64,000 nucleotides of DNA, from the NCBI GenBank assembly GCA_002440965.1, contig DJWJ01000031.1:6348-70347 (forward strand), read 5' to 3'. The notes beneath the pieces are model-generated. The model searched no databases. It saw only the letters and a program-made list of their open reading frames with translations, and was not told where the DNA came from. Positions 1-64,000 of the stretch are shown here, piece by piece. The translations under genes were made by a program, and so were the position numbers. The stretch is from Candidatus Omnitrophica bacterium UBA6233. GTDB taxonomy: Bacteria > Omnitrophota > Gorgyraeia > Gygaellales > Profunditerraquicolaceae. Each line of letters opens with the position of its first letter. Positions within the stretch are counted from its first letter, which is position 1.

Positions 1-79
1 GATGATACGATAAAAGTCAAATAAAGTTGGTGAAATGCTCTGGATTATCGGTATTATGACCATAGTCTGGAGTAGATAG

Positions 80-248
80 GTTATAGGTTGCATTCGCTTG
101 TTGGGGCTTGACCCCGTTAAGGAGATTAACTTTAGCACCTATAATCGAATAGTCACCATAGGGCTTGACCCTGAATAGGAGAATGGTGTTCACCGACTCA
201 TAATTCTACTCCGAGACGAGGCAGGTAACATAACAAGGGGAGGGAGTT
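80..248 (+). ncRNA. Putative IS110 bridge/seek-type ncRNA in the non-coding left end (speculative)
   Basis: About 170-nt non-coding left end upstream of the recombinase gene. Contains two 22-nt imperfect direct repeats (104-125, 161-182). Segment 199-215 is reverse-complementary to the element's right end (GGAGTAGAATTAT at 1288-1300). Confidence 0.25.
104..182. repeat. Two 22-nt imperfect direct repeats GGGCTTGACCC(C/T)G..A(A/T)AGGAGA
   Basis: Read directly from sequence: 104-125 and 161-182 are 19/22 identical. Confidence 0.6.
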
Positions 249-1274
249 ATGGGGAGAATGATCGGGGTGGATTTACACAAGAATAGCTTTACCATCTGCA
301 GCTACAAGTCTGAAGATGACTATAAGCTAAAGACGCATAGAGTGAGCCCGAAGGGAATTGAGGCGTTTAAGGCAAGTCTCACCAGGTATGACGAATTAGC
401 AGTAGAATCAACCGGTAACACAGCATTCTTTGTAAGAGAAGTAGAATCGAAAGTAAAGCGGATTAGAATCGTTAACCCGATACAGTTTAAGGTTATCTCA
501 AGCTCGGTAAAGAAAACAGATGAAGCAGACGCTTTGACCATAGCGCGGTTTTTAAGCAAGGATATGATACCTGAGGTAAGGATGCGCACAAAAGAACAGT
601 CGCAGATAGCGTCACTGATTGGCACCAGGGACAAATTCGTGAAGCTGCGCACGGCGCTGAAGAACAAGATACATAATATTCTAAATGCTAACGGGATCGT
701 AACTAAGCCTGAAATGTTTACTTCAGAGAAGGGCTTCGAGAAGATAGCGGCTATTGAATTGGAAAGTTCTTATCGGTTTGAAGTTGATCTGATCGTTGGC
801 CAGATACGGAATTTGAATGAGGCGGTGGATAAGATTAATGATGAGCTTAAAGCCAGGGGCCAGAATATCGATGGCCATAAGAACCTTACCAGCATCAAAG
901 GCATCAGCGATATCGGCGCTACGATATTCCTGAATACCATTGGGGATATTAACGATTTTAAGAGCGATAAACAATTAGCAGCATACTTTGGCATAGTGCC
1001 GCGGGTATATGTGTCGAATAATACAGCGCACTATGGACGCATTACCAAAATGGGTAATAAGATTGCCAGGACTGCTTTGGTGCAGTCAACGTTGGTTGCG
1101 ATAAGGTATAGCCCGTATTTAAGGCGTTTTTACGATAAGCTTAAAACTAAGAAAGGCAGTGGTAAGGCGATTATTGCTACTTCTCGTAAGATGTTAGGGA
1201 TAATTTACAATACTTTAAAGAATAACTGGATATTTGAAGATTTTACACAATTTAAGTTAGTAGGGTGTGTATAG
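249..1274 (+). CDS. IS110-family DEDD transposase/recombinase
   Basis: N-terminal MIGVDLHKNSF... is the typical IS110/IS116/IS902 RuvC-like N-terminus. C-terminal Tnp domain (GIG...ATIF..IGD). 341 aa. GGGGAGGG RBS upstream. Confidence 0.8.
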   Translation: MGRMIGVDLHKNSFTICSYKSEDDYKLKTHRVSPKGIEAFKASLTRYDELAVESTGNTAFFVREVESKVKRIRIVNPIQFKVISSSVKKTDEADALTIARFLSKDMIPEVRMRTKEQSQIASLIGTRDKFVKLRTALKNKIHNILNANGIVTKPEMFTSEKGFEKIAAIELESSYRFEVDLIVGQIRNLNEAVDKINDELKARGQNIDGHKNLTSIKGISDIGATIFLNTIGDINDFKSDKQLAAYFGIVPRVYVSNNTAHYGRITKMGNKIARTALVQSTLVAIRYSPYLRRFYDKLKTKKGSGKAIIATSRKMLGIIYNTLKNNWIFEDFTQFKLVGCV

Positions 1275-1326
1275 GTGCGCATACTGGAGTAGAATTATTT
1301 GACTTTTAACATAGGAGGCGAAGGCT

Positions 1327-1881
1327 ATGGCATATCGAAGCGGAACATACGTTGCTTTTTATGCAGAAGGTAAAACTGAACCAGACGAAACAGATATGAA
1401 ATACTATAATTTACTGCAAGCTTGGGATAAGAATAAGGCTTTTGATTTCTCTTTTGTTAATAGTCATGAAAAAGCTAGCGCCGTAAGAGATACGAGCAAA
1501 AAGATTACATTGGAAAATACCTTGAAAGAGCGGTTAAGAAACTCAAAAAATATGATTTTAGTTATTGGTAAGACAACGAGGTTAGATAGGGACTGGGTTC
1601 CGATGGAGATAGAATATGCGGTAGAAAATTGTAAAATTACCATTATTGCAGCTTATCCAGGATACTTAAATATCCGGGCTCCTCAGCAACTTTCTTTGTT
1701 ATGGCCTACTGCGCTTAAGGAACGAATCGAAAATAATACTGCTCATGTGATCCACATTCCGTTTAGAGAGAAGCCGATTATTGATGCAATTTCGCAATTT
1801 GACTATAACAAATTCCCAAATGGTGGCGGGCTAGGGCATTATAATGATGATGCCTACAGGAGCTGGGGGTTGTTAACCTGA
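1327..1881 (+). CDS. TIR-like domain protein (DUF1863/MTH538 family, ThsB-like)
   Basis: YVAF N-terminal strand, and DWVPMEIEYA with a conserved Glu in the catalytic position of TIR/ThsB-like NADases. 184 aa. AGGAGG RBS. Confidence 0.55.
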   Translation: MAYRSGTYVAFYAEGKTEPDETDMKYYNLLQAWDKNKAFDFSFVNSHEKASAVRDTSKKITLENTLKERLRNSKNMILVIGKTTRLDRDWVPMEIEYAVENCKITIIAAYPGYLNIRAPQQLSLLWPTALKERIENNTAHVIHIPFREKPIIDAISQFDYNKFPNGGGLGHYNDDAYRSWGLLT

Positions 1882-1997
1882 GGACAGTAAAGTTAAGTAA
1901 TATAGATTTACTGTCCCTAAGTTAGTTAATTATTAAGGCGGTATAAAATGGGTACTGATGGCAAAAAATAGTTACTCTGATTCAAGAATTTCATAAG

Positions 1998-2873
1998 TTG
2001 CCCGAGCATGCTCTTTATAAGTCACTAACCGGTTTTAACATTTCTCACTATATATTTAATAAAAACTATTCAGAGCTTCTAAAAATTATAGAATTTATAA
2101 CTAATAACCCAGAGTCTGAATGCTTAATGGACATACGAAATCGCGATCAATTAAATAAGATATTCGAGGAGGTAATTAGATTAATTCACAATTTTGTAGC
2201 ATCAGCAATATCATTAGTTGATCACACAAGAAACATATATAAAAAATTATATAGTTCCAACGGGGAATTTCCTGATTATCAAGACCGGATTAATGTTGAG
2301 TTTGCTAGCGATCCGCTAGTTCAGTTTGTCCACTGTCTCCGCCAATATTGCCAGCATTATCGAGCACCGGATATTTCATTACAGGTTTCTTTTACCGGTG
2401 GAAAAATGAAAAAGACAGTAAATTTACTAAAAGAAGATTTAAGAATATTTGACTCATGGAATGCAACTGCAATAAAGTATCTAGATTCAATTAAAGAGCG
2501 TGTAGATGTATATGAATTAATAACCATATATCATAAAAAAGTACTAGATTTTCATGTTTGGTTTAACTCCAGGCAGAAAGAAATCCATAAAATAGAGTTT
2601 GATTTGTTAAGAAAAAAAGAAGAAGAGCTTTTAACGGCACAATTGGATCATTTTTTAGATACGGCTCTTTCTATCAAAGAAAAATCCAACAGTGGAGAAG
2701 TAGACATATTTTACGGTATTTTTAATTCCAGAGATTATAAGGAATTAAGCGGTATGCCTATGAATGAACCAAAGCGATGTGCAAGAGCGATTGAATTAAT
2801 CGAAATGCACCTTCCTGTTTCTGATAACATAAAAAAGAAAATAAATGCTTGGTATAAAAAACAAAGCCAATAA
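1998..2873 (+). CDS. Hypothetical protein (predicted mostly alpha-helical), TTG start or internal ATG at 2127
   Basis: 291-aa ORF in a very AT-rich segment with no recognisable motifs. Tightly packed with flanking genes. Confidence 0.45.
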   Translation: MPEHALYKSLTGFNISHYIFNKNYSELLKIIEFITNNPESECLMDIRNRDQLNKIFEEVIRLIHNFVASAISLVDHTRNIYKKLYSSNGEFPDYQDRINVEFASDPLVQFVHCLRQYCQHYRAPDISLQVSFTGGKMKKTVNLLKEDLRIFDSWNATAIKYLDSIKERVDVYELITIYHKKVLDFHVWFNSRQKEIHKIEFDLLRKKEEELLTAQLDHFLDTALSIKEKSNSGEVDIFYGIFNSRDYKELSGMPMNEPKRCARAIELIEMHLPVSDNIKKKINAWYKKQSQ

Positions 2874-2895
2874 AACTACAGGGAAGGAGAATACT

Positions 2896-3531
2896 ATGAG
2901 AGCTATTATTGCGATTCATGGAATCAGGAGCAATAAAAAGGATAATTGGATTTACAGTTTTTGTGACTTTGCTAAGGCCGATCTTCGTTTTCAAGGAGAT
3001 GTTGTCCTGCCTTATTATTACGGATTTTTACCTGCTATAGATAGTGTTAATGGATTTGATCGACTTAGGTTTATTCGCGGATTTATGAAGTTTTTACGAG
3101 GTGTTAAAAGTGATTATCCACAAGCAGACCTTAATATTGTTGCGCATAGCTATGGTACAGAAATAAGTTTTCAGGCCATAAAAAGAAGTGGGGAAGACAG
3201 TGTGAAAAAGGGGCCGATTTTGGTTAATAAGCTTATCCTAGCGGGTAGCATTGTTTCTGCTCATAGAGAGATTCCTTACGCTGATACACTTCGAGCAGGA
3301 AAGATTAAAGAAATGCATTGTTACTGTAGCTATGAAGATGAGGTTTGCCGATATAATCCTTTCGGGCATTCAGGTTGCTTTGGATTCCTGAAGCACGTAC
3401 ATGATCCTGTTTGTTATCCAAAACCTTTTGATGATTTAAATATTTTTAATCATCAGACAAATACTCTGGAGCATTGTGATTATTTTACAAAGCAATATGA
3501 ACAAAAATGGCTTGATATCATTGCTAAATAG
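2896..3531 (+). CDS. Small alpha/beta-hydrolase-fold protein (putative esterase/lipase-like)
   Basis: AIHGIRS N-terminal strand, nucleophile elbow VAHSYG (GxSxG-like), later Asp/His candidates. GGAGAA RBS before ATG 2896. The track ORF begins earlier at 2845 in frame. Confidence 0.5.
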   Translation: MRAIIAIHGIRSNKKDNWIYSFCDFAKADLRFQGDVVLPYYYGFLPAIDSVNGFDRLRFIRGFMKFLRGVKSDYPQADLNIVAHSYGTEISFQAIKRSGEDSVKKGPILVNKLILAGSIVSAHREIPYADTLRAGKIKEMHCYCSYEDEVCRYNPFGHSGCFGFLKHVHDPVCYPKPFDDLNIFNHQTNTLEHCDYFTKQYEQKWLDIIAK

Positions 3532-3575
3532 GAAAAAGGTGCCAATTCATTACAATAACATAAAGGAGTTTAATA

Positions 3576-4874
3576 ATGCCTAAAAAGAAAGGGTTAGCAA
3601 AAGAAATATTGAAAAGTAATTTACGAAATAAAAAAGTATATTATTATGTTGATTCCGAATCTGGCATTAAAATAAAAAGTAGGGAAGTTTTTAAAACTTC
3701 TTCAAAAACGATTCAGTTTCCCTTTTGGCCTAACGATGGAAAACCCAAGTATCCCTCGATAAGAAAAGTAATTTGTGAAGGTCTGCCTGAGCCTCTTCCT
3801 AGGGGTTTTTATAAATCTTATACAAAAGGGTATGGTTTTACAAGAGAGTTCAACCCTATAATTTACTACTTAAATAACTCCTTTCCCCAAATAACAACAG
3901 TTATTGTATCGAAAAGTGCTAAAAGTCGCTTCGTTGATAATAGAAAAGTTATTTTTAATCTTAAGGATTTTGAGAATGCCATTCCTCAGGTAGCCTTTAT
4001 GTTGGGCAATCATAGAGAACAAAAGGATTGTTTAGCAAATGACATTCTTTCAAAAATGTTTCCAGGAAAATTTACAGCTAAAGCTACAAAATATCAAAAA
4101 GGGCAATTAAATGCTTTTATCTCGCAGCATTCACTAAAACCAGACGAGCTCTCGAGTGAAGATGTCAAAAGTATTTCCTCTCTTTTTGCCTCGTTACCCT
4201 CAACTCATGAATTCATAAAAAAGAAAGGCATACTATCTACTAAAGAATCTGTCGACAGAATTTTTATTGAAGATATTCTGCAGAGATTTAATGATCTGTA
4301 TTCCCAAAAAACAGAAAGTCAAACCCTGGAGAATAAATGGCAGGAATTTTTTAAAGATAATATTTTGTATTTTAACTTTGGATATGTTGATTTTTTTGAA
4401 AAAAGTAGAATACAGGGTGATATTTCTACTGAAATTCCCGATTTTACAATACTAAATATTTATGGATATTTAGATGTATTCGAAATAAAAACGCATTTGA
4501 CAAAGCTTTTAAGTTTTGATTCCCAAAGAAAAAATTTCTATTGGACCTCAGAAGCAAGTAGGGCAATTTCACAAGCAGAAAATTACATAGATGCTATTAC
4601 AAAAGAAGAGTTAAAAATATGCAAAAACATATTGGATGAATATAGCTATAATATTAATGCAGTTCGTCCAAAAGTTTATATCATTGCAAGCTCAAGAGAC
4701 AAGTTAGCTGGAAGCAAGACTTTAAAATACCAAGGTAAACTTAAGAGGAAACTAAATAATGATTTTAGGCGGTTAAATAATTCGCTGAAAAACATTACTT
4801 TTATTCTTTATGATGAACTATTAGAAGTATTTCAAAATACACTAAAAAGGTTGCAATTAAAGAATGCAGAATAA
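3576..4874 (+). CDS. Shedu-like (DUF4263) PD-(D/E)xK nuclease-domain protein
   Basis: C-terminal PDFTIL...DVFEIKTH...QAENYID...KVYIIASSRD fits the D-(E)xK-Q-Y motif and the end of the DUF4263 nuclease. N-terminal 270 aa of unknown function. Confidence 0.45.
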   Translation: MPKKKGLAKEILKSNLRNKKVYYYVDSESGIKIKSREVFKTSSKTIQFPFWPNDGKPKYPSIRKVICEGLPEPLPRGFYKSYTKGYGFTREFNPIIYYLNNSFPQITTVIVSKSAKSRFVDNRKVIFNLKDFENAIPQVAFMLGNHREQKDCLANDILSKMFPGKFTAKATKYQKGQLNAFISQHSLKPDELSSEDVKSISSLFASLPSTHEFIKKKGILSTKESVDRIFIEDILQRFNDLYSQKTESQTLENKWQEFFKDNILYFNFGYVDFFEKSRIQGDISTEIPDFTILNIYGYLDVFEIKTHLTKLLSFDSQRKNFYWTSEASRAISQAENYIDAITKEELKICKNILDEYSYNINAVRPKVYIIASSRDKLAGSKTLKYQGKLKRKLNNDFRRLNNSLKNITFILYDELLEVFQNTLKRLQLKNAE

Positions 4875-4979
4875 ACAATCATGATAATTTACTAGAATGG
4901 CATTGAAATAGAGCAATAAAACTGACATATTTCAATTGTAAGATATTCTCCGAAAAGAAGTAAAATGGGGAGGGAGCGA

Positions 4980-5123
4980 ATGAAGAAAGTCAGATATGTT
5001 TGTAAAAAATGTGGTCACAAGTTTGTAGCCGAAGTCTTTGAACTAGGAGAAGCAGAAGAAAAAAGATTGCCTACAAGACCAGTTCTATGTGAAAGATGCG
5101 GAGGACCCGTAGAGAGATGCTAA
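4980..5123 (+). CDS. 47-aa Zn-ribbon miniprotein (CxxC...CxxC)
   Basis: GGGAGGGAG RBS 6 nt upstream of ATG. CKKCGH...CERCGG are two CxxC pairs. Not in the ORF track because it is under 60 aa. Confidence 0.35.
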   Translation: MKKVRYVCKKCGHKFVAEVFELGEAEEKRLPTRPVLCERCGGPVERC

Positions 5124-5235
5124 ATTTATTTGATAAACTGCTACTCGTTGGCGTGGCTTGATTAGCAATAAGGTCTATTTTTATTACATTTTTGTCTTAA
5201 AATATATATAATATTTGTATGGACGGGAAAGATAT

Positions 5236-6126
5236 ATGAATCCAGAAATTATTTATACAAACTACAGAGATGAGGCGTTTGCAGAAAAATTTTCTGCAGA
5301 TGCTTATTTTTCTTTCGTAGCAATGCCTTTAGCGGACCATTTTAGTTATCATCCAAAAGAGGTTTTACAAAAAGTTATTCAAGAAGCAGCAAATTCTGCA
5401 AACAGAGAGCGGACAGGAGAAATCAAACAATTTTTATCACCTGAGACTGCTTTGGAAATACCAGGAACAGCTAACGTTATTACAGAGGATATTGTTAAGA
5501 AGATTCTAAGTTCGCATTTTTTTATAGCTGATTTAACAGGAGGAAATGCGGGAGTTTTGATTGAAACCGGTATTGCAATGGCATTTAAATCAAATTCTCA
5601 GATTATTCTTGTTACTCAACATTCCTTGAATGAGTTGCACTTTGATATTAGAAATAATCGAGTTATCTCTTACAATCCAAATGGGAACGTTGACGAAATT
5701 AAGAAAGCACTTTTATTTGCTGCTGGAAGTTTAGAAGAAGACCGGAAGAAATATGTAACACAGGTTTCCAATGGGCTTACTATAGATGCAATTCGCACCG
5801 TTCATTTTTATGCTCAAATTTACCAGAATCCTCAGGTGGAAGCAGGTCAACCAGGTCTTTTCGGGAAATGGGATAAAGAAAGACGATTACAAGGCAATAT
5901 ACCGGAATTTTTTAAAGGAGATTATGGCGAGGATGCTATTCTAATGTTCCAGTTGACTATGCAAGAATTATTAAAGAAGCGCCTTTTTTGGACAGATTAC
6001 AAAAGTCAGCTGGAGGGAGGTGTTGAACATCACGGCTGGGCAGCTCATTTAACGCGACTTGGATGGTTGTTGGTCAAGAATCTTTGGCCTCACTATAAGT
6101 CTGATTATTGCCATCGTTTAAATTAA
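5236..6126 (+). CDS. Nucleoside 2-deoxyribosyltransferase-like (Rossmann/TIR-related) domain protein
   Basis: IADLTGGNAGVLIETGIAMAFKSNSQIILV resembles the PF05014 core with a catalytic Glu. 297-303 aa depending on start (ATG 5215 or 5236). Confidence 0.35.
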   Translation: MNPEIIYTNYRDEAFAEKFSADAYFSFVAMPLADHFSYHPKEVLQKVIQEAANSANRERTGEIKQFLSPETALEIPGTANVITEDIVKKILSSHFFIADLTGGNAGVLIETGIAMAFKSNSQIILVTQHSLNELHFDIRNNRVISYNPNGNVDEIKKALLFAAGSLEEDRKKYVTQVSNGLTIDAIRTVHFYAQIYQNPQVEAGQPGLFGKWDKERRLQGNIPEFFKGDYGEDAILMFQLTMQELLKKRLFWTDYKSQLEGGVEHHGWAAHLTRLGWLLVKNLWPHYKSDYCHRLN

Positions 6127-6128
6127 AA

Positions 6129-6169
6129 AGAATAGCATTTAGAAACGCGCTATTCTTTCTCCTTTTCTC
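6129..6169 (+). terminator. Rho-independent terminator
   Basis: Stem AGAATAGC (6129-6136) / GCTATTCT (6149-6156), 12-nt loop, T-rich tail TTCTCCTTTTCTC. Confidence 0.5.
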
Positions 6170-6427
6170 AAAACTGTGCCATTTCCAAATACCCTGTATA
6201 CAGAGAGTTTTTCTGCCGCGCCGTATTTCTGGGCGTCCTTACTGAGTTCACCTCTTATTGACTATTTTATGATTTCCAGATTTTCTAATTTTTTATAATA
6301 AATAATGTTGTAGAAGAGTTTTTCTGGAGTAAAATATGAAAAAGATGTGTTACGTATTACCAACAGACAAGGTTAATCAGTTAGGAATAATGGAGTCATT
6401 TTTTTATTTCGACAACACTTGATAAAA

Positions 6428-7231
6428 ATGGAAGCCAATCAATTTACAGAATATTTAAAATCACTTTCTGCAGAAATGCAGGTAACTAAGGATCGAATTC
6501 GTTTACTCATAGGTGATAGACATTGGCAAACAGACGGTGAACATAAGGAAGCCATCTTGCGGAAAATGATTCGTTCAGTAATCCCGAGCAAATTAAGTAT
6601 ATGTAGAGGGTTTATGGTGAATCATTTACAAGATGGTACGGGACAAATTGATATTCTTATTCTTGATCGTTTGAATAAACCCGTCTTGTTTCAGGATGAT
6701 GAATTAGTTATTACAACACCTGATTGTGTTAGAGGAATAATTGAAGTTAAAACTAGGATTAATAGTGCTACGGAACTTGACGAAATATTATTGAAGATGA
6801 GCGATTATCTAGAGTTTCAGAAAAAGTATTCCGATATTGCTGCTTTTGGTGGACTATTTGTCTATGAAGATTCAGCGATATCTAATGAAGATGTATTAAA
6901 AGCTCTATATGAATCTGCCAAGAAGGATCAAGCGCGTGCGGTTAATTGGATGAGTATAGGATTAGATAGATTTTTTAGATTTTGGCCAAACGAATTGAAC
7001 CCTGCTGCTAAGATAGGGGGAGATTCCTTCTGGCATTCTTATGAACTTAGAGATTTGTCGCAAGCATATTTTATTAGTAATGTTATGTGGGATGTATCTA
7101 AGCAAGGTATAAATAGCCTATTTAGCGTGGAACGTGCAGACAAGGTTTGGTTTCCTTTACCCGAAGGAAAGGAATTCTATAAGAATGGTTCTATAGGCCT
7201 AAATAGCGGAATAGTTGATTTTAGTCATTAA
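6428..7231 (+). CDS. Predicted PD-(D/E)xK-fold nuclease-like protein (hypothetical)
   Basis: QIDILILD ... IIEVKT gives a D..(E)xK spacing typical of restriction-endonuclease-like folds. The track start TTG 6419 is in frame with ATG 6428. Confidence 0.35.
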   Translation: MEANQFTEYLKSLSAEMQVTKDRIRLLIGDRHWQTDGEHKEAILRKMIRSVIPSKLSICRGFMVNHLQDGTGQIDILILDRLNKPVLFQDDELVITTPDCVRGIIEVKTRINSATELDEILLKMSDYLEFQKKYSDIAAFGGLFVYEDSAISNEDVLKALYESAKKDQARAVNWMSIGLDRFFRFWPNELNPAAKIGGDSFWHSYELRDLSQAYFISNVMWDVSKQGINSLFSVERADKVWFPLPEGKEFYKNGSIGLNSGIVDFSH

Positions 7232-7259
7232 ATGGGCTCTGGCTTAATTTATCATTGTT

Positions 7260-8400
7260 CCTACTGTGTAATATTTAGTTGGTAAATTACTCCCAATAAT
7301 AATGTTTTATCATCCCGCCTAGTCGAGATTGACATTTAATCCTGCCTTTAGTTTTCCCCGGACTATACCCTAAAGGTTCATTGTTTACACCCGAATGTGG
7401 CCTTTTAGTGTTGTAATGACCTACATACTCCCGAATCAGGTATTTTAAGTGCTCTTCCCCAAACACGAAAAAATGATCCAAGCACTCGCGCTTAATGGTT
7501 CCAACAAACCCTTCAGCATAAGGGTTAAGGTTAGGAGAACGATAAGGGATTCTTTTAACCTCGGCATTATGTGGTTTAAATAGTTCATCAAACTCTTTAG
7601 GAAATTTTGCGTCGCCGTCCCGGATAAGAAGCTTCTTAGTTCTATCCTTAAAGATGAAAGAGAGGCTCTTTGTGGTATCGACTACCCATTTTTTATCTGG
7701 CTTTGTGGTAATCCCAGCTATATGTACCTTGCGAGTCCTGATATTAATAAAGAATAGCACATGGAATATCTTTGGCCCCAAGGCAGTCCATACTGTCTTG
7801 GTGAAGAAATCACAGGCCCAGAGAGTTTCAAAGTGTCTTTTGATGAATGCGTCCCAGGAATCTTCCTTGCGTTTAGGAGATGGCTCAATGCCGTTTCTAA
7901 GCAGGATTAACTTTATGGCGCTCCGGGATAGCCTTGAGATATTGAGCTTCTTTAACTCAGCCAAGATCCTACCATAGCCCCATAGTTTATTCTCTTTGGC
8001 CATGCGGACAATGAGATCAACGATCTCCTGCATAGTTTTCCTGGGTCTGCCACGTTTGAGCTGTTTACTAGTCACGCCTTCTGCTGCCCATCTGCGGAAA
8101 GTAGAGTAACTTACTATAGATATAATACTTTTGATCTGTCCGCGCAAAGGCAGGCCATATTTGATGAGCCTACGTTTTTCAGATGTAGTAGTGGTAATCC
8201 TTTTAGGTAGCTTAGAGCGCAGGATTTCGTTTTCAACTTTCATGTATTCAATTTGGCGGATAAGATTAGAATGTGTCATCTTCCCCAAGAGTCCCAAAAA
8301 CTCTTGGAAAAGGGTGCCGTTTATGGTATAAGATTTAGTGAAGTCCATTGGTTTTCTCCTTTGAAAAGTTAATGGATGAAATTAGTAATTAACCTTATGT
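7260..8400 (-). mobile_element. IS element carrying the rve transposase (boundaries approximate)
   Basis: Single transposase ORF. Weak imperfect IR candidates TGGTAAATTACT (about 7279) and AGTAATTAACC (about 8388). Ends not confidently defined. Confidence 0.3.
7287..8348 (-). CDS. DDE transposase, integrase-core (rve) domain, IS481/IS3-like
   Basis: N-terminal HTH region, central D..D..E integrase core (DFT...WACDFF...PYAEGF), C-terminal ...HYNTKRPH typical of rve transposases. 353 aa. Confidence 0.75.
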   Translation of the reverse strand: MDFTKSYTINGTLFQEFLGLLGKMTHSNLIRQIEYMKVENEILRSKLPKRITTTTSEKRRLIKYGLPLRGQIKSIISIVSYSTFRRWAAEGVTSKQLKRGRPRKTMQEIVDLIVRMAKENKLWGYGRILAELKKLNISRLSRSAIKLILLRNGIEPSPKRKEDSWDAFIKRHFETLWACDFFTKTVWTALGPKIFHVLFFINIRTRKVHIAGITTKPDKKWVVDTTKSLSFIFKDRTKKLLIRDGDAKFPKEFDELFKPHNAEVKRIPYRSPNLNPYAEGFVGTIKRECLDHFFVFGEEHLKYLIREYVGHYNTKRPHSGVNNEPLGYSPGKTKGRIKCQSRLGGMIKHYYWE

Positions 8401-8934
8401 TTTGCTACCGGTTAGGACATAGTTTCACTCGTTATTTGACAGGTCTCATAATTTCTGTACCCCGCTGGGAGCAAAAAGCCATAAAATCGCCAAATTCCCT
8501 TCAAAAATTCTCACTTTTTTAGGGCTGATTTTTGGTGGTTTCTTGGCGTTTAGTTTGGCATTTAGTTAAGGCGCGGGGCCAATGAAGCCCAGGTGCTTTA
8601 GAGAGCTAAGAACCATATTTAAGTGCTCTTTTAAATCAGCAAGTGATATGTCTCTAACACCAATGTCCGGACAAATAAGGGTGGACAAACCTATCTCCTA
8701 ATAAATCAAAGAGTTAGGGAAATTAGAGACAAAAATAACCGGACAAATAAGACATTTTTTGCGAGGGAAAACCTCTCTAAAGACGAAATTTCCCTTCTTA
8801 TTGGCCATAAATCCGATATAATACATACTAGCAATAGTGAGAGGTTCCACCTCGGCAAACCGGAGTGGGACCCCAATTTCTATTTCCTCGGTTCTCGACG
8901 ATGGAGTCATTCCCAACAATTTTATTTATTCTTG

Positions 8935-8962
8935 TTGACTTATTGCAAAAATGTGCTACCAT
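8935..8962 (+). promoter_or_regulatory. Candidate sigma70 promoter for the cold-shock gene (long 5' UTR)
   Basis: TTGACT (8935-8940), 16-nt spacer, extended -10 TGcTACCAT (8954-8962). Would give an approximately 170-nt leader, as in cspA-type genes. Confidence 0.3.
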
Positions 8963-9136
8963 AGTTTTGTAGTAAAGATTAGAAGTCTTAGGCCGTGAGG
9001 ATTAGGAAACTAACCTTGCGGTTTTTTTATCGCTGTCATTGTTTGTCCGGTTAGAGTTAGTAGAATCTATCAGATGAAAGTGAGGCGGATTTCTGAAAGA
9101 TTTTACTATAATTATAAGAAAAGGAGGTAACAAGCA

Positions 9137-9337
9137 ATGGTAAAAGGATCAGTAAAGTGGTTCAGCGATCAAAAAGGTTATGGTTTTATCACGCCGGAGA
9201 ATGGTAAGGATGTGTTTGTGCATCATTCATCTATTCAGGGTGAAGGATACAAATCTTTAGCTGAAGGTCAGCAAGTCGAGTTTGAAATCGAACAAGGACC
9301 TAAAGGTGAACAGGCGACTAAGGTCGTCAAGTTATAG
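9137..9337 (+). CDS. cspA: Cold-shock protein (CspA family)
   Basis: [34 protein letters not shown] has RNP1/RNP2 motifs. 66 aa. AAGGAGG RBS. Confidence 0.9.
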
Positions 9338-9350
9338 CCTAAAAAAACGA

Positions 9351-9389
9351 ATAGGGTTCGGCATTAACAGTGCTGAACCCTATTTTTTC
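9351..9389 (+). terminator. Rho-independent terminator after cspA
   Basis: ATAGGGTTC (9351-9359) / GAACCCTAT (9375-9383), 15-nt loop, followed by TTTTT (9384-9388). Confidence 0.65.
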
Positions 9390-9409
9390 ACTTATAAGGA
9401 GTAATTAAA

Positions 9410-9547
9410 ATGAATAGCTGTATGAGATGCGGGGAGAGATTAGCGCATAATTACCTGGTAACGGTATTTACGCTCGTAAAAGAAGAAAGAAAAAGAATGA
9501 TTGTGTGTTTGAAGTGCAGGGAAGTCTTAAACAAACAGCTAAAATGA
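9410..9547 (+). CDS. 45-aa CxxC...CxxC Zn-ribbon miniprotein
   Basis: AAGGAG RBS at 9395-9400. MNSCMRCGE...CLKCREV. Overlaps the start of the next ORF. Confidence 0.3.
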   Translation: MNSCMRCGERLAHNYLVTVFTLVKEERKRMIVCLKCREVLNKQLK

Positions 9548-9915
9548 AGCCAAAAAGAAAAATTAAGAAAATTGATTGCGTGAAATGCAGTCAACAACAC
9601 GCTTGCTGTGACTTTGGGGCTTGGGTGGATCTGGAAGAAGCTAAGAAAATATTATCTCTGGGATTAAAAGGGGGAGACTTTTTTCATCTTGAGAAAGATG
9701 ATGACTACCCTTCCGGTTATCGGGTTGGCACGAGCGTTGAAGATGAACGTTGTTCTTTTTTAACCCCTGAGGGGTTATGCGCTATTCATAAAGTCGATTA
9801 TAATTTGAAACCGCGCCACTGCAAAGAATTTCCATATGAAAATGGAAAATTAGCCCCTTTAGCAGACGTATTATGTTCGGCAGTTAAATTCAAGAAAAAA
9901 TCTAGAAAGAAATAG
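9505..9915 (+). CDS. YkgJ/UPF0153-like Cys-cluster (Zn/Fe-chelating) protein
   Basis: CVKCSQQHACC matches the Cx2Cx4CC pattern of the UPF0153 family, with additional Cys/His downstream. Alternative start at 9544. Confidence 0.45.
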   Translation: MFEVQGSLKQTAKMKPKRKIKKIDCVKCSQQHACCDFGAWVDLEEAKKILSLGLKGGDFFHLEKDDDYPSGYRVGTSVEDERCSFLTPEGLCAIHKVDYNLKPRHCKEFPYENGKLAPLADVLCSAVKFKKKSRKK

Positions 9916-9926
9916 GATAAATCAAG

Positions 9927-10556
9927 ATGAACATTTTTGTAGGAAATTTGCCATTTGACGCTACAGAAGCCGATGTAAAAAAGCTCTTTGAGGGTTTTGG
10001 GAGTGTTCTTTCCGCGGTGATTGTGATGGAGAAACAAAAAAAAGCTCCTAAATCCAGAGGGTTTGGTTTTGTGGATATGCCTGATGACGGACAGGCGAGT
10101 GCCGCGATATCCGCGCTTAACGGTAAAGAATTTATGGGGCGAGCTCTTAATGTAAATTCCGCGCGCTCCAAAGAAGAAGCGCAAGAGGCGCATAAGTTGA
10201 AAGTGAGCAAACGGTTAGAAATTAAGGCGCTTGTCCGACGGTGTTCCAAGGAAGAGACAGGGCCGGATAAGACTTGGTTTGCTCCGGTTTTTAGAAAGCC
10301 CGGCGCCTATAAGGGCGGCAGGCGCACGAATAGCTATATGAAACGCAAAGGATTAGCCGGAATGCCGCAAGAGGAGAAGCCGCGTAGGGATTTTCGGGAT
10401 AATCCTATGCGTTGGCTTAAAAGAAAAGATCAACCAAAAGTTTGGCAGAAGGCTGAAAGGCCGACCCGGCCTGGAGTTGGCGTTAAACCTTGGAAGAAGA
10501 GTATCAGGCTCGCGCAAAAATCTAGTTATAAAGTCAGCAGAAAATCGTATACGTAA
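9927..10556 (+). CDS. RRM-domain RNA-binding protein with long basic C-terminal tail
   Basis: NIFVGNLPFDATE (RNP2) and RGFGFVDM (RNP1). Roughly 120-aa Lys/Arg-rich tail. Confidence 0.75.
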   Translation: MNIFVGNLPFDATEADVKKLFEGFGSVLSAVIVMEKQKKAPKSRGFGFVDMPDDGQASAAISALNGKEFMGRALNVNSARSKEEAQEAHKLKVSKRLEIKALVRRCSKEETGPDKTWFAPVFRKPGAYKGGRRTNSYMKRKGLAGMPQEEKPRRDFRDNPMRWLKRKDQPKVWQKAERPTRPGVGVKPWKKSIRLAQKSSYKVSRKSYT

Positions 10557-10595
10557 AAACCACCCGAATTTTAATCTGTAGCATTTCATTTTAAG

Positions 10596-11552
10596 ATGGC
10601 AGAGAATACAAACACGCTTGTCAGTGTAGTCATAGTTACCTGTGGCGTAGGCAATTATTTGTCAGATTGCCTTGATTCTTTGGAACCTCAAAGACAGGAT
10701 TTCAGGGAAGCGATAATTATCGATAATTCCCTCAATCCTGATTTTTTTAGAAGGATAAAAGAAAGATACTCTTGGGCGCAAATATATCCTAGCGAAGTTA
10801 ATTTGTATTATTGCGCCTCTTTGAATAAGGGAATAGAATTGAGCGGCGGAGAATTCATATTGTGTCTTAATGATGATGTTTCTTTGGCTAAGGATTTCAT
10901 TCATAACGCCTTGAAAGGTTTTTTTAATGATAATATAGGTATGGTTAGCGGCAAAATATTGCGAAAAGACAAAAAAACATTGGATAGCGCAGGGTTATTT
11001 TTGACTAATTATAGAACGGCAAAAGAAAGAGGCTATGCTTTGTCGGATACGGGAAAATTTGCAGAAGCGGGTTTTATTTTTGGCGCAAGCGGTTGTGCCG
11101 CATTCTACCGCAGGAAGATGCTTGAGTCGATTAAAGAGGGGAAGGATTACCTGGATACCGATTTACGCATGTTTTACGAGGATCTAGATGTATCTTGGCG
11201 TTCAAGCAGGCGCGGGTGGAAGTCTTATTATATTCCTGAAGCAATAGCTTATCATGCTCGCGGCGGATCTTTTCGCCCCGAAAGCGGATTAAATAAGCCA
11301 ATGGCTGTCAGGTATCTAAGCGACCGGTTATTTAGCGATTTAATCAAGAATCGGTATATTGTTATGCTCAAGAACGAGAGATTTTCCAGATTCATTCTGA
11401 ATATTGTTCCGATAGTTCTTTATGATTTATGTCTATGGGGGTATGTTTTTCTGTTTCGGCCAAAGGTAATTAAAATATTCATTTCGGATAGGAAATATTT
11501 TGCGCGCGCTTTAAGAAAAAGAAATAAGCTTATCAGGCTGGTCCGCGCTTAG
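10596..11552 (+). CDS. Glycosyltransferase family 2
   Basis: VSVVIVTCG...IIIDNS...LNDDV(DxD)...FYEDLD. 318 aa. Confidence 0.75.
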   Translation: MAENTNTLVSVVIVTCGVGNYLSDCLDSLEPQRQDFREAIIIDNSLNPDFFRRIKERYSWAQIYPSEVNLYYCASLNKGIELSGGEFILCLNDDVSLAKDFIHNALKGFFNDNIGMVSGKILRKDKKTLDSAGLFLTNYRTAKERGYALSDTGKFAEAGFIFGASGCAAFYRRKMLESIKEGKDYLDTDLRMFYEDLDVSWRSSRRGWKSYYIPEAIAYHARGGSFRPESGLNKPMAVRYLSDRLFSDLIKNRYIVMLKNERFSRFILNIVPIVLYDLCLWGYVFLFRPKVIKIFISDRKYFARALRKRNKLIRLVRA

Positions 11553-12659
11553 ATATGAAGATAATATTCCCAAGGCTAGCCACCAGATTGTGTTTATTTC
11601 CGGTAGGAAGAACGAGAAATCGACAGCATTGTGGAATAAGAAAATGCAGCACAATGAGAGTAATCCGGCAAGCTGCTTGTCTCCTGAATCTTTAATTTTT
11701 TTAAAGCCCCTCCTTAAAACAGAAATAACCAGCCATAAAAATGAAGCTAACCCCAGAATACCAGTCTCTGCTAGGATTTGTAAATAAGAGTTATGGGTGT
11801 ATCTGGAAGATGGAAGATTGAAATTTCCGATTCCTACTCCGTTGAGCGGATGTTTTTCGATGATTTTTATTGTCTCCATCCAGTAATCCCACCTGGTTAG
11901 CGCTGAAAAGGTTGGAGTAAACTGTTTCTTTTCGATTGCGCTTCGGGTAATAAATATTGATATAATAATCGTTAATACCGCCAAAAGGACAAAGAGCCTT
12001 CTTTTTTTAATCCCTCCCCGCATATAAAAGAATATTAATAATCCTCCCAACAAGCTTATCAGAGCGCCTAATGACTTAGTGAGAAATAAAGCCATTGATA
12101 ACGGGATAGCTAGCCAGATTAAAGGGCCGATGGTTAGGGTAAGGGGTAAGACCATGGCTAAGTATCCTCCCAAGGCATTGGGGGTGACGAAAGGGAAAAA
12201 TGTGCGTTTTTGAGCGATATAATCCAGGATGAAAGAGCTGGAAATATTTTGTTCAGCGATATAGCTTGTGAGGTGCTGGAAGCCTAAGATATATTGGTAA
12301 ATAGACAGAAGACTGATAATTAATCCGGAAGCAACCAGCCAGAAAATCGCGCGGTTTCTGTATTTGCAAGAAAATGACGCTCCTACGAGAAAAAGCAATA
12401 TTCCGGTTGCGTATTTATAGGATTCCCCTATGCTTATTGACTTATCCTGCGATAATATTAAAGAAATGGCGATTGACAATATAAATACAGATAATGGTAA
12501 TGCCAGATATTTGGTTAACCTTAAAGTTTTAGAGTTTCGCAACAGCCAAGCCAAAAGAAGCATAAATAAAAATGCGGAAAAGATAAAATTAGCATATGGA
12601 AAAGCAAGAGAGGATATGAAGGGGCGGATGAAAGTAAAAAATAATATTATGTCTGACAC
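11511..12659 (-). CDS. O-antigen ligase/polymerase-like (Wzy_C domain) polytopic membrane protein
   Basis: About 10 predicted TM segments. Periplasmic-loop motif HNSYLQILAETGILG matches the Wzy_C/WaaL signature (H-N-x-Y-L...E-x-G-x-x-G). Confidence 0.7.
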   Translation of the reverse strand: MSDIILFFTFIRPFISSLAFPYANFIFSAFLFMLLLAWLLRNSKTLRLTKYLALPLSVFILSIAISLILSQDKSISIGESYKYATGILLFLVGASFSCKYRNRAIFWLVASGLIISLLSIYQYILGFQHLTSYIAEQNISSSFILDYIAQKRTFFPFVTPNALGGYLAMVLPLTLTIGPLIWLAIPLSMALFLTKSLGALISLLGGLLIFFYMRGGIKKRRLFVLLAVLTIIISIFITRSAIEKKQFTPTFSALTRWDYWMETIKIIEKHPLNGVGIGNFNLPSSRYTHNSYLQILAETGILGLASFLWLVISVLRRGFKKIKDSGDKQLAGLLSLCCIFLFHNAVDFSFFLPEINTIWWLALGILSSYLSADQPDKLISFS

Positions 12660-12863
12660 TTGTTTAATTATACTTCCTTTTAGGTTAAAACGTCAAGATT
12701 TACTTATTTGTGTTTAAGCAAGGCTTGAGTTTGGGCTTTAAAATGATATAATATTGTCTGGCAAATCCATGAAAAATCAAGAATTCTTTTGTGGTTAATA
12801 GCATGTCTATATTCTAAAAGTAGCCACGTTTGAGTATACGGCATAAGGGAGAAATCCGCGGAT

Positions 12864-14420
12864 ATGGGAAAAGAATTTGGTAAAGGCAGGGGCTCCCTTA
12901 AAATATTCTTGTTGATTTCCCTGATTTTATTTTTTGCTCTGTTTTTGCGCTTGTATACTTTGAGCCAGAAGAGTTTTTGGTATGATGAAGCCTGTAGCCT
13001 GCAGTTTTCAGTTAACCATATCGGCGCAATTTTCAATGACCACTATTTAATCAGGCCGCTGTACTTCATTTTTCTTCAAATCTGGACGCATATTTTTGGC
13101 ATAGGAGAGTTTTTTTCCAGGCTGCCTTCGGTAATCTTCGGTTTTCTTTCCGTTTTGTTCATATATTATTTGGGTAAAGAACTGTTTGAGAAAAAAACCG
13201 GAATTATTGCCGCCTTTTTGCTGGCTGTCTCTTATTATCATATTGCCTGGTCGCAGCAGGCAAGGAATTATTCTTTACTGGTTTTCTTATGTATAATTTC
13301 CAGCTTAAGCTATATCCTGGCGGTTAAACGGGGCCGTTTATTCGGTTTCTGCATTTATTTCATTTTCACTGTTTTAGCGGTTTTGACCAATCCCATAGCT
13401 ATCCTATTGTTTTTGTTTCAAATGGCCATTATCTTTAAATTTCTCCATGTCGGCGAAAAAAGATGGAAGATCACGTTATCCCTGGTTTTTATTCCGATTT
13501 TTGCCCTGATTTTCTTGCTATATAAATTCAGAGTCTATGTGCTCCAGGATTTATCTGCAGCTGGACTACCGGGAGTGAACATACAAAGAGTTTGGGAGTT
13601 GTTTAATGTATTCAGTTCCGGTGGAGGGTATGTTGCGCAGGGGGCGACAGCCCATCAGGCAGGTTCTTCCGTAGTTTTTTTATCGTTCGTTATCGGTATA
13701 CTTTTCCTTGCTTTCTATATTTATGGTGTTTTTGCGAGTTTTCGGAATAAAAGAAAGAGTGCCATTTATTGTCTTGGATGGTTTTGGATCCCGTTTTTTG
13801 CCTTGATTTATCTGCAATTATTCGGTTTTAACTGTTTTTCTCCCAAGTATATGATATTTGCTTTGCCTGCTTATTACTTGATTATTGCAAGAGGCATGGC
13901 TTTTTTATCATCGAAAGTCACCTTGTTGATTGTGCTTATAGGGATTATTTTAAGCAGTTATTTCCATTTAAATTTTTACTATCATCCGCCGGATTATTCT
14001 TCGTGGAGAGAAGCAGCCGCCTATGTTGGAAAATATATAAAGGGTTCGGATAGGGTTATAATTATTCCTTCGGCGCAGATCACTCCTTTTTGGTTATATT
14101 ATAAGAGTTTTTCCGGGGATTTTTCATCCATCGGTAATGGAATTAACGGTAAGGTAAGGTTGGTTAATGGAGTCTGGCGAAAAGAGTTTTATGACGGAAG
14201 AAATCTTGTTACAGGAATTGGGCTTAATGGTGTTGGAGATTTTATCAGGGATAATGCCGATAAGAAATCCGATCTTTGGGTGATTGTTTCTAAATATTGG
14301 CCCGGTTTAAGAAATTACCAGATGTTTACGGAATATTTACAGAGTAATTATGTTTTTGTCGAGAAAAAAGAATTTAGTTTTGAAGGGGTTGAAATTTTAC
14401 GGTATAAAACCGCTTCATAA
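12864..14420 (+). CDS. GT-C family glycosyltransferase (PMT_2/ArnT-like, polyprenol-P-sugar dependent)
   Basis: N-terminal TM followed by the YDEA loop motif (DE). Multiple TM segments and a C-terminal periplasmic domain. 518 aa. Confidence 0.6.
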   Translation: MGKEFGKGRGSLKIFLLISLILFFALFLRLYTLSQKSFWYDEACSLQFSVNHIGAIFNDHYLIRPLYFIFLQIWTHIFGIGEFFSRLPSVIFGFLSVLFIYYLGKELFEKKTGIIAAFLLAVSYYHIAWSQQARNYSLLVFLCIISSLSYILAVKRGRLFGFCIYFIFTVLAVLTNPIAILLFLFQMAIIFKFLHVGEKRWKITLSLVFIPIFALIFLLYKFRVYVLQDLSAAGLPGVNIQRVWELFNVFSSGGGYVAQGATAHQAGSSVVFLSFVIGILFLAFYIYGVFASFRNKRKSAIYCLGWFWIPFFALIYLQLFGFNCFSPKYMIFALPAYYLIIARGMAFLSSKVTLLIVLIGIILSSYFHLNFYYHPPDYSSWREAAAYVGKYIKGSDRVIIIPSAQITPFWLYYKSFSGDFSSIGNGINGKVRLVNGVWRKEFYDGRNLVTGIGLNGVGDFIRDNADKKSDLWVIVSKYWPGLRNYQMFTEYLQSNYVFVEKKEFSFEGVEILRYKTAS

Positions 14421-14493
14421 AACCATAACCGCGTGTATTTGGTCTCCAATAATTTTATCATATGATTATTCAGATGTTTAATATTTTTGTGAT

Positions 14494-15243
14494 ATGTTAA
14501 AAAATAAATTTAGCTATGAAAAACAATGTGGCATTTCTGTGATTATCCCGGTTAATAATGAAGCGGAGAATATAGATTATTTGTATGAAAGTTTAAGTAC
14601 GGAATTGGAAAAATTACGCATTGGCTATGAATTGATATTTATCGATGATTTTAGCTCTGATAATACCAAAGAAGTGATAAGCGCTCTCTCTGCACGAGAC
14701 AGGCATATTTGTTATTGCAGGCTTAGCGAAAGATCCGGGCAGACGTCAGCGATTTCAAAAGGGTTTCAGATGGCCAAGAATGATATAATTATAACTATGG
14801 ATGGTGATCTTCAATGCGATCCTGTATATATAAAAGATATGCTAGCTAAGCTTGATGAAGGCTTTGACGCTGTGCTTGGTTGGAGAGTTGTCAGGAAGGA
14901 TGGCGCTATAGTCAGGATATCTTCTTGTTTAGGTAATTCGATTGTCAACCTTATTTTCCAAACAAAATTTAGAGATATAGCCACGCCTTACAGGGTATTT
15001 AAAAAAAATGTTTTTCCAGTTAATTATAATTTGAATCGTGGTTATCATAGATTTCTCCCTTTATTTTTCAATAAAAGATGCAATTTTCTTGAATTTCCCA
15101 TTTGTTTTAAGAAGAGGTATCGTGGAAAATCGCACTATAATATCAGTAAACTTTTTAATTGTCTGGCAAGTATAATTCTTCTGTTAATTTCTAGGCATAG
15201 GCAAAGCAGAGGAGGTAGCCTTTATTTTCTACATAATGGATAA
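14494..15243 (+). CDS. GT2 polyprenol-phosphate glycosyltransferase (DPM1/ArnC/GtrB-like)
   Basis: ISVIIPVNNEAENI...FIDDFSSDNT...MDGDLQ(DxD). 249 aa. Confidence 0.7.
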   Translation: MLKNKFSYEKQCGISVIIPVNNEAENIDYLYESLSTELEKLRIGYELIFIDDFSSDNTKEVISALSARDRHICYCRLSERSGQTSAISKGFQMAKNDIIITMDGDLQCDPVYIKDMLAKLDEGFDAVLGWRVVRKDGAIVRISSCLGNSIVNLIFQTKFRDIATPYRVFKKNVFPVNYNLNRGYHRFLPLFFNKRCNFLEFPICFKKRYRGKSHYNISKLFNCLASIILLLISRHRQSRGGSLYFLHNG

Positions 15244-15264
15244 ATTGATATCTAAGAGATAAAA

Positions 15265-17082
15265 ATGAATATTCTGGGCTTAGCCTGTTTTTATCACGAT
15301 AGCGCAGCGTGTCTTTTACAAGACGGCAAAATTATTGGTGCCGTTGAAGAAGAGCGCTTTACGCGCAAGAAACACGATTCCAGTTTTCCCATAAATTCTA
15401 TAAACTGGTGTTTGAAAGCAGCGGATATAAAACCAAAAGATCTGGACTATGTCGTGTTTTATGATAAGCCCTTTATAAAATTTGAGCGGATTCTGGAAAC
15501 GTATCTTATGTATGCGCCATCAGGGGTCAGGCAATTTATTCAGGCCATACCTTTGTGGCTGAAACAGAAGCTTTGGATTCCGGATATCATTCGGAAAGAG
15601 CTGGATTTCGAGGGAGAAATCTTGTTTTCCGAACATCACCGTTCGCACGCCGCCAGCGCCTTCTACCCCTCGCCGTTTAAAGAGGCAGCTTTTTTGACTA
15701 TAGACGGAGTGGGGGAATGGGAAACAACAAGTTTTGGGGTAGGCAAAGAAAACGATTTGGAATTAAATTATTATCTTAAATTTCCTCACTCTTTGGGGTT
15801 GTTGTATTCCGCTTTCACGTATTATGCCGGTTTTAAGGTTAATTCGGGCGAGTATAAACTTATGGGATTGGCTCCTTACGGTGAACCGAAGTACTCCGGT
15901 TTAATTTTAGATAATTTGATTGATCTTAAAAAAGACGGTTCTTTTAAATTAGATATGAAATATTTTGGTTTTTGTAACGGTGTAAAGATGACTAATTGGA
16001 GATTTGAGAGATTATTTGGCGGGCCGCCGAGGAAACCGGAGACCGGAATCAGGGAAAAAGACATGGATATTGCCGCTTCTATCCAGAAGGTTACCGAAGA
16101 AATTATGTTGAGGATGGCTTCTTATGTGCATGAGGTTACAAAACAGAATAATCTTTGTCTTGCCGGAGGAGTGGCGTTGAATTGCGTTGGTAACGGCCGA
16201 ATCCTGCGCGAAAGCCCTTTTAAAGAGATATGGATACAACCGGCAAGCGGAGATGCCGGCGGCGCTTTAGGCGCAGCGTTTTGGGTTTGGCATAAGTATT
16301 TAGGCAACAAAAGGGAGCCGGATAAAAACTCTGGCAGGCAGGATAACTCTCTATTTGGGCCATCTTATAGCGATAACGAAATAGAAAGTTTTCTTAAGAA
16401 AGCAGGCGCGTCTTACAAAAAATTGCCCTTTTCAGAGATACCTGAAGTTGTTTCCGGCTTAATCATTCAGGGCAAAATTATAGGATGGTTTCAGGGGCGT
16501 TTGGAGTTTGGGCCTCGTGGTTTAGGCGCCAGGAGCATAATCGGCGATGCGCGCAATCCCGATATGCAGTTGAAATTGAACCTGAAAATAAAATACCGCG
16601 AGTCATTCCGGCCTTTTGCTCCTACGGTTTTAAATGATAAAGCTAGCGAGTGGTTTGAATTAGGTATTGAAAGCCCTTATATGCTTTTAGCTGCTTCTTT
16701 AAGGAGCGATAAGCGGATAGAAAATAAATCTCTATCAGAGGGGCTAAGAGGATTGGATAAAATGAAGGTTATTCGTTCGTTGATACCCGCAGTTACGCAT
16801 GTAGATTATTCAGCGAGAATCCAGACTATAAAAAAGGAAGATAATCCACTGTATTATGATACAATAAATCAATTCTATAGAAAAACTGGTTGTCCTGTAA
16901 TAATCAATACTTCGTTTAATATAAGGGGTGAGCCGCTTGTCTGCAGCCCGGAAGATGCCTTTAGGTGTTTTATGCGGACGGAAATGGATAATCTTGTGAT
17001 GGGAAGGTTTTTATTGGATAAAAAAGAGCAGGAGGCGGTTAATAATGGCGAGAATCGGCAGGAAGCATTTGAGCCCGATTGA
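15265..17082 (+). CDS. Carbamoyltransferase (NodU/CmcH/TobZ family)
   Basis: MNILGLACFYHDSAACLL N-terminus (Kae1/YgjD-like). C-terminal YrdC-like carbamoyl-adenylate domain. 605 aa. Confidence 0.85.
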   Translation: MNILGLACFYHDSAACLLQDGKIIGAVEEERFTRKKHDSSFPINSINWCLKAADIKPKDLDYVVFYDKPFIKFERILETYLMYAPSGVRQFIQAIPLWLKQKLWIPDIIRKELDFEGEILFSEHHRSHAASAFYPSPFKEAAFLTIDGVGEWETTSFGVGKENDLELNYYLKFPHSLGLLYSAFTYYAGFKVNSGEYKLMGLAPYGEPKYSGLILDNLIDLKKDGSFKLDMKYFGFCNGVKMTNWRFERLFGGPPRKPETGIREKDMDIAASIQKVTEEIMLRMASYVHEVTKQNNLCLAGGVALNCVGNGRILRESPFKEIWIQPASGDAGGALGAAFWVWHKYLGNKREPDKNSGRQDNSLFGPSYSDNEIESFLKKAGASYKKLPFSEIPEVVSGLIIQGKIIGWFQGRLEFGPRGLGARSIIGDARNPDMQLKLNLKIKYRESFRPFAPTVLNDKASEWFELGIESPYMLLAASLRSDKRIENKSLSEGLRGLDKMKVIRSLIPAVTHVDYSARIQTIKKEDNPLYYDTINQFYRKTGCPVIINTSFNIRGEPLVCSPEDAFRCFMRTEMDNLVMGRFLLDKKEQEAVNNGENRQEAFEPD

Positions 17083-17455
17083 GGATATGAAGAGATTCGG
17101 TATAACTATGGGGATGGTTTTTCTTGTTATTGCCATAATCGTTCTTCTCGGGAACAGATATAATCCTCTATCTATTTTCTTTGTGTCTTTTGTTTTCTTC
17201 GTTTTAGCTTTTCTCCGGCCGCTTATTTTAAAACCCATTTATGTATTTTGGATGAAGATGGCATTTTTATTGGGTTGGGTAAATACCCGGATAATTTTAA
17301 TTGTATTATTCTATACGCTTTTTACCCCAATAGGCCTTGTAATGAAGTTATTCAAGATGGATTTGTTGGATAGGGTTATTGAAAAGAAAAAGGAATCATA
17401 CTGGAAAAAGAAAGAGGAAATCGATAATCCAGATGGTTATCAAAGGCAATTCTAA
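17045..17455 (+). CDS. SxtJ-like small membrane protein
   Basis: 3-TM small protein immediately after and overlapping the carbamoyltransferase gene. The carbamoyltransferase/SxtJ/DUF5989 triad is recurrent. Likely true start is downstream (MKRFGITMG). Confidence 0.45.
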   Translation: MARIGRKHLSPIEDMKRFGITMGMVFLVIAIIVLLGNRYNPLSIFFVSFVFFVLAFLRPLILKPIYVFWMKMAFLLGWVNTRIILIVLFYTLFTPIGLVMKLFKMDLLDRVIEKKKESYWKKKEEIDNPDGYQRQF

Positions 17456-17470
17456 AAAGGATGGAAAATT

Positions 17471-17629
17471 ATGGGTAAGGCCTCAATTTTACGGGAATTC
17501 TGGGATTTTTTGCGTATCCGAAAAAAATGGTGGCTGGCTCCGGTAATAATTATATTATTTCTTTTAAGTATTTTAATATCTTTGTCGCAAACTAGCGTTG
17601 TCGCTCCCTTTGTATATACTTTATTTTGA
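17471..17629 (+). CDS. DUF5989 (SxtK-like) 52-aa membrane miniprotein
   Basis: AAAGGATGG RBS. ...RKKWWLAPVIIILFLL... shares the KKWWL.P...L motif with the paralog at 18510-18692. Confidence 0.5.
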   Translation: MGKASILREFWDFLRIRKKWWLAPVIIILFLLSILISLSQTSVVAPFVYTLF

Positions 17630-17706
17630 TAACAGCGGAGTCAACCCAGGTAATTATAGGATAGCGTTAGTCGCGCTAGAATTAAGCGAGGTTAATTATA
17701 AAATTT

Positions 17707-18426
17707 ATGTTTGAAGAAGGATTAGTGTCTATTATTATTCCTACATATTTGGAAGCAGATAATATCCAGGGTTTGTTAGAGCGCGCTATATCTGCTTTGG
17801 ATGCTCAGGGCAGTATAAGATACGAAATATTGGTTATCGACGATAATTCTTCCGATGACACCGTCAATATTGCGAAAAGAGTTTTAGAAAAAAAAGGTAG
17901 AGTCATTAGGCGTATCGCAGGCATAAAAAGCCTTTCCCTTTCGGTGCTGGACGGAATAAAGGAAGCAAGGGGGGATATTATCGTAATTATGGATGGAGAC
18001 GGCAGCCATCCTCCGGAACTAATCCCGCTTTTTGTCAAGAATCTTAAAGAAGGTTATGATTTGGTAATTGGGAGCCGCTATATTCGTGGTGGAGGAACAA
18101 GAAATTTTCCGTTATCGCGTAAGATAATCTCACGTTTGGCCTGTTTTTTAGGCAGAATAGTCAGCAGCGTAAGAGATAATACCTCTGGTTTCTTGGGTAT
18201 AAAAAGAAGAGCGTTGGAAGGTATGGTTTTTACATCCTCGGGTTTTAAAATAGGTTTGGAAATATTCGTTAAAGCCCGGGTTAATAAGTTTAAAGAGATT
18301 CCCTACGTTTTTGTGAATAGGGCCAAAGGAAAGAGCAAGTTAAGAACAAATACTATTATAGAGTATCTTTATCAAATTCCCGTTCTTTTAAAGTATAAGT
18401 TTCTAAAAAACAAAAAGTGTGTTTGA
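17707..18426 (+). CDS. GT2 polyprenol-phosphate glycosyltransferase (DPM1-like)
   Basis: VSIIIPTYLEADNI...VIDDNSSDDT...MDGDGSHPP (DxD). 239 aa. Confidence 0.75.
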   Translation: MFEEGLVSIIIPTYLEADNIQGLLERAISALDAQGSIRYEILVIDDNSSDDTVNIAKRVLEKKGRVIRRIAGIKSLSLSVLDGIKEARGDIIVIMDGDGSHPPELIPLFVKNLKEGYDLVIGSRYIRGGGTRNFPLSRKIISRLACFLGRIVSSVRDNTSGFLGIKRRALEGMVFTSSGFKIGLEIFVKARVNKFKEIPYVFVNRAKGKSKLRTNTIIEYLYQIPVLLKYKFLKNKKCV

Positions 18427-18475
18427 TAAGCTTAATTGATACTCGGTCTATCGCTTATGTAGACCGGTAGATATC

Positions 18476-18503
18476 TTGACAGGAAAAAGTAGGTAAGTAT
18501 AAT
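18476..18503 (+). promoter_or_regulatory. Perfect-consensus sigma70 promoter, leaderless configuration
   Basis: TTGACA (18476-18481), 16-nt spacer, TATAAT (18498-18503). The ATG of the next ORF sits at 18510, 6 nt after the -10. Confidence 0.45.
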
Positions 18504-18509
18504 ATTTAT

Positions 18510-18692
18510 ATGCAAAACAAGAAGCCGAAATTTAGCTCGAATCTGGAATTATTAAAAGCCCTATTTTTACTCATAAAGCTAAATAAAAAATGGTGGCTTT
18601 TACCTCTCTTGGCAATCTTAGCTTTCTTAGGTTTGTTCATATCCTTAACCGGGAATCAGTCAGTTTTACCTGCCATATATGCTTTATTCTAA
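18510..18692 (+). CDS. DUF5989 (SxtK-like) membrane miniprotein, second paralog
   Basis: ...NKKWWLLPLLAILAFLGLF... Paralog of 17471-17629. Confidence 0.5.
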   Translation: MQNKKPKFSSNLELLKALFLLIKLNKKWWLLPLLAILAFLGLFISLTGNQSVLPAIYALF

Positions 18693-18780
18693 ACAGAAAG
18701 AGCTCCTTCTGTTTTTACTATTTTTTATACCGGCAAGAGGGATAATTTTTGTCCCTCCTCATAGTAAATTAATTCAATAA

Positions 18781-18945
18781 ATGAAGTTTGCCTTCGTTTT
18801 TCTTATTTGTCTCTTAGGCATGATGCTGCCATGGAGGCTTAGGGTTATTTATTGCGATATCCTTGGTTGGATATTGCAAGGTGTTTATATGGCATATTTT
18901 TTCATTCTTAAGACCATTATAAGTTCCCTTAAGAAAAATAAATGA
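18781..18945 (+). CDS. 54-aa hydrophobic miniprotein, ATGA-coupled to downstream gene (tentative)
   Basis: MKFAFVFLICLLGMMLPW... Stop TGA at 18943-18945 overlaps the ATG at 18942 of the PP-loop gene. Confidence 0.25.
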   Translation: MKFAFVFLICLLGMMLPWRLRVIYCDILGWILQGVYMAYFFILKTIISSLKKNK

Positions 18946-19781
18946 AGAATACAGAAGAGATAGCTGTTTTATATTCAGGCGGGACAGATTCGACGTGTGC
19001 TGCCGCTTTGGTGGCAGAAAAATTCCAGAAAGTACATTTATTGACTTATAAGCGTTTTGGAATATCTTCGGCAGAGCATTCAGTGCTCAATGCTCAGAAA
19101 TTGAAGGAGAAGTTCGGCCAAGAAAAGTTTATCCATTCTATTCTGGATGTGGATAGACTATGCAAGAATATCTCTTATTCCAGGTATCTTTACTATGCAA
19201 AAAAATACGGGTTTTTCCTTCTTACCTGTGGTCCCTGCAAACTTACTTTACATTTACGTAGTTTGATTTATTGTTTGGATCAGGATATCGGATATGCCTG
19301 TGATGGAGCGAACAAAAATATGCTTGGTATTTTTCCGGATCAGATGGAAGAGGTGATCGATGAGTTAAGAAATCTTTACCTTTCTTACGGAGTTAAGTAT
19401 GTTACTCCGGTTTTTGATTTTGATTATCCCAATAACATTGAATGGGCCGATAAACTTGGGTTTAAAGAGTTGTTCGGAGAGGATATTTCCGGGGCCGAAA
19501 CCCCTGGAGTGACTACAGGTAAAGCGTTATACCAAATGAATATTTTGCCCTCCGAAAATATCAAAGGCACTAAATTCGACCGGAAAATGCAGATTAGGTG
19601 TTTCCAGTTCACGTTATTTCATATCTTTGCAAACGGATATTATATTCCCATATACGGATTGGATAAATATAGAAAAGCCTTTATGGATTTTTATAAAGAG
19701 AAAATTTTAGACTACAGAATAATGATCGATGAGTATTTGAATAAGGGCGATAAAAGCCGCCTTCATTATTTGCTTCATTAG
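18942..19781 (+). CDS. PP-loop superfamily ATP pyrophosphatase (N-type), possibly N-acetyl-sugar amidotransferase/QueC-like
   Basis: AVLYSGGTDSTCAA is an SGGxDS PP-loop. CGPC motif. 279 aa. Confidence 0.55.
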   Translation: MKNTEEIAVLYSGGTDSTCAAALVAEKFQKVHLLTYKRFGISSAEHSVLNAQKLKEKFGQEKFIHSILDVDRLCKNISYSRYLYYAKKYGFFLLTCGPCKLTLHLRSLIYCLDQDIGYACDGANKNMLGIFPDQMEEVIDELRNLYLSYGVKYVTPVFDFDYPNNIEWADKLGFKELFGEDISGAETPGVTTGKALYQMNILPSENIKGTKFDRKMQIRCFQFTLFHIFANGYYIPIYGLDKYRKAFMDFYKEKILDYRIMIDEYLNKGDKSRLHYLLH

Positions 19782-19789
19782 AGGCTATT

Positions 19790-21211
19790 ATGAGAATCGC
19801 CTTAGTTTTTCCAAAATATACCCATAAAGATTTCTCTGAAAATCTGAAGATTGTAAACGAAGAATTTTGTTTTGCGCCGCCAATTATATTGGCGTATGTA
19901 GCTGCTATTCTGGAAAAATATGGGCATGAGGTTATCCTGTTAGATGCAAGAGCGCTGAATCTTTCCAAGGAAGAATTGTTGCTTAAGCTAAAAACTTTTA
20001 AACCAGATCTTCTCGGTTTTAGGGCAGAAAGTTATCATTTTCATGATGCATTAGAATGCATTACTTACTTAAAACATAAACTGAATATACCTGTTTTTAC
20101 GGGAGGGCCAAACCTGTCTTTTTATATCAGAGAGACAATGGCCTACAAAGAGATAGACTATGGGATTATTGGAGAGGGAATTGAGTCTTTGCCGAAATTA
20201 ACTGAGGCGTTGCAAAATAATAAGGATTTAAGCGGAATAGAAGGGATAGCCTATAAGCAAGATAATGAAATCAGGATAACTCCTGTTGCTTTAAAGCCGG
20301 TAGATTTTGATAGTTTTCCTTTTCCTGCGCGGCATTTGCTTTCCAACGAGAAATACTATTCTTTTCCTTCCCAGAGGAAAAATTTTACTATAATGGTAAC
20401 CGCTAAGGGATGCCCTTATAAATGCAGTTTCTGCGCGATAAATTGCCTTCCGTATTCTGAAAGATCGGCCGGCAGGGTCGTGGATGAAATCGAAGAATGT
20501 GCCGGGAAATACAGGATTAGAGAGATAGATATATTCGACGCGACTTTTTTTTACAATCGTAAGCGGGATTTGGAGATTCTTAGCCAAATAATCAAAAGGA
20601 AGATACCGGTAGAATGGTCCTGTAGGACTAGGGTGGATTTGGTTGATGATGAGTTACTTGGTATGGCCTATCAGGCCGGGTGCCGCAGAATATATTATGG
20701 AATCGAATCGGCCAGCCAGGAGATCCTAAAGTCGATCAATAAAGGAATCACCCTGGCAAAGATTAGGGAGGCTATTGCCCTGACCCATAAGCATAAGATC
20801 AGGACCTTGGGTTTTTTTATGTTCGGCGGCCCCGGAGAGACGAGGGAGACGATAAAAAAGACGATTGAATTCAGTAAGGAACTTAAGCTGGATTTCATCC
20901 AGATTTGTAAAACAATCGCCAAACCTGGTTCGGATCTAAACGAATTATTAAAAAAGAAAACAAACAAGGATTATTGGAGCGAATATATATCCGGCAGAAA
21001 CGGAAAATCGTGCGCTCCGTTTCCTGCGCCCTGGACCGGTTTGACCAATGAAGAGTTATTCGCTTGCGTGAAAAAAGGGTATATGAGTTTTTATCTCAGG
21101 CCTTCCCAGATACTCAGGATTATCTTTGAAACAAAGTCGCTGGATGAGTTATTCCGGTATATAATAGTTGGAACAAGGATGGTTTTGTCTTATCTTAAAA
21201 GAAGTTCCTGA
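19790..21211 (+). CDS. B12-binding (class B) radical SAM enzyme
   Basis: N-terminal Rossmann-like B12-binding domain (MRIALVFP...). GCPYKCSFCA is a CxxxCxxC motif. 473 aa. Confidence 0.75.
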   Translation: MRIALVFPKYTHKDFSENLKIVNEEFCFAPPIILAYVAAILEKYGHEVILLDARALNLSKEELLLKLKTFKPDLLGFRAESYHFHDALECITYLKHKLNIPVFTGGPNLSFYIRETMAYKEIDYGIIGEGIESLPKLTEALQNNKDLSGIEGIAYKQDNEIRITPVALKPVDFDSFPFPARHLLSNEKYYSFPSQRKNFTIMVTAKGCPYKCSFCAINCLPYSERSAGRVVDEIEECAGKYRIREIDIFDATFFYNRKRDLEILSQIIKRKIPVEWSCRTRVDLVDDELLGMAYQAGCRRIYYGIESASQEILKSINKGITLAKIREAIALTHKHKIRTLGFFMFGGPGETRETIKKTIEFSKELKLDFIQICKTIAKPGSDLNELLKKKTNKDYWSEYISGRNGKSCAPFPAPWTGLTNEELFACVKKGYMSFYLRPSQILRIIFETKSLDELFRYIIVGTRMVLSYLKRSS

Positions 21212-21253
21212 TTTATGGCGGATTTTGGTTTTTAGGATGGAGGATAAGAAGAA

Positions 21254-23206
21254 ATGGCGGATAATTCTATTAAACATAAAAAGATAGGCATAATCCTGGC
21301 CGTTATTTTAGTTCTTCTTTTTGCCTCATTATTCTATTATCCGGTAATAAAGGATCTCGGGAACACGGTCATCAGTGAGGATGATTGGTTCGGGGAATAT
21401 TTCTACGCCGGTTTGACACGGAAATCGATTGTCGAGTATTTTCAACTGCCCCTGAATACCCCTTATTTGAGCGGCGGATATCCTTATATATCCCATCCGT
21501 GGGATTATACCTTTAATCCATTTTTATTATTTATATTGCCCTTCGGGGAAGTATCAGGCTTAAGGATTGCAGTTTTTTTGACTTTCCTTCTGGGCGCGTT
21601 AGGTATGTTTTACCTAACAAAAAGTGTATTGAAATTTAATTTATTAGGAGCGGTTTTTTCCAGCCTTACTTTCATATTCTGCAATTGGGGTGCTTATGAA
21701 GTTGTAGATGGGAATATCCATCAGTACATATATTATTATTTTCTTCCTTGGCTGCTCGCTTTCTTTAAGAAATCGGCGGATGACAGGAATTGTCTTTTAT
21801 TTTCTTGCCTGATTTTATCATTTTACATAATGAATAGCGGGTTATCATTGATCGTTGTTCTGTTATTCTTGTTTATGAGTGCTTCTTTGGATTCTATAAG
21901 TATAAGTAGCAAGCCAAAAATTAAAATTAATCCTTTAATTCCGGTCGTTCTCTTGATTGTCTTAGGTTTAAGTATCTTATTGTCCGCCGTGAAAATAATA
22001 CCTATGTATAATCTATATTCATTGAGAGCAGAATGCATCCATTTGCCATATGAAGATATATATTCCAAGGTTTCTGCCGCTACAGATGCTTTTCATGCAT
22101 CTTTGAATATGGATCGGCTCTGGAGGGGGTTATTTACTGGTTACTTAGGTTATTCTTCAATGCATCTTGGTTATTTGCCCGTTATTATTGCCTTTTTTTC
22201 AATCCTCCTTTATTTTAAGGAAAACCTGCGTTACTTGATATTGTTAGTCGTATTTACTTTAATCGCTTTTGGGAAAAATAGTCCGATTGATATTTTTAAG
22301 ATTATTTGGCATATTCACCCCGTGGTCCATGGTATTTGGAGACTGGATAAATATTTCTGTTTCTTTATACCGTTTTTTATCTCCATTATTGCAGGAAGAT
22401 TCTTTCTTATAGTTGAAAAGCGTCGCAAGCTCTACCTCTTCGCTATTTTGCTGGCCATAATCAGCGTAGGCAATATTTATATTCAAAATCAGGCGGTATT
22501 CAAAAAGATGGTATATGAATATAAGCCTAAATTAAAAATATATAGTGATTTCTTTCAGGTAAAAATAGAGGACGCACTTGTCAGGCGTGAGCGTCCGGGT
22601 TTCTTCGATATACACGATTTGCGTGATTATCAGCCATTTTGGCTGCTTTTGGGGCAGAATCTGGGCGTAACAGATTTTAATTGGAACGGCAACTTGAGGC
22701 TTAAGGAGAACGCTATCCCTAGATACTTTTTGCCTTTAGGCGAGAAAATGGGAAGGGAGAAAACGTTTTTCGTAAAGGGATATGAATGTTTACCGAAGGG
22801 TCGCTTTTCACTGGTTGATTTGGTAAGTAAAGGCGAGAGTAACCCTAAATATAAGGGGGAATTTTTCTTTTTGGATAAAACCAATGAAGCGTCCCAAATT
22901 TACTTTAGTCCTAATATTATGGAGTTTAGCGTTGAGCTCAAGAATCCCGATACATTGGTAATTAATCAAAACTACAACAGTAATTGGAGGACGGATACAG
23001 GGATTCTCCAGGAGTACGGTGGCCTCTTAGCGGTTAAGTTCAGTGAAGCGGGAAAATACAGGATTAGACTGAGGTATATCCCGAAGGATTTCTATTTAGG
23101 CCTTCTTATAAGCTTGTTTACCGTAGCGGTATTCATTGTGTTTTGGATAAAAAATAATACCCGGGATAAATCTGTCGGGGGGCGTGTATTGGGGAGTCGG
23201 AGATGA
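21254..23206 (+). CDS. Large polytopic membrane protein (possible GT-C/YfhO-like)
   Basis: About 12 or more TM segments with a C-terminal soluble domain. 650 aa. No definitive motif. Confidence 0.45.
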   Translation: MADNSIKHKKIGIILAVILVLLFASLFYYPVIKDLGNTVISEDDWFGEYFYAGLTRKSIVEYFQLPLNTPYLSGGYPYISHPWDYTFNPFLLFILPFGEVSGLRIAVFLTFLLGALGMFYLTKSVLKFNLLGAVFSSLTFIFCNWGAYEVVDGNIHQYIYYYFLPWLLAFFKKSADDRNCLLFSCLILSFYIMNSGLSLIVVLLFLFMSASLDSISISSKPKIKINPLIPVVLLIVLGLSILLSAVKIIPMYNLYSLRAECIHLPYEDIYSKVSAATDAFHASLNMDRLWRGLFTGYLGYSSMHLGYLPVIIAFFSILLYFKENLRYLILLVVFTLIAFGKNSPIDIFKIIWHIHPVVHGIWRLDKYFCFFIPFFISIIAGRFFLIVEKRRKLYLFAILLAIISVGNIYIQNQAVFKKMVYEYKPKLKIYSDFFQVKIEDALVRRERPGFFDIHDLRDYQPFWLLLGQNLGVTDFNWNGNLRLKENAIPRYFLPLGEKMGREKTFFVKGYECLPKGRFSLVDLVSKGESNPKYKGEFFFLDKTNEASQIYFSPNIMEFSVELKNPDTLVINQNYNSNWRTDTGILQEYGGLLAVKFSEAGKYRIRLRYIPKDFYLGLLISLFTVAVFIVFWIKNNTRDKSVGGRVLGSRR

Positions 23207-24198
23207 AATTACAGGATAAACTTGAATCTTTAGTTTCAATGTTAAAAGCAAGATTCTTAGGTAAGCGGATTCCTCTTGCCGTGCGCCTGCAGGTGACGAA
23301 TCGTTGTACCTTGCAATGTAAATATTGCAACCTTTGGAATTCCGAGAAAAGCGAGCTTGGAACCGGAGATATCCTTAGGTTAATAAAAGAGCTTGCATCT
23401 CTGGGGACCAAGAGGATTTCGATCAGCGGAGGTGAGCCGTTACTAAGAGCCGATATCGCCGAGATTATCGATTGTTGTTGGAAAAACGGGATTTATCCCG
23501 AGATGAACTCCAACGGTTCGGTAGTCCCGGAGAAAATCGGGGTCGTCAAAAAGATCGATTTCCTTAAACTCAGCCTTGATGGTCCTGAAGAAATCCATGA
23601 TTATGTCAGAGGGGCTGGTTCCTACAGGAGGGTAATAGAGGCCGCAGAGGCTGCATTTAAGAACAAGGTCAATTTTGGTTTCGCTTGTACATTAACGAGA
23701 TTCAATGTTAATTCTTTGGATCATATTCTAGCCTTGTCAGAGAAATACGGAGCTATCGCTGCCTTTCAGCCTTTAAAGCAAATCTATCGTGGAATAAAAG
23801 ACATCACAGATATTGCTCCATCGCCAGAAGAGTTCCGTTCGGCTATAGCCAGTTTGATTGTTAAAAAAAAGTCAGGTAATAGATATATTCGTAATTCTTT
23901 GGCGGGACTAAAACATATATGCAGCTGGCCCCACTATGCAAAATTGAAATGTTGGGCCGGACGTATCTTTTGTATCATCGATACTGATGGAACATTATAT
24001 CCCTGCGATAGGATAGATTATCACATGGAATTACCCAATTGTATCTCCTTGGGTATCGGGAATGCCTTAAGTCTGCTTCCTTATGTCCGCTGCGGCGGTT
24101 GCGGATTTTGCGGAGCTCTAGAATTGAATTATCTTATGCAGCTTAAGCTCAATGGCATGCCGTCGATTAGAAAAATAATAAATTTCAGGAAAAGATAA
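23203..24198 (+). CDS. Radical SAM/SPASM-domain protein (paralog 1 of 5)
   Basis: VTNRCTLQCKYCN (CxxxCxxC), GGEPLL. C-terminal Cys-rich SPASM region (CWAGR...DGTLYPCD...CGGCGFCG). Confidence 0.75.
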   Translation: MKLQDKLESLVSMLKARFLGKRIPLAVRLQVTNRCTLQCKYCNLWNSEKSELGTGDILRLIKELASLGTKRISISGGEPLLRADIAEIIDCCWKNGIYPEMNSNGSVVPEKIGVVKKIDFLKLSLDGPEEIHDYVRGAGSYRRVIEAAEAAFKNKVNFGFACTLTRFNVNSLDHILALSEKYGAIAAFQPLKQIYRGIKDITDIAPSPEEFRSAIASLIVKKKSGNRYIRNSLAGLKHICSWPHYAKLKCWAGRIFCIIDTDGTLYPCDRIDYHMELPNCISLGIGNALSLLPYVRCGGCGFCGALELNYLMQLKLNGMPSIRKIINFRKR

Positions 24199-26099
24199 TG
24201 AGCGGATTCGTCGGATGTTTAAATTTTGAGGGTAGAGGAGTTGACAAAGAGACTCTGCAGGTGATGTTGAAAACTATCTCACACAGGGGCTCCGGGGAAG
24301 GGGGATTTTTCGGAGATAAGAATTTTTCCGTCGCTTATATCGGCCCAGGGTTCTCCGGTCCCGGCGCTAAAAATGACCAATCCGCTATAGGTAGTTCCGA
24401 AAGAATTACAGTGGTTTGTGACGCAGAGATATATAATTGGCGGGAGCTTAAGGATATACTGGAAGCCGATGGATTCGTTTTTGAGACGGGTTCTGATTCC
24501 GAAGTCATCCGGAATAGCTATATCCGTTGGGGACCGGGTTGTTTTAATAAATTTAACGGCATATTTGCGTTATGCATATTTGATAAGTATGCAAATGAGC
24601 TAATATTAGCCAGAGACCATCTCGGGATAAAGCCTATATATTTTTACCAATCGGGCGACGTCCTGATATTTGCCTCTGAAATAAAGGCCTTGCTTGCCGG
24701 CGGGTTTGTCCCCAGAAAGATAGATTATCAGGCCTTGAATGACTATTTTTCCTTCGGTTTTTCGGTTATTCCTAAAACGCTTGTCCGGGGAGTTGAAAGG
24801 CTGTCTCCCGGCTCGTATCTAAGCTGCGGCAGGCATGGTTTTAGAAAGGTCCAATATTGGGATGCGATTCCCGCAAGAAGCAAGAAAAAAGCGATCCGTT
24901 ATTACGAGGAAGAATTTTCTTATCTTCTGGAGGATTCCATAAAATTAAGATTAAAGGGGGATGGGGTTAAAGGTATCTTGTTAAGCGGAGGGATTGATTC
25001 GTCTGCTTTGACATATTTCATTACCAGGGATATCCCTGGGATCCTTACGTTTTCAATTGGATTTAAAGAGAAAGAGCGCGTTTTTGACGAAAACAGGAAT
25101 TATGCTTCTTTGGTTGCCGAGAAGTTTTCCACGCGGCATAAAGATATGTTCCTTGAGGCAGAGAGGACCGATATAAATCAGCTTAGAGAAATAACTAGAT
25201 TCAATGATGATTTATCCGGTTATCCGTGTATGGTTGCCGAATTCTTTCTCTCGCGTTTTGCCGGAGATAAGGTTGAGATTGTTTATGACGGGACCGGGGT
25301 AGAACAGATTTTAGGAGGTTTGGATACCGATAAGGCCGATAAAGCCTTGTATTTCTACAAGGCGTTTCCATCCTGGTTCAGGAATTTTCTGGCCGAAAGT
25401 ATCTCTAAGAGGATTCCGGTGCGCGACAGGACTCCGGAAGATCTGTTTTTCAGGCTGAAGAAATTTCTCTACGGCTCAAAGTTCCCTCCCGAGGTTGCCC
25501 ATTTTAAATGGAGAGAGATATTTTCCGAGCAGGATAAGATTGGACTTATCCATCCTGCTTTGCTGGAGATGATGAATTCAAGGTCTCCTTCAAGCGTGTA
25601 TGAATATTATTATCGGAATGCCGGGGATGTTGCCTTGTTCGAGAAATTTTTATACGCCGACCAGAAGATAATATTGGAGACTCTACTTAAGAGATTGGAC
25701 GGGGTCTATTCGGCATCCGGCCTCTCGGCGAGATTTCCGTATTTGGACTACAGATTTGTCGAGCTATGTGCCGGGTTGCCTACGGAGTTGAAGATAAACG
25801 GCCTGACAAACAAATATATGCTCAGGAGGGCTATGAGAGGGAAGCTGCCTGCGTGGGTAATTAACCGGAAGAAACGGGGTTTGACTTTGCCTCTTAATCT
25901 TTGGATAAAGGGTAGTTGGCGTAAGATGATAAACGATATCCTGTTTTCTTCGTCTTTAACCGGGACATATTTTAGTCGCAGCTATATCGAGAAGATGATT
26001 CGGGAGCATAACGATAATAGAGAAGATCACAGCTGGAAAATCTTTAGTTTGATCTCTTTTTATCTGTGGGCGGAGATATATGATATAGATACAAAATAG
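24198..26099 (+). CDS. Asparagine synthetase (AsnB)-family amidotransferase homolog lacking the N-terminal Cys
   Basis: N-terminal MSGFVGC has Ser where the Ntn Cys2 should be. PP-loop LLSGGIDSSAL in the synthetase domain. 633 aa. Confidence 0.8.
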   Translation: MSGFVGCLNFEGRGVDKETLQVMLKTISHRGSGEGGFFGDKNFSVAYIGPGFSGPGAKNDQSAIGSSERITVVCDAEIYNWRELKDILEADGFVFETGSDSEVIRNSYIRWGPGCFNKFNGIFALCIFDKYANELILARDHLGIKPIYFYQSGDVLIFASEIKALLAGGFVPRKIDYQALNDYFSFGFSVIPKTLVRGVERLSPGSYLSCGRHGFRKVQYWDAIPARSKKKAIRYYEEEFSYLLEDSIKLRLKGDGVKGILLSGGIDSSALTYFITRDIPGILTFSIGFKEKERVFDENRNYASLVAEKFSTRHKDMFLEAERTDINQLREITRFNDDLSGYPCMVAEFFLSRFAGDKVEIVYDGTGVEQILGGLDTDKADKALYFYKAFPSWFRNFLAESISKRIPVRDRTPEDLFFRLKKFLYGSKFPPEVAHFKWREIFSEQDKIGLIHPALLEMMNSRSPSSVYEYYYRNAGDVALFEKFLYADQKIILETLLKRLDGVYSASGLSARFPYLDYRFVELCAGLPTELKINGLTNKYMLRRAMRGKLPAWVINRKKRGLTLPLNLWIKGSWRKMINDILFSSSLTGTYFSRSYIEKMIREHNDNREDHSWKIFSLISFYLWAEIYDIDTK

Positions 26100-26158
26100 G
26101 TTATTGAGCCGCTGGAAAAATACTTTTGCAGATTCGGACTTAAAGAGAAAGGCAGGGA

Positions 26159-27385
26159 ATGATGAAATCCGCAGGAATAATCAAGAAATGCTTTTCGGTC
26201 GTATTGGGCATACTGGTAATTTTACTTATACTTGAAATGATTTTGAGGGTTTCCGGTTGTCTTTATTTCTTTCTTCGCCGGGACCGGCAGATGATAGAAA
26301 GATTGAATGATGGAAAAAGCAAGTATGCGATCTTATGTTTGGGTGAGTCATTCACATACGGGGGCGAGCTTGACCCTAAATATTCATACCCCCGTCAATT
26401 GCAGGATATCTTCGATAAGCGTAATCCCGGCGCAAATGTTCTAGTCGTAAACGGGGGTATCTGCGAATATAATTCTTCCCAGGTCCTCGAAAATTTACTT
26501 AGGAATATCCGTAAGTATAAGCCTAAGCTGATTGTTTTACTGGTAGGCTCCAGCAATAGGTTTAACTTTATAGGTTTTAGCCAGGATAGTTCTATAATTT
26601 CGGAATCCAGGCAGTTTGTATATCGACTCAGGGTATACAAATTATTCAAGATAGCCGCGCTTAACTTAAGGCAAAAGCTCTTCGAGATGAGGGTAGGCAA
26701 GGAAATAGATAAGATTTCAGGTAAGCTGGAACGTTACGCGTTCCTGGATGCTATCGATCCCGATAAACACATTCTTGAGGATATTGCGGACGAAAACCAT
26801 GACTTGATAGTATGCCTCAGGAGATTGGGTGACGAAAAATCCTTTCTGGAGTTATTTAAGAAATATACCGGAGAACATCAGGATCCTTATCTTTTACAAT
26901 ACCAGGTATCCGAGTTTATGGAAGATATATACGGCGGGACTAACAAGGATTCGAAGACTATTCTTTCTGAGATGCAAAAGAAGCTAAAGGAGGCTCCGGA
27001 TCTGAAGGATAATAAGAATTTCTTCTTTTACTATTATTTATTCTTCAAAAAGATGAAAGACATTTATAGCGATGAGCGCATAGATAATTGGTTAAGAAAC
27101 GATTTAGAAAAAATAGCGGAGATTTGCCGTAAAAACAACATCAAGCTGGTTCTCCAGGAGTATCCATATCCTTATCCTGACGCTAATGCTGTCTTGCGCA
27201 AGATAGCGGAAAAATATTCGTTACCGCTGGTCAGAAACGGCAAGGGTTTCGGAGAGTTAATTATGAAAGAAGGCAAGAAACGTTACTTCCTCGATGACAG
27301 CCACTGCACCGCGGCGGGTTACGGAGTTATGGCCAAGAATGTCTACGAAGTGATTGAGCCGGAGGTATCCGGGAAGAGACATTAA
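26159..27385 (+). CDS. Membrane-anchored SGNH/GDSL-like hydrolase
   Basis: N-terminal TM. LGESFTYG (block I, GDSxT-like). C-terminal DDSHCT (DxxH). 408 aa. Confidence 0.5.
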   Translation: MMKSAGIIKKCFSVVLGILVILLILEMILRVSGCLYFFLRRDRQMIERLNDGKSKYAILCLGESFTYGGELDPKYSYPRQLQDIFDKRNPGANVLVVNGGICEYNSSQVLENLLRNIRKYKPKLIVLLVGSSNRFNFIGFSQDSSIISESRQFVYRLRVYKLFKIAALNLRQKLFEMRVGKEIDKISGKLERYAFLDAIDPDKHILEDIADENHDLIVCLRRLGDEKSFLELFKKYTGEHQDPYLLQYQVSEFMEDIYGGTNKDSKTILSEMQKKLKEAPDLKDNKNFFFYYYLFFKKMKDIYSDERIDNWLRNDLEKIAEICRKNNIKLVLQEYPYPYPDANAVLRKIAEKYSLPLVRNGKGFGELIMKEGKKRYFLDDSHCTAAGYGVMAKNVYEVIEPEVSGKRH

Positions 27386-27399
27386 TTATTTATAATACT

Positions 27400-28377
27400 A
27401 TGAACATAGCCGACAAGTTAAATTTAGCATCCGCGTTTATAAACGCAAGATTCTTCGGAGCCAGGAGGCCAGCTATAGTGAATTGGGCTCTTACTTATAG
27501 ATGCAACCGTTCCTGCAGGTATTGCGGCGTTTCCGATAACAAAACAGTTGAATTAAGCACCCGGGAAGCGATTTCCGCGATAGATGAAATGTGCGATTGC
27601 GGCACTAGAAAAATACATTTTACTGGGGGAGAGCCTTTGGTAAGAGAAGATTTTCTTCAGCTGCTTGGTTATTGCCGAAAGAAAGGGATAAGTATAAGCG
27701 TAAACTCAAATGGCGCCCTGGTTCGGCAGGGAATAAAGAGTCTTAGAGGGATAGACGGGTTATCTTTAAGTTTAGACGGTCCCCAAGAGATACACGATGC
27801 TGTCAGGGGAGAGGGATCATACTATGAGGTTATGGATGCGGTAAAATACGCTAAGGAAAACAATATAAAGGTTCGGTTTACAACAGTATTATCAAAATTA
27901 AATCTATCAAGTATCGGTTTTGTTTTAAGGAAAGCCGAAGAGCTGAATACGGCAGTGATCTTTCAGCCGGCACAGAAATTCCTTTTAGAAACCAAGAAAA
28001 TCAATCCTATAGCAGCTTCTATTGTGGAGTATAGAAATGTGATTGCTAAATTAATAGAAAAGAAGCGTAAGAACAGGTTTATAGGTAATTCGTTGTCTGG
28101 TTTGCATCATTTATACCACTGGCCTTCTTTAATAAGAATTTCTTGTGTAAATGCTTTGGTTATTTGCCGGATCGAGCCGAGCGGGGAAATTTACGGTTGC
28201 GCTGATTTTAAGGGTAGGCCATCCGGGATTAAAATACAGGAAGCAGGATTCAGGAAGGCATTCTATAGCCTTGTGCCGTTAACTTGTAATGAATGTTGGT
28301 GCGCTTCTTATACGGAGCTGAATTGTTTGTTTTCAGGGAAACCGGATTCCATCCTTAACCTGAAAAAGTTGATTTAA
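27400..28377 (+). CDS. Radical SAM/SPASM-domain protein (paralog 2)
   Basis: LTYRCNRSCRYCG, GGEPLV, C-terminal SPASM Cys cluster. Alignable with 23203-24198. Confidence 0.75.
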   Translation: MNIADKLNLASAFINARFFGARRPAIVNWALTYRCNRSCRYCGVSDNKTVELSTREAISAIDEMCDCGTRKIHFTGGEPLVREDFLQLLGYCRKKGISISVNSNGALVRQGIKSLRGIDGLSLSLDGPQEIHDAVRGEGSYYEVMDAVKYAKENNIKVRFTTVLSKLNLSSIGFVLRKAEELNTAVIFQPAQKFLLETKKINPIAASIVEYRNVIAKLIEKKRKNRFIGNSLSGLHHLYHWPSLIRISCVNALVICRIEPSGEIYGCADFKGRPSGIKIQEAGFRKAFYSLVPLTCNECWCASYTELNCLFSGKPDSILNLKKLI

Positions 28378-28387
28378 AACATTATTT

Positions 28388-29371
28388 ATGGTTAGAAGGG
28401 TATTTAATATTTTCTATTGTTTATCGCTAGCAAGGATTTTTGGGATTAGATTTCCATTGCTGGTTGGCTGGTCAATTACAAATAGGTGTAATTCCGAATG
28501 TCTTTATTGCACTTCTTGGAGAGATAAAAAAGATGAGCTTAATACACAGCAGTTGTTTTCTATTATCGATGAGCTTGCTGAGATGGGTACGCAGAGTATC
28601 AGTTATACCGGGGGAGAGCCGCTTATCAGAGAGGATATCGGGAGGATAGTAAGATATACGAAGAGCAAAGGCATAAAAACCGGTATATCCAGTAATGGCT
28701 TACTCGTAGGGGGTAAAATTGACGATATCAAAGGTATAGATTCTCTTGTCTTGAGTTTCGACGGAGAAGAAGAGATACATGATATGCAGCGCTGCAGTGG
28801 ATCATACCGGAAAGTATTAGAAGCGATCAGATTGGCGAAAAAAAATGATATTTTCACAAGGCTCCATACCGTTTTAACCAAGAATAATATAGACTCCGTT
28901 GATTATATACTTGATTTTGCTAAAAGAGAGAAGCTGATTGTAAGTTTTACGGTGGTAGAATTCGATCCTTTTAGCGAAAAAGAAGAAATTCTAAAGCTTC
29001 TTCCCCAAAAGGAAAAATTCAGAGCGGTTATATCAAGGCTTATATCGGAGAGGAAAGATGGAAATAAATATTTAGGAAATTCGCCCGTTGGTTTAGAATA
29101 CCTTTTAAGTTGGCCATATTGCAAAAGGATGCTTTGTTCAGCCGGCAGGATTTATTGTCGGATAGAATCTAATGGCGATGTTTTTCCTTGCGCAAACCTG
29201 GTAAATGAAACTGTGCCTCAAAACTGCGTTAAGGATGGTTTTCGGAATGCTTTTAAGAAATTATCGCTGAATAATTGCGACGCTTGTTGGTGCGATACGC
29301 GTATAGAAATAAATTATATATATTCGTTTAATTTAGAAGCGATCTATAATGCAAAATCGATTTTTCGTTAA
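28388..29371 (+). CDS. Radical SAM/SPASM-domain protein (paralog 3)
   Basis: ITNRCNSECLYCT, GGEPLI, SPASM cluster (CSAGR...DVFPCA...CDACWC). Confidence 0.75.
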   Translation: MVRRVFNIFYCLSLARIFGIRFPLLVGWSITNRCNSECLYCTSWRDKKDELNTQQLFSIIDELAEMGTQSISYTGGEPLIREDIGRIVRYTKSKGIKTGISSNGLLVGGKIDDIKGIDSLVLSFDGEEEIHDMQRCSGSYRKVLEAIRLAKKNDIFTRLHTVLTKNNIDSVDYILDFAKREKLIVSFTVVEFDPFSEKEEILKLLPQKEKFRAVISRLISERKDGNKYLGNSPVGLEYLLSWPYCKRMLCSAGRIYCRIESNGDVFPCANLVNETVPQNCVKDGFRNAFKKLSLNNCDACWCDTRIEINYIYSFNLEAIYNAKSIFR

Positions 29372-29410
29372 GAACCGCGTTAAATCACTGAAACGTTTAG
29401 TATTTATTAT

Positions 29411-31015
29411 ATGCCGGTAATGAAAAAAAATAACTCCTTTTTATATTTAATTGCGGCCTTTTCGCTTTTAGTTACTTTGTATTGTCAGTTTCCCCTTTTG
29501 ACGAATAAGTTCGCAATAGATGATGATGTGCGCCAGGAGATCTATCACTATGAGCGCTATAGGGATAAGGATTTATTCAAGGATGATTTAATAGTAACGG
29601 ATTATTTGAAGAAATGGAACCCGATCGGTCTTAATTCTTTCTATTATTTAATAAGCAAGATATACGATCCGGTTCAATTTACGAAAATCCTGCCATTTTT
29701 TCTTTGCCTATTTTCGGTAATTTACATGTATTTAATTGGTAGGACATTAAGGAATGGTTCAGCCGGTTTATTGTCCGGCCTTATGTTTATTTTTCTTGCT
29801 TGGAGTAGAAAGGATTTCGCTGCTTTTAGCACTGGTAATGGAGAGGATTTCGGTATACTTTTTTGCATAATGTTTATCTATTATTTTCTCAAGAAGGATT
29901 CTCTGAAAACCGGGATATCTTTGGTTTTGCTCGCTTTATTCTATCCGCCTTTACTGATAATTTGCCTGTTGACATGCATATTTTGCCTAGTATTTGAATT
30001 TTCACGGAGTGGTATAATTAAAAAGAAAGACTTAATAATTTTAGCTTCTGTATTGTTTATAGTCTTAGTTACATTAATAATAGAGTATGGCGATGGTAAG
30101 ATAAAGATGTTGTCCTTAAAGGAAATGAGAAATATGCAAGAGTTTTATCCCTGGGGGAGAAAACCGCTTTTTTTCGCTTCATTTTACCGGCGTTGGACAA
30201 ATGCGGAAAGTGGGATAGCCTTGGATTATCCTGTCGCTTGGCTGGCTGTAGTATCTTTTTTACTGTTCTTATTTCGCAGGAAAAAGGCGTTAGCAAATTT
30301 GCCTTGTTCATTATGGTATTTTATTTTTATATCTTTTATTATGTTTATAATTGCAAATATCGTCATGTTTCGTTTATATGGTCCTTCCAGGTTCTTGAGA
30401 TACCCACTGCCTTTATTCCTGATCTTTTTTGTTGCGGTAAATATAAGCGATATAATAAACAGTATTAAATCTGTTCGCAGAAAGTCGGTGTTCTTACTCG
30501 GATTTATTTTTTTGACTATGCTTTGTTTTGTTCCAAAACTAAAAGCTCGTTATAGAATAGCGCCTTATCCTAGTCTATATGCTTTTTTGCAAACATTGCC
30601 AAAAAACGCGCTTATTGCCGGAGAGCCATTTTTAATGGATGATATTCCGACTTTCGCAAAAAGAAAAGTCTTGATGGATGATGAAGTTTCTCAGCCTTAC
30701 TTTGCGGATTTTTACCCGCTTATTAAAGAGAGGATTTTTGATTTTTTCGGAGCCTATTATTCGGATTCTTACGAAAAAGTATGCGATTTTTGCCGAAAAT
30801 ACGAAGTAACTTATTTAGTCGTGAACAAAAAACATTTTTCGCCGGATTATTTGACAGGGAAGTTTATTTATTACAATCCTTTCAACGGTTATATTAAGAA
30901 TTTAATAAAAGATAGGCCGGTATTATTGTTGGCTAATATCCCGGAAGAAAAAAAGATATTTAAAGACGGCGACATATTTGCGCTTAAGGTAGAAGATATC
31001 TGTAAGGAGAAATAG
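29411..31015 (+). CDS. Polytopic membrane protein (possible GT-C-like)
   Basis: Multiple TM segments. IDDDVRQE acidic loop after TM1. C-terminal soluble domain. 534 aa. Confidence 0.45.
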   Translation: MPVMKKNNSFLYLIAAFSLLVTLYCQFPLLTNKFAIDDDVRQEIYHYERYRDKDLFKDDLIVTDYLKKWNPIGLNSFYYLISKIYDPVQFTKILPFFLCLFSVIYMYLIGRTLRNGSAGLLSGLMFIFLAWSRKDFAAFSTGNGEDFGILFCIMFIYYFLKKDSLKTGISLVLLALFYPPLLIICLLTCIFCLVFEFSRSGIIKKKDLIILASVLFIVLVTLIIEYGDGKIKMLSLKEMRNMQEFYPWGRKPLFFASFYRRWTNAESGIALDYPVAWLAVVSFLLFLFRRKKALANLPCSLWYFIFISFIMFIIANIVMFRLYGPSRFLRYPLPLFLIFFVAVNISDIINSIKSVRRKSVFLLGFIFLTMLCFVPKLKARYRIAPYPSLYAFLQTLPKNALIAGEPFLMDDIPTFAKRKVLMDDEVSQPYFADFYPLIKERIFDFFGAYYSDSYEKVCDFCRKYEVTYLVVNKKHFSPDYLTGKFIYYNPFNGYIKNLIKDRPVLLLANIPEEKKIFKDGDIFALKVEDICKEK

Positions 31016-31018
31016 GAA

Positions 31019-32230
31019 ATGCCTTTTAATAAGATTCCTCATAATAGGGTAATAGTAAAAGCGGGGGAACTTTGGGGCATTCTTTTATTGTATTTAAGAA
31101 ACCAGTTGGTAAATGGCCGATACATCTCAGATTTCGAAGCGGAATTCGCAAGGTATATAGGTGTAGAATTTTCTATTGCTTTGTCTTCTGGGCGCTTAGG
31201 TTTAAGGTTAATACTTGAATCTTTAGAGTTGGATAAAGGAGATGAGGTAATTATGCCCGCGTATACTTTTTATGCTGTTCGGGAAACCATAGAAAAATGT
31301 GGCCTCAAGCCGGTCTTAGTAGACGTAAATGAAGATGACTGTAATATGCAGGTGGGTCTTATCGAGGGGAAGATTACTATAAGGACAAAGGCAATAATTG
31401 CGACTCATCTTTATGGTAATTCCTGCGAGTTGAACCGAATATTAGAGATTGCCGGTAAGTATAATTTGTTTGTTATTGAAGATTGCGCTCAGGCATTAGG
31501 GGCGCAATATTGCGGAAGAAGAGTGGGTTCTTACGGTGATTTTTCGTTTTTTAGCCTCGAGTCGGTAAAACCGTTTCATACCTTTGGCGGAGGTGTGATA
31601 GCTACGAATAACCCCCTCTTATATGCAAAACTAAGAAATCTGGTTGAAAAATTGCCTCGTCCCAGCTGTTATGGCATATTCAAAAAAATAAATTTTACGA
31701 TTATAGAGGCCATATTAACCTGTCCTTTTTTCTTTTCCGTATTTGTTTATCCTATTTTACTGGGCACATCTTTTTTAAATAAAGATTTGAAGGGCATCGC
31801 GAAAAAAACAAAAAATAAATTCAAGATTTTTGAAAGCAAGTATTCCAATTTTCAGGCATATATAGGGCTTCAGAAATTACGTGATCTGGATAAATTGTTA
31901 AACAAAAGAATTGCCAACGCCAAGCTTTTGATTTCCGGGTTAAGACCCGGGATATTTACTCAGGAAGTCAAGTCCTGTTTAAAGCCGATATTTTATTATT
32001 TAGTTTTAAAAAGCGGCAATGCTTGTATGTCCAGTAGAATATTGCTTAGAAAAGGAATCGATGTGGATTCAAATTTGGTGCAGAAATGCTCTGAATTTTT
32101 AGCGGAAGAAGAATATCCTATTACTTGTCGGATCAGTAAGGCAACGCTTTTAATTCCTGTGTATCCGCAGTTGAGTAATCGCGAGATAAGGTATGTTTGT
32201 AAAATAATAAACCAGGTTTTCAGCGAATGA
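31019..32230 (+). CDS. DegT/DnrJ/EryC1/StrS-family PLP-dependent sugar aminotransferase (with unusual hydrophobic insert)
   Basis: Aminotransferase N-terminal region, FSLESVKPF (PLP-Lys). Typical C-terminal. About 40-aa hydrophobic insertion at aa 215-255. Confidence 0.65.
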   Translation: MPFNKIPHNRVIVKAGELWGILLLYLRNQLVNGRYISDFEAEFARYIGVEFSIALSSGRLGLRLILESLELDKGDEVIMPAYTFYAVRETIEKCGLKPVLVDVNEDDCNMQVGLIEGKITIRTKAIIATHLYGNSCELNRILEIAGKYNLFVIEDCAQALGAQYCGRRVGSYGDFSFFSLESVKPFHTFGGGVIATNNPLLYAKLRNLVEKLPRPSCYGIFKKINFTIIEAILTCPFFFSVFVYPILLGTSFLNKDLKGIAKKTKNKFKIFESKYSNFQAYIGLQKLRDLDKLLNKRIANAKLLISGLRPGIFTQEVKSCLKPIFYYLVLKSGNACMSSRILLRKGIDVDSNLVQKCSEFLAEEEYPITCRISKATLLIPVYPQLSNREIRYVCKIINQVFSE

Positions 32231-33207
32231 AACTTACTCAGAAACTAAACATTATATTTTCACTTGTAGCTAAAAGGATAATGAAAGTCAAGGCCCCGCT
32301 TTTGGTCAGTTGGTCTTTAACTAATAGATGTAACTACCGATGCCAATATTGCGGTATTTGGAAAGAAAATACAAAAGAGTTAAATACTAGTGAGGTATTT
32401 TTCGTGATAGATGAATTATCTAGATGTGGAAATAAGGCGATTGCATTTACGGGTGGCGAATCGCTAATGCGTGATGATATTATAGATATAATAGACTATT
32501 GTTCTTACCGGGGTATATATACCAAGCTATCGACCAACGGTTCTTTAGTTAAGGATAAGATAAACGGGCTTAGCAAGATAGGTTTTGTGCGAATGAGTTT
32601 TGATGGACCGAAAGAGGTTCATGACGCCCAGCGGCAAAACGGTTCCTATGATGAAGTTGTTGCTGCTGTGGATTTGTTGAGAAAAAATAATATTAAAGTA
32701 GGTTTAAATTGCGTTATTTCAAAATTGAATGCAGGTCACATCAGCGATATTCTAAATGAAGCAAAAAAAATGGATTTAAGGATTTCTTTTCAGCCCCTGG
32801 AGTATAGGAATAATAGGGAATTTTTATTTGAAAATATGCCCAGTAACGAAGAATATAAAAAAGTTTTTGAGATACTTCTTGCTGAGAAAATAAGAGGCAA
32901 CAGGTATATAGCGAATTCGCCCATGGTGTTAAGTTATATGCTTAATGGTTTCCGGCAGAGTAGTATTAAATGTTGGGCGGGATTATTAATTTGGAGAATA
33001 ACGCCGGAGGGGGAAATTATGGCCTGCGACAGATTAGAGGGATCCACTGAATCCTACTCATGTTTGGACGGAGAAATAGGCAAGGCGCTTAACATGATGG
33101 GCCCTGTCCATTGCTCAAAAATGTGTTTAAGGAATTATACTATTGAATTGAACTATCTTCTGTCATTTAAACCGTCAACCATATTGAATTTAAGATATGA
33201 TTTTTAG
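32227..33207 (+). CDS. Radical SAM/SPASM-domain protein (paralog 4)
   Basis: LTNRCNYRCQYCG, GGESLM, SPASM cluster. Confidence 0.75.
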   Translation: MKLTQKLNIIFSLVAKRIMKVKAPLLVSWSLTNRCNYRCQYCGIWKENTKELNTSEVFFVIDELSRCGNKAIAFTGGESLMRDDIIDIIDYCSYRGIYTKLSTNGSLVKDKINGLSKIGFVRMSFDGPKEVHDAQRQNGSYDEVVAAVDLLRKNNIKVGLNCVISKLNAGHISDILNEAKKMDLRISFQPLEYRNNREFLFENMPSNEEYKKVFEILLAEKIRGNRYIANSPMVLSYMLNGFRQSSIKCWAGLLIWRITPEGEIMACDRLEGSTESYSCLDGEIGKALNMMGPVHCSKMCLRNYTIELNYLLSFKPSTILNLRYDF

Positions 33208-33213
33208 GTATGT

Positions 33214-34455
33214 ATGAAACATAAAATATTTTTTATTATAATTAATATTTTTATTGTTTGTGTTTTATTGGTAATCCTAGAGGTGTCTGCGCATTTAGTT
33301 CCTGGCAAAAAAGATCTTCTGGAAGAGATAGTTAATGTTCTTGAGGAGGATTCTTTGCTTTTTTGGAGACAAAAGCCAAACCTGCAAACAATGTTCCAGG
33401 ATTTTCCAGTAGAAACAGATTCTCTTGGCTTGCGCGTAAATAGATATGCATATCAGCAGGGGACAGGCCATATATTTAGAATTGTTTGTCTGGGGGCCTC
33501 GCCTACATTCGGCTGGGCCGTTAAATATGAAGATACCTATTCCTGCCAATTAGAGAAGATGCTTAATAAAAGTTACGGCAAAAATAAAGCATATGAAGTG
33601 ATTAATGCCGGAGTTATAGGATATTCATCTTATCAGGGGTTGCTTTTTCTAAAAAGGGATATATTAAAACTGAAGCCGGACCTTATTACGGTCGCCTATG
33701 GCCTTAATGATGCGGATAGGCATCGTTTCTTCAGAAGTAACGGTAAGAGCGATAAAGAATTAAAACCAAAGAGCTTATTCCTGGTTTCTTTGGAGAATTT
33801 ACTCAACAGGAGCCTGTTTTTCAGATTATGCAAGAACTTTATTTTTAAAGTAGAGAGTGTCAGGACTGAGTTTTCGGGTAACAAGGGGGATGTTTATTTC
33901 GGGAGGTTAAGAGTTTCTGCTCAGGATTTCAGGAATAATATCAATGAAATTATACGCATCGCAAACCAAAATGGGATAAAAGTTATATTAGTGAAAATTC
34001 CTATAAATTCCGCTTCTTCCGAGGAAAAACCCTTGATTCAACAGGCTCAATATGACATTGCTCTTTCTAGGGGATTGGATTATTTGAAAGCAAAAAGAAT
34101 AAACGATGCAATTGTTCAATTTAAAGATGCTCTTACATATGATTCTTCATCCAGCAGAGCTTTTTTTTATTTAGCTGCTTGTTATGAAATGAAAAAAGAA
34201 CCTGTAGCTGCTCAGGATTATTTTCAAGAAGCAAAAAAAATGCAAGTTGTTCAATTGAGGACGGATTTGGAAGTTTATAACGGTATAATTGAGGAGATAG
34301 CTGAGGCCAAGGAAGTGCCATTGGCAGATGCCGGGCCGGATTTTATTAGAAATAAAGAAAAAAAATTGTTCGCTACTCCTATTCATCCTAATAACGAAGG
34401 CCACAAAATTGTCGCAACAGTAATTTATGATGCAATGTTACGGTATAATCTTTAG
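33214..34455 (+). CDS. Membrane-anchored SGNH-like hydrolase with TPR-like segment
   Basis: N-terminal TM, LGASPTFG, C-terminal HPNNEGH. Paralogous architecture to 26159-27385. Confidence 0.45.
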   Translation: MKHKIFFIIINIFIVCVLLVILEVSAHLVPGKKDLLEEIVNVLEEDSLLFWRQKPNLQTMFQDFPVETDSLGLRVNRYAYQQGTGHIFRIVCLGASPTFGWAVKYEDTYSCQLEKMLNKSYGKNKAYEVINAGVIGYSSYQGLLFLKRDILKLKPDLITVAYGLNDADRHRFFRSNGKSDKELKPKSLFLVSLENLLNRSLFFRLCKNFIFKVESVRTEFSGNKGDVYFGRLRVSAQDFRNNINEIIRIANQNGIKVILVKIPINSASSEEKPLIQQAQYDIALSRGLDYLKAKRINDAIVQFKDALTYDSSSSRAFFYLAACYEMKKEPVAAQDYFQEAKKMQVVQLRTDLEVYNGIIEEIAEAKEVPLADAGPDFIRNKEKKLFATPIHPNNEGHKIVATVIYDAMLRYNL

Positions 34456-34464
34456 AGGGTAGAT

Positions 34465-35448
34465 ATGGATTTGTGGACTAAAATCGGATTTGCAAAATCA
34501 ATAATTCAGGTTATTCTTTTCTCGCGGAGAATTCCTTTGATAGTCAGCTGGCATTTAATAAATAGATGCAGCCGCAGTTGTATTTATTGTTCCAGGTGGA
34601 AAACAGCTACGGGCGAAATGGAAAATAATGAAATCCTAGGGGTTATTGATGAATTGGCGAAAATGGGAACTCGGGTTATTATATTTAGCGGCGGCGAACC
34701 GTTATTAAGAGACAATATCGGTGAAATTATAAGTTACTGCCGGAGCAAGGGTATATTTACCGGCTTGACCAGTAACGGGGATTTGGTAGAGAGAAAGATA
34801 AACGAGATTAAAGAACTGAATGTCCTTAAATTAAGCCTTGATGGTCCGGAAGAAATACATGATTTTCTGCGGGGTAAAGGTTCCTTTGATAAAGTCATGG
34901 AAGCAGTTGAGGCAGCAAAGAAGGTAGGGATACCGGTTAAATTTAATACGACCTTAACCAGATACAATATAGGATGCATAGATTTCCTGTTGGCAAAAGC
35001 AGAAGAGTTAGACATTCAGATAAAATTCCAGCCTGTTAGTCATGTGCATGCGCCGGACAGAGACATCAGCGATTTGCTGCCCGAAGCTAATAAATATCAA
35101 GAGACAATAAGCCGGCTCATTTATCTTAAGAAACGCAACCCATATATAATAAACTCGACTTCCGCACTTAAATACCTTTATGCTTTGCCAAAGGGCAAAA
35201 AAATTAATTGCTATGCCGGTAGAATCATCTGTTGTATAATGCCTGACGGGCGTGTTGCGCCATGTTCTGCTATAAGAGATAGTTTTTATTCCGTTAGTTG
35301 TTTATCCGTTAGGTTTAAAGATGCTTTTGATAAGTTGCCGCCGGTTTATTCATGCAAGGGTTGTTGGTGCACAAGCACATTAGAATTGAATTGTTTTTTA
35401 AGGTTTGATTTAGATACGTTTTTAAACATGAAGAATATGTTTAAATAG
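34465..35448 (+). CDS. Radical SAM/SPASM-domain protein (paralog 5)
   Basis: LINRCSRSCIYCS, GGEPLL, SPASM cluster (CYAGR...DGRVAPCS...CKGCWC). Confidence 0.75.
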   Translation: MDLWTKIGFAKSIIQVILFSRRIPLIVSWHLINRCSRSCIYCSRWKTATGEMENNEILGVIDELAKMGTRVIIFSGGEPLLRDNIGEIISYCRSKGIFTGLTSNGDLVERKINEIKELNVLKLSLDGPEEIHDFLRGKGSFDKVMEAVEAAKKVGIPVKFNTTLTRYNIGCIDFLLAKAEELDIQIKFQPVSHVHAPDRDISDLLPEANKYQETISRLIYLKKRNPYIINSTSALKYLYALPKGKKINCYAGRIICCIMPDGRVAPCSAIRDSFYSVSCLSVRFKDAFDKLPPVYSCKGCWCTSTLELNCFLRFDLDTFLNMKNMFK

Positions 35449-35523
35449 GTAACTGTAAAAATATAATATTAAAAAGAGGATAGAGAGAATAGGGATAAAT
35501 AGTTTAAAATGGAGGGAGTCGAG

Positions 35524-36261
35524 ATGAAGAAGCTATTTTTCTTATTGCTAATGAATATAAGTCTTTCCGCGACATGTTTATATGCGGGTTATGATTTAGA
35601 AAAGTATTTTCCTACTGGCCAGAAAGATATCTGGGCTTATTCTATGGTGGAACATGATATTGGACAGGAGGCGGGTAAAAATGAAGCGGAGATTGGCGTA
35701 GAAGTAAGATTCTTAAAAGATGGAACAGGGAATGACTTATATGGGCCTATTCGTATGTTAATCAAGTATAGCGATGGAGAACGGAATGAGTATTCTATAA
35801 GCAAGGATTCGGAAGGAATAAAGGTTAGCAAGTTCGTTAAAGAAAACAACTATTATTCCGTTTTTGAACCACCGTTTTTGTTGCTACCTTCTAAAATTAA
35901 CGAAGGAGAAACTAAAGAATATTCTGGTATTATCACTTATTTTGATTCAGATAAGGAAAAAGGGAAAGCAAAGATTAAAAGAGAGCTTACCGCGAATGGT
36001 TTGGAGGATGTAGAGACAAAAGCGGGCGTATTTAAAAACTGCGTTCGCATTTACGTTAAAGAGGTTATTAATAAAGAAAACGGTGAAGTAAAGAATAAGT
36101 TCTATACGTTCTGGTTTAGCCCTGAAGCCGGAGAAGTTAAAGAAGTCGTCAGGACGATTACCTTCCGTTTGGCGGAGAATGAGTATAAAAAAACTTCCTC
36201 CGATGAGAGTACGATGGAGCTAAAAAGAACTACAGTAAACGGGAGAAGTTTTGGTAATTAG
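35524..36261 (+). CDS. Secreted hypothetical protein (signal peptide)
   Basis: GGAGGGAG RBS 7 nt before ATG 35524. MKKLFFLLLMNISLSATCLYA is a signal peptide. Predicted beta-rich. Confidence 0.5.
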   Translation: MKKLFFLLLMNISLSATCLYAGYDLEKYFPTGQKDIWAYSMVEHDIGQEAGKNEAEIGVEVRFLKDGTGNDLYGPIRMLIKYSDGERNEYSISKDSEGIKVSKFVKENNYYSVFEPPFLLLPSKINEGETKEYSGIITYFDSDKEKGKAKIKRELTANGLEDVETKAGVFKNCVRIYVKEVINKENGEVKNKFYTFWFSPEAGEVKEVVRTITFRLAENEYKKTSSDESTMELKRTTVNGRSFGN

Positions 36262-36414
36262 CCGTTTGAATTCCCACCTTTTTATGCTAATTATTTCTCC
36301 ATAAATGCGTATAAAATTTATCTATTGGACGTTAATTTCTTTATTGTTTTTTTTCTGTATTCCCTACATTCATAATTGTTGTTCTCGCGATTATGTTTGG
36401 GAGGATTTTTAAAA

Positions 36415-38247
36415 ATGGGAAGGATCTGCGGTTTTATAAATTCCAATAGCGTTTCCGCGAATATTGCCAATATGCTTTCTAACTGTTATCCTGCGGGGGA
36501 GAAGAGCGATTTCTCAGGGCTTTATTATGTTGACAGAGATACTTTTCTAGCAGTAGAAGGAAAAGGCAACTTGGCGCGCAGCATGGATGGAAGGTTCGCA
36601 TGCCTTATAGATGGAAAAATATTCAACCTGAAAGAACTTTCCGCCGATTTCATGGATAAAAAGAGTCATGGAAATGCCGATTCTCAGGCAGCCGCTATAT
36701 TAAGTTTCTATATGCAACAGGGAACAGCAGCTTTTAGCCGGCTCAAGGGGTCATTTGCCCTAGTTATATGGGATTCAAGAGAGCAGCAGTTGATTTTAGC
36801 CAGGGATCCTTTCGGCATAAAGTGTGTCTACTATGCAAATACCCGCGGGGTACTTTCTTTCTCCTCGAGCCTGACAGGCCTTGTAAGAATGCCATGGTTT
36901 AATAAAGAGATCGGCATGAGCGGGTTTCTGGAATACCTATCTTGTGGTTATGTTAGTTCCCCCTCTACAATATATAAAAACGCAGCTTCTTTAAATGCAG
37001 GAGAATACCTTGTGTTTAAAGATAATGATGCCAGGATAGAAAATTATCGCCCTGTTGAACCCCATAAATGGTATTTTCATGATACTGGGGATATAGGGGA
37101 GCGCGAACTCGTAGATAGATTTGAGCGGCTCTTATTTAACGCTATAAGTTGTCGGTTATCCAAAACCCAGAAGACAGCGGTATATCTTAGCGGAGGGATG
37201 GATACCTCATTGCTTTGTGCCATGCTCAGGAATTATACAGACGGAGATATCGTCGCTTTTACCTCGGGGTCCAATAATCCTATATGCGACGAGACGCATC
37301 ACGCACAGGCGGTGGCCAAGCATCTTAACATAGAATGTAGAAGTTATTACCCGACCAGGGAGGATTTTTTTAGTGCGCTAGAGCTTCTACCGGATATCTA
37401 CGGACAACCCTTTGCCGACATATCCGCCATACCTACCTACCTTATAACGCGGAAAGTCGCGGAAGAATTCAGGATGGTATTTACAGGAGAGGGGCCTGAT
37501 TTTATGTTCGGGAATTACGATTTTCGTTCCCTCTACTATTATTATAAAGTTGTCCCTCCCGGATTACGCGGACAGGTTTCTAGGCTGGTCGGCTACATTA
37601 TCCAGCGATTCTATAAGGCTAGAATATCTCCAAATTTAGATGTCCCTGAACTTATGAGGCAAAGGGATTTTTTTTGGGTTTTTCTCCGGATGTTTAAAAG
37701 CGCTGATCTGGAAAACCTGGTAAGGGAATCAATTTATAATGAAAGCTTTTGGGTCTATAGGTTTTTGGAGAAGCGCAAAGATATTCCTCTGGCGGAAAGA
37801 TTGAGGCTAGCCCAGTATATCTGTTATGGTATTAATAATGTCCTATACAAATCTGAGCAGGCTCATAGCGCTAGCTTGGTTGAGTTGGTATGCCCGTATT
37901 ATGACGCAGAGTTATTCAATTTTGTTCAGTTTCTTCCGACGAAGTATAAATTCAGGCGATTTTTTGGCAAATATCTGCAAAAGAAACTACTCTATAAATA
38001 CGTACCTAAGAAGATGCTCGATCGCCCCAAAAGAGGCTTTGTTGTGGATTTTGCAGAGTTTGGCATGGCACCGTTGCGGGCCCTGACAGATAAATACCTC
38101 AGTAAGAAAAGACTCGATGAAACAGGAATAATAAATACAAGCTTCGCATTGCAATGCGTGGAGGACTACTACAGGGGAGACACCAGTATGGGGCCTAAGC
38201 TATGGACCCTTCTAGTATTTGGGATGTGGTGTGACCGTTTTCAATAG
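36415..38247 (+). CDS. AsnB-family amidotransferase homolog lacking an N-terminal Cys (second paralog)
   Basis: GGGAGGA RBS then MGRICGF (Cys at position 5, not 2). PP-loop YLSGGMDTSLL. 611 aa from ATG 36415. Confidence 0.75.
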   Translation: MGRICGFINSNSVSANIANMLSNCYPAGEKSDFSGLYYVDRDTFLAVEGKGNLARSMDGRFACLIDGKIFNLKELSADFMDKKSHGNADSQAAAILSFYMQQGTAAFSRLKGSFALVIWDSREQQLILARDPFGIKCVYYANTRGVLSFSSSLTGLVRMPWFNKEIGMSGFLEYLSCGYVSSPSTIYKNAASLNAGEYLVFKDNDARIENYRPVEPHKWYFHDTGDIGERELVDRFERLLFNAISCRLSKTQKTAVYLSGGMDTSLLCAMLRNYTDGDIVAFTSGSNNPICDETHHAQAVAKHLNIECRSYYPTREDFFSALELLPDIYGQPFADISAIPTYLITRKVAEEFRMVFTGEGPDFMFGNYDFRSLYYYYKVVPPGLRGQVSRLVGYIIQRFYKARISPNLDVPELMRQRDFFWVFLRMFKSADLENLVRESIYNESFWVYRFLEKRKDIPLAERLRLAQYICYGINNVLYKSEQAHSASLVELVCPYYDAELFNFVQFLPTKYKFRRFFGKYLQKKLLYKYVPKKMLDRPKRGFVVDFAEFGMAPLRALTDKYLSKKRLDETGIINTSFALQCVEDYYRGDTSMGPKLWTLLVFGMWCDRFQ

Positions 38248-38463
38248 GAATTAACTAATCCAGAGTAAGGCATGGATAAGATAAAGATAGATCAAATTTT
38301 AGATTTATGGGGAGTTATTAAATGTCCCATTAACTTTGTAAAAGCAAAACTTATATCAACAAGTAAAATAAATGCAACACCCTGTAATCCATAGCTTGAA
38401 CATGGAATTGATTAATTTTTAGTAAGTTATAGTGTAGTCGTTATTCAAAAATATGTTGGAACA

Positions 38464-40002
38464 GTGAATAAACAGAAAAAAATCAACGATTGGTCGGTAG
38501 CGCTTCTGCTTATTTTTATCTTCTTCCTGTATTCTTATAACCTTACCGGATGGCTAATTCATGATGACGAGGGAGGTTATCTCTATCAGGCCTGGCGGAT
38601 GACAGAAGGGTATGCGCCCTATAGAGATTTTTATACTCCTAAAGAACCGCTTTTTCTTTTTACGGGGAGTTTTATCTTTAAACTTTTCGGCTTGGATATT
38701 TTTTGGGTAAGAATGTTTAGCGTTGTTCTAACTATTCTTACGGGTTATTTGATTTTTTTGATAGGCAGAAGAGTTTATTCCAATGTAATCGCTTTTTCAG
38801 CCGCGCTCCTTTATCTTACCCTGCCTATAGTTTATTCTCAAGCGAGGCTTTTTCGTTCAGATTCTCATGTGGTCTTTTTTTCTACGCTTGGTTTGTTTTT
38901 GTTTCTGAAAGGTTGGCAGGATAAAACCAGGCCTTTTTTCCTTTATAGCGGAATTTTTTATGCCATAGCTTTGGGCTATAAGCTGGCGGCAATATTAGGA
39001 ATGTCCGCCTTAGTTTTTTTTCTTGTCTACGAGGCGGCGATGCGGAAAGAGAAAAGAATTTCCACCTTTTTATATTTTTTTATTCCGTTTGTTTCGGGTT
39101 TTCTGGTTACCTCCGGGATTATTTTAATCATTGTGTTGAATTTATCACCTTCTTTTTTAAATTGCCTAATCAATCATCAATTGGGGCAGCCGCTTTTATC
39201 TTCCGTGCATATGTTCTCAACTTTAAGAAATAACGCAAGGGATTTTTTCATGCTCAATTCTTGCCAATATGATTTGCCAGATACGCAGTCATGGTTGATC
39301 ATTTGGTCGCTACCGGTGATTGTATACTATTTATTTACCTCAAAAGAGACGAGGAAAATACTCTCTTTTTATATTTTTGGCGTTGTTGTCCTGTTATTTA
39401 GCCCATATCCCGGAGAAATATTCCGTTATCTGCTTTATTTCCTTCCCGTTGCAGTACTAGTTTTTACTAGTATCATTTTTTATCTTCTAGGGCGCAAGAG
39501 GAATGTAATTGTCAGGATTCTTGGGCTGGCGGTGCTATTGTTTATTTTGATAAAGATGCTTACCTCGGCTTTTATGAAAGATAAAGCAATTTTTAACGCG
39601 AAAGAAAATGGGACTCTTGCCTTTGCCGGTTATATCAAGAATCATACTGCAGAAGATGATTATGTAGTTGCTGATTATGGAGATGTCCTTTTTCATGCGA
39701 AAAGAAAAACTACTCCTCTTATGGCGGGAATGAGTAAATCAACGGTTGATAACGGAGTTATTACCAGCGATAAACTGATAAGCGAACTGGAGAAATACCA
39801 TGTTAAGATGGTTCTCATCCATAAAGAGGGCGGTATAGATAAAAAATTGGGATTTTATTTGGGAATTCTTCCGCATCATTTCAGTACTTTAATCAATTCA
39901 AAGGATGGATCCCGGTTTTTATCTTATCTTCAGAGTCAATATCAGCTTGTCGCTGACTATAACAGGTCAGGGCAGATATTTTCCGTTTATGTCAGAAAAT
40001 AA
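38464..40002 (+). CDS. GT-C family glycosyltransferase (PMT/ArnT-like)
   Basis: WLIHDDEGGYLYQAWRM loop after TM1. Approximately 11 or more TM segments plus a C-terminal periplasmic domain. Confidence 0.65.
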   Translation: MNKQKKINDWSVALLLIFIFFLYSYNLTGWLIHDDEGGYLYQAWRMTEGYAPYRDFYTPKEPLFLFTGSFIFKLFGLDIFWVRMFSVVLTILTGYLIFLIGRRVYSNVIAFSAALLYLTLPIVYSQARLFRSDSHVVFFSTLGLFLFLKGWQDKTRPFFLYSGIFYAIALGYKLAAILGMSALVFFLVYEAAMRKEKRISTFLYFFIPFVSGFLVTSGIILIIVLNLSPSFLNCLINHQLGQPLLSSVHMFSTLRNNARDFFMLNSCQYDLPDTQSWLIIWSLPVIVYYLFTSKETRKILSFYIFGVVVLLFSPYPGEIFRYLLYFLPVAVLVFTSIIFYLLGRKRNVIVRILGLAVLLFILIKMLTSAFMKDKAIFNAKENGTLAFAGYIKNHTAEDDYVVADYGDVLFHAKRKTTPLMAGMSKSTVDNGVITSDKLISELEKYHVKMVLIHKEGGIDKKLGFYLGILPHHFSTLINSKDGSRFLSYLQSQYQLVADYNRSGQIFSVYVRK

Positions 40003-40183
40003 TAATAAGTTTTTAATAAAGCTCTTTTATTAAATGAAGAAAAATGTATGGTTCTATCTATCTGAGAAACGTAGCGCTTTTAGAGATTTATCGTCTATAT
40101 TTGTGGGCAATATTCATATTGGAGGCAGTATAAATACCTGTTTAAAGACGTCGATTCCGTCTTATTGATGTCGAAATTTAATT

Positions 40184-41767
40184 ATGCACTTTATCAATAA
40201 AATATCTTCGATAGCTCAAAAATATAGCCGTTGGTTAATCCCGCTTATACTTTTATCCATATTCTGCTTCTTTTATTTCTATAATATTACCGGGTGGCTA
40301 ATCCATGATGACGAAGGCGGATATTTGTATCACGCTTGGAGGATGAGTCAAGGTGAGTTGCCTTACCGGGACTTTTACAGCACGAAAGAACCCTTTTTTC
40401 TCTATACCGGGTATCTTATTTTTAGTTTCTTAGGCCCCGATGTTCTATGGGTAAGGATTTTTACTGCCATTATTACAATTCTTACCGGTTGTTTGATTTT
40501 CTTGATAGGCAGGCGGGTTTATTCCTATAAAGTAGGTTTTTGGTCTTCAGTCACATATCTTGTTTTACCTGTAGTTTATTTTCAGGCGCGGCGTTATCGT
40601 CCTGATGCTTATGCCGTATTTTTTTCCGTTTTAGGCCTTTTTCTGTTCATAAAAGCCTGGCAAGATAATAAAAATTCATTTTTTGCCTATTCGGGGATTT
40701 CTTACGCAGTTTCATTAGGGTATAAGCTTTCTACTTTTATCGGCATAACAGCCGTATTAATTTTTATTTTTTATCAAGCGGCAACGCAGAGAAGGCTGAG
40801 GATTATAAGCCGGGTTTTAGTTTTATTTATAGGCGGTTTTTTTGTAGCGATAGTTGCTTCATCTATTTTTTTGAATAAGATATCTTTTTTGCTTTTAACC
40901 TGCATATTTAAACATGAGCTTAGCCAGCCATTGTTATTGTTTCCGAATCTAATAACTACCGTGGTGAATAATATAAAAGAATTCTTGATGATTGGGCCGA
41001 AGCAATATGGTTTACGCGATGGCCATTCATGGTTTATAATTTTTTCTCTGCCTCTGGCGATATGTTATTTGTTTGCAAGTAACCAGATAAGAAAGATTTT
41101 TTCTTTTCTCATTCTTTGTTCCTGTTTTATCTTATTAGCCCCTTATCCCAACCAAATCCTGCGTTATTACTTGTATGTGGTTCCCGTGGCTGTTCTAATA
41201 TTTGTAAGCTTCCTATGGTCATTGTTTCAGCACAAGAGGAGTATCTTTATAAGGATATTCGGTGCCTTGATATTAGTATTTATCTTGATAAAAGTTATCC
41301 TGCCGGGTTTGAAAAAAGATAGTGTGCTTTTTTTAGTTAAGGAAGATGGCACAGCCTTATTGGCGGAATACATTAAGAATAATACGCGGGAAACGGATTA
41401 TGTAATGGCTGAATACGGGGACATACTTTTTCATGCCCGGAGAAAGACTACCTATCTTATGGCTGGAATGAGTCAGTCAGCTATAGATAACGGCGTGATT
41501 ACTAGTGATAAGTTAATAAATGAACTTGAGAGCTATCCTGTGAAGATGGTGCTTATACATAGGGAAGGGGGAATACCGGAAAAACAGGGGTTCTTTTTCG
41601 GGACTCCCTATGCGCCGCATCATTTTAGTACCTTGATTAATTCAAAAGACGGCCCTAAATTTATTAGCTATCTGCACAAGCATTATCTATTGACGGATAC
41701 TTTGAACCGGAGTGGAGAGATTTTTGATATTTATTATAAGAAAGAGTCGTTAAATTCCTTGAAATGA
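40184..41767 (+). CDS. GT-C family glycosyltransferase (tandem paralog)
   Basis: WLIHDDEGGYLYHAWRM. Roughly 50% identical to the upstream paralog over the full length. Confidence 0.65.
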   Translation: MHFINKISSIAQKYSRWLIPLILLSIFCFFYFYNITGWLIHDDEGGYLYHAWRMSQGELPYRDFYSTKEPFFLYTGYLIFSFLGPDVLWVRIFTAIITILTGCLIFLIGRRVYSYKVGFWSSVTYLVLPVVYFQARRYRPDAYAVFFSVLGLFLFIKAWQDNKNSFFAYSGISYAVSLGYKLSTFIGITAVLIFIFYQAATQRRLRIISRVLVLFIGGFFVAIVASSIFLNKISFLLLTCIFKHELSQPLLLFPNLITTVVNNIKEFLMIGPKQYGLRDGHSWFIIFSLPLAICYLFASNQIRKIFSFLILCSCFILLAPYPNQILRYYLYVVPVAVLIFVSFLWSLFQHKRSIFIRIFGALILVFILIKVILPGLKKDSVLFLVKEDGTALLAEYIKNNTRETDYVMAEYGDILFHARRKTTYLMAGMSQSAIDNGVITSDKLINELESYPVKMVLIHREGGIPEKQGFFFGTPYAPHHFSTLINSKDGPKFISYLHKHYLLTDTLNRSGEIFDIYYKKESLNSLK

Positions 41768-41818
41768 CTATAAGGCTTGTTTATAATGCTGATAAAGATT
41801 GAGAAAGCCTATTAAACT

Positions 41819-42850
41819 ATGAAAAATATTCCTTTGGCAAGATCAAAGATATTGTCTTGTTATCATGAAATCAAGCAAATAGCAAGAGGAGAAATTCCCG
41901 TTCCGCGCTCTATAAAGATATTTCCCGTAGAGATATGTAATCATAGGTGTAAAGGATGTCATTCTCTTGTTTTGTTTTCAGGCGCGCACCCTTATTTGGA
42001 TACAAATTTATACTATAGGCTTATTGACGAATGGAGCACGTTAGGGGTGGAGAGCGTTAGTTTTGCCGGCGGCGGTGAACCTTTGATGCATCCGAAGATA
42101 AGCAAGTTTATAGAGTATGCTTATAGAAAAAAAATGGGCGTTGGAATTTTGACTAATGGCACTTTATTGGATCAAGAGAAGATTGACACTATACTTTCGT
42201 ATGGGACTTTTATCAGGATAGGCATAGACGGGGCTGATAGGCAGGTTTATGCCGAGCAAACCGGAGTAGACCATTTTGGGTTGCTGTTGGATAATATCAG
42301 AAGAATGATATCCAGAAAAAAGAAGCTGAAATCCAAGATAACCGTAGGATTAAAGTTTCTTATTACAAAGATAAATTATTGTCATGTTAAAAAGGCCTGT
42401 TCGCTTGCTTCGAGATTAGGAGTTGATTATTTGCAATTTAAGACTTCTCGATCAAATGCATACGAGATTAACTCTTTGTGTGCAGATAAAGTTAATCGTG
42501 TTATAGCAGAAGAACAATCCAAGTTAAATAGAAGAGGGTTTTTTATATTTGGCGATGCCCGGAGGACAAATGTCAGCGGCAAGTGTTTCCTCAATATGGT
42601 TAATTCGACATTAGATACGGATGGAAGTTTATACATATGCCCTGCTTTCCAGCATAGAAAGAGAGTTCACAGGATAGCTAGCTTGGTTAAAGAAAGTTTC
42701 GCTAAAGCGTGGTTCAGTAAAAAACATAAAGACAAGGTAAAAAGGATTGATATGCAACAATGCCGGCTTTATAATTGCTCTCTTTTTGAAGCTCATGGCG
42801 TGGCTAAAGAGGCGATACTTGAAGATAAGCTGCATTTGCAATTCATATAA
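41819..42850 (+). CDS. Radical SAM protein (with partial C-terminal Cys cluster)
   Basis: FPVEICNHRCKGCHS (Cx3Cx2C). GGGEPLM. 343 aa. Confidence 0.65.
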   Translation: MKNIPLARSKILSCYHEIKQIARGEIPVPRSIKIFPVEICNHRCKGCHSLVLFSGAHPYLDTNLYYRLIDEWSTLGVESVSFAGGGEPLMHPKISKFIEYAYRKKMGVGILTNGTLLDQEKIDTILSYGTFIRIGIDGADRQVYAEQTGVDHFGLLLDNIRRMISRKKKLKSKITVGLKFLITKINYCHVKKACSLASRLGVDYLQFKTSRSNAYEINSLCADKVNRVIAEEQSKLNRRGFFIFGDARRTNVSGKCFLNMVNSTLDTDGSLYICPAFQHRKRVHRIASLVKESFAKAWFSKKHKDKVKRIDMQQCRLYNCSLFEAHGVAKEAILEDKLHLQFI

Positions 42851-42883
42851 AAATACCGATAGGGCATCATATTCCCGCAGAAA

Positions 42884-43570
42884 ATGCAGAACTCAGTAGT
42901 AATACCTATTTATAACGAAAAAGAATGTGTATGGGGAGTCTATTCTTCCGTAAAAAAGGTGATGGAAGGTTTAAAGGAGTCATACGAGATAATATTTGTA
43001 AATGACGCTTCAGAAGATGATTCTTGGTTGGAATTGAATAAGGTGGTTTCACGGGATAGCCTGGTAAAAGTAATAAACTTAAAAAAAAGATCCGGAGAGT
43101 CACTAGCGGCGAAAGCAGGATTTGATGCCGCTTGTGGTAATATAATTATCAGTATGGATGGAGACGGTCAACTTGAGCCTAAAGATATACCGAGGTTATT
43201 AACTAAACTGAAAGAAGGTTATGATGTAGTTTGCGGCTGGCGTTATGAAAGAAACGACCCTTGGTTGAGAATAGCTTCATCTAAGATAGCTAATATCATC
43301 AGGCGGATTATGATAGGAGAGAAGATACATGACGTTGGGTGTTGTTTGAGGGTTTATAAGAGAGAGTGCCTTGCGGGAATTCCTTTTGAAGGCCAGTTTT
43401 ACAGGTTTTTCACCGCTTTTCTATTTAAGAAGAGGCTTAAGATAACTGAAATTAAAGTGTGCCATTATCCAAGAAAACACGGCGTATCAAAATACAACCT
43501 GCATAACAGGCTGTTTAGCAGTTTACCGGGTTTTTTCTATATAATGATGTATAAAAAAAGAAATTTTTAG
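42884..43570 (+). CDS. GT2 polyprenol-phosphate glycosyltransferase (DPM1-like)
   Basis: VVIPIYNEKECV...FVNDASEDDS...MDGDGQ. 228 aa. Confidence 0.7.
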   Translation: MQNSVVIPIYNEKECVWGVYSSVKKVMEGLKESYEIIFVNDASEDDSWLELNKVVSRDSLVKVINLKKRSGESLAAKAGFDAACGNIIISMDGDGQLEPKDIPRLLTKLKEGYDVVCGWRYERNDPWLRIASSKIANIIRRIMIGEKIHDVGCCLRVYKRECLAGIPFEGQFYRFFTAFLFKKRLKITEIKVCHYPRKHGVSKYNLHNRLFSSLPGFFYIMMYKKRNF

Positions 43571-43579
43571 AGTTTTAAT

Positions 43580-44599
43580 ATGCAGCGTATATTGCAAAAA
43601 AGATATTATATAAGAAAATGCCTTTCGTTTCTAAAATCGCTTCTGGCGAAGAAGCGTCTGTTTAATTTCATTGTTTGTTTTGTTTCATTTGTATTAAAGA
43701 AGGATAAATTGACAAGCTATCCTTCTATGATAATGATAGAGCCGACGAATAGATGCAATTTCCATTGTTCTCTTTGCGCTTTGGGCAACGGCTTGGATAA
43801 ACGCCCGGCAGCGGAGTTACCTTTTGAGGCATATAAAAAAACGATAGACGAGCTTTCGGATTACTTGTCATGGGTAATGCTCTATATTCAAGGGGAGCCT
43901 TTGTTGAATAAAGATATTTTTAAAATGGTTGCCTATGCAAAGATGCGTAAAATTTATGTTTCGTTCTCTACTAACGGTTATCTATTGGATAAGGAGAATA
44001 TAAGTCAAATATTGAATTCCGGTTTGGACCATTTGACGGTATCTCTTGATGCGGCTCGGGCAGATACATTTAAAGAATATAAAAAGGTAGACGCTTTTCA
44101 AAAAGTGGTAGGTAATGTAAAGGCATTGGTAGCGCAGAGAAAAAAAGACCGTAGATTAAATCCTTGTATATGCTTGCAGATGATAGCTATAAAGGAGAAT
44201 GAAGGCGAAATAGAAGATTTTCTCGATTTAGCAAGCGAGGTTGGAGTGGATGAGGTATTCATAAAACCGGCAAGAATCGATTTTTTTCCGCAAAAGTTTA
44301 CGGCCTCTCTTCCTAGTGACAAAAAATATATCAGGCCGTCTTATTTGGAATCCCGGGAAGCGCCCAGGAGATGTTTAAAACCGTGGATGTCTTTTGTGAT
44401 AAATTCAGCCGGTGTCGCTGCACCCTGTTGTGAAGATGTGCTTCTTGCTTATCCCATTGGCAATATCTTTAGTGATACCATAGGGGCAATTTGGAACGGA
44501 AAGAGGATGCAGGATTTCCGGTACAATCTATCCCATAAAATCGAGAATAATCCGTTCTGCAAGGACTGTAGTTACAACGTATTCTTCAGGTCATTGTAA
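43580..44599 (+). CDS. Radical SAM/SPASM-domain protein
   Basis: IEPTNRCNFHCSLCA, QGEPLL. C-terminal CLKPW...APCCED...CKDCS SPASM-type cluster. Confidence 0.7.
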   Translation: MQRILQKRYYIRKCLSFLKSLLAKKRLFNFIVCFVSFVLKKDKLTSYPSMIMIEPTNRCNFHCSLCALGNGLDKRPAAELPFEAYKKTIDELSDYLSWVMLYIQGEPLLNKDIFKMVAYAKMRKIYVSFSTNGYLLDKENISQILNSGLDHLTVSLDAARADTFKEYKKVDAFQKVVGNVKALVAQRKKDRRLNPCICLQMIAIKENEGEIEDFLDLASEVGVDEVFIKPARIDFFPQKFTASLPSDKKYIRPSYLESREAPRRCLKPWMSFVINSAGVAAPCCEDVLLAYPIGNIFSDTIGAIWNGKRMQDFRYNLSHKIENNPFCKDCSYNVFFRSL

Positions 44600-44689
44600 T
44601 CGTTAGTTGCTTAGGCAGGAGGTTTGGGATTTCTGGGATAACGTGTTGGTAAGTAGATTGTAATTGCGGTTTTAACGGTGCTAAATCCG

Positions 44690-44717
44690 TTGCATATTTG
44701 GATAGGCAAGATATAAT
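44690..44717 (+). promoter_or_regulatory. Candidate sigma70 promoter upstream of epimerase gene
   Basis: TTGCAT (44690-44695), 16-nt spacer, TATAAT (44712-44717). Confidence 0.35.
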
Positions 44718-44791
44718 TATAAAGATCGGGAAAATATATTTAATGGATAAATATTAATTAAGCGATAAATTCATTGTGAAAGGAGTTTAGG

Positions 44792-45730
44792 ATGCGTTTT
44801 TTAGTCACGGGAGGAGCTGGTTTTATCGGATCGCATATCACCGAGCGAATTCTTGAAGCCGGGCATTTTGTGCGGGTATTGGATAATTTCTCAAGCGGTA
44901 AAGAAGATAATCTATCTTTTGTAAAAGAATATGCGGATAGATTTGAATTAATCCGCGGCGATATCTGCAGCAGCTCTACCTGCGAGAAAGCCACAAGCGG
45001 TATTGATTATGTTTTACATCAGGCAGCATTGCGTTCAGTGCCCAAGTCCATGGAGGAACCCCTGAATTATAACCATGTTAATATAGACGGTACATTTTTC
45101 ATTTTACAAGCAGCAGCCAAGAATAAAGTTAAACGTTTTGTTTTCGCTTCATCAAGTTCGATATATGGAGATACAAATAAATTTCCTGAGCAGGAAGCTG
45201 ACTATCCTTTGCTTGTTTCTCCTTATGCTTTATCGAAATTAGCCGGAGAATACTATTGCCGTATTTTTTCCGAGCATTTTAAGCTAGAAACGATATGCCT
45301 TAGGTATTTCAATGTTTTCGGTCCTCGCCAGGCCCCTGATGATGAATATTCGGCGGTTATACCTAAGTTTATCCACTGTTTTCTTAATAATCAACAGCCC
45401 CCGATTTTCGGGACTGGCGAGCAATCCAGGGATTTTACTTATGTGGAGAATGTTGTCCAAGCGAATATTAAGGCAGCTTTACTTACGGATGTCAAACATG
45501 AAGTATTGAATGTAGCATGTGGTAGGGATAATACCTTGCTTAACCTGGCAGAGATATTGAGTAAGATCATGGGTAAAAATATCAAGCCGGAATTCTTTCC
45601 TAAACGCCCTGGAGACGTCCTTAAAACTCTGGCAGATATTTCTAAGGCTGAAAAAGTTCTCAGTTGGAAATCAGTCGTAGGTTTTGAAGAAGGTTTGCAG
45701 AGGACTATTAATTGGTTTAAAAGCAGATAA
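44792..45730 (+). CDS. NAD-dependent nucleotide-sugar 4-epimerase (extended SDR, GalE/WbpP-like)
   Basis: VTGGAGFIGSH, YALSKLAGE (YxxxK). 312 aa. Confidence 0.85.
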   Translation: MRFLVTGGAGFIGSHITERILEAGHFVRVLDNFSSGKEDNLSFVKEYADRFELIRGDICSSSTCEKATSGIDYVLHQAALRSVPKSMEEPLNYNHVNIDGTFFILQAAAKNKVKRFVFASSSSIYGDTNKFPEQEADYPLLVSPYALSKLAGEYYCRIFSEHFKLETICLRYFNVFGPRQAPDDEYSAVIPKFIHCFLNNQQPPIFGTGEQSRDFTYVENVVQANIKAALLTDVKHEVLNVACGRDNTLLNLAEILSKIMGKNIKPEFFPKRPGDVLKTLADISKAEKVLSWKSVVGFEEGLQRTINWFKSR

Positions 45731-45840
45731 TGCGCAGTTCTGTAGATAATTGCATAATCCATCCGTTAAGCTATCTATATTTACAGGATTTAGTTAATCC
45801 ACGTTAAACAATTCAATATTTTTAGTCTCTCGTTGTTCAA

Positions 45841-45865
45841 TGTGCAATTGGTCCAGATATTGCAC
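45841..45865. promoter_or_regulatory. Inverted repeat GTGCAAT-N11-ATTGCAC (possible operator)
   Basis: Read directly from sequence, in the intergenic region 75 bp upstream of the GT4 gene. Confidence 0.2.
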
Positions 45866-45905
45866 TTAAACCGCTTTTAGCCGGATAATAGCAGGTATTT
45901 ATTGA

Positions 45906-45934
45906 TTGTAGATTAAAGCTACAAATAGTATAAT
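45906..45934 (+). promoter_or_regulatory. Candidate promoter, leaderless configuration
   Basis: TTGTAG (45906-45911), 17-nt spacer, TATAAT (45929-45934). ATG at 45941, 6 nt downstream. Confidence 0.3.
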
Positions 45935-45940
45935 AATCCG

Positions 45941-47110
45941 ATGGCTGAAAATGGAAAGATTAACCTGCTTTATGTAATTACTAAGCTTGAACTCGGAGGC
46001 GCTCAGAAGCATTTATTAAGTCTCTTGCAGTCTTTGGATGCGAATCGGTTCAGGTTGTTTCTGTTTACGGCTAATAGAGGGGAGTTGCTTGATCAGGTAA
46101 TTAACATTCAGGGACTTAAGTTTTATCGCTGCGCATTTATGGACCGCCCGGTCAATCCTATTAAAGATTTACTATCATTTCTATTGCTATGCTTATTTAT
46201 AAAGAAGAATAATATTCATATTGTTCATACTCATAGTTCAAAAGCGGGTATTTTGGGTAGGCTTGCTGCTAAGGCGTGTAGGGCAAAATTCATAATTCAT
46301 AGTGTCCATGGCTGGAGTTTTAATGATTATCAGATTAAATGCGTAAGCTATCTTTATGTTTGGCTCGAAAGATTCTGCGCCAGGTTCACCGATAGGATCG
46401 TAGTGTTTTCAGAATGGGATAAGCACAAGGGGTTGGCGAGAAGAATCGGGAATAAAGAGAAGTATATATTTATAAGACATGGGATCGCGCCTGATGATTT
46501 CAGAAGTAAGTCTTTCCGCCATAAAATAAGGAAAGATTTAGGTTTCTCTGAGGACAATCCGGTTATAGGCTCGGTTGCTTGTTTTAAGCCTCAGAAGGCC
46601 CCTTTAGATTTCGTAAAGTCAGCTTATTTGCTGAAGAAGATATTCCCCAAAATAAAGTTTTTGATGGTCGGGGACGGCATACTCGGTAATAAGTTGGTAC
46701 GGTTGATTAGGGAGCTTGATTTAAGCAATGATTTTGTTCTTACAGGGTGGCGCCGCGATGTCCCGCTTATTTTATCGGCGATAGATATATTTGCGTTGAC
46801 TTCACTTTGGGAAGGAATGCCGATTGCTGTATTGGAGGCTATGGCCGCGGGAGTCCCGGTTGTTGCTACAGATACTGGCGGTATAAGAGAGGTTATTTCG
46901 GAAAATGTAAATGGATTTTTGGTTAGGCCCGGAGACCCTCAGGCATTTTGCGATAGAATCGCCCGGCTTTTGGAAGATGACAATTTAAGGGAGTCTTTCG
47001 TAAAAAAGTCTGGGAGTATAATTAAAAGGCCTGAATTTCTGGCGGTGAATATGCTTAAGGAAACAGAACGGATATATTTGAATTGCGGTAGCGGGGTTTG
47101 CTGTGGGTAA
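45941..47110 (+). CDS. Glycosyltransferase family 4 (GT-B fold)
   Basis: EGMPIAVLEAMAAGVPVVATDTGGIREV is the E-x7-E motif. 389 aa. Confidence 0.8.
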   Translation: MAENGKINLLYVITKLELGGAQKHLLSLLQSLDANRFRLFLFTANRGELLDQVINIQGLKFYRCAFMDRPVNPIKDLLSFLLLCLFIKKNNIHIVHTHSSKAGILGRLAAKACRAKFIIHSVHGWSFNDYQIKCVSYLYVWLERFCARFTDRIVVFSEWDKHKGLARRIGNKEKYIFIRHGIAPDDFRSKSFRHKIRKDLGFSEDNPVIGSVACFKPQKAPLDFVKSAYLLKKIFPKIKFLMVGDGILGNKLVRLIRELDLSNDFVLTGWRRDVPLILSAIDIFALTSLWEGMPIAVLEAMAAGVPVVATDTGGIREVISENVNGFLVRPGDPQAFCDRIARLLEDDNLRESFVKKSGSIIKRPEFLAVNMLKETERIYLNCGSGVCCG

Positions 47111-48086
47111 ATATTTCCTGATTTTTCTAGCTGGTTTAGCTATTAGTATTCTACTCATAGTTTTACTGAAGAAGATTTCTTCGCGTTTTAATATTTTAAT
47201 TACCAAAAAGATTCCTTTAGTAGGTGGATTTTGTGTAGGGCTTGCTTTTGGTTTTGCTTCCTTAATAGGTTTTTTTCTTCTCCAAGGAGATCTTCGCACA
47301 TTATCTTCTGTGATTGGGGTAGCTTTTGTAATGTTAGTTTTTGGGCTAGCCGATGATTTCAGGGAATTGTCTGTTATCCAGAAGTTCTTTTTGCAGTTTA
47401 TATGCGTTTTACTTTTGGCCCTGGCGGGTATAAGAACCCACATAGTTTTCTTTGGTTTTTGGGGTAATCTGCTAATCACTATTGTCTGGGTTTTAGGGGT
47501 AACCAATTCTTTCAACTTACTCGATATTTCTGACGGATTATCCGCTAGCGTAGCTTTGATTGCGGGAGCTTCATTTTTTGCTATTTCTTTTATTCATTGT
47601 CAGTTTGATGTTCAAATACTTTCTTTATCCTTATGCGCAGCGCTTTCCGGTTTCTTGGTTTTCAATCTTCCTCCCGCAAAAATATATTTAGGCAATTCAG
47701 GAAGCCATTTTCTCGGTTTTATCTTAGCCATACTTGCGCTTATGGTCGATTATGCTCCTATTGACAGGCCTGTTGCTTTACTCAGTCCGATAATAATACT
47801 TTGGCTGCCTCTTTTAGATACAGCCTTTCTGATATATTTTCGGCTCAGAAAAGGATTAATTCCTTTTCACAAGAGCGATGATCATATTGCGTTAAGGTTT
47901 GTTACTTTTGGCTTTACGACCAAAGAGGTATTGATATTGATGTCAGCGTTGGCTTTATTTTTTGCTTTTTGTGGTATAGTCGTGAGCAAGGCAAACAATT
48001 TAATAGGGACAATTGTAGCAATGTTTGTTCTATTGGCAAGTTTTGGAGTTTTTGTAGGATTGCATAAGCTAAAAAACAATGGCTAA
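47103..48086 (+). CDS. Polyprenol-phosphate:HexNAc-1-phosphate transferase (WecA/MraY family)
   Basis: NSFNLLDISDGLSA is the conserved Mg/UDP-sugar motif. Approximately 10 TM segments. 327 aa. Confidence 0.8.
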   Translation: MGKYFLIFLAGLAISILLIVLLKKISSRFNILITKKIPLVGGFCVGLAFGFASLIGFFLLQGDLRTLSSVIGVAFVMLVFGLADDFRELSVIQKFFLQFICVLLLALAGIRTHIVFFGFWGNLLITIVWVLGVTNSFNLLDISDGLSASVALIAGASFFAISFIHCQFDVQILSLSLCAALSGFLVFNLPPAKIYLGNSGSHFLGFILAILALMVDYAPIDRPVALLSPIIILWLPLLDTAFLIYFRLRKGLIPFHKSDDHIALRFVTFGFTTKEVLILMSALALFFAFCGIVVSKANNLIGTIVAMFVLLASFGVFVGLHKLKNNG

Positions 48087-49380
48087 GAAAAAGGTTATTA
48101 TTTTAGGCGCAGGGCTTACCGGATTAAGCGCTGCCTGGCATCTTCAAAAGAGGAGTATACCTTACATAATTTTTGAAAAAGAAAGGTCTATCGGGGGGCT
48201 TTGCCGTTCTAAAAAAATAGACGGCTTTACTTTTGATTGTGATGGGCATATGTTGCATTTTAGGCATCGTTATGTTTTTAATCTGGTAAAAAGCCTCTTA
48301 GGCGATAATCTGGTGAAGCATGAGAGAAACGCTTGGATTCATTTTTATGATAGGCTAATCCGTTATCCTTTTCAGGCTAATCTTTTTGGCTTGCCATCCC
48401 GTATCGCCCGAGAGTGCCTTACGGGTTATCTTAAAGTTCATAAGAACAAGCTTTATGAGTATGCTAACTTTGAGGATTGGATAAAGTTTACTTTCGGTTA
48501 CGGAATAGCCAAACACTTTATGATTCCTTATAATTCCAAGTTTTGGACTCTTCCCTTAAAAGAATTGACCTGCGATTGGCTTGCCGGTTTTATTCCTATC
48601 CCTACCAGAGAACAGGTTGTGCTTGGCGCGAAAAGAGATGTTCCAAAGCAATTTGGTTATAATGCGAGTTTTTGGTACCCAAGGTCTGGAGGGATCAACG
48701 AATTACCCAAGGTTTTGGCTTGTGGATTAAAAGATGTTCGGATTGGATGCCGCGCCAAGCGGATAGACTTAAAGAAAAAAGAAATAAGTTTAAGCTCTGG
48801 AGGTAAGGAAACGTTTGATTGCTTGATTTCTACTATTCCTTTACCTGAGGTTTGGCATATTGCGCCGGATCTTCCCGCTAGTGTCGCAGTGTCATTTAAG
48901 AAGTTAAAATGGAATTCCATTTTTAATTTTAATATCGGTTTGAACCATTGCGGAAACCACAACAGGCACTGGATTTACTTTCCCGATAATAAGCTGTGTT
49001 TTTTCAGGGTAGGTTTCATTAATAATATTTCATCTTCTCTTGTCCCGCGCGGTAAAAGTTCGATGTATATAGAAGTGGCTTACTCCCGGGAAAGACCGTT
49101 AGATAAGAGAAAGATAATAACGAACATTATCAGGGATTTAAAAAGCGTTAACCTGATTTCCTGTCCGGATGAGGTATGCCTTCAGGACATTAACGATATA
49201 GAATACGGTTATCCGATTTATGATTTATTTTATAAGCATTCTAGAGACAATGCTGTTGGATTCCTCAGAGAAAACGGCGTAATTTCTTGCGGCCGTTACG
49301 GGTCTTGGAGATATATGTCTATGGAAGATGCGATACAGGATGGAAGGAGGGCAGCAGATGAAGTTGGCAAGCTTTTTTAA
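48079..49380 (+). CDS. FAD-dependent oxidoreductase (amine-oxidase/UDP-galactopyranose-mutase-like fold)
   Basis: KKVIILGAGLTGLSAA...FEKERSIGG is a Rossmann FAD-binding GxGxxG. 433 aa. Confidence 0.55.
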   Translation: MAKKKVIILGAGLTGLSAAWHLQKRSIPYIIFEKERSIGGLCRSKKIDGFTFDCDGHMLHFRHRYVFNLVKSLLGDNLVKHERNAWIHFYDRLIRYPFQANLFGLPSRIARECLTGYLKVHKNKLYEYANFEDWIKFTFGYGIAKHFMIPYNSKFWTLPLKELTCDWLAGFIPIPTREQVVLGAKRDVPKQFGYNASFWYPRSGGINELPKVLACGLKDVRIGCRAKRIDLKKKEISLSSGGKETFDCLISTIPLPEVWHIAPDLPASVAVSFKKLKWNSIFNFNIGLNHCGNHNRHWIYFPDNKLCFFRVGFINNISSSLVPRGKSSMYIEVAYSRERPLDKRKIITNIIRDLKSVNLISCPDEVCLQDINDIEYGYPIYDLFYKHSRDNAVGFLRENGVISCGRYGSWRYMSMEDAIQDGRRAADEVGKLF

Positions 49381-50152
49381 AGAAAGAATCCGGAAACTTT
49401 TTTTATGCCGTCGTGTATTTATTGATATGGCTTTGCGCCAGTTTAAAGAAAAATATGCAGGTTCCAAACTCGGTTTATGGTGGGCGGTAGTTACGCCTTT
49501 ACTTTTTGCCGTGAGTATCAATTTTGTCTTTATCTCGGTTTTTAATATACAAATGCCCAACTATACTTTATTTGTTCTATCTGGAATGATCCCTTGGTTC
49601 TTTTTTACGAATTCTCTCTCGGAGGCCGCAGGTTCATTTTTATCTAACTCCTCAATCTTGAGGCAGACTCTTGTTCCTCGAGAGTTCATTCCAATGGCTT
49701 CGGTTATGGCAAGCCTTCTGAATTTCGCAATGGGTTTAATCTTTTTGTTACCCTTTTTTATAATCGCCAATATAAAAGTTTTAACGATCATGCCCTTATT
49801 ATCGGTGGTTATATTATTTCACTTTATTTTTATTGCAGGTTTCGCGCTATTGTTATCCGTCCTCAACGTTTTTATGAGGGATTTACCGCATATCTTGTCG
49901 ACTTTATTCATGGTTTGGTTTTGGATTACTCCGGTGTTCTATTCAATAGATATGGCACCTGCTTCTTTTTTATGGGTATGTTTCATAAATCCAATGACCC
50001 ATTTTGTAGTGATATATCGGGAAATATTGTTTCAAGCCAAGTTTCCTCCCCTCGGTAATTTCTTTATTCTAGGTTTACTGTCCTTGGGATTTTTCTTGAT
50101 AAGTTACCTTATTTTTATATTAAAAGAACCCGAGTTATTAAAAAGAATATGA
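49358..50152 (+). CDS. wzm: ABC-2 type polysaccharide exporter permease (Wzm/TagG/KpsM-like)
   Basis: GGAAGGAGG RBS before ATG 49358. Six TM segments. ABC-2 signature region. The track ORF begins earlier at 49328 and overlaps the upstream gene. Confidence 0.75.
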   Translation: MKLASFFKERIRKLFLCRRVFIDMALRQFKEKYAGSKLGLWWAVVTPLLFAVSINFVFISVFNIQMPNYTLFVLSGMIPWFFFTNSLSEAAGSFLSNSSILRQTLVPREFIPMASVMASLLNFAMGLIFLLPFFIIANIKVLTIMPLLSVVILFHFIFIAGFALLLSVLNVFMRDLPHILSTLFMVWFWITPVFYSIDMAPASFLWVCFINPMTHFVVIYREILFQAKFPPLGNFFILGLLSLGFFLISYLIFILKEPELLKRI

Positions 50153-52911
50153 AAAGAGTCGAAATCAAAGGAGCTTGGGAAAAATATCTCATAAAATTTA
50201 TTAATCAAGGCAAGGTTTCTTGGGAAGAAATCTGGGCTCTAGAGGATATAAATCTTGAAATTGATAAAGGACAAACCGTATGTTTAATTGGACAGAATGG
50301 GTCTGGGAAAACTACTCTTTTGAGGTTGATTGCCGGAATGCTCCTTCCGGATAAAGGTGAAGTTAATGTTGATGGCAGGGTTTCTGCTTTGATGGAACTT
50401 GGTGCGGGGTTCAATCCGGAATTTACGGGTAGAGAGAATATTTCGCTTAACGCCAGGATGTATGGATTAAGCGATGAAGCCCTGGCAGGCTCTTTGACTA
50501 AGATTATAGATTTTGCCGATTTGGGTAAATTTATCGATGCTCCAATAAAATATTATTCTCAAGGTATGTTCATGCGCTTAGCCTTTAGTTTGGCAATATT
50601 CGTTGAGCCGGACATACTTTTGATTGACGAAGTTTTATCCGTGGGTGACGAAGAGGCAAGGCAAAAATGTATCAAGATGATCTTTGACCTGAAGAATGCG
50701 GGTAAAACAATAGTTTTAGTGACTCACGATTTAGATATGGCGGTTAAATTGTGCGATCGCGCCATTCTTATAGAAAAAGGAAAGATCATAAAGGACGGAT
50801 TACCCAAGAAAATAATACCTTATTATTTTGAGACTATCGGGGATAAATCTGGAGTTGCTGTTCTTGGTTACGATAAGTATAGAATCGTGTTTAATAATGG
50901 AAAACTTAGTATTTCCTACGAAGATAATCTTCTTAGCAGGGGTTTCGGAGGCTCGCTTTCTTTTTTCTCTCCCTGTATTAATAGATGGTTATCATCTTCA
51001 GATTTGTCTTGGAAGATCAATAGATTATCTGAAAATAAAATTATTGCTGAGGGTAGTTCTGGAAGCCAGGCATTGTCTCAGATATGGACAGTTGAGCTGC
51101 TTGAAAACCAGCTTAAATGGGACATGGAACTTAAAGAAAGCTTGGCCGTTGATCCCCATATGGATTTATTTTTAAGCCCGGATTATAAGAAGCTTTTTAC
51201 CGCAGACAAAGATATGGATATACCCGATTTTTCGAATAAGTCAGATTGGCAGGAGTTGTATGCTTCTCGTGATTTTCTGGGTTTTTCTGCTCCGGATAAA
51301 AGCGCGAGTCTGCCTTTATTATTGTTTAAAGCAAATGATCGGAGTGTTCCATTTAGGGCTTTTAACACAGGTTATATCCAGGAAGCGCGGGTAATGCAGG
51401 CGCATCTTGGCGATGACCGCATTTTTTCGTTCAGTATAAGATTTTTTCCTTCTCGGAAAGACTTTGAAGATCTTATCTGGATTCTAAAGGAGGAATTGCG
51501 CCAGAAGCGCGAAGCGGAAGAACAGGAAAAAGCGAGGGCGCAGAAAGCGAAAGATGAAGAACGGATTTTGGCGCAAACTCTTCAAGCCGGAAATTTCCGT
51601 GTTTTTGCGGATGTTGATAGTAGGAAAGTAAAGATTTATTTTAGAGAAAGAGAAGTCAGCAGCGGAAAAGGAATTTATTCGGATATATGTATGGCCGAAA
51701 GCGGCGTTTGGATAAACCCGGATTTTGCGCAGTGGCAAGTAAGAAGAACCTGCCCGGAGGAATTGAGCTTGATTTTTGTTTTCCCGGAACTATTTTTTCG
51801 TCAGATTTGGGTATTCAGGGCGGTTGATAATAGGATAATTCTTAAGGTATCGTTGGAGACCGACAAGCAGTTTTCAATAATTTCTCAATATTTAAGATTT
51901 GAGGTCAGCGATAAATTTAAGGAATGGAAAACAATTTATGAAAAAGGTGATGTTGCGGCCAAACAATATTATAACAATATCGCGCCAATAAGAATCAAAG
52001 ATAATAAAGTTACAGAGATAATCTTGGGGGCTGGATCCGGTAATGAAATTGCGCCTCTGGGTATTCGTTCTTATTCAGGGTATGGCACAAAAACATTAAG
52101 TGTTTTTAAAAAGAAAGAATCAAATGGTGAGTCTATTTGCGTTAATTATTCGGCTATTATTCCGAGGAATGCGCAGTTGATTTCTCCCGGCAGAGTAGAT
52201 TTATTTGAGGGGGAGATAGTTTTTAGTGGCGGTATCAGTTTAAGTGAACCCATAAAGAAAACCGGTATTCTGAAAAGGAATAATCTTGGATTTATTTTTG
52301 ATTCCGGCAGAGGAAAGATTTTTTTTGATGGCAGAGAATTGACCAAAGATTTGGGAGTATATACTTCTTTGCGTTCAAACGGAATTTGGTATGATTCGTT
52401 TCAGGGGGTTTGGGACTTTGAATGTTTGGATGATTTTAGGATGATAGCCAGAGGAGACTGGCAATGTATTCCTGTTTCGCAAACCTGGATCATAGAATTT
52501 CTGAAGGAAGGCTGTATATATTGGAAAGTGGTAATGGATGTTTATGAGGTCGTTGATTTGGAAATCCAACAAGCGAGCGTTATGCTTTCGCCGGAATACA
52601 AAATTTGGGAGGTTTCGGGTATACCCAAAGGATATTTTTCGCAAGGCTATACTAATGATTATGATATTTTGCCTTTTAGATTTTGGAATGGAAAATCGGG
52701 AGAAACCGGGCTCTGTGCTTCGGGAGATAAAATACCCGGTGTATGTTTTAAGAATATTCGGGATGAGGCATTTTGTAATGCCATTGTGGAGAATACCGAT
52801 TCAATTTACCGTGGGAGGCTGCTTCAATATCAAAAGGAAAACTTGCATAAACTTTTACCGGGTAAATACGACTATTTTGAAGGGGTAATAAAGATTGAAT
52901 CTACGGGATAA
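50149..52911 (+). CDS. wzt: ABC transporter ATPase (Wzt/TagH-like) with about 690-aa C-terminal extension
   Basis: GQNGSGKTT (Walker A), YSQGMFMRLAFS (signature), LLIDEVLSVGD (Walker B). Extension contains three repeat modules and a charged coiled coil. Confidence 0.8.
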   Translation: MKRVEIKGAWEKYLIKFINQGKVSWEEIWALEDINLEIDKGQTVCLIGQNGSGKTTLLRLIAGMLLPDKGEVNVDGRVSALMELGAGFNPEFTGRENISLNARMYGLSDEALAGSLTKIIDFADLGKFIDAPIKYYSQGMFMRLAFSLAIFVEPDILLIDEVLSVGDEEARQKCIKMIFDLKNAGKTIVLVTHDLDMAVKLCDRAILIEKGKIIKDGLPKKIIPYYFETIGDKSGVAVLGYDKYRIVFNNGKLSISYEDNLLSRGFGGSLSFFSPCINRWLSSSDLSWKINRLSENKIIAEGSSGSQALSQIWTVELLENQLKWDMELKESLAVDPHMDLFLSPDYKKLFTADKDMDIPDFSNKSDWQELYASRDFLGFSAPDKSASLPLLLFKANDRSVPFRAFNTGYIQEARVMQAHLGDDRIFSFSIRFFPSRKDFEDLIWILKEELRQKREAEEQEKARAQKAKDEERILAQTLQAGNFRVFADVDSRKVKIYFREREVSSGKGIYSDICMAESGVWINPDFAQWQVRRTCPEELSLIFVFPELFFRQIWVFRAVDNRIILKVSLETDKQFSIISQYLRFEVSDKFKEWKTIYEKGDVAAKQYYNNIAPIRIKDNKVTEIILGAGSGNEIAPLGIRSYSGYGTKTLSVFKKKESNGESICVNYSAIIPRNAQLISPGRVDLFEGEIVFSGGISLSEPIKKTGILKRNNLGFIFDSGRGKIFFDGRELTKDLGVYTSLRSNGIWYDSFQGVWDFECLDDFRMIARGDWQCIPVSQTWIIEFLKEGCIYWKVVMDVYEVVDLEIQQASVMLSPEYKIWEVSGIPKGYFSQGYTNDYDILPFRFWNGKSGETGLCASGDKIPGVCFKNIRDEAFCNAIVENTDSIYRGRLLQYQKENLHKLLPGKYDYFEGVIKIESTG

Positions 52912-55900
52912 CTATTATAAATTCAAAAGACATTTGGAGTCTAAAGGAGGATTCTACGCTTTATGCAGAGGCCTAAAATATATTTTATATTTATTTAGGC
53001 ATAGCGGAGCTTTGTTTCGCAGCCGAAATATTATCGAAAAAGGTAAGCTTAAGTTGGTATTTAACGGTCACGGAATTTCAATTTTCTGGGATAATATTGA
53101 AATTACCAAAAATGCCGGGTTAAATTGCGGCATAAAGATATCGGAAGCATGGACTGATTCCACGAAGGCAAAGTGGAAGGTTCTGGAGAGTGGGCCGGAT
53201 TTGCTTAAGTTCTCAGTTTGTTTCAAAAAATTGCCCCTAAGACAAATCTGGACATTAGGAGTAGATAGCCAGGAAATTTTCCTTTGGCATATAGATCTAG
53301 AAGTAAAATCTTCCATATTAATAGATGAACTGCGTTTTATAAATCAAGTTCGGCCAGTTTATAAGGCTTGGTTATCGGATTATCTACAAAATTATTTTCC
53401 CCGTTTAGACAATTGCTGGCATGATTTGAACGGTAATGAAGATGGATCGGTTTGTCTTGTAGGTTTAAGACATCCGAGGCAGGCAGATATACCTCGTTGT
53501 TTGGTTTTGGAAACGCAGGATGGTGTTTTGCCGGCTTTGATTCAGAATACCCCAAAACAACACGGCACTAATTTAATAGGTTTTAAGTTAATCAGGAAAG
53601 GCGTGGAAAGAAATTATTATCCGGGGATGCACAGTATTTTTTCCTGCCGGATAAATATTTTTATTGAGGATGAACCTTTGGATATAAAGATTGAGCATTT
53701 GCGTAGAAGTATTTTCGATAAATCTTTGGCTGCTAAGGCCGTAGAAGATAAAACTAGAAAAAAGCCGAGTGTTTCATTGGTTAATTTGCCTTGGAAGAGG
53801 GGAGGGAAATGGGGGGTGCGTGCCGGTTCGCGCTGGCCGCATATACTTGACGATAGCGAGACAAATTATTTGCCGTTTCCGTTCTTTCTGGCTTACGCTG
53901 CGGCATTGCTGCAGAAAAATTATTTTTCGGTCAGCCTTATTGACGCTATTGCAGAGCAGCTTGATGAAGAAGTTTTTTTGAAGAAAATTACCGGATTGAA
54001 CATTGATTTTCTGGTTGCGGAAACATCCACCCCGTCTTTTTATAATGATTTGGCTATTTTAAAGAAAATTCATTCTTCTTTGGGTATTCCGATAATACTT
54101 TGCGGACCGCACTTTGAGATTTACCAAACTCAGATTTTGAAAGATAACGATTTTATAGCTTATACGCTATTTGGAGAATATGAATTTACTCTACTTGAGC
54201 TTTTGGTTAGTTTGGCAGAGAAGAAAGATTTATCCGGGGTGAAGGGTTTAATTTGGAGAGCAGGGAGTGACGTTATCAAAAATCCGGCGCGGGAGGCTTG
54301 TGATATAAATCTTTTGCCTTGGCCTCTTCGGGACGCCTTGCCTATGGGAAAATACATGGATTTGCCTGGAGGATTGCCTATTCCTTCGGTTCAGATGCTG
54401 TCTTCCCGAGGGTGCCCTTTTAGGTGCACGTTTTGTCTTTGGCCGCAGGTATTTTATTCCGGGCGCGATTACCGGCCGAGGGATGTTGGGGACGTAGTAA
54501 ATGAAATGGAGTATTTGGTAAAGGTTAAAGGATTCAAATCTATATATTTTGATGACGATACATTCAATATTGGCAAAGAAAGGATTCTCGAATTTTGCAA
54601 ACAGGTTAGAGGCAAAGGATTGCAAAACATACCTTGGGCGGTAATGGCAAGAGCTGATTTAATGGACAAGGGAATCCTTTCCGAAATGAAATCCGCCGGC
54701 CTTTGGGCGGTGAAATATGGAGTTGAATCCGAAAATCAATTATCAGTTGATGATTGCGAAAAGAGACTGGACTTAAGAAAAGTTACTGAAATTGTCGGAA
54801 TCACCAAATCCCTCGGGATAAAAACCCATCTTACGTTCTGCTTTGGTTTTCCTGGGGAGACGGATAAAAGTATTCGGAAAACCATAGATTATTCATTGAA
54901 ACTCGACTCCGATTCCGCCCAATTTTCCATTCTTACTCCGTTTCCCGGAACGGAATTGTTTGAGCGGTTAGACAATGAGAATAGGATACTTACGAAGGAC
55001 TGGTCAAAATATGATGGCCATCACAGTTGTGTTTTTCAGCCAGATATTTTGACCGTGGATGATTTGGAAAAGGCAAAAGAGAAGGCTTGTGTTATTTGGG
55101 CTCAGAGTAAGCTGGGCAAGAGGCATCTTGGTTATGATTTTGGTTTATTGTTGCAATACCAAAGAATCGGCGGGTTGGCATATGCTTTAAAAAGGGCATT
55201 TCATTATTGCTCCGGGAGGGTTACCGGAGCAATGCGGAATTCCTATGAACGGATGTTTGGTTTTGCCAAGGGGGCGGGATTTCTTACGGCAAAATTTTTA
55301 AAATACATTATCGATGGTGATGCCCGGCGTCACTACCTGCAGCTTCAAGGGGTTCATAGCGGTGAATACGCCTTTGTCGGCCCCAATCACGTGCAGGTCG
55401 ATTTGACTAACAATTGCAACAATAATTGTCTGGCTTGCTGGTGTAATTCTCCGCTTTTAGAGGAGAAAGCTTTGGGTTTGGAAGCTAAGGAGCAAGAACT
55501 TCCATTGAATTTGGTTAAAAGGCTGCTTGATGAATTAGCTTCTATGAGGACAAAGGAAATTTATTTTTCCGGAGGAGGGGAGCCTTTTGTCCATCCTGAC
55601 ATTATGGAGATTCTTGAGTATGCAAAACATAAAAAATTCATCTGTTATGTGAATACGAATTTCACCTTGTTTGATAGGAATAAGATTGATAGCTTAGTTA
55701 GAATGAGGATGGATCATTTAACGGTAAGCACTTGGGCAGCTACTCCTAATACATATTCCATAACCCATCCCAATAAGGATAAATCCGTTTTTTGCGACAT
55801 CATTGACAATCTCAAGTATTTGAATTCCATAAAGAGGGGCAAACCGGGCGTAAAATTATATAATGTCATTTTTAACAAGAATTTTTTTGAATTGGAAGAT

Positions 55901-56533
55901 ATGATTGAGATAGCATCCCGGACAGGTTCCGAATTTGTCGAATTTACTTTAATCGACACGATACCGGGTAAAACCGAGGAATTACTTTTAGATTCACGCC
56001 AGATCGCAGAATTGCGTAATTTAGCGGAAAAGATTTCGTGTAAACTAGACAATGCGGGTTGTTATAAAGGAGTGAAGGTTTTGAATTTCAAATCATTCTT
56101 AAGGCGTATTGCCAGCGATTCCGACCTAAAAAAAGCGACATATGACCGCAACATTATCGATAAAATTCCCTGTTATGCCGGGTGGATTTTTAGCCGTATT
56201 ATGCCTAACGGTGATGTTAACGCATGTCTTAAGGCGCATAGGATTCCCATGGGTAATCTATATAAAGCAAGTTTCAGGGAGATTTGGAATGGCGACAAAC
56301 AAAGGTATTTCCGGAAAAAAACATTGGTTTACGAAAAAAACGATTGTTTCTTCAAGTCTATCGGAAATGATCCGGAAGTTCAAGAGGCAGGATGCTATAA
56401 GAGTTGTGATGATATAGAGAGAAATACTTCATTTCATCGAAAAGTCAGCAGCCTTAATTTATTTGAGAAGAATTTTGTCGGTATTTTCTCAAAGCTTAAA
56501 AGGGTGAAGATTCGAAATGGAAAAAAAATCTAG
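52895..56533 (+). CDS. Tri-domain fusion: Wzt-C-terminal-like repeat module + B12-binding radical SAM + radical SAM/SPASM
   Basis: aa 50-140 alignable with the Wzt extension repeats (..PLRQIWTLGV....FLWHIDLEV). CPFRCTFCLW (nt about 54413-54443). NNCNNNCLACW (nt about 55411-55441). CYAGW...DVNAC SPASM/twitch (nt about 56170-56240). 1212 aa. Confidence 0.7.
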   Translation: MNLRDNYYKFKRHLESKGGFYALCRGLKYILYLFRHSGALFRSRNIIEKGKLKLVFNGHGISIFWDNIEITKNAGLNCGIKISEAWTDSTKAKWKVLESGPDLLKFSVCFKKLPLRQIWTLGVDSQEIFLWHIDLEVKSSILIDELRFINQVRPVYKAWLSDYLQNYFPRLDNCWHDLNGNEDGSVCLVGLRHPRQADIPRCLVLETQDGVLPALIQNTPKQHGTNLIGFKLIRKGVERNYYPGMHSIFSCRINIFIEDEPLDIKIEHLRRSIFDKSLAAKAVEDKTRKKPSVSLVNLPWKRGGKWGVRAGSRWPHILDDSETNYLPFPFFLAYAAALLQKNYFSVSLIDAIAEQLDEEVFLKKITGLNIDFLVAETSTPSFYNDLAILKKIHSSLGIPIILCGPHFEIYQTQILKDNDFIAYTLFGEYEFTLLELLVSLAEKKDLSGVKGLIWRAGSDVIKNPAREACDINLLPWPLRDALPMGKYMDLPGGLPIPSVQMLSSRGCPFRCTFCLWPQVFYSGRDYRPRDVGDVVNEMEYLVKVKGFKSIYFDDDTFNIGKERILEFCKQVRGKGLQNIPWAVMARADLMDKGILSEMKSAGLWAVKYGVESENQLSVDDCEKRLDLRKVTEIVGITKSLGIKTHLTFCFGFPGETDKSIRKTIDYSLKLDSDSAQFSILTPFPGTELFERLDNENRILTKDWSKYDGHHSCVFQPDILTVDDLEKAKEKACVIWAQSKLGKRHLGYDFGLLLQYQRIGGLAYALKRAFHYCSGRVTGAMRNSYERMFGFAKGAGFLTAKFLKYIIDGDARRHYLQLQGVHSGEYAFVGPNHVQVDLTNNCNNNCLACWCNSPLLEEKALGLEAKEQELPLNLVKRLLDELASMRTKEIYFSGGGEPFVHPDIMEILEYAKHKKFICYVNTNFTLFDRNKIDSLVRMRMDHLTVSTWAATPNTYSITHPNKDKSVFCDIIDNLKYLNSIKRGKPGVKLYNVIFNKNFFELEDMIEIASRTGSEFVEFTLIDTIPGKTEELLLDSRQIAELRNLAEKISCKLDNAGCYKGVKVLNFKSFLRRIASDSDLKKATYDRNIIDKIPCYAGWIFSRIMPNGDVNACLKAHRIPMGNLYKASFREIWNGDKQRYFRKKTLVYEKNDCFFKSIGNDPEVQEAGCYKSCDDIERNTSFHRKVSSLNLFEKNFVGIFSKLKRVKIRNGKKI

Positions 56534-57980
56534 CTGTAATCCAATCGTTTCGGGGGCAGATATCCTTTTGGTGATACCCCCTCCTTTTTTTACTAGAATG
56601 CCGCATATAGGAGTGGCATATTTGTCGAGTTTTCTCAAGGCCAAAGGGTTTAAAGTCTCTGTTTATGATTTAAGCCTGAAGCTATATAATTGCGCGACAG
56701 ACGAACTGAAGGAATTCTGGCAGATCGATCTTCTTAATAAGTTATTTGTTACGGAAGCAGCCGATTCTGTTTATAAGAATTTTGAGCAGCAAATAACCAG
56801 ATTTGTGGAGGATGTGTTAGCTACCGATATTAAAGTAATAGGTTTTTCCGTGAATATTATAAGTATATTTTTGGCTAATCGCATAGCGATGGAAATCAAG
56901 AGGAGAGACCCGGGTAGGTTCATTATTTTTGGCGGACCAGGAACATATTTCAAGCATCCGCGTGAATTAACCGAATCCGGATTTGTCGACTTGTATATAA
57001 TAGGGGAAGGCGAATTGACTCTTAGTAACATTTTAATTTCTTATTATTCGGGAAAAAATATAGAAACAGCTCCAGGGATATTGTCGGGGAATGATCTAGG
57101 CAGGTGCCAGGCCATCCCCGGGCAGACTATACATAACCTAGATACAATACCTCCGCCGACATTTTCAGAGTTCAATCTTGGTGACTACAATCAGGGTAAC
57201 GAATATAAACCGTTGCCTTTGCTTTTAAACCGTGGTTGTATTAATAGGTGTTCATATTGTATTGATTGTATAATGTGGCCGAAATACAGATCCAGATCCC
57301 CAAAACATATTATGGCCGAGATTGATTATCATATTAACAAAAACAATACCAAAGCTTTCGAGATTCTTGATTTGACTTGTAATGGTAATCTTGGACAGCT
57401 TTCAAAAACATGCGGTTTAATTATCGACTCAGGTTATAAGTTTGATTGGGTCAGTTATGCAGTCATCCGCAGGAATATGGATTTTGCGCTTTTGAGAAAA
57501 ATGAAACAGGCCGGTTGCAATACTTTGATATATGGCGTGGAAAATGGTTCGGATAGAATTTTAAAGAAGATGGGGAAAAGATATACGGCAAAAGAGGCTT
57601 CTGGGGTAATCCGGACTACACATAAAGCCGGGATCCGGGTGAATATAAATATCATCGTGGGGTTCCCGGGAGAAACGGAGAAAGATTTTGAAGATACAAT
57701 TGATTTTATCCGCGAGAACAAAGATTATATCAATGAGGTTACAAATGTATCAGGCTGCACATTATTCCCTGAAGCAGAGATTGGGATAAACAGTAGGAAA
57801 TACGGTATAGTCTGGGATGAGCATAGCGAGCCGATGCTGTATGAGGATTCAAATGGACTAAACCGGTCCGGAAGAATTGAGCGTGTGGCTAGAATGGTAG
57901 AGGCAATCAGCGAATTAAACCTGTCCAAGTCTATAATTAACAAGCCGGCTCTCGCCCCAATCATGAGAGAAGCTAGATGA
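56517..57980 (+). CDS. B12-binding (class B) radical SAM enzyme
   Basis: N-terminal B12-binding fold (ILLVIPPPFF...KGFKVSVYD). NRGCINRCSYCIDC is a CxxxCxxC motif. 487 aa. Confidence 0.75.
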   Translation: MEKKSSCNPIVSGADILLVIPPPFFTRMPHIGVAYLSSFLKAKGFKVSVYDLSLKLYNCATDELKEFWQIDLLNKLFVTEAADSVYKNFEQQITRFVEDVLATDIKVIGFSVNIISIFLANRIAMEIKRRDPGRFIIFGGPGTYFKHPRELTESGFVDLYIIGEGELTLSNILISYYSGKNIETAPGILSGNDLGRCQAIPGQTIHNLDTIPPPTFSEFNLGDYNQGNEYKPLPLLLNRGCINRCSYCIDCIMWPKYRSRSPKHIMAEIDYHINKNNTKAFEILDLTCNGNLGQLSKTCGLIIDSGYKFDWVSYAVIRRNMDFALLRKMKQAGCNTLIYGVENGSDRILKKMGKRYTAKEASGVIRTTHKAGIRVNINIIVGFPGETEKDFEDTIDFIRENKDYINEVTNVSGCTLFPEAEIGINSRKYGIVWDEHSEPMLYEDSNGLNRSGRIERVARMVEAISELNLSKSIINKPALAPIMREAR

Positions 57981-58091
57981 TAAAAAGAACATTTAAGCTC
58001 CCGTTATTACTCGTGCTTATTTTTGTCAGTATGGTTTATTTGGTTTATTTTTTATTATTGGAGAAACTAAGGAAACAGAAGGTTTTCTAGT

Positions 58092-59282
58092 ATGTCTATG
58101 CGTATACTTATGGTTCATCCTCATGATATTTATTCTTCAGCTGAACCTTGGACAAGAAGGGTTGTTTCTCTTGCCAGTGAGTTGGCCAGAAAGGGCAATG
58201 AGGTAAAGTTAGTTTATTTTTCTCTTTCCTATAAATATGGAGAAAGCCGTATTGCAGATAATTGTCAGGCAATATCGTTTCCAAGGAATATTACCCCCCA
58301 GGTTTTTATCCGAGATATTCGTTCTTTGGTATCGTTAGCCAGATGGGCGGATATCATTCATTTCCAAAAGTGCCACTACTACTCCGCCTTACCCGCAGTA
58401 ATCGCAGCCTATCTTTACAATAAGCCTTTGCATTATGATTGGGATGATTGGGAGGAAATGATTTGGTATGAATCCTGCGGGAAATCGGTGCATTCCCGCT
58501 TCATTGGTTTTTTCTTTAAGATACTGGAACGTTTTTTGCCTGTATTGGTTGATTCCGTATCCGTTTCCAGCCGGAATCTCGGGGATTTATCTGTTAAATT
58601 TGGAGTTAGTCCGAAATGTCTTTATTCTGTGCCGGTAGGGGCGGATTTGGAGCAATTTAACCCCGGAGTTGACGGATCGGGAATAAGAAAACGGTATAAT
58701 ATCAATGATTCCCTGGTTCTTTATTTAGGCCAGCTCCACGGAGCGCAATATATCGATATTTTTATAAAAGCAGCAAGAATTGTAATAGACAGATACCCGC
58801 GGGTTACTTTTATGATAGTAGGCGAAGGTTTTATGGAAAGATCTCTTAAAGAATTAGTTCAGGGGATTGGAGTGAGCAGGAATTTTATTTTTACCGGTTC
58901 ATTTCCCCGTGAAGACATTCCCGGATGTATTTCTGCCGCCGATATCTGTGTAGCTCCTTTTAAGAAGACAAAAGTTACTATCTGCAAAAGCCCTCTTAAG
59001 ATTGCCGAATATCTGGCTTCAGGCAAGCCAATTGTGGCAAGCAATGTTGGAGAGGTGGAAAGGATGATTTGGGATGCGGGTGTCTTGGTTGAACCCGGAG
59101 AAGCTGAGCCGTTCGCAGAAGGCATACTTAAGCTTCTCAGTGATAGCCGTTTGAGGCAAGATTTGGGGAATAAAGCAAGAAAAAGAGCCGAAGAGACGTA
59201 TAATTGGAAAGTTTCGGCACAGACCTTGTTGACTGCTTATGAAAGATCCCTTAACCGAAGAGATAACCATAATTCAGCATAA
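58092..59282 (+). CDS. Glycosyltransferase family 4
   Basis: GT-B fold. C-terminal KIAEYLASGKPIVASNVGE...EPGEAE. 396 aa. Confidence 0.7.
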   Translation: MSMRILMVHPHDIYSSAEPWTRRVVSLASELARKGNEVKLVYFSLSYKYGESRIADNCQAISFPRNITPQVFIRDIRSLVSLARWADIIHFQKCHYYSALPAVIAAYLYNKPLHYDWDDWEEMIWYESCGKSVHSRFIGFFFKILERFLPVLVDSVSVSSRNLGDLSVKFGVSPKCLYSVPVGADLEQFNPGVDGSGIRKRYNINDSLVLYLGQLHGAQYIDIFIKAARIVIDRYPRVTFMIVGEGFMERSLKELVQGIGVSRNFIFTGSFPREDIPGCISAADICVAPFKKTKVTICKSPLKIAEYLASGKPIVASNVGEVERMIWDAGVLVEPGEAEPFAEGILKLLSDSRLRQDLGNKARKRAEETYNWKVSAQTLLTAYERSLNRRDNHNSA

Positions 59283-59283
59283 G

Positions 59284-60378
59284 ATGAAGATCATATTCAT
59301 TACTCGTGAAGGATACAGGTTGGCCGGAGCCAGAGTCCGATGCTATAATTTTTCCAGGGGCCTTATGAAATACGGGATAGAATCAGAGGTTTTCTCGTTT
59401 GCGGATACCTTGGGAGCCAGAGACGGAGAAGGCGAATCCGCCATGGGCATTGCGGAGAAGATAAAATTAAATTATCTGGCTTTTAAGAGGCTGATTAAGG
59501 AAAAGAACAGTATTTTTTGCATTCAGCGTTTCAATTATCATTCTTTTGCTCCATATTTGGGGCATTTATTCCTCCGGAATAAAATCATTTTTGATCTTGA
59601 TGATTGGGAAATGCGCGAGAACCCAAAGTACTATTTTGGTTTTTATCCCAGTTCCAAGGCGCATTTTTGCGCGCGTGAGATCGCCAAAAGAAGCGTTTTC
59701 TGTATTTCAGCCAGCAGGTTTTTGCAGCATTTCCTGGGCCGATTTAACAGGAAAGTTCACTATCTTCCTTCCGGAGTCGATACGCAATTATTCAATCCCG
59801 CCGAAAATATTCCTGCCGCAGAGAAAATAGTCATTTCTTGGATAGGGACTTTTAATAAAATGGAATACATCGAGAATATAGATTTTGCTTTACGTTGCTT
59901 TGTTAAATTAAGAAAAAAACATAAAGACATCCATCTTGATATAGTAGGGGATGGAATCTATAAAGATAGCTTGGTCAGGCTGGTTACTAGATTCAATGAT
60001 TCAAATGTTAGGATTAAAGACTGGATTGCTCCTGATGAGATGCCTATTTATCTTCGTGGAATTCAGATTGGTATTCTTCCCGTAAGAAGAAGCAATAGTT
60101 TTAATCTTTCGAAAAGCCCGACAAAATTATTTGAGTATATGGCGATGCAAAAGCCGACGGTATGTAGTGCGATCGGGGAAGCGATGGATATTGTTAAAGA
60201 TGGCGATAACGGGTATCTGGCTTGCGATGCGGATATGTTTATCAAGAAAATGGGATATTTGATTGATAATTCCAGCCTTAGAAAACAGATGGGGGCCAGG
60301 GCAAGGGAAAGCGTAGAGGATAAATATTCTTTGGGAGTATTGTGTGGCCAATTTAAGGAAATATTGGAGAGTATTTGA
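59284..60378 (+). CDS. Glycosyltransferase family 4-like (GT-B)
   Basis: MKIIFIT... C-terminal LFEYMAMQKPTVCSAIGE...DNGYL. The track ORF begins earlier at 59239 and would overlap the previous gene; ATG 59284 directly follows its stop. Confidence 0.6.
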   Translation: MKIIFITREGYRLAGARVRCYNFSRGLMKYGIESEVFSFADTLGARDGEGESAMGIAEKIKLNYLAFKRLIKEKNSIFCIQRFNYHSFAPYLGHLFLRNKIIFDLDDWEMRENPKYYFGFYPSSKAHFCAREIAKRSVFCISASRFLQHFLGRFNRKVHYLPSGVDTQLFNPAENIPAAEKIVISWIGTFNKMEYIENIDFALRCFVKLRKKHKDIHLDIVGDGIYKDSLVRLVTRFNDSNVRIKDWIAPDEMPIYLRGIQIGILPVRRSNSFNLSKSPTKLFEYMAMQKPTVCSAIGEAMDIVKDGDNGYLACDADMFIKKMGYLIDNSSLRKQMGARARESVEDKYSLGVLCGQFKEILESI

Positions 60379-61250
60379 TGGCTGGGATTTCGATTATAAT
60401 CCTGACATATAATAACGCTGCATTTACAAAACGGTGTCTAGTTTCCGTATTCGCCCAGAATTATCAAAATCCGGAAGTTATTGTCGTGGATAACCATTCG
60501 AGCGATGGCACGATTGAAATGATTAAGCGGGATTATTCGCAGGTTATTTTGATCGAAAATAATATTAACCTAGGGGCAAGTAAGGCTAGAAATCAGGGTA
60601 TTAGTGTTGCGAATGGTGAATGGATTTTGACATTGGATAGCGACGTTGTTTTAGAAAAGGATTTCTTGAGTAGATTCGATTCGCTAAGCAGCGGTTTCGC
60701 TGCAGATACTGCCATGGTTCAGCCGAACGTTTTTAGTTTTGACGGTAAGGCCATCTATTCTCAGGGGATATATTTAACAAAGTTCAGGAGATTTTATGAT
60801 TTAAACCGGGGTAAACCGGATTCTTATATCAGCCCGAAGAGAAAAAAAATCATTGGTCCTTGTTCTGCCGCCGCTTTTTATCGCCGCAGCGCGCTCAATC
60901 AATTAAAAGAAAATACCGGTTATTTTGACGAGCGTTTTTTCTTTCTGGTAGAGGATGTTGATTTAGCCTGGCGAGCCAGTAAATCCGGGTGGAAAACAAT
61001 TTTTGTCCCCGAACTTAAGTGTTATCATTGTGGTAATGGGTCCCGGACCGGCAAAAAGCTAAGACGATTTTTATGTTCTCGCAATCGTATCCTGATGATT
61101 AATAAGAATGAAAGCTTTTTAGGAAAGATTTTTGTTTGTTTAATCAGTCTGCCTTATGAGTTGCCCAGATTTATTTTTAGCTATCTAGATATAGGAGAAT
61201 GCCATATTGATTATTCTGTTTTGGGAAATAAAACAAGAGTTAAAGCATAG
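60375..61250 (+). CDS. Glycosyltransferase family 2
   Basis: ISIIILTYNNAAF...VVDNHSSDGT...LDSDVVL (DxD). 291 aa. Confidence 0.75.
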   Translation: MMAGISIIILTYNNAAFTKRCLVSVFAQNYQNPEVIVVDNHSSDGTIEMIKRDYSQVILIENNINLGASKARNQGISVANGEWILTLDSDVVLEKDFLSRFDSLSSGFAADTAMVQPNVFSFDGKAIYSQGIYLTKFRRFYDLNRGKPDSYISPKRKKIIGPCSAAAFYRRSALNQLKENTGYFDERFFFLVEDVDLAWRASKSGWKTIFVPELKCYHCGNGSRTGKKLRRFLCSRNRILMINKNESFLGKIFVCLISLPYELPRFIFSYLDIGECHIDYSVLGNKTRVKA

Positions 61251-61336
61251 AATATTTATTAGGGAAATGCTATTCTAGCGGTGAATATTGATTTACTAAT
61301 TAAGTAGAAACGAATGGCAAGGAGGGGTGTAAAAAA

Positions 61337-61837
61337 ATGAAAAAGTCGTTAGTTAGAATAGGGCTGATAATTCTGGGATTGCTGTTAATTAGCCTATCGA
61401 TTTGGTTGGCTATAAGATTAAATGAAGTGCAGACGGAACTAAATATCGAGCGTCAGCTTAGCGCAAGCCTGCAGAAAGAACTTGCCGCCACCAGGATTAA
61501 GCTCGATAGAGTCAAGGTAGAGCTGGATAATACTCGAAAACAGCTTAATGAGGTTAATAAAAGATCTGCGGTAATGCAAGGCGACAATATTAAGTTATCT
61601 ATTGAGAAGAAAACCTTAAAGGCAAAATTGGATTCCTTGAAAGAGCTAAAGGCTGCTATCGAACGAGTCAAAAGGGAGATATTGCAGCAAAAACAGCAAG
61701 AACTTTTGGCTAGAAAAGAAGCGCAGAGAGAAAAGAATGTTCGTAAGTTAGCCGAAGGAAACCGCGGTTTTGTTTTGAAAGACAGTAAGTCAACATATAA
61801 GCCGACGGTAAAAATTGAAGTTCGTCCCGGTTGTTAA
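61337..61837 (+). CDS. Membrane-anchored coiled-coil protein (hypothetical)
   Basis: N-terminal TM (IGLIILGLLLISLSIWLAI), then heptad-rich charged helix. 166 aa. Confidence 0.5.
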   Translation: MKKSLVRIGLIILGLLLISLSIWLAIRLNEVQTELNIERQLSASLQKELAATRIKLDRVKVELDNTRKQLNEVNKRSAVMQGDNIKLSIEKKTLKAKLDSLKELKAAIERVKREILQQKQQELLARKEAQREKNVRKLAEGNRGFVLKDSKSTYKPTVKIEVRPGC

Positions 61838-61991
61838 ATTTATATTATCGTCTAAGTTGTCTTACAGCCATTCGTGAGAAAGCGACAGGGAGAAAGAGGA
61901 GTTTGTTAACTCCCACTTGAAATAATTAAAATTTGTTAAATAATACTTGACAGAGCCGATTTCTTGTTTTATGCTCTGGGTGAGGTAAGAC

Positions 61992-62543
61992 ATGAAGATT
62001 GTAGGAGTGAATATAAAGAGAGTAAGGGAAGACAGGGGAATGACGCTTAGATCTTTGTCCAGAGAGGTAAATGTCAGCGCCAGTTTCCTGTCTCAGATTG
62101 AAACTGGCAAAGCTTCCCCTTCATTGGTTACCTTAAAGAGTATTGCCGATGCTCTTTCGACGACCGTAGGGAATTTGATAGGGGAAGGCCAGAAGGTGAG
62201 TGATAACCCCATAGTCAGGGCCAGCGAGCGCACGCGCCTGCAGGAAGCCGGCAAAGGCGTGGGTATCTATCTATTGACCTCTCAGGATGCGAATAAACAG
62301 ATGGAGCCTTTGTTGTTTAAATTAAGCGCAAAGGCAAATTCGGGAGGTGTTTCTTATAAACATTTCGGGCAAGAATTTGTTTTAGTGCTTAAGGGGGCAA
62401 TCGAGATTACTTTAAACGATTCAATGTATGTTTTAAGAAAAGGAGATAGTATTTATTTTAACTCGAACGTTCCGCATGAATTCAGGAATATCGGTAACGA
62501 AGAGGCGGAAGCCATCTGGGTGATTACTCCCCCTACTTTCTAA
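61992..62543 (+). CDS. XRE-family HTH transcriptional regulator with C-terminal cupin domain
   Basis: LRSLSREVNVSASFLSQIETGK (HTH_3). C-terminal cupin_2-like (G.S.YF....PHEF.N). Confidence 0.8.
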   Translation: MKIVGVNIKRVREDRGMTLRSLSREVNVSASFLSQIETGKASPSLVTLKSIADALSTTVGNLIGEGQKVSDNPIVRASERTRLQEAGKGVGIYLLTSQDANKQMEPLLFKLSAKANSGGVSYKHFGQEFVLVLKGAIEITLNDSMYVLRKGDSIYFNSNVPHEFRNIGNEEAEAIWVITPPTF

Positions 62544-62611
62544 GGCTATTTTTTTGTTCAATTTGTTAAGTATTATTTAATTTTGTTAACTAACATAAAA
62601 CTTGGAGGTGT

Positions 62612-63832
62612 TTGGTGAAGGATTTGATTAAAGCTAAGGCGCGGGGGCTGAGTGAATCGTTGATTAAATTCTCTAATAGGATAGCCGATTGTAGCCCCGG
62701 CAGAAGCAACCTGCAGGAATTTACCGGGATGATTTCCGGGGAGATGAAAAATCTGGATTTCGATAGGGTAACTAGCGATAAAGCGGGTAACTTGATAGGA
62801 ATTATAAATGGATATGAAAAAAAAGACGCCTTGATTCTCATATCGCATTTAGATATATTGTCGCCCCAAGACCAGAAAACAGAAGCAGCGCTTAAAAGCG
62901 GGGTAGTAAAATTTAAAGCCGGCATAGTTTCCAGTATATATGCGGCTGCCCTGATGAAGAGAGCTTTGTTTCCTTTAACCGGAGATTTGATTGTTTGCTG
63001 TGTGCCCCGGCTAGAGTGTTGCGATTTCGGCATAAGATACCTTTTTGAGAATTATCTGAAATCAAAGCTTAAGAAAATACGCGGAGTCGTTCTTTGTGAG
63101 CCGACCGATTTTAATATATGCTTGGGGCATAAAGGAAGAATGGAATATGAAATAATAGTTAAGGGCAGTTTGAACCGAAACTTTCTGGAGAATCGGGGTA
63201 TAAATATGCTGGGAACGATGTTTCCCTTGATAAACGAGTTGGAAAAGTTTTCCAAACAGCTCCCCAGCGATTCCAACCTCGGGTTTTCTAATCTTAGGAT
63301 AAAAGATGTCAGGTATAGCGGATATCAACCTGAAGATGAACGCAATGAGTTCAGGGTAGTTGTGGATAGGGTATTCATACCGGAAGAAAACCTTGCTGGT
63401 ATATTGAATAAAGCAAAGGCTATAGCCAAGAGTGTATATAAAGGCGAGCCGGATGTAACTATAAATACCGCTTTGGCAAAGGAAAAAGTAAAAACTAGCG
63501 CTGGATTAGAGCTTGTTTCGGAAAAAGAATTTAAGCCGTGGATAATGGAGAGCTACCATCCGTTTGCCCTGGATTCTCTTAAGAGCCTAACTGATAATGG
63601 TTTTAAGTCTTCTTTCGGCTATTGGAAAAAGATTATAACTGAGGGTTCATATACTTGCGCCGAGTTAGAAATACCCACGCTTGGGTTTGGCGCCGGTTCG
63701 GAAGATTCTGTAGGTTCGGGAGCAGAGTTGTTAAGTTTAGATGAACTGGAAAGAACGGTATACGGTCTAGGGCTGATCATTCAAAGGAATATCGGAGTTC
63801 CGACATTCGGTTGGAGTTCGGATGAAATCTAA
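62612..63832 (+). CDS. M20/ArgE/DapE-like metallopeptidase-family protein (tentative), non-ATG start
   Basis: GNLIGII.G......LILISHLDIL resembles the M20 H-x-D-V-V block. TTG/GTG start near a GGAGGT RBS. 406 aa. Confidence 0.4.
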   Translation: MVKDLIKAKARGLSESLIKFSNRIADCSPGRSNLQEFTGMISGEMKNLDFDRVTSDKAGNLIGIINGYEKKDALILISHLDILSPQDQKTEAALKSGVVKFKAGIVSSIYAAALMKRALFPLTGDLIVCCVPRLECCDFGIRYLFENYLKSKLKKIRGVVLCEPTDFNICLGHKGRMEYEIIVKGSLNRNFLENRGINMLGTMFPLINELEKFSKQLPSDSNLGFSNLRIKDVRYSGYQPEDERNEFRVVVDRVFIPEENLAGILNKAKAIAKSVYKGEPDVTINTALAKEKVKTSAGLELVSEKEFKPWIMESYHPFALDSLKSLTDNGFKSSFGYWKKIITEGSYTCAELEIPTLGFGAGSEDSVGSGAELLSLDELERTVYGLGLIIQRNIGVPTFGWSSDEI

Positions 63833-64000
63833 GATTGTTAAGGCTAATATCCTGACGCTGAACTGCGGCAGTTCTTCCTTGAAATATAAGATAATCAGGA
63901 TGCCGGATGAGGAGTGCTTTGTTGAGGGGGAAGCTGAAAGAGTGGGCATCAAAACTCAAGGAGAGTCTCTTATCAGCCATTCGGTTTCAGGCAAGACGAG
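63822..64000 (+). CDS. ackA: Acetate/propionate kinase, N-terminal fragment (truncated by window end)
   Basis: MKSKIVKANILTLNCGSSSLKYKI matches the acetate kinase N-terminal ATP-binding motif (LVLNCGSSSIKY). Confidence 0.7.
   Translation, partial: MKSKIVKANILTLNCGSSSLKYKIIRMPDEECFVEGEAERVGIKTQGESLISHSVSGKT

Follow-up and report, generated by a model that had tools for sequence, protein, structure and literature searches.

The stretch of DNA analysed here (the window, 64,000 nucleotides, whose positions are used throughout) comes from an uncultured Candidatus Omnitrophota bacterium and carries, at 10596-61250, a cluster of about 50 kb that combines genes for an ABC-exported polymer with genes for polyprenyl-phosphate sugars. 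All genes of the cluster lie on the plus strand, with the sole exception of the ligase-like gene at 11511-12659 (minus strand), in agreement with the co-directional block of a preliminary description of this DNA, and neighbouring genes in most cases overlap or stand no more than 60 bp apart. The same proteins are carried by at least 17 contigs (ENA, JGI, Logan); the contig stretches fetched are colinear, with 99.7-100% identity over window positions 6927-45448, and one ENA contig (133.8 kb) contains the window from end to end with a constant offset. As independent assemblies reproduce the block, a chimeric assembly, the doubt raised in the preliminary description, is ruled out for it; the block is genuine and contiguous, and is best read as an envelope-glycan locus. 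Because the DNA is identical, differences in the length of the Wzy_C gene between assemblies are gene-caller artefacts. On the 3' side, the cluster is followed by genes for a coiled-coil protein, an HTH-cupin regulator, a weakly M20 peptidase-like protein and acetate kinase.

On sequence comparison, the block falls into two parts and does not form a single unit, being best described as a conserved core (45941-59282) and a variable decoration region, the upstream 35 kb (10596-45730). The core string (GT4, WecA-like gene, flavoprotein gene, Wzm, Wzt, radical SAM genes, GT4) was found again with 35-58% identity in about 80 metagenome loci, fetched using the last W repeat (see below) as query; neighbourhoods were counted on the 40 loci of at least 12 kb. 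The genes up to 61250, to which the core probably reaches, are:

45941-47110 (+), GT4 glycosyltransferase, first core gene (Pfam)
47103-48086 (+), WecA-like polyprenyl-phosphate HexNAc-1-P transferase, initiator (Glycos_transf_4, WecA/MraY family, PF00953, E 2.3e-31)
48079-49380 (+), amine-oxidase-type FAD protein (PF01593, PF13450)
49328-50152 (+), Wzm ABC-2 permease (ABC2_membrane, PF01061)
50149-52911 (+), Wzt ATPase, 920 aa (ABC_tran, PF00005; nucleotide-binding domain aa 1-235, then three W-domain repeats)
52895-56533 (+), 1212-aa fusion of W domain, B12-binding-like, class-B radical SAM and radical SAM/SPASM domains (PF04055 twice, PF13186, PF02310)
56517-57980 (+), B12-binding radical SAM enzyme, 487 aa, core (Pfam)
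58092-59282 (+), GT4 glycosyltransferase, core, conserved in metagenome loci (Pfam)
59239-60378 (+), GT4 glycosyltransferase (Pfam)
60375-61250 (+), ordinary GT2, last cluster gene (Pfam)

The top NCBIfam match of the putative initiator is WecA (85.8 bits), which exceeds MraY and is below the cut-off. In the metagenome loci, too, the GT4 at 45941 neighbours the WecA-like gene (median 51% identity), and the FAD protein, weakly matched by UDP-galactopyranose mutase (NCBIfam), keeps its position in the core loci. Galactan Wzm/RfbD is the top NCBIfam match of the permease, TagH and Wzt are those of the ATPase, and domain searches of every ORF of the window found no Wzx-type flippase family. The export route of this surface sugar polymer is most likely of a known kind. 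Pfam recovered the WecA-like initiator, Wzm/Wzt, the O-antigen-ligase-like protein and the three GT4s announced in the preliminary description; instead of its three ordinary GT2s we found two (10596 and 60375, 32% identical).

In a Pfam search, the C-terminal 680 aa of Wzt matched neither Wzt_C nor any other family. They contain three tandem copies of a Trp-rich domain of about 215 aa, here called the W domain, which is also present in the 1212-aa fusion (hmmsearch domain E-values in brackets):

50857-51453 (+), W repeat 1 of Wzt, aa 237-435 (2e-47)
51574-52227 (+), W repeat 2 of Wzt, aa 476-693 (7e-52)
52267-52902 (+), W repeat 3 of Wzt, aa 707-918 (2e-66)
53027-53662 (+), W domain of the 1212-aa double radical SAM protein, aa 45-256 (1.3e-61)

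The copy in the double radical SAM protein matches each Wzt repeat by BLAST with E-values of 1e-5 to 1e-8, and Trp accounts for 2.9% of the W domain versus 1.3% of the window's proteins. No Pfam family, and no sequence similarity to solved structures or known carbohydrate-binding modules, was found for it. The family comprises 561 representative clusters at E<=1e-3 (463 at E<=1e-10); of the best 150 clusters, 85 represent Walker-A ATPases in which the domain is repeated in tandem 2-7 times, and further partners, as fusions, are PMT_2 GT-Cs, radical SAM/SPASM and B12 radical SAM enzymes. Judged by these relatives, the W domain is a real, uncatalogued protein family, and its sharing by Wzt and a radical SAM protein is the most distinctive feature of the cluster. 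Among the loci of at least 12 kb, the W-bearing Wzt adjoins radical SAM genes in 40/40 and Wzm in 39/40, and a neighbouring radical SAM protein has a W domain of its own in 33/40. The 1212-aa fusion, whose first half has HpnJ as top NCBIfam match, corresponds to separate genes in many related loci. In the metagenome loci, as here, the gene for the W-bearing radical SAM protein is followed by the B12 radical SAM gene (56517). Glycan-binding modules are documented on GT-C enzymes and on Wzt proteins (PMC11127046, PMC9445017), and the architecture of the W-domain proteins suggests a polymer-binding role.

The decoration region contains the following features (NCBIfam matches are top matches):

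10596-11552 (+), ordinary GT2, 318 aa (PF00535; NCBIfam HpsN/PgaC-type, not ArnC-type)
11511-12659 (-), Wzy_C membrane protein, O-antigen ligase/polymerase family (PF04932, E 7.7e-20; about 9 hydrophobic segments)
12864-14420 (+), GT-C glycosyltransferase, PMT_2 type, GTC1 (PF13231, E 1.4e-12)
14494-15243 (+), short GT2, polyprenyl-phosphate-sugar synthase-like, PPGT1 (PF00535; PgfS, ArnC, below cut-off)
15265-17082 (+), NodU/CmcH-type carbamoyltransferase (Carbam_trans_N E 5e-106, Carbam_trans_C E 1e-68; NodU)
17045-17455 (+), SxtJ-family small membrane protein (PF19588, E 3.6e-8)
17471-17629 (+), DUF5989 small membrane protein, 52 aa (PF19451, E 7.6e-23)
17707-18426 (+), short GT2, polyprenyl-phosphate-sugar synthase-like, PPGT2 (PF00535; PgfS, ArnC, AglJ, Dol-P-hexose transferase)
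18476-18503 (+), perfect sigma-70 consensus (TTGACA, 16 nt spacer, TATAAT; 12/12 match) in a 515-bp gap
18510-18692 (+), second DUF5989 small membrane protein, 60 aa (PF19451, E 3.2e-13)
18942-19781 (+), PP-loop ATPase, QueC-like N-terminus, SGGTDS motif (PF06508, E 2.8e-6)
19790-21211 (+), B12-binding radical SAM enzyme (PF02310, PF04055; BchE, HpnJ, below cut-off)
21254-23206 (+), GT-C-fold membrane protein, distantly YfhO-like, 650 aa (AlphaFold2 and Foldseek)
23203-24198 (+), small radical SAM paralog srS1, 331 aa (PF04055)
24198-26099 (+), AsnB-like amidotransferase 1 (PF00733, GATase_7; XrtA/PEP-CTERM amidotransferase)
26159-27385 (+), SGNH/GDSL hydrolase 1 (PF13472), membrane-anchored by an N-terminal hydrophobic segment
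27400-28377 (+), small radical SAM paralog srS2 (PF04055)
28388-29371 (+), small radical SAM paralog srS3 (PF04055)
29411-31015 (+), GT-C-fold membrane protein, 534 aa, no Pfam family (AlphaFold2 and Foldseek)
31019-32230 (+), DegT/DnrJ/EryC1 sugar aminotransferase (PF01041, E 2.7e-70; PseC, LegC, ArnB, under cut-off)
32227-33207 (+), small radical SAM paralog srS4 (PF04055)
33214-34455 (+), SGNH/GDSL hydrolase 2 with TPR and N-terminal membrane anchor (PF13472, E 5e-16)
34465-35448 (+), small radical SAM paralog srS5 (PF04055)
35509-36261 (+), 250-aa protein, signal-peptide-like N-terminus, no Pfam match above threshold
36376-38247 (+), AsnB-like amidotransferase 2 (PF00733, GATase_7)
38464-40002 (+), GT-C (PMT_2/PMT), GTC2 (Pfam)
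40184-41767 (+), GT-C (PMT_2), GTC3 (Pfam)
41819-42850 (+), radical SAM enzyme, 343 aa (PF04055, CX3CX2C)
42884-43570 (+), short GT2, ArnC-like polyprenyl-phosphate-sugar synthase, PPGT3 (PF00535; ArnC, 128.7 bits, below cut-off)
43580-44599 (+), radical SAM/SPASM enzyme, 339 aa (PF04055, PF13186)
44792-45730 (+), SDR sugar-nucleotide epimerase/dehydratase (PF01370, E 6e-61; TviC, UDP-GlcNAcA 4-epimerase, under cut-off)

The tailoring enzymes listed in the preliminary description (SDR, DegT, carbamoyltransferase, two AsnB-like proteins, PP-loop protein, flavoprotein, two SGNH proteins) are all present; its inventory lacked the SxtJ gene, both DUF5989 ORFs and the domain common to Wzt and the radical SAM protein. 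AsnB-like protein 1 begins with MSGF and is therefore without the Cys2 nucleophile. The PP-loop ATPase has an ortholog (54% identity) in locus L014, with which a sub-block of the window is syntenic (45-60% identity).

Would the GT-C and DPM1-like genes instead belong to unrelated families? Domain and fold searches placed them in the expected ones. For the three short GT2s (228-249 aa), previously called DPM1-like, all top NCBIfam matches are polyprenyl-phosphate glycosyltransferases (ArnC, PgfS, AglJ, Dol-P-hexose transferase, PpgS), with scores under the curated cut-offs; unlike GtrB and ArnC, they have no C-terminal TM helices. Domain searches of the window found no flippase of the GtrA, SMR, MATE or LPG_synthase_TM type that could serve polyprenyl-phosphate sugars, which leaves the three-component scheme incomplete within it. 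GT-C-fold proteins number five, the upper end of the earlier estimate of three to five: three were assigned by Pfam, including the tandem paralogs GTC2 and GTC3 (54% identity), and two, multi-TM proteins with no Pfam match, by predicted structure. The model of the 21254 protein (pLDDT 80, pTM 0.85) has only GT-C enzymes as top Foldseek PDB matches (AglB, AftD, STT3, Pmt4, ArnT, AftA); only 17 homologs were found, 2/17 with PF09586 (YfhO). For the 29411 protein (pLDDT 89.7, pTM 0.89), 27/27 PDB matches at E<=1e-3 are GT-C (STT3, DPY19, PglB, AglB, AftA, ALG9/12, Pmt4), ArnT follows at E 2.2e-3, and hhalign gives a 65% probability against the window's PMT_2 proteins. It conserves a DD..R motif after TM1, and few of its 35 homologs have names, those being from Omnitrophota.

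The 11 radical SAM domains counted earlier were confirmed (PF04055) in 10 proteins (starting at 19790, 23203, 27400, 28388, 32227, 34465, 41819, 43580, 56517 and, with two domains, 52895), all 11 keeping the CX3CX2C motif. None of these proteins reaches a curated NCBIfam cut-off, and their reaction therefore cannot be assigned. The small paralogs (srS1 is 36-41% identical to the other four) also have four invariant C-terminal Cys. Their nearest solved structures are the peptide-modifying SkfB and CteB, which counts against glycan tailoring; however, the small enzymes lack the N-terminal region of about 100 aa found in SkfB and CteB ahead of the aligned core, which is the peptide-recognition (RRE) domain of those two enzymes. 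All five are interspersed with genes for GT-Cs and for polyprenyl-phosphate-sugar synthases. Such an arrangement recurs in the lineage: in locus L177, two PMT_2-W genes enclose, in this order, a short GT2 gene and a set of six radical SAM genes with an acetyltransferase gene; in L176 a short GT2 adjoins a PMT_2-W fusion; and L093 and L094 mix GT-C, polyprenyl-phosphate glycosyltransferase and radical SAM genes likewise. The tailoring complexity, earlier called unusual, is so against textbook loci, yet it is recurrent in this lineage.

Judging by promoter-like sites at 12.7 kb and 18.5 kb, the cluster may be transcribed as several units, so that the case for the two layers working together rests on their co-localisation and on GT-C-W fusions elsewhere. 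The 18476-18503 site could possibly start a radical-SAM-rich unit; since promoter-like sites in the window are no more numerous overall than in shuffles, it is a lead only.

We lean, with moderate confidence, towards a two-layer pathway, whose substrates, compartments and W-domain ligand we infer: an ABC-exported, radical-SAM-tailored polymer decorated in the periplasm from polyprenyl-phosphate sugars. The WecA-like enzyme would prime polyprenyl phosphate, GT4 and GT2 enzymes would assemble the lipid-linked polymer on the cytoplasmic face, and Wzm/Wzt would export it. The W domain, three copies of which stand in Wzt in place of the classical carbohydrate-binding module, may bind the polymer; being present in both proteins, it would bring the exporter and the radical SAM enzyme that tailors the glycan together on one lipid-linked chain ahead of export. 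For the decoration, the three ArnC/GtrB-like GT2s would load sugars onto polyprenyl phosphate, and soluble enzymes (SDR epimerase, DegT, two AsnB-like proteins, PP-loop protein, carbamoyltransferase with SxtJ and DUF5989, and the radical SAM enzymes of this region, namely the five small twitch-like paralogs, two other small ones and the B12-binding one) would work on nucleotide-linked or lipid-linked monosaccharides. The five GT-C transferases would attach the resulting sugars to the polymer once it has reached the periplasm, where the two membrane-anchored SGNH proteins may add or remove acyl groups, and the Wzy_C protein would finally ligate the finished glycan to its acceptor.

Mycobacterial arabinogalactan is a precedent for an exported polymer decorated in the periplasm from polyprenyl-phosphate sugars. 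The fit of gene content and precedents thus supports the ABC-exported, periplasmically decorated polymer of the preliminary description, three-component systems working on ABC-exported O antigens being a further precedent (PMC11127046). The division into conserved core and variable part, the W domain and the five small radical SAM paralogs among GT-C and synthase genes are new here. What makes the cluster unusual is the combination of eleven radical SAM domains with an uncatalogued domain common to the exporter, a radical SAM enzyme and, among relatives of the bacterium, membrane glycosyltransferases.

The preliminary description had outlined a co-directional block at 10596-61250 devoted to the assembly of an exported glycan. 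Its genes, among the 66 ORFs of at least 100 amino acids in the window, all lie on the forward strand except for one antisense gene (11511-12659), and they mostly overlap or are separated by gaps of no more than 60 bp. The GC content stays between 0.36 and 0.44, the GC skew is positive throughout and the composition shows no break inside the block. Pfam backs nearly every label previously assigned, including those of the initiator, the exporter and the ligase-like protein:

47103, + strand, initiator of the Glycos_transf_4 family (Pfam)
49328-50152, + strand, Wzm, ABC2_membrane (PF01061)
50149-52911, + strand, Wzt, ABC_tran (PF00005), overlapping the Wzm gene
11511, - strand, Wzy_C protein (Pfam)

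Pfam also recovered the three GT4s, the carbamoyltransferase, the DegT aminotransferase, the SDR epimerase, two AsnB-like proteins, the PP-loop protein, the amine-oxidase-type flavoprotein, two SGNH proteins and, as announced, eleven radical SAM domains (PF04055), distributed over ten proteins. The GT2 tally had to be corrected: the three short GT2s stand, whereas only two ordinary ones are present (10596, 60375), giving a total of five instead of six. The initiator matches PF00953 with an E-value of 2.3e-31, and its best NCBIfam model is WecA (85.8 bits, ahead of MraY and short of the 326-bit cut-off). The exporter genes are closest to TagH and galactan Wzt for Wzt and to galactan Wzm for Wzm, all below the curated cut-offs, and the flavoprotein gives a weak NCBIfam match to UDP-galactopyranose mutase. 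No ORF of the window matches the Polysacc_synt, MATE or MOP families. The Wzy_C protein could act either as a ligase or as a polymerase.

The block is reproduced in independent assemblies, and the objection that it might be a chimera could thus be rejected. Exact-protein look-ups in ENA, JGI and Logan returned 17-18 contigs with the same proteins; the contig stretches fetched are colinear with window 6927-45448 at 99.7-100% identity, and one 133.8-kb ENA contig spans the entire window at a constant offset. In addition, two contigs of the Omnitrophota MAG STD1_202 are 91-92% identical to the window at the DNA level, and a 650-amino-acid membrane protein of the block (21254-23206) has an identical counterpart at NCBI, in a Candidatus Omnitrophota MAG. 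The predicted length of the Wzy_C protein varies among assemblies (382, 295 or 214 amino acids), which raised the possibility of phase variation; the underlying DNA is 100% identical, so that these differences are a gene-caller artefact. No Rfam family matched anywhere in the window at gathering thresholds, hence no cobalamin or other riboswitch. Promoter and terminator scans yielded counts no higher than in shuffled sequences, with two features standing out: the only perfect sigma-70 consensus (18476-18503) and a strong terminator at 9349-9385, after a cold-shock gene. The terminator scan found no strong terminator between 18942 and 61250, and promoter-like sites at 12.7 and 18.5 kb suggest that the block could comprise several transcription units.

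The limits previously given to the locus proved to be good ones. The upstream region (1-8350) is a mobile and defence island whose GC content (0.33) is below that of the cluster, and three small genes for nucleic-acid- or metal-binding proteins (9137-10556) lie directly before the cluster:

249-1274, IS110-family transposase
1327-1881, Thoeris ThsB TIR-like protein (ThsA not recognised)
3576-4874, Shedu SduA_C protein
6419-7231, DUF6602 protein
7287-8348, - strand, rve-type integrase
9137-9337, cold-shock protein, followed by the 17-bp-stem terminator at 9349-9385
9505-9915, CxxCxxCC protein
9927-10556, RRM_1 protein of 209 amino acids

Downstream are genes for a coiled-coil protein, an HTH-cupin regulator and acetate kinase. 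A 2-kb Logan contig (L012) joins window 9821-11480 to 6456-6105 in reverse orientation, which points to either mis-joined short reads or a rearranged variant close to the DUF6602 gene.

The most distinctive feature of the locus is a domain that Wzt shares with its radical SAM neighbour. In Wzt, the nucleotide-binding domain is confined to residues 1-235 of 920, and the C-terminal 680 residues (241-920) have no Pfam match at E<=5, Wzt_C included. All-against-all BLAST revealed that part of this segment resembles the N-terminus of the neighbouring 1212-amino-acid radical SAM protein. The similarity corresponds to a domain of about 215 residues, hereafter the W domain, present three times in tandem in Wzt (237-435, 476-693, 707-918) and once in the radical SAM protein (45-256). 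Its tryptophan content is 2.9%, versus 1.3% in the window's proteins. A word-index homolog search with the alignment of the four copies found two proteins only and was uninformative, so that an exhaustive HMM search was required: the four-copy profile, run against 1.84 billion representative proteins, retrieved 561 clusters at E<=1e-3 and 463 at E<=1e-10. Among the best 150 members, 85 display an N-terminal Walker A motif followed by two to seven tandem copies, their lengths increasing in steps of about 235 + 215n residues. In other fusions, the domain is found at the C-terminus of GT-C glycosyltransferases of the PMT_2 family, encoded away from Wzt, or in radical SAM/SPASM and B12 radical SAM enzymes. 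All members with a source name come from Candidatus Omnitrophota. No Pfam family was detected at E<=1 on 29 domain members, a profile search found no sequence relative in the PDB, and the domain has no sequence similarity to any known carbohydrate-binding module in either database. One PMT_2-W fusion (L178, 5082-11171) lies beside a B12 radical SAM gene flanked by CobD/CbiB genes and an FecCD/Peripla_BP_2 ABC importer, a neighbourhood of cobalamin supply.

Scanning metagenomes with the last Wzt repeat as seed yielded 80 loci. In all 40 that extend over at least 12 kb, radical SAM genes come after the W-bearing Wzt, which adjoins Wzm in 39 of these loci; a neighbouring radical SAM protein is itself W-bearing in 33. 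The recurrent order is GT4, WecA-like initiator, flavoprotein, Wzm, Wzt, W-B12 radical SAM, SPASM radical SAM(s) and/or B12 radical SAM, and GT4, with median identities to the window of 39-51% (mostly 35-58% for the core genes of syntenic loci). The recurrence of this string defines 45941-59282 as a conserved core and the upstream 35 kb as a lineage-variable layer. Elsewhere, the 1212-amino-acid protein is replaced by a W-B12 radical SAM of about 750 residues plus one to three SPASM radical SAMs of about 400, a fusion/fission relationship that links the two activities. The variable layer of the window encodes five small radical SAM paralogs (23203, 27400, 28388, 32227, 34465); relatives of these directly follow Wzt in several loci (L160, L162, L166, L168-L170), and the core is extended by short GT2 and AsnB genes in three others (L101, L113, L151). 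In two loci (L162 and L163, 13763-20611), Wzt and the large radical SAM gene are directly followed by a tandem array of seven small radical SAM genes, larger than that of the window.

The CX3CX2C motif is kept in all eleven radical SAM domains, and two proteins (43580 and 52895) possess a SPASM domain (PF13186). The five small paralogs share 36-41% identity and four invariant C-terminal cysteines in addition to the cluster motif; they have no SPASM match in Pfam, and the cysteines suggest a twitch-like auxiliary cluster. None of the window proteins reaches the curated NCBIfam cut-offs for radical SAM families (HpnJ, BchE, MftC, AprD4, DesII and others), the best case being the B12 half of the 1212-amino-acid protein with HpnJ (207.6 bits for a cut-off of 577.6). 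The nearest solved relatives of the small paralogs are SkfB, CteB, viperin-like proteins, PqqE, anSME and MoaA, with weaker matches to BlsE and BtrN. The N-terminal region of SkfB and CteB is a peptide-recognition (RRE) domain; the alignments begin around residue 100 of these proteins, and only about 20 residues precede the cluster motif of the paralogs, which therefore do not have this region. The small gap ORFs include no candidate precursor peptide, their only family matches being two DUF5989 proteins.

Relatives of the small paralogs, searched for in 185,579 species genomes, occur mostly in Omnitrophota, MAGs labelled Planctomycetia, Deltaproteobacteria and Bathyarchaeia, often in several copies and beside B12 radical SAMs, DegT (in many loci), short GT2s and GT-Cs. 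One locus (L014) is syntenic with window 18942-29371 at 45-60% identity, and two further Omnitrophota loci (L093, L094) have the same gene mix. No W domain was detected by HMM search within 10 kb of these matches, as expected since Wzt lies more than 15 kb away from the small radical SAM genes. The most telling locus (L177) is ordered PMT_2-W, short GT2, six radical SAM genes with an acetyltransferase, and PMT_2-W, and another (L176) has a PMT_2-W fusion beside a short GT2. Through these arrangements, the small radical SAMs are linked to the polyprenyl-phosphate-sugar/GT-C branch, and the PMT_2-W fusions tie this branch, through the W domain, to whatever the Wzt repeats recognise. In Bathyarchaeia MAGs (L040, L043, L044, L056, L083), the small-paralog relative is repeatedly paired with a B12 radical SAM of about 459 residues related to the first half of the 1212-amino-acid protein; this pairing may predate its glycan context in Omnitrophota.

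Three polyprenol-phosphate synthases of DPM1 type had also been announced. The short GT2s at 14494, 17707 and 42884 (228-249 amino acids) do have polyprenyl-phosphate glycosyltransferases as best NCBIfam matches (ArnC, PgfS, AglJ, haloarchaeal Dol-P-hexose transferase, PpgS), whereas the ordinary GT2s match HpsN, PgaC and EpsD-type models. Yet all their scores are under the curated cut-offs (128.7 bits at most, for ArnC) and they have no transmembrane helices, at the C-terminus or elsewhere, so that the assignment is one of best similarity and not of membership. For the GT-Cs, the upper end of the estimated three to five was reached, three being PMT_2 proteins by Pfam (12864, 38464, 40184) and two having the fold in predicted structures. 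These two multi-transmembrane proteins, of 650 and 534 amino acids, have no Pfam match even at E<=5 and no relatives in profile searches of PDB sequences. Only 17 homologs of the 650-amino-acid protein were detectable, and the YfhO family is present in two of the most distant, which makes the protein a distant YfhO relative. Its AlphaFold2 model (pLDDT 80, pTM 0.85) retrieved only GT-C structures as top PDB matches with Foldseek (AglB, AftD, STT3, Pmt4, ArnT, AftA). The 534-amino-acid protein (29411-31015) has 35 homologs that all lack Pfam domains. It shows an invariant DD..R motif past TM1 and a 65% hhalign probability against the window's PMT_2 proteins; its model (pLDDT 89.7, pTM 0.89) gave 27 Foldseek matches at E<=1e-3, all GT-C, the nearest being the oligosaccharyltransferases STT3, PglB and AglB, and DPY19. 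Its C-terminal globular domain matches that of AglB (3vu0, TM-score 0.57 on target), and no WWDYG-type motif is evident in the alignment consensus.

Flippases of the GtrA, SMR or MATE type are absent among both the ORFs of at least 100 amino acids and the small gap ORFs of the window. SxtJ and two DUF5989 proteins make up the whole set of small membrane proteins; being otherwise unassigned, they are the sole candidates for the missing flippase-like role. The carbamoyltransferase (15265) is followed by SxtJ and a DUF5989 mini-protein, forming a trio (15265-17629) of a widely conserved type, and the second, solitary DUF5989 copy (18510-18692) begins 7 bp past the perfect sigma-70 consensus. The related Omnitrophota locus L093 has Polysacc_deac_1, YdjC and flippase-like LPG_synthase_TM genes (4711-5535, 8380-9237, 16937-17878) beside its short GT2, GT-C and radical SAM genes, recalling ArnD-type and HpnK-type deacetylation. 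As for the AsnB-like proteins, the first (24198-26099) begins with MSGF and therefore does not have the Cys2 nucleophile of glutamine-dependent asparagine synthetases; in the second (36376-38247), ICGF occupies residues 17-20, suggesting a mis-set start or a propeptide.

The predicted pathway follows the established ABC-dependent scheme, in which WecA-like priming and polymerisation by GT4s and GT2s would be followed by Wzm/Wzt export. We best read the W domain as a polymer-binding module. Its carriers would be a cytoplasmic ATPase, cytoplasmic radical SAMs and GT-C enzymes; the C-terminal soluble domains of solved GT-C enzymes of the PMT_2 type face the periplasm, and a lipid-linked polymer would be the one entity found on either side of the membrane. 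Polyprenyl-phosphate-sugar donors would come from the short GT2s, and the small radical SAMs, DegT, the AsnB-like and PP-loop proteins and the carbamoyltransferase trio could remodel sugars at the nucleotide- or lipid-linked stage, the latter having precedents in DprE1/E2 and ArnD. Attachment of the products would fall to the five GT-Cs in the periplasm, where the anchored SGNH proteins may handle acyl groups, and ligation to the acceptor to the Wzy_C protein. Before export, the W-bearing radical SAM would act on the polymer or its terminus as a tailoring enzyme, in the genomic and logical place of a WbdD-type terminator (PMC3482155).

As in the ABC-dependent O-polysaccharide systems (E. coli O9a, K. 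pneumoniae O12, Aquifex aeolicus WzmWzt), the genes predict a WecA-type start, cytoplasmic polymerisation by GT-A/GT-B enzymes and Wzm/Wzt export; Wzt has a C-terminal extension past its nucleotide-binding domain and a Wzy_C/WaaL-like protein would be at hand for ligation. The carbohydrate-binding-module concept is established for Wzt, and binding of the O-polysaccharide backbone by such modules of Wzt and GT-Cs is documented (PMC9445017, PMC11127046). In contrast, the extension here is not Wzt_C but two to seven tandem copies of W in this family, and Wzt is followed by radical SAMs, one of them sharing the W domain of Wzt, instead of a WbdD-type kinase/methyltransferase terminator. Three-component systems (GtrA/GtrB/Gtr*, ArnC/ArnEF/ArnT, CsbB/GtcA/YfhO, Citrobacter youngae ORF12-15) likewise combine GT2s similar to polyprenyl-phosphate-sugar synthases with GT-Cs, one of which is here the distant YfhO relative; they can act on ABC-exported O antigens, and some of their GT-Cs have glycan-binding modules (PMC11127046, PMC8035078). 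The window differs from them in having three synthase-like GT2s and five GT-Cs in one locus, no detected flippase component, short GT2s devoid of C-terminal transmembrane helices, and radical SAM genes interleaved with the GT2/GT-C pairs.

By analogy, the nearest overall counterpart would be mycobacterial arabinogalactan, whose donor is remodelled while lipid-linked by DprE1/E2. Galactan-export models are among the best for Wzm and Wzt here, below their cut-offs, and the flavoprotein weakly resembles UDP-galactopyranose mutase; nevertheless, the phylum is unrelated and the locus has no orthologs of DprE1/E2, Emb or Aft, radical SAMs standing in their place. Arabinogalactan synthesis also comprises a WecA-type start, a cytoplasmic polymer, Wzm/Wzt-type export and several periplasmic GT-Cs using polyprenyl-phosphate donors (in part, PMC11127046). 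HpnJ is the best match for the B12 half of the 1212-amino-acid protein, with AprD4, DesII, BtrN and BlsE among the weaker ones, yet all scores are far under the family cut-offs. Radical SAM chemistry on sugars and aminosugars is established (BtrN, DesII, AprD4, GenK, HpnJ, BlsE) for small molecules of antibiotic or hopanoid pathways. BtrN works with an aminotransferase in butirosin biosynthesis, to which the DegT genes beside small paralogs in many loci can be likened. We know of no carbohydrate radical SAM that belongs to a Wzm/Wzt pathway for surface glycans or forms a fusion with an exporter-type domain.

We tentatively propose, and regard as possible rather than probable when taken as a whole, that in Omnitrophota radical SAMs, including B12-dependent ones, perform C-H chemistry (possibly C-methylation, epimerisation, oxidation or ring rearrangement) on polyprenyl-linked polysaccharide or polyprenyl-phosphate monosaccharide donors, and that a lineage-specific carbohydrate-binding W family would target these enzymes, gate Wzt export and guide periplasmic GT-Cs, a coupling of modification, export and decoration that has no characterised counterpart. 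Alternatively, W could be a homotypic docking module, the copy on the radical SAM binding the Wzt repeats and tethering the enzyme to the exporter, where it might act on precursors or on the transporter-bound chain end. The tandem copies on Wzt facing a single one on the neighbouring enzyme in 33 of 40 loci would suit heterotypic repeat-repeat docking, and the lack of resemblance to known carbohydrate-binding modules agrees with it; we nonetheless find it unlikely, because W also terminates PMT_2 GT-Cs that are encoded away from Wzt and, from family knowledge, would be periplasmic and out of reach of a cytoplasmic Wzt, and because such strong tryptophan enrichment is typical of sugar-binding surfaces.

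It is decidedly unlikely, in our opinion, that the block juxtaposes separate envelope systems, namely an ABC-dependent polymer made by the core and independent GT-C/polyprenyl-phosphate-sugar systems whose glycosylation targets are proteins or lipid A, as for PMT or ArnT, with radical SAMs making unusual monosaccharide(s) for them. The contrast between a conserved core and a variable upstream region, the promoter-like sites, the protein- and lipid A-modifying members of the PMT_2/ArnT-like families and the oligosaccharyltransferase-like fold of the 534-amino-acid GT-C would all fit such an arrangement. Against it, PMT_2 GT-Cs of the same phylum are fused to the Wzt-type W, which ties this enzyme class to whatever the Wzt repeats recognise, small radical SAM paralogs come directly after Wzt in several loci and short GT2 and AsnB genes prolong the core in others, and the block is free of strong terminators from 18942 onwards. 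That the small SPASM/twitch-like paralogs, possibly along with the AsnB-like proteins, serve as peptide or lipid maturases, the product being a modified peptide, glycopeptide or tailored lipid and not only a glycan, appears highly improbable. SkfB, CteB, PqqE and anSME are indeed among the nearest solved relatives, the AsnB-like proteins also match a lasso-peptide cyclase model and the B12 radical SAMs weakly match lipid and hopanoid models; however, matches to curated maturase families are far under cut-off, the paralogs do not have the RRE-containing region, no precursor-like small ORF was found in the gaps, the block contains no lipid-synthesis genes, and the radical SAM genes of relatives are bracketed by GT-C and polyprenyl-phosphate glycosyltransferase genes.

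The frame of the proposed radical SAM- and W-dependent pathway, ABC-dependent glycan assembly with GT-C decoration, is a known one. Searches of the literature for radical SAMs with Wzt, O antigen or Omnitrophota retrieved only unrelated work and no description of this module, be it the radical SAMs conserved directly after Wzt, the W family common to exporter, radical SAM and GT-C, or the density of radical SAM paralogs interleaved with pairs of polyprenyl-phosphate glycosyltransferases and GT-Cs. Surface glycans govern the meeting of a cell with hosts, prey, phages and surfaces, and the Omnitrophota are abundant uncultured nanobacteria, possibly dependent on hosts, with an envelope that is, to our knowledge, essentially uncharacterised. 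If our proposal is correct, W would form a new family of domains, comprising at least 561 sequence clusters, whose fusion partners make its ligand directly testable. The radical SAMs would represent a large untapped set of enzymes, probably acting on carbohydrates under anoxic conditions, for which we know of very few characterised activities, and they could give new sugar chemistry for glycoengineering. For the phylum itself, Wzm, the W-repeat Wzt and the W-bearing radical SAM would constitute a conserved and recognisable marker module of its main exported glycan.

Follow-up and report, generated by a model that had tools for sequence, protein, structure and literature searches.

Beta-lactam and carbapenam synthetases carry a catalytic Tyr-Glu dyad, and AsnB1/LtsA performs the amidation of mDAP. 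As far as known, AsnB1/LtsA, WbpS and Tanf_01265 are glutamine-dependent and keep Cys1; they are likened to the two proteins described here by description only. WbpS of P. aeruginosa O6 and Tanf_01265 of Tannerella are AsnB-like proteins encoded in glycan loci, for which amidation of sugar or peptide carboxylates has been proposed (PMC6120980). In beta-lactam and carbapenam synthetases and in lasso cyclases, a dead glutaminase domain is kept and the PP-loop domain makes an amide via an acyl-AMP; canonical members of the family can take ammonia instead of glutamine (PMC13060819). The two proteins of this study share the evolutionary logic of these synthetases and cyclases, but their setting is a glycan locus without a peptide precursor or clavam/carbapenem genes. 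Our literature search found nothing specific on Cys-less AsnB homologs in polysaccharide loci or on radical SAM glycan loci of Omnitrophota, and we know of no characterised Cys-less AsnB member from a glycan context.

In this study, we analysed two genes of the AsnB superfamily, A and B, which an uncultured Omnitrophota bacterium carries in a surface-sugar gene cluster. The window, i.e. the whole stretch of DNA that was analysed, comprises 64 kb. Sequence, fold, residue losses, phylogenetic pattern and gene context were established directly for both genes:

24198..26099, + strand: ORF A, AsnB superfamily, 633 aa, starts MSGF, NCBI MFA5062553.1
36415..38247, + strand: ORF B, AsnB superfamily, 610 aa, starts MGRICGF, NCBI MFA5062563.1

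Gene starts and N-termini

A preliminary description of the locus had claimed that both proteins lack the N-terminal nucleophile Cys. This was borne out, as A begins with MSGF and B with MGRICGF, and neither has the Cys right after the initiator Met by which class II/Ntn amidotransferases are defined. The start codons of A read ATG AGC GGA TTC (MSGF), and the radical SAM gene lying upstream ends in a TAA that overlaps with this ATG (TAATG). Each listed ORF begins at the first ATG, GTG or TTG past the previous in-frame stop, and therefore A has no canonical start upstream in frame. The longest ORF of B opens at TTG 36376, and ATG 36415, preceded by GGAGG 10 nt upstream, leads to the product MGRICGF. 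The check for alternative upstream starts gave no M-C-G for A or B; for the latter, the possible starts were TTG 36376, TTG 36379, TTG 36397 and ATG 36415. Complete absence of the N-terminal domain, which had also been considered, does not apply. Both proteins match Pfam Asn_synthase and GATase_7/GATase_6, and the AF2 models of A (pLDDT 90.2, pTM 0.92) and B (pLDDT 88.5, pTM 0.90) show complete two-domain proteins, each including an N-terminal domain that was folded with high confidence.

That a normal MCG N-terminus is masked by an error in sequencing or by an incorrectly chosen start is hardly conceivable. AGC and TGC differ by a single nucleotide, and nothing else speaks for such an artefact. 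Against it, the exact A and B proteins were found on 8-9 contigs from NCBI, JGI, ENA and Logan, many further site residues are changed, and A lacks an upstream in-frame start. The independence of these identical contigs, together with the same AGC Ser codon in a syntenic homolog with 65% identity to A (P0002), rules out an assembly error.

Degeneration of the glutaminase site

24198..24842, + strand: Ntn (class II glutaminase) domain of A, degenerate (C1S, D33G, N74D, G75A; Glu76 and Asp98 kept)
36415..36429, + strand: N-terminal MGRIC of B, a three-residue extension with the ancestral Cys now internal (clade MG[RMA][IM]C)

For site comparisons, residues were numbered according to E. coli AsnB. 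In homologs with Cys1, the residues R30, G31, P32, D33, R49, L50, N74, G75, E76 and D98 are invariant. The site of A consists of S1, S32, G33, D74 and A75, and its Arg49 is gone: the Arg49 loop is rewritten, with no Arg in residues 31-68, and the former loop (residues 53-62) was modelled with a pLDDT below 50. B is devoid of the HRGPD motif, the Arg49 loop, Asn74, Glu76 and Asp98, and has D74, K76 and Q98. From the set Arg49, Asn74, Gly75, Glu76 and Asp98, A retains only Glu76 and Asp98, and B only Gly75. These site residues serve glutamine recognition and thioester stabilisation (PMC6748925). Almost certainly, neither A nor B would be able to hydrolyse glutamine; the earlier proposal to this effect is supported by the loss of recognition and oxyanion residues besides Cys1.

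An MCG start is present in 96 of the 120 best homologs of A, and MSG in the two nearest only. P0002 has the site residues S1/S33/D74, and P0003, an Omnitrophica protein with 43% identity to A, has an intact glutaminase site. Because P0003 is intact and P0002 shares the Ser, the loss of Cys1 in A is, judged from these relatives, recent and due to point substitutions. A and P0002 are 59% identical in the N-domain and 69% in the C-domain; A and P0001 differ by 3 substitutions in all, too few for a domain-by-domain comparison.

For the B profile, a [MV]CG start was found in 131 of the 148 top representatives. Homologs of B at 39-79% identity have the N-termini MGRIC, MGMIC or MGRMC. They belong to a small, old and rare clade whose N-terminus reads 'MGxI(C)G' and which occurs only in metagenome-assembled genomes (MAGs) of several phyla. 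The glutaminase site is degenerate in all members of the B subfamily (17/17), and column conservation amounts to 0.33 over residues 1-40 versus 0.6-0.73 in the synthetase domain. A and B had been introduced as paralogs; with 22% identity and separate losses, recent paralogy could not be upheld. By the sequence comparisons, A and B lost the glutaminase site independently.

Among 118 homologs, Cys1 is present in 81, all of which also have Asn74 and Glu352, and 27 are without Cys1. Both Asn74 and Glu352 are lost in 24 of these 27, distributed over at least three clades. The joint loss of Cys1, Asn74 and Glu352 therefore indicates that the acyl-substrate pocket was remodelled together with the glutaminase site.

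The synthetase domain

24984..25004, + strand: PP-loop SGGIDSS of A, residues 263-269
25287..25307, + strand: motif DGTGVEQ of A, residues 364-370, instead of SG(D/E)GxDE (E348/D351/E352 replaced by T/E/Q)
37189..37209, + strand: PP-loop SGGMDTS of B, residues 259-265 (S259, G260, G261 and D263 invariant in the clade)
37483..37503, + strand: motif TGEGPDF of B, residues 357-363 (E348 and D351 equivalents kept)

As described before, both proteins retain the PP-loop synthetase domain, with SGGIDSS in A and SGGMDTS in B. PF00733 scores of 191.8 bits (A) and 178.3 bits (B) at a cutoff of 21 assign the domain to both. G347, K429 and K449 are present in A and B alike, as is the PP-loop, and across phyla, dozens of residues of this domain are invariant in the B clade. 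The equivalent of E352 is Phe in most of this clade. The acidic cluster E348/D351/E352, including E352, binds the alpha-amino group of the substrate, and in human ASNS exchange of the E348 equivalent (E364A/Q) abolished even the ammonia-dependent activity (PMC6748925). With Thr at the E348 equivalent, the adenylation chemistry of A may be altered or impaired. Thr at position 348 also occurs in the Cys-bearing relatives P0003 and P0019. The Thr in A is a point counter to the explanation preferred below.

Comparison with known families

Both proteins had TIGR03108 (XrtA/PEP-CTERM amidotransferase) as top model, with 328.6 bits (A) and 257.5 bits (B) at a cutoff of 816.9 bits. Members of this family resemble A and B in length (~630 aa), two-domain architecture and end-to-end alignment, and also occur in exopolysaccharide/glycan loci. 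In contrast to A and B, which lack most of these features, they have Cys1, HRGPD, RRLSI, NGE, D98 and D/E348-D351-E352; an exosortase gene was not found in the window. The scores for TIGR03104 (N-acetylglutaminylglutamine amidotransferase AsnO) were 296.7 bits (A) and 167.8 bits (B) at a cutoff of 570.1 bits, and those for PRK09431 were 181 (A) and 124 (B) at a cutoff of 499 bits. For TIGR01536 (cutoff 267.1 bits), A scored above (302.8) and B below (236.0). Because A passes this model, it bears the NCBI name 'asparagine synthase (glutamine-hydrolyzing)', of which 'glutamine-hydrolyzing' is probably wrong. The score of A above this cutoff also runs counter to our main explanation.

E. coli AsnB and human ASNS have the fold, the PP-loop, K429 and K449 in common with A and B, and presumably the adenylation chemistry. 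True AsnB differs from them by Cys1, the full glutamine site and a length of ~555 aa. The Asp384 column is gapped in A, B and nearly all aligned ~630-aa homologs, and therefore none of these is a real asparagine synthetase. In the PDB, the best matches of A were TsnB9 (7ylz) and E. coli AsnB (1ct9). The hydroxyamidotransferase TsnB9 was the top sequence match for A (3e-38) and the top structural match for both proteins (TMq 0.78 for A, 0.72 for B), at an identity of 14-20% in the structural alignments. TsnB9 retains an SGEAADE cluster with E348/D351/E352 and is a natural-product enzyme from outside glycan loci. In Foldseek searches against the PDB, TsnB9, AsnB, BLS, ASNS and CarA all matched (TM 0.56-0.78), and amidotransferase-like and lactam-synthetase-like function were not separable for A and B.

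The preliminary description had likened both proteins to lasso cyclases and beta-lactam synthetases, a likeness that does not extend to membership. Scores for NF033535 (lasso peptide isopeptide bond-forming cyclase) were 217.4 (A) and 117.5 (B) versus a cutoff of 525 bits, and those for NF033561 (albusnodin/ikarugamycin-type macrolactam cyclase) 45.1 (A) and 26.8 (B) versus 300 bits. Position 348, with which we take the Tyr of beta-lactam synthetases to be aligned, is Thr in A and Glu in B. With phmmer, A matched 1jgt (E = 9e-9) and 1q15 (E = 5e-7) weakly, and B gave no match at E <= 1e-3. Typical lasso neighbours (precursor, RRE/PqqD, leader protease) were not present in the Pfam-scanned ORFs of at least 150 aa, one overlapping minus-strand ORF being excluded.

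Gene context

18942..19781, + strand: stand-alone PP-loop ATPase (QueC/DUF7411-like, SGGTDS)
23203..24198, + strand: radical SAM paralog r1, stop overlapping the start of A (TAATG), same gene order in the syntenic locus L002
26159..27385, + strand: membrane-anchored GDSL/SGNH protein directly 3' of A, adjacency kept in L002
31019..32230, + strand: DegT-type sugar aminotransferase, the sole evident sugar-amine source in the block
38464..41767, + strand: two PMT_2 (ArnT-like GT-C) membrane glycosyltransferases directly 3' of B

The assignment as a glycan locus was confirmed by Pfam scans, which detected Wzy_C, three PMT_2 genes, many GT2/GT4 genes, PNPT, Wzm/Wzt, DegT and an epimerase. With the QueC/DUF7411-like ATPase, the locus has a third PP-loop enzyme besides A and B, and the gene of this ATPase opens a block around A that is syntenic in L002. 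Within this block, A is 65% identical to its counterpart versus 67-76% for the remaining proteins, and only a 250-aa lipoprotein-like ORF is lower (47%). At their own cutoffs, no NCBIfam model matched the neighbours (radical SAMs, PP-loop protein, GDSL proteins, PMT_2), and a promoter and terminator scan around B yielded nothing above shuffled controls.

The amidated uronic acids named earlier as a possible product are a guess. Across the full 64 kb, the Pfam scans detected neither a UDP-sugar 6-dehydrogenase gene, which would be expected next to a WbpS-type O-antigen uronamide amidotransferase, nor a NeuB-type gene, and no uronic-acid or nonulosonic-acid gene. That no gene for making a sugar carboxylate is present in the window is a point counter to our main explanation.

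B-type loci from other phyla (L005-L014) have no partner in common with the window, except for GT2 and PMT_2 in L007, where the B-type homolog is part of a GT2 / B / GT2 / PMT_2 arrangement. The role of B is therefore perhaps not tied to this particular glycan. B-type loci of Krumholzibacteriia and Fibrobacteraceae have conserved partners of their own, a divergent secreted protein of ~255 aa and a protein of ~380 aa that is PF28590-like.

A RiPP pathway with radical SAM maturases and an AsnB-like gene was also considered and rejected. The radical SAM proteins r1-r5 have no SPASM domain, and the same radical SAM module occurs in L022 and L023 with GT2, GT-C and GDSL genes and without an AsnB-like gene. 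In the single gap examined (17.0-19.0 kb), there was no convincing precursor ORF. The occurrence of related radical SAM modules without an AsnB-like gene is also counter to our main explanation.

Proposed function and alternatives

On balance, A and B are probably ATP-dependent carboxylate-adenylating amide synthetases, which would use free ammonia or another amine and act as accessory tailoring enzymes of the glycan locus. Here, we infer the loss of glutaminase activity, the retention of adenylation, the identity of the nucleophile and the glycan substrate. The C-terminal PP-loop ATP-pyrophosphatase domain would be intact and under selection, and the N-terminal Ntn site inactivated, by recent point substitutions in A and as part of an old rare clade in B. 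ATP would be bound and the carboxylate adenylated with release of PPi. The acyl-AMP would then react with a nitrogen nucleophile supplied otherwise than by in-cis hydrolysis of glutamine, either free ammonia or an amine (e.g. of an amino acid or amino sugar), to give the amide product. The dead N-domain may be retained for structural reasons or for ligand binding, as is the case in other Cys-less members. Their role would be accessory tailoring in a surface glycan locus of the ABC-transporter type with many radical SAM enzymes. It is rather doubtful that the B clade and, convergently, the Ser lineage of A represent distinct envelope-glycan amide ligases, in which the N74D Ntn pocket would bind a non-ammonia amine and the E352F/Q pocket would take a sugar- or lipid-linked carboxylate.

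Alternatively, A could still be an amidotransferase, with Ser2 (Ser1 after Met removal) as Ntn nucleophile, glutamine or another amide as donor, and ammonia channelled to the synthetase site. Other Ntn hydrolases use Ser or Thr as nucleophile, A still has the equivalents of Glu76 and Asp98 and scores above the TIGR01536 cutoff, and the N-domain identity to P0002 points to persisting purifying selection. The replacement of the Arg49 loop, Asn74 (oxyanion hole), Gly75 and Asp33, and the low pLDDT of the former Arg49 loop, make such an activity improbable; reportedly, Boehlein et al. found in 1994 that E. coli AsnB is no longer active with glutamine when Cys1 is exchanged for Ser or Ala (C1S, C1A). 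B in turn might be a pro-enzyme from which MGRI is removed autocatalytically, exposing the Cys as working nucleophile. Some class II amidotransferases are made with a propeptide, which is removed autocatalytically in B. subtilis PurF, and a Cys follows the extension in 11 of the 14 full-length subfamily members. However, every member lacks HRGPD and the Arg49 loop, has N74D and varies at positions 76 and 98, and P0127, P0131 and P0248 have Leu, Tyr or Phe for the Cys. The extension itself is conserved, which a discarded propeptide need not be, and processing of this kind appears highly improbable.

A function as beta-lactam/carbapenam synthetase or lasso cyclase, in which an amine of the same molecule attacks the adenylated carboxylate to form a lactam or macrolactam, would agree with the combination of a dead N-domain and a live PP-loop domain, with the remodelled acidic substrate cluster and with Foldseek TM values of 0.56-0.60 to 1jgt, 1mbz and 1q15. 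It has a low probability in view of the NF033535 and NF033561 scores far under cutoff, the weak (A) or missing (B, at E <= 1e-3) matches to BLS and CarA, the absence of Tyr at position 348, scanned neighbours without a precursor peptide, RRE/PqqD or leader-protease gene, and the closer relation to TsnB9 and AsnB by sequence and structure. It is also unlikely that one or both proteins are dead pseudoenzymes that serve other enzymes of the locus as scaffold, regulator or substrate-binding subunit. Such a role would suit A, which is altered in both classical sites (S1/D74/A75 and T348/E351/Q352) and, bar the lipoprotein-like ORF, shows the lowest conservation within the L002-syntenic block. The intact PP-loop, K429, K449 and G347 in A and B, the dozens of invariant synthetase-domain residues of the B clade across phyla and the 69% C-domain identity between A and P0002 argue against this role.

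Keeping the ATP-using half after loss of the site that supplies ammonia from glutamine, with amide bonds probably formed by another route, is a known theme in an uncharacterised setting. The window holds two independent cases, one recent and one ancient, of the decay route of beta-lactam synthetases and lasso cyclases, here in a glycan context. If the doubtful reading as distinct glycan amide ligases held true, A and B would be candidates for the enzymes, for the most part still to be identified, by which bacteria attach amino-acid or amine amides to their surface glycans. The substrates of A and B, if found, would bring to light amide-type decorations on surface glycans of the uncultured phylum Omnitrophota. 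Annotation pipelines name A glutamine-hydrolyzing even though the nucleophile and most of the glutamine site are gone. The joint signature of Cys1, Asn74 and Glu352 could flag such misnaming across the AsnB-like family, which comprises about 95,000 representatives at E <= 1e-3.

Gene starts and database records

Two AsnB-like genes of the window, here called A and B, were analyzed:

24198-26099, plus strand: ORF A (MFA5062553.1), 633 aa, N-terminus MSGF (ATG AGC GGA TTC)
36415 (ATG)-38247, plus strand: ORF B (MFA5062563.1), 610 aa, N-terminus MGRICGF

The TAA stop of the radical SAM gene upstream of A overlaps its ATG (TAATG), which is the first ATG, GTG or TTG past the previous in-frame stop and leaves no upstream canonical start. 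For B, the longest frame begins at TTG 36376 and a GGAGG lies 10 nt 5′ of ATG 36415; none of the candidate starts gives an M-C-G N-terminus. Both proteins matched the Pfam family Asn_synthase (192 bits for A, 178 bits for B) and GATase_7/GATase_6, and identical proteins were found on 8-9 contigs from independent sources. Since the exact proteins recur on independent contigs, alternative starts are lacking and the Pfam matches were obtained, the N-termini without Cys2 are real; an artefact of assembly or gene calling has practically no probability. The preliminary description, which had reported two AsnB-family proteins without Cys2 and recommended a check for upstream starts, thus stands on this point.

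Decay of the glutaminase site

First 103 and then 39 homologs were aligned with E. coli AsnB (NC_000913.3), and columns were read in AsnB numbering, in which Cys1 is the glutaminase nucleophile. In proteins with Cys1, R30, G31, P32, D33, R49, L50, N74, G75, E76 and D98 are essentially invariant; they are the very residues to which a paper on the human ASNS structure attributes substrate recognition and thioester stabilisation (PMC6748925). Of these key residues only E76 and D98 are retained in A, which has S1, S32, G33, D74 and A75, carries IGPGFSGPG in place of the RRLSIIDL loop and is devoid of Arg from residue 31 to 68. The homolog P0002 has S1, S33 and D74, and no Arg49 in the 40-sequence alignment; in the larger one a nearby Arg had fallen into that column. 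In P0003, a further homolog, the site is intact. In B and all 16 relatives the HRGPD motif is absent, the Arg49 loop is deleted, position 74 is Asp (His in two), and positions 76 and 98 are unconserved. These losses strengthen the initial observation on Cys2.

Structure models gave complete two-domain AsnB folds for A (pLDDT 90.2, pTM 0.92) and B (88.5 and 0.90); the former Arg49 loop of A is the sole N-domain stretch with a pLDDT below 50. The N-terminal domain, whose absence had been named as a possible refutation, is thus modelled in both proteins, and complete folds despite the lost site residues argue that it is present but disabled.

Separate losses in A and B

The term paralogs had been used for the two genes; at only 22% identity, A and B do not stem from a recent duplication. 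Each is a superfamily member in which the glutaminase site was lost independently of the other.

Of the 120 best homologs of A, 96 start with MCG; MSG is confined to the two nearest, P0001, which differs from A by 3 substitutions, and P0002, at 65% identity. P0003 (Omnitrophica, 43% identity), which comes next, starts with MCGF. The Ser codon of P0002 is AGC as in A, and P0003 has TGT. A and P0002 share 59% identity in the N-domain and 69% in the C-domain; a comparison of P0003 with canonical homologs shows the opposite, with higher conservation in the N-domain. The loss in A postdates the split from P0003-like enzymes.

The subfamily of B (P0121-P0137) spans 39-100% identity and is separated by a sharp gap from the next matches (<30%). 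Its N-termini are MGRIC, MGMIC or MGRMC, with the variants MTKIL, MIAIY, MSGIC and MIC, and the Ile preceding Cys occupies the ancestral Met position. When 1.84 billion cluster representatives were searched with a profile, only two full-length clusters and fragments of this subfamily were recovered, along with a few sister sequences starting with MGAICG, MGAIFG or MSAILG and, beyond these, a canonical MCG/HRGPD/NGE continuum. The GTDB species representatives that carry a B-type gene are MAGs of Phycisphaerales, Krumholzibacteriia and Fibrobacteraceae. Column conservation in the clade is 0.33 in the first 40 residues versus 0.6-0.73 in the synthetase domain, which holds dozens of invariant residues. 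The loss in B occurred in the ancestor of this old clade, where the N-terminus was also extended by three residues.

Remodelling of the synthetase half

As initially described, both proteins retain the PP-loop synthetase domain (SGGIDSS in A, SGGMDTS in B); G347, K429 and K449 are also present. The acidic cluster E348/D351/E352, which binds the alpha-amino group of the substrate, is T/E/Q in A and E/D/F in B. Human enzymes altered at the equivalents of E348 and D351 (E364A/Q and D367A) are inactive even on ammonium (PMC6748925). The synthetase half of both proteins appears alive but remodelled.

When 118 homologs were compared, N74 and E352 were both present in 81 of 81 with Cys1 and both lost in 24 of 27 without it, although the latter form at least three clades and are not independent events. 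Asn74 is mostly replaced by Asp; Glu352 has become Gln in the lineage of A and two other groups, and the B clade with its sisters carries Phe there. This recurring pattern suggests that nucleophile loss accompanies a change of the acyl-substrate pocket, and Cys1/Asn74/Glu352 is a useful three-residue signature.

Comparison with known families

TIGR03108 (~630-aa polysaccharide-type amidotransferase) is the nearest HMM for A and B, both far under its cutoff. Their scores are likewise below the cutoffs of the models for lasso cyclase, macrolactam cyclase, AsnO and AsnB. Among solved proteins, A is closest in sequence to TsnB9, and B to E. coli AsnB and then TsnB9; by structure, TsnB9 ranks first and AsnB second for both, with beta-lactam synthetase, human ASNS and CarA close behind, so that function cannot be read from the fold. 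The early interpretation by analogy with lasso cyclases and lactam-synthetase-like enzymes is thus supported for the lost glutaminase site and not for membership: A and B share the evolutionary logic of known Cys-less AsnB homologs but belong to none of those families.

MFA5062553.1 (A) is named 'asparagine synthase (glutamine-hydrolyzing)' and MFA5062563.1 (B) 'asparagine synthase-related protein', both from a Candidatus Omnitrophota MAG. NCBI and JGI give A this name because it clears the equivalog cutoff of the generic TIGR01536 (302.8 vs 267.1 bits), which B fails. The name of A is probably wrong, and P0193, P0216 (starting MSG(I/L)CGW) and other homologs without Cys1 may be similarly misnamed.

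Proposed mechanism and alternatives

A carboxylate would be adenylated by ATP in the PP-loop domain, the acyl-AMP would be captured by free ammonia or another amine, none of it from in-cis glutamine hydrolysis, and the amide would be released; the dead N-domain would persist as a module for structure or ligand binding. Ammonia is accepted directly by canonical members of the family (PMC13060819). As a whole, we give this proposal a slightly better than even chance. Its evidence-based parts are that the glutaminase machinery has been lost and the ATP site conserved; we infer the nucleophile, the acyl substrate and the connection with a glycan.

That A and/or B is a pseudoenzyme would agree with the altered acidic cluster and is unlikely given the intact PP-loops. 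Ser1 could serve A as the nucleophile of an amidotransferase, a distinctly improbable reading beside the loss of most other site residues, and intramolecular lactam formation, which the structural match to beta-lactam synthetase would favour and the failed macrolactam cyclase model speaks against, is equally improbable. The internal Cys of MGRICGF would fit propeptide processing of B, which is very unlikely with HRGPD and the Arg49 loop missing throughout its clade. Glutaminase-dead AsnB-like adenylating enzymes are a known theme, of which A and B would be a variant in an uncharacterised glycan locus of an uncultured phylum.

The glycan locus and its neighbours

From ~10 to 61 kb the window carries a large ABC-transporter-type locus for a surface glycan, which encodes a Wzy_C-family protein, three PMT_2 (GT-C) proteins, many GT2 and GT4 enzymes, a carbamoyltransferase, a DegT aminotransferase, an epimerase, a PNPT initiating transferase, Wzm/Wzt, two membrane-anchored GDSL proteins and a stand-alone PP-loop ATPase. 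The 64 kb window has no gene for a UDP-sugar 6-dehydrogenase or a nonulosonic-acid synthase, and the carboxylate that A or B would activate is therefore not evident from it.

Selected features of the locus and of the region upstream
249-1274: IS110-family transposase
1327-1881: Thoeris ThsB-like TIR protein
3576-4874: Shedu SduA_C-domain protein
6419-7231: DUF6602 protein
7287-8348, minus strand: rve-type integrase
9927-10556: RRM_1 protein, 209 aa, eukaryote-type RNA recognition motif (72 bits), edge of glycan locus
15265-17082: carbamoyltransferase; next to it a 136-aa membrane ORF (17045-17455) and then a 52-aa ORF (17471-17629)
18942-19781: stand-alone PP-loop ATPase, 279 aa, SGGTDS
19790-21211, 52895-56533, 56517-57980: three B12-radical SAM genes
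21254-23206 (650 aa), 29411-31015 (534 aa): polytopic GT-C-like membrane proteins
23203-24198, 27400-28377, 28388-29371, 32227-33207, 34465-35448: five ~325-aa radical SAM paralogs (36-41% identity)
41819-42850, 43580-44599: two more distant radical SAM proteins, the latter with a SPASM domain

The block from 18.9 to 36.3 kb, which includes A, is syntenic on a second contig (L002), mostly at 65-76% amino-acid identity; a 250-aa ORF reaches only 47%. The Cys-bearing P0003 gene lies between B12-radical SAM and ~330-aa radical SAM genes. Since the radical SAM/GT2/GT-C/GDSL module occurs without any AsnB-like gene on other Omnitrophota and Elusimicrobiota contigs, A is an accessory enzyme and not a core component. 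B-type genes elsewhere have glycan or envelope-related neighbourhoods, with no fixed partner common with the window.

The region 18942-57980 is unusually rich in radical SAM enzymes, whose genes are interleaved with those of the GT-C-like and membrane-anchored GDSL proteins; none of these enzymes reached an NCBIfam cutoff. The product of 52895-56533 is a 1212-aa fusion of a B12-radical SAM with a second radical SAM/SPASM unit. Members of the ~325-aa family are common across Omnitrophota and Elusimicrobiota, where they are named only 'radical SAM protein', and recur beside GT2, B12-radical SAM, GDSL and PMT_2 genes in the loci L022 and L023. The ORFs 21254-23206 and 29411-31015, without Pfam or NCBIfam match, have 8-10 predicted TM segments each and then a soluble C-terminal domain, an architecture resembling GT-C glycosyltransferases; their identity in L002 is 72-74%. 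The related locus L022 encodes 644-aa proteins of comparable size, likewise without Pfam match.

The product of 18942-19781 is the third ATP-pyrophosphatase of the locus; its weak QueC and DUF7411 matches are confined to the first ~70 residues, and it is the first gene of the L002-shared block (76% identity). A 60-aa ORF (18510-18692) resembles the 52-aa ORF, both with a 'KKWWL..P' motif and a TM segment, and L022 has a DUF5989 gene of the same size.

Other B-type loci (L006, L009, L010, L012, L013) come from Krumholzibacteriia and Fibrobacteraceae MAGs, L009 from an unclassified MAG. A divergently transcribed gene for a secreted Cys-rich ~255-aa protein (49-97% identity across loci, no Pfam match) precedes the B-type gene in L006, L009, L010 and L012, and a gene for a ~380-aa protein follows the B-type gene in L006, L012 and L013, the L006 copy matching PF28590 (Lipid_A_deac). 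Both partners differ from the neighbours in the window. Upstream of the glycan locus, 249-8348 forms a small mobile/defence island, comprising the first five features listed.

Follow-up and report, generated by a model that had tools for sequence, protein, structure and literature searches.

Architecture of the Wzt gene and its operon

The window, a 64-kb stretch of a contig from an uncultivated Omnitrophota bacterium, carries an operon in which glycosyltransferase and epimerase genes flank an ABC transporter gene pair and two radical SAM genes (Table 1). The protein encoded by the ABC ATPase gene is identical to one annotated "ABC transporter ATP-binding protein, Ca. Omnitrophota" (P0001). 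Its ABC domain matched Pfam ABC_tran (E = 8e-20) and extends over aa 31-162 by Pfam and aa 26-231 by the NCBIfam TagH/Wzt-like models, and Walker A (GQNGSGKT), signature (YSQGM), Walker B (ILLIDE), and H-loop (VTHD) motifs were recognized by eye in the translation. NCBIfam Wzt/RfbE and TagH models matched the nucleotide-binding domain (NBD) with E = 4e-45 to 5e-54, below their equivalog cut-offs. The closest solved relative was the Wzt of A. aeolicus (8dku/7k2t, E = 1e-61, aa 22-254), and the alignment passes through a helix directly after the NBD that corresponds in position to the Wzt "hinge helix" (PMC9445017). The upstream gene, for a Wzm-like permease, runs 4 nt into the start of the Wzt gene. 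Since the NBD is nearest to A. aeolicus Wzt, the permease gene overlaps, and the operon is one for glycan assembly, the ORF is identified from sequence as a Wzt-type ATPase in a polyprenol-linked glycan assembly cluster, with a predicted role in export. This agrees with the earlier note on this DNA, which had called the protein a Wzt.

The NBD is also similar to TagH/TarH (NCBIfam PRK13545 and PRK13546, E = 5e-54 and 9e-48; TarH 6jbh, E = 3e-50), but the scores are far under the equivalog cut-offs (184 vs 538 bits). The extension of B. subtilis TagH has a membrane segment and an extracellular part. A membrane-spanning extension of this kind was rejected, as hydropathy gave no transmembrane candidate in the extension and a single one in the NBD (aa 141-159).

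Table 1. Features of the Wzt locus (nucleotide positions in the window; a single number is one position per gene)
Feature	Position	Strand	Basis
GT2 glycosyltransferases	42884, 60375		same operon as Wzt
Epimerase	44792		same operon as Wzt
GT4 glycosyltransferases	45941, 58092, 59239		same operon as Wzt
Glycos_transf_4, WecA-like initiating transferase	47103		same operon as Wzt
Wzm-like ABC-2 permease gene	49328..50152	+	Pfam ABC2_membrane, E = 1.2e-12; ORF coordinates
Wzt-type ABC ATPase with C-terminal module array	50149..52911	+	ORF, 920 aa
Nucleotide-binding domain, aa 1-217	50149..50799	+	Pfam, NCBIfam, and PDB matches
Helix after NBD, aa 219-229, at Wzt "hinge helix" position	50803..50835	+	AF2 full-length model, H219-229
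Module 1, "first" class, aa 236-433	50854..51447	+	leave-one-out profile 134 bits; "first"-class profile 206 bits
Charged 40-residue α-helical linker, aa 436-475	51454..51573	+	AF2 continuous helix, H436-475
Module 2, "penultimate" class, aa 477-692	51577..52224	+	leave-one-out profile 128 bits; "penult"-class profile 194 bits
Module 3, "last" class, aa 705-917	52261..52899	+	leave-one-out profile 195 bits; "last"-class profile 291 bits
Radical SAM protein, 1212 aa	52895..56533	+	ORF; Pfam B12-binding, Radical_SAM (2 stretches), SPASM
Conserved basic/aromatic N-terminal leader, aa 1-46	52895..53032	+	alignment across 14 loci
Module 4, "enzyme" class, aa 47-262	53033..53680	+	leave-one-out profile 165 bits; E-class profile 212 bits
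B12-binding radical SAM catalytic region, aa ~310-703	53822..55003	+	Pfam, NCBIfam
Second radical SAM/SPASM region, aa ~830-1150	55382..56344	+	Pfam SPASM aa 1093-1142, Fer4_12 aa 839-920
Further B12-binding radical SAM gene, same operon	56517..57980	+	Radical_SAM E = 3.7e-20; B12-binding E = 7e-11

The extension consists of three homologous modules

With the ABC domain ending by aa 231 (NCBIfam) in a protein of 920 aa, the extension of about 690 aa described in the earlier note is present. It consists of three homologous modules of ~213 aa. Smith-Waterman comparisons (300 shuffles) gave z scores of 12.4 for modules 1 and 3, 10.7 for modules 2 and 3, and 4.9 for modules 1 and 2. A leave-one-out profile was made from 60 modules of other organisms, with the window and a near-identical relative excluded; it scored the three modules at 128-195 bits, and the best of 200 shuffled decoys reached 6.5 bits. 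When the entire Wzt protein was compared with itself by blastp, the identity match alone was returned; the repeat was revealed by segment-versus-segment comparisons and by comparison with the downstream protein. The three short motifs from which a repeat had been proposed start at aa 310, 551, and 777 (nt 51076, 51799, and 52477) and share alignment columns of this far longer repeat, each being one conserved strand pair of its module. Thus the three repeats are real, and the repeat unit is not a core of about 20 aa but the whole module.

Four residues are nearly invariant in modules across the family (W48, Q71, W73, and F203). Q71 and W73 are at i and i+2 on one strand and therefore on the same side of the sheet, a side that might form something like a Trp/Gln sugar platform. 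Module 3 is the most conserved of the Wzt modules. Four orthologs of its class share 66 invariant positions, and D42, D132, R137, E174, D177, R183, and K189 are among these.

Predicted fold of the modules and the missing classical domain

Canonical Wzt proteins have one carbohydrate-binding domain (CBD), a jelly roll of ~150 aa that dimerizes by C-terminal strand exchange and reads the cap at the chain end (PMC9445017). The earlier note can be read as taking the modules for a triplicate of this domain, and the searches argue against it. Pfam (E <= 0.1, whole Wzt protein) returned P-loop families alone and no PF14524/Wzt_C, NCBIfam gave no match for the modules, and no family of either database covers aa 232-920. 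When 18 modules were searched separately at E <= 1, Pfam gave only noise, with no consistent family and none of the mutarotase-like clan; the weak matches (DUF6876, BigA_N, CBM_11, and others) were discarded, each being found in one member at E >= 0.005. The module profile found no PDB sequence at E <= 10, solved Wzt CBDs included, and the PDB sequence match to full-length A. aeolicus Wzt stops at aa 254. Nor was there a Wzt CBD among the 50 best Foldseek matches listed for module 3. On these grounds, copies of the classical Wzt CBD were rejected.

The AF2 model of module 3 (aa 708-920; pLDDT 90.8, pTM 0.89) is all-β with 16 strands, and module 1 is all-β in the full-length model. Foldseek against the PDB returned 25 matches to the module 3 model at E <= 1e-3, with a β-supersandwich fold. 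The top neighbor was the GH36-like GalN-ase 9awt_A (TMq 0.71, E = 2e-6), followed by GH97, GH38, GH63, PL17 alginate lyase, rhamnogalacturonan lyase, heparinase III, and galactose mutarotase; the P1 domain of YidC was also matched (TMq 0.61-0.66). The modules are therefore predicted to be galactose-mutarotase-like β-supersandwiches and not jelly-roll Wzt CBDs. Of the expected CBM-like β-sandwich, the all-β character stands, but the predicted type is another one. The likeness to the supersandwich domains of carbohydrate-active enzymes and YidC P1 is at the level of the fold (E = 2e-6 to 1e-3, TMq 0.5-0.71), whereas identity is 6-12% and no Pfam family of the clan was matched; in addition, the modules form tandem arrays on an ABC ATPase, and those domains are not known from such a setting. 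A β-supersandwich is not always a sugar binder, and its main part in many glycoside hydrolases is to support the catalytic domain or oligomerization. Judged by these searches, the ~213-aa domain is a previously undescribed one for which Pfam and NCBIfam have no model.

In other respects the system resembles those of E. coli O9a, R. terrigena/K. pneumoniae O12, and A. aeolicus: a Wzt-type NBD is paired with a Wzm gene in a cluster for a polyprenol-linked glycan, and a soluble all-β domain directly follows the C-terminal helix of the NBD. Unlike them, it has three supersandwich modules (2-8 in the family) with no sequence relation to the CBD, a charged helix after the first module, and a copy of the module on a neighboring enzyme.

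A charged helix between modules 1 and 2

The Glu/Lys/Arg-rich segment reported near nt 51490 as a coiled coil is present (EELRQKREAEEQEKARAQKAKDEE at aa 448) and lies within a predicted continuous helix (Table 1). The core of the helix is 71% E/K/R/D/Q, and even in the best register only three of nine a/d heptad positions are hydrophobic. In this protein such a helix occurs only between modules 1 and 2, the linker between modules 2 and 3 being ~12 residues long and non-helical in the model. In the homologs listed, the gap after the first module is 12-29 residues (median 14.5). WbdD of E. coli O9a, to which the segment had been compared as a molecular ruler, is a kinase/methyltransferase with a long coiled coil. 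A coiled coil of that type was rejected here on length and heptad content, and the analogy to the ruler is unsupported because there is a single charged helix of 40 residues with poor heptads. The linker looks like a charged single-helix spacer.

A fourth module on the downstream radical SAM enzyme

The start of the gene for the downstream radical SAM protein overlaps the Wzt stop by 17 nt, and the protein begins with a conserved leader in which hydropathy found no transmembrane segment. Each Wzt module matches aa 42-219 of this protein (blastp E 1e-9 to 2e-5). A profile from enzyme-borne modules of other loci gave 38, 60, and 103 bits to Wzt modules 1, 2, and 3, respectively, with 4.6 bits for the best decoy. 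No module copies beyond the four were found in a six-frame scan of the 64-kb window. The earlier note overlooked this fourth copy at the head of the enzyme, which is the most informative feature of the locus.

After the module, Pfam placed a B12-binding domain at aa 330-436 (31.8 bits, just below the cut-off of 32.1) and Radical_SAM at aa 503-666 (E = 4.5e-33), so the protein is classed from its domains as a class B (B12-binding) radical SAM enzyme. NCBIfam HpnJ/BchE-like models matched it with E = 3e-61 and 6e-45 (HpnJ-like, 208 bits vs a cut-off of 578), and rSAM maturase-like models matched the SPASM region, all below cut-off. Since all the equivalogs are far below their cut-offs, no specific reaction can be assigned to the enzyme; from its context, it might modify or cap the glycan. 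The next gene, which also encodes a B12-binding radical SAM protein, overlaps its stop by 17 nt.

In concept this recalls the WbdD system, in which a chain-end-modifying enzyme is coupled to CBD-dependent export and is encoded with the exporter in one cluster. The enzyme here differs in being a B12 and SPASM radical SAM protein, and Pfam found no kinase and no class-I methyltransferase domain in it or in the Wzt. Moreover, the sole helix is short, lacks heptads, and is on the transporter.

A module family in Omnitrophota

Exhaustive searching with HMMER brought the family to 661 representative clusters, and all of its named members are from Omnitrophota. A word-indexed homolog search was insensitive, returning six matches with the extension and three with the module profile. 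The modules occur in two to nine tandem copies on Wzt ATPases, radical SAM enzymes, GT39 glycosyltransferases, and a sulfatase. On Wzt NBDs there are two to eight, and the NBD with three modules was found in 47 of the 155 family proteins examined. Multi-copy arrays are thus the norm in the Omnitrophota family, a point missing from the earlier note. The three-module architecture is unusual relative to characterized Wzt proteins with their single jelly-roll CBD, but not within this family.

The fusion partners are GT39/PMT_2 glycosyltransferases, a sulfatase with an N-terminal signal/anchor sequence, and SPASM-type radical SAM proteins, and one chain consists of an NBD, five modules, and a radical SAM/SPASM part. 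Such a repertoire, as read from domain matches, is typical of modules that target a substrate. By a crude reading of hydropathy, the fusions to GT39 and to sulfatase may be extracytoplasmic, the topology of the GT39 proteins being left unsettled by simple hydropathy.

Four position classes were distinguished in the arrays: first, optional middle, penultimate, and last, with an identity between classes of only ~20%. Copy number varies in close relatives by the addition of "middle" modules between the first and the penultimate and last ones. Class-specific profile labels are ambiguous in distant members, and therefore the order F-(M)n-P-L is claimed for closer relatives only. The array positions are thus differentiated, and individual modules probably have distinct sub-roles. 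A "last"-class module also ends two GT39 fusions (P0090, 191 bits; P0146, 157 bits), and therefore this class is not specific to contact with the NBD.

Related loci were found with an alignment of four "last" modules, which biases the sample to close relatives, so that the following count covers one clade of the family: at 14 of 16 evaluable loci, an ORF starting no more than ~20 nt from the Wzt stop begins with one module. At ten of these 14 the module is fused to a B12-binding radical SAM protein, at one to a radical SAM/SPASM protein, and one ORF (L001) is cut by the contig end. The other two encode stand-alone module proteins followed by separate B12-binding radical SAM genes, a fission/fusion pattern.

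Possible functions of the modules

The same module is on the Wzt and on the downstream radical SAM enzyme, which suggests that modification and export are linked. On balance we think it probable, if narrowly so, that a glycan-recognition module has replaced the Wzt CBD in this Omnitrophota lineage and also targets the modifying enzyme. The modules would play the part of the classical CBD: bound to the polyprenol-linked glycan of the cluster at the cytoplasmic side of the membrane, they would bring it to the Wzm/Wzt channel. The B12/SPASM radical SAM enzyme, whose translation is coupled to that of the Wzt, would be directed to the same polymer by its single module, and the shared recognition domain would tie modification of the glycan, possibly its capping, to export. 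The first module may work against the NBD and hinge helix, and the strongly conserved last module may be the main ligand site.

Alternatively, the modules might pair with one another and bind no glycan, the Wzt array being a cytoplasmic platform on which module-tagged enzymes dock. The single module of the enzyme would then sit on a Wzt module, most likely the last: the enzyme class is on average nearest to the "last" class (69 bits mean between classes), as it is at this locus. The overlap of the two genes implies translational coupling, exporter and enzyme parts form a single chain in P0023, the conserved leader of the enzyme could be a docking peptide, and the canonical Wzt CBD is itself a homodimerizing β-sandwich (PMC9445017). 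However, the modules also occur on the signal-anchored sulfatase and on GT39 membrane glycosyltransferases, for which a cytoplasmic Wzt partner is unlikely, and long-conserved position classes that share so little identity fit differentiated ligand sites at least as well. We regard docking without glycan binding as unlikely, although it has appreciable weight.

The array might instead act as a spacer, with modules and helix linkers setting the distance from the membrane or NBD to the last module, to a docked enzyme, or to both. The length of the glycan chain would then be adjusted by the number of modules, a function analogous to that of the coiled-coil ruler of WbdD. The range of copy numbers on Wzt NBDs and the insertion of "middle" modules between conserved ends are as expected of such a device, and so are the linkers: in the homologs listed, the gaps after first or middle modules are 7-29 residues, many of them rich in charge and helix-like, vs ~12 less charged residues before the last module, and in the window the linker after module 1 is modeled as one helix. 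This helix is short and without a heptad pattern, however, and the arrangement of domains is uncertain and not rigid in the full-length model (pTM 0.54). The "middle" modules are kept as a class (148 bits mean), which suggests more than space-filling. Even so, a ruler would operate alongside binding or docking and replace neither, and we consider this role improbable.

That at least one module is an enzyme that acts on the glycan ahead of export, for instance a mutarotase/epimerase-like or lyase-like one, is very improbable: the structural neighbors include galactose mutarotase and supersandwich domains of lyases and hydrolases, and the "last" class is very strongly conserved, but the module covers only ~40% of a mutarotase (TMt 0.36-0.42, identity 8-11%), the residues conserved across all classes are only W, Q, W, and F, with no acid/base pair, and in carbohydrate-active enzymes the fold is usually a non-catalytic accessory domain.

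As a speculation to which we give little credence, glycan recognition could be combined with measurement in a "measure-and-hand-over" device. The last module and a docked radical SAM enzyme would stand at a distance from the membrane set by the middle modules and helix linkers, and only chains that are long enough would be modified and released to the Wzm channel. If true, this would be a glycan-length ruler made of protein domains inside a transporter, with radical SAM chemistry as the terminating signal.

Significance

To our knowledge, what is understood of CBD-dependent O-antigen export comes from a few proteobacterial systems and that of Aquifex, each of which uses a single jelly-roll domain to read a chemical cap. 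In the literature searched there was no account of a Wzt or CBM with radical SAM proteins, nor of polysaccharide ABC transporters of Omnitrophota, and a 2026 preprint on Omnitrophota genomes does not mention the system. Omnitrophota appear to have a different solution, an unrelated and undescribed domain family in position-specific tandem arrays, with the domain also present on enzymes of the same pathways (radical SAM, GT39, and sulfatase). Should the modules bind glycan, they would be a new family of carbohydrate-binding modules and, as far as our knowledge and the literature searched go, the first case of an exporter and a modifying enzyme sharing a recognition domain. They would also indicate that radical SAM chemistry acts on a surface polysaccharide, a subject almost unexplored. 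Furthermore, the module profile offers an annotation handle for hundreds of proteins now labeled "hypothetical" or "ABC transporter ATP-binding protein".

Wzt gene and its setting

The N-terminal 230 residues of the Wzt ORF (positions in the table) form a nucleotide-binding domain (NBD), with Pfam ABC_tran at aa 31-162 (E = 8e-20) and NCBIfam TagH/Wzt-like models spanning aa 26-231 (E = 5e-54 to 4e-45). Among solved proteins, A. aeolicus Wzt (8dku/7k2t, E = 1e-61) is nearest, and it aligned to aa 22-254 only. Besides a Wzm-type permease gene, the + strand operon around Wzt encodes a WecA-like Glycos_transf_4 protein, GT4 and GT2 transferases, an epimerase, an AsnB-like amidotransferase, two PMT_2 GT-C enzymes, and radical SAM proteins in unusual number; it is a glycan assembly cluster. 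A protein identical to this Wzt is on record from Candidatus Omnitrophota MAGs. Thus, the NBD matches, the neighboring permease, the glycan cluster, and the identical Omnitrophota protein justify the name Wzt. GC skew is positive in all 2-kb bins of window 1-64000 and the cumulative skew climbs monotonically; long ORFs are almost all on the + strand, and G+C is about 33-44%. The skew and gene co-orientation fit a single replichore.

Features of the glycan cluster (nucleotide positions in the window; aa positions in the protein named)
Feature	Position	Strand	Remarks
Radical SAM gene	32227-33207		
Radical SAM gene	34465-35448		
ORF	35509-36261		250 aa; in/beside cluster; no Pfam match at E <= 1e-3
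PMT_2/GT39-type GT-C gene	38464-40002		upstream in window; without modules
PMT_2/GT39-type GT-C gene	40184-41767		upstream in window; without modules
Radical SAM gene	41819-42850		
Radical SAM gene	43580-44599		
ABC-2 (Wzm-type) permease	49328..50152	+	5' of Wzt; 4-nt overlap with Wzt start
Wzt-type ABC ATPase	50149..52911	+	920 aa
Wzt module 1	aa ~236-433		
Wzt module 2	aa 477-692		
Wzt module 3	aa 705-917		
Radical SAM protein	52895..56533	+	1212 aa; start overlaps Wzt stop by 17 nt
Conserved leader of radical SAM protein	52895-53032		aa 1-46
Module of radical SAM protein	aa 47-262		
B12-binding radical SAM region	aa ~310-703		
Radical SAM/SPASM region	aa ~830-1150		
Radical SAM gene	56517-57980		
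ORF	61337-61837		166 aa; in/beside cluster; no Pfam match at E <= 1e-3

Three modules of an undescribed domain

The earlier note had seen three repeated motifs and a charged stretch in the Wzt extension. The motifs, at aa 310, 551, and 777, do not stand alone; they are one conserved strand pair within a unit of about 213 aa. Pairwise Smith-Waterman comparison against 300 shuffles gave z = 12.4 (modules 1 and 3), 10.7 (modules 2 and 3), and 4.9 (modules 1 and 2). To avoid circularity, neither the window nor its near-identical relative contributed to a profile of 60 modules from other organisms; this profile scored 134, 128, and 195 bits on modules 1, 2, and 3, and the top of 200 shuffled decoys scored 6.5. 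The triplication is therefore real and, measured against characterized Wzt proteins, it is unusual, as had been proposed.

In Pfam, the whole Wzt protein matched P-loop families only at E <= 0.1, with none for the module, and 18 separate modules gave just scattered single-member noise at E <= 1. The module had no match in NCBIfam, and its profile matched no PDB sequences at E <= 10. An AlphaFold2 model of module 3, built from the 18-module alignment, has 16 β-strands (pLDDT 90.8, pTM 0.89). When this model was compared with the PDB by Foldseek, nearly all of the 25 matches at E <= 1e-3 were β-supersandwich (galactose-mutarotase-like) domains. Its neighbors include GalN-ase 9awt (E = 2e-6, TMq 0.71), GH97, GH38, GH63, 1,2-β-oligoglucan phosphorylase, PL17 alginate lyase, rhamnogalacturonan lyase, heparinase III, galactose mutarotase, and the YidC periplasmic P1 domain (TMq 0.61-0.66). 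The canonical carbohydrate-binding domain (CBD) of Wzt is a jelly roll that forms a strand-exchange dimer and binds the chain-end cap (PMC9445017), whereas module 3 is modeled as a 16-stranded β-supersandwich. No Wzt CBD was among the 50 best Foldseek matches listed. Since there is no family or PDB sequence match and the model is a supersandwich, the earlier reading of the modules as classical Wzt carbohydrate-binding modules is rejected; the extension strings together copies of a distinct domain that is so far undescribed.

Charged helix between modules 1 and 2

The full-length Wzt model, built from an alignment of 39 three-module homologs, has pLDDT 88.4 and pTM 0.54, so the domains are confident and their mutual arrangement is not. 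In this model, the NBD (aa 1-217) is followed by a helix at the hinge-helix position (aa 219-229), module 1, an unbroken helix (aa 436-475), module 2, a short non-helical linker, and module 3. The charged stretch, at aa 448, falls in the helix core (aa 446-476), which is 71% E/K/R/D/Q with four large hydrophobic residues; the best heptad register has hydrophobic residues at 3/9 a/d positions. While the coiled coil of WbdD is long, this Wzt segment is predicted to be a single helix of 40 residues. The length and heptad content thus lend no support to the WbdD-like coiled coil suggested before, and in the model the segment looks like a charged single-helix spacer. In homologs, a first or middle module is followed by a gap with a median length of 14-15 residues (7 to 29 among listed examples) that is often charged-rich, and the last module is preceded by a less charged gap of about 12 residues.

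A fourth module on the downstream radical SAM protein

The gene 3' of Wzt encodes a radical SAM protein with a conserved leader, one module, and two radical SAM regions. Its aa 42-219 aligned to each Wzt module (blastp E = 1e-9 to 2e-5), and a profile of enzyme-borne modules from other loci scored 38, 60, and 103 bits on Wzt modules 1, 2, and 3 (best decoy 4.6). A six-frame scan of the 64-kb window found no copies besides these four. The best NCBIfam equivalogs score far under cut-off, and thus no reaction can be assigned. This single chain holds two complete radical SAM units; the cargo in relatives varies, being two B12-binding radical SAM units (loci L003, L011, L017) or one unit.

The leader is basic/aromatic (roughly N-Y-x-K-F-K-x-H-L-K-x-G-G-x-x-Y-A-F-W-R-G-I-K-Y-F-I-F-L-V-R) and is conserved before the enzyme-borne module in 14 loci, at the same position in L002-L017. 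It has no transmembrane segment by hydropathy and looks amphipathic; perhaps it serves as a docking peptide or anchors the enzyme in the plane of the membrane. The cluster is also unusually rich in radical SAM enzymes, with six genes and seven domains in 26 kb, including B12-binding and SPASM types, which hints at extensive radical chemistry on a surface glycan or its precursors.

Distribution of the module family

When 1.84 billion representative proteins were searched exhaustively by HMMER with the module profile, 661 reached E <= 1e-3 and 333 of these reached E <= 1e-30, with 2-9 matched stretches per protein. All source-named members among the best 150 of the 661 are from Candidatus Omnitrophota. 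We tabulated the architectures of 155 proteins (these 150 and homologs from a word-indexed search). An NBD is followed by three modules in 47 of them, by two in 17, four in 15, five in 12, and eight in one. There are also many modules-only entries, which are probably fragments, and several fusions to radical SAM domains. P0097 is of the B12-radical SAM/SPASM-radical SAM type with two modules, and P0023 joins an NBD, five modules, and radical SAM/SPASM in a single chain. GT39/PMT_2 membrane glycosyltransferases of other Omnitrophota carry 2-4 modules at the C-terminus (P0090, P0115, P0136, P0146), and the metagenomic P0145 (791 aa) has a signal/anchor-like sequence, a sulfatase, and two modules. 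Anaerobic sulfatase maturases belong among the SPASM-type radical SAM enzymes. As pure speculation, the recurrent association of module, SPASM-radical SAM, and sulfatase might reflect sulfated glycans.

Conserved gene pairing and array order

With an alignment of last modules, we found 17 loci in GTDB species representatives, all MAGs, labeled Candidatus Omnitrophota/Omnitrophica, 'uncultured Planctomycetia/Planctomycetales bacterium', or 'uncultured bacterium'. For 16 of them, the sequence extends far enough 3' of Wzt for evaluation. In 14 of these 16, the next ORF overlaps the Wzt stop and carries exactly one N-terminal module, starting near residue 50. Ten of these ORFs are B12-radical SAM fusions, one is a radical SAM/SPASM fusion, and one (L001) runs into the contig end; in L009 and L014, the module stands alone in a 300-aa protein followed by separate B12-radical SAM genes. 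The exceptions, L008 (688-2283) and L012 (1269-2897), have a PMT_2 glycosyltransferase gene directly 3' of Wzt instead. Such a pattern, with fusion in most genomes, fission in some, and a single chain in one, classically marks exporter, module, and radical SAM enzyme as functionally linked. In L007, a radical-SAM-like ORF of the same operon (16909-18312) has one C-terminal module (aa 257-468), besides the N-terminal-module enzyme after Wzt, and thus more than one enzyme per locus can be module-tagged.

Across loci, all but one of 64 modules had their best match in a module at the same position. There are five orthologous classes, first (F), middle (M), penultimate (P), last (L), and enzyme-borne, with mean scores of 144-221 bits inside classes and 26-69 bits between them. 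Middle modules are the units added as arrays lengthen, and the order is NBD-F-(M)n-P-L in closer relatives and ambiguous in distant ones; the window Wzt is F-P-L. Conservation is much the strongest in the last module, with a within-class mean of 221 bits and 66 positions invariant across four orthologs. This class lies nearest to the enzyme's module, and the GT39 fusions P0090 and P0146 likewise end in a last-class module.

Possible function of the modules

The array occupies the place where characterized Wzt proteins bear their substrate-recognition domain. Its predicted fold serves carbohydrate-active enzymes as a sugar-binding or accessory domain, and the module accompanies several kinds of glycan-processing enzymes, probably on both sides of the membrane. 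From this position, fold, and company, we lean, without great confidence, toward the modules being glycan-recognition domains for the product of the cluster, coupling its modification and export. The main rival, which we consider rather unlikely, is that modules pair with one another, with the array serving module-tagged enzymes as a docking platform. A spacer or ruler role is compatible with either recognition or docking and is less probable again. Catalysis by the modules is very unlikely, as W, Q, W, and F are the only residues that the whole family conserves.

Glycan export that depends on an ABC transporter, with Wzt carrying a recognition region at its C-terminus, is already known. In the literature searched, no report links radical SAM enzymes with Wzt and carbohydrate-binding modules, and such a system is not described there for Omnitrophota. 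What is new here is the domain family, the tandem position-specific array, and a putative recognition domain shared with the neighboring enzyme. If the modules do recognize the glycan, those of Wzt would bring the lipid-linked polymer to the channel, and the single copy on the radical SAM enzyme would direct catalysis to that polymer. The glycan's modification would thereby be coupled to its export, by a logic like that of WbdD/Wzt with different parts.
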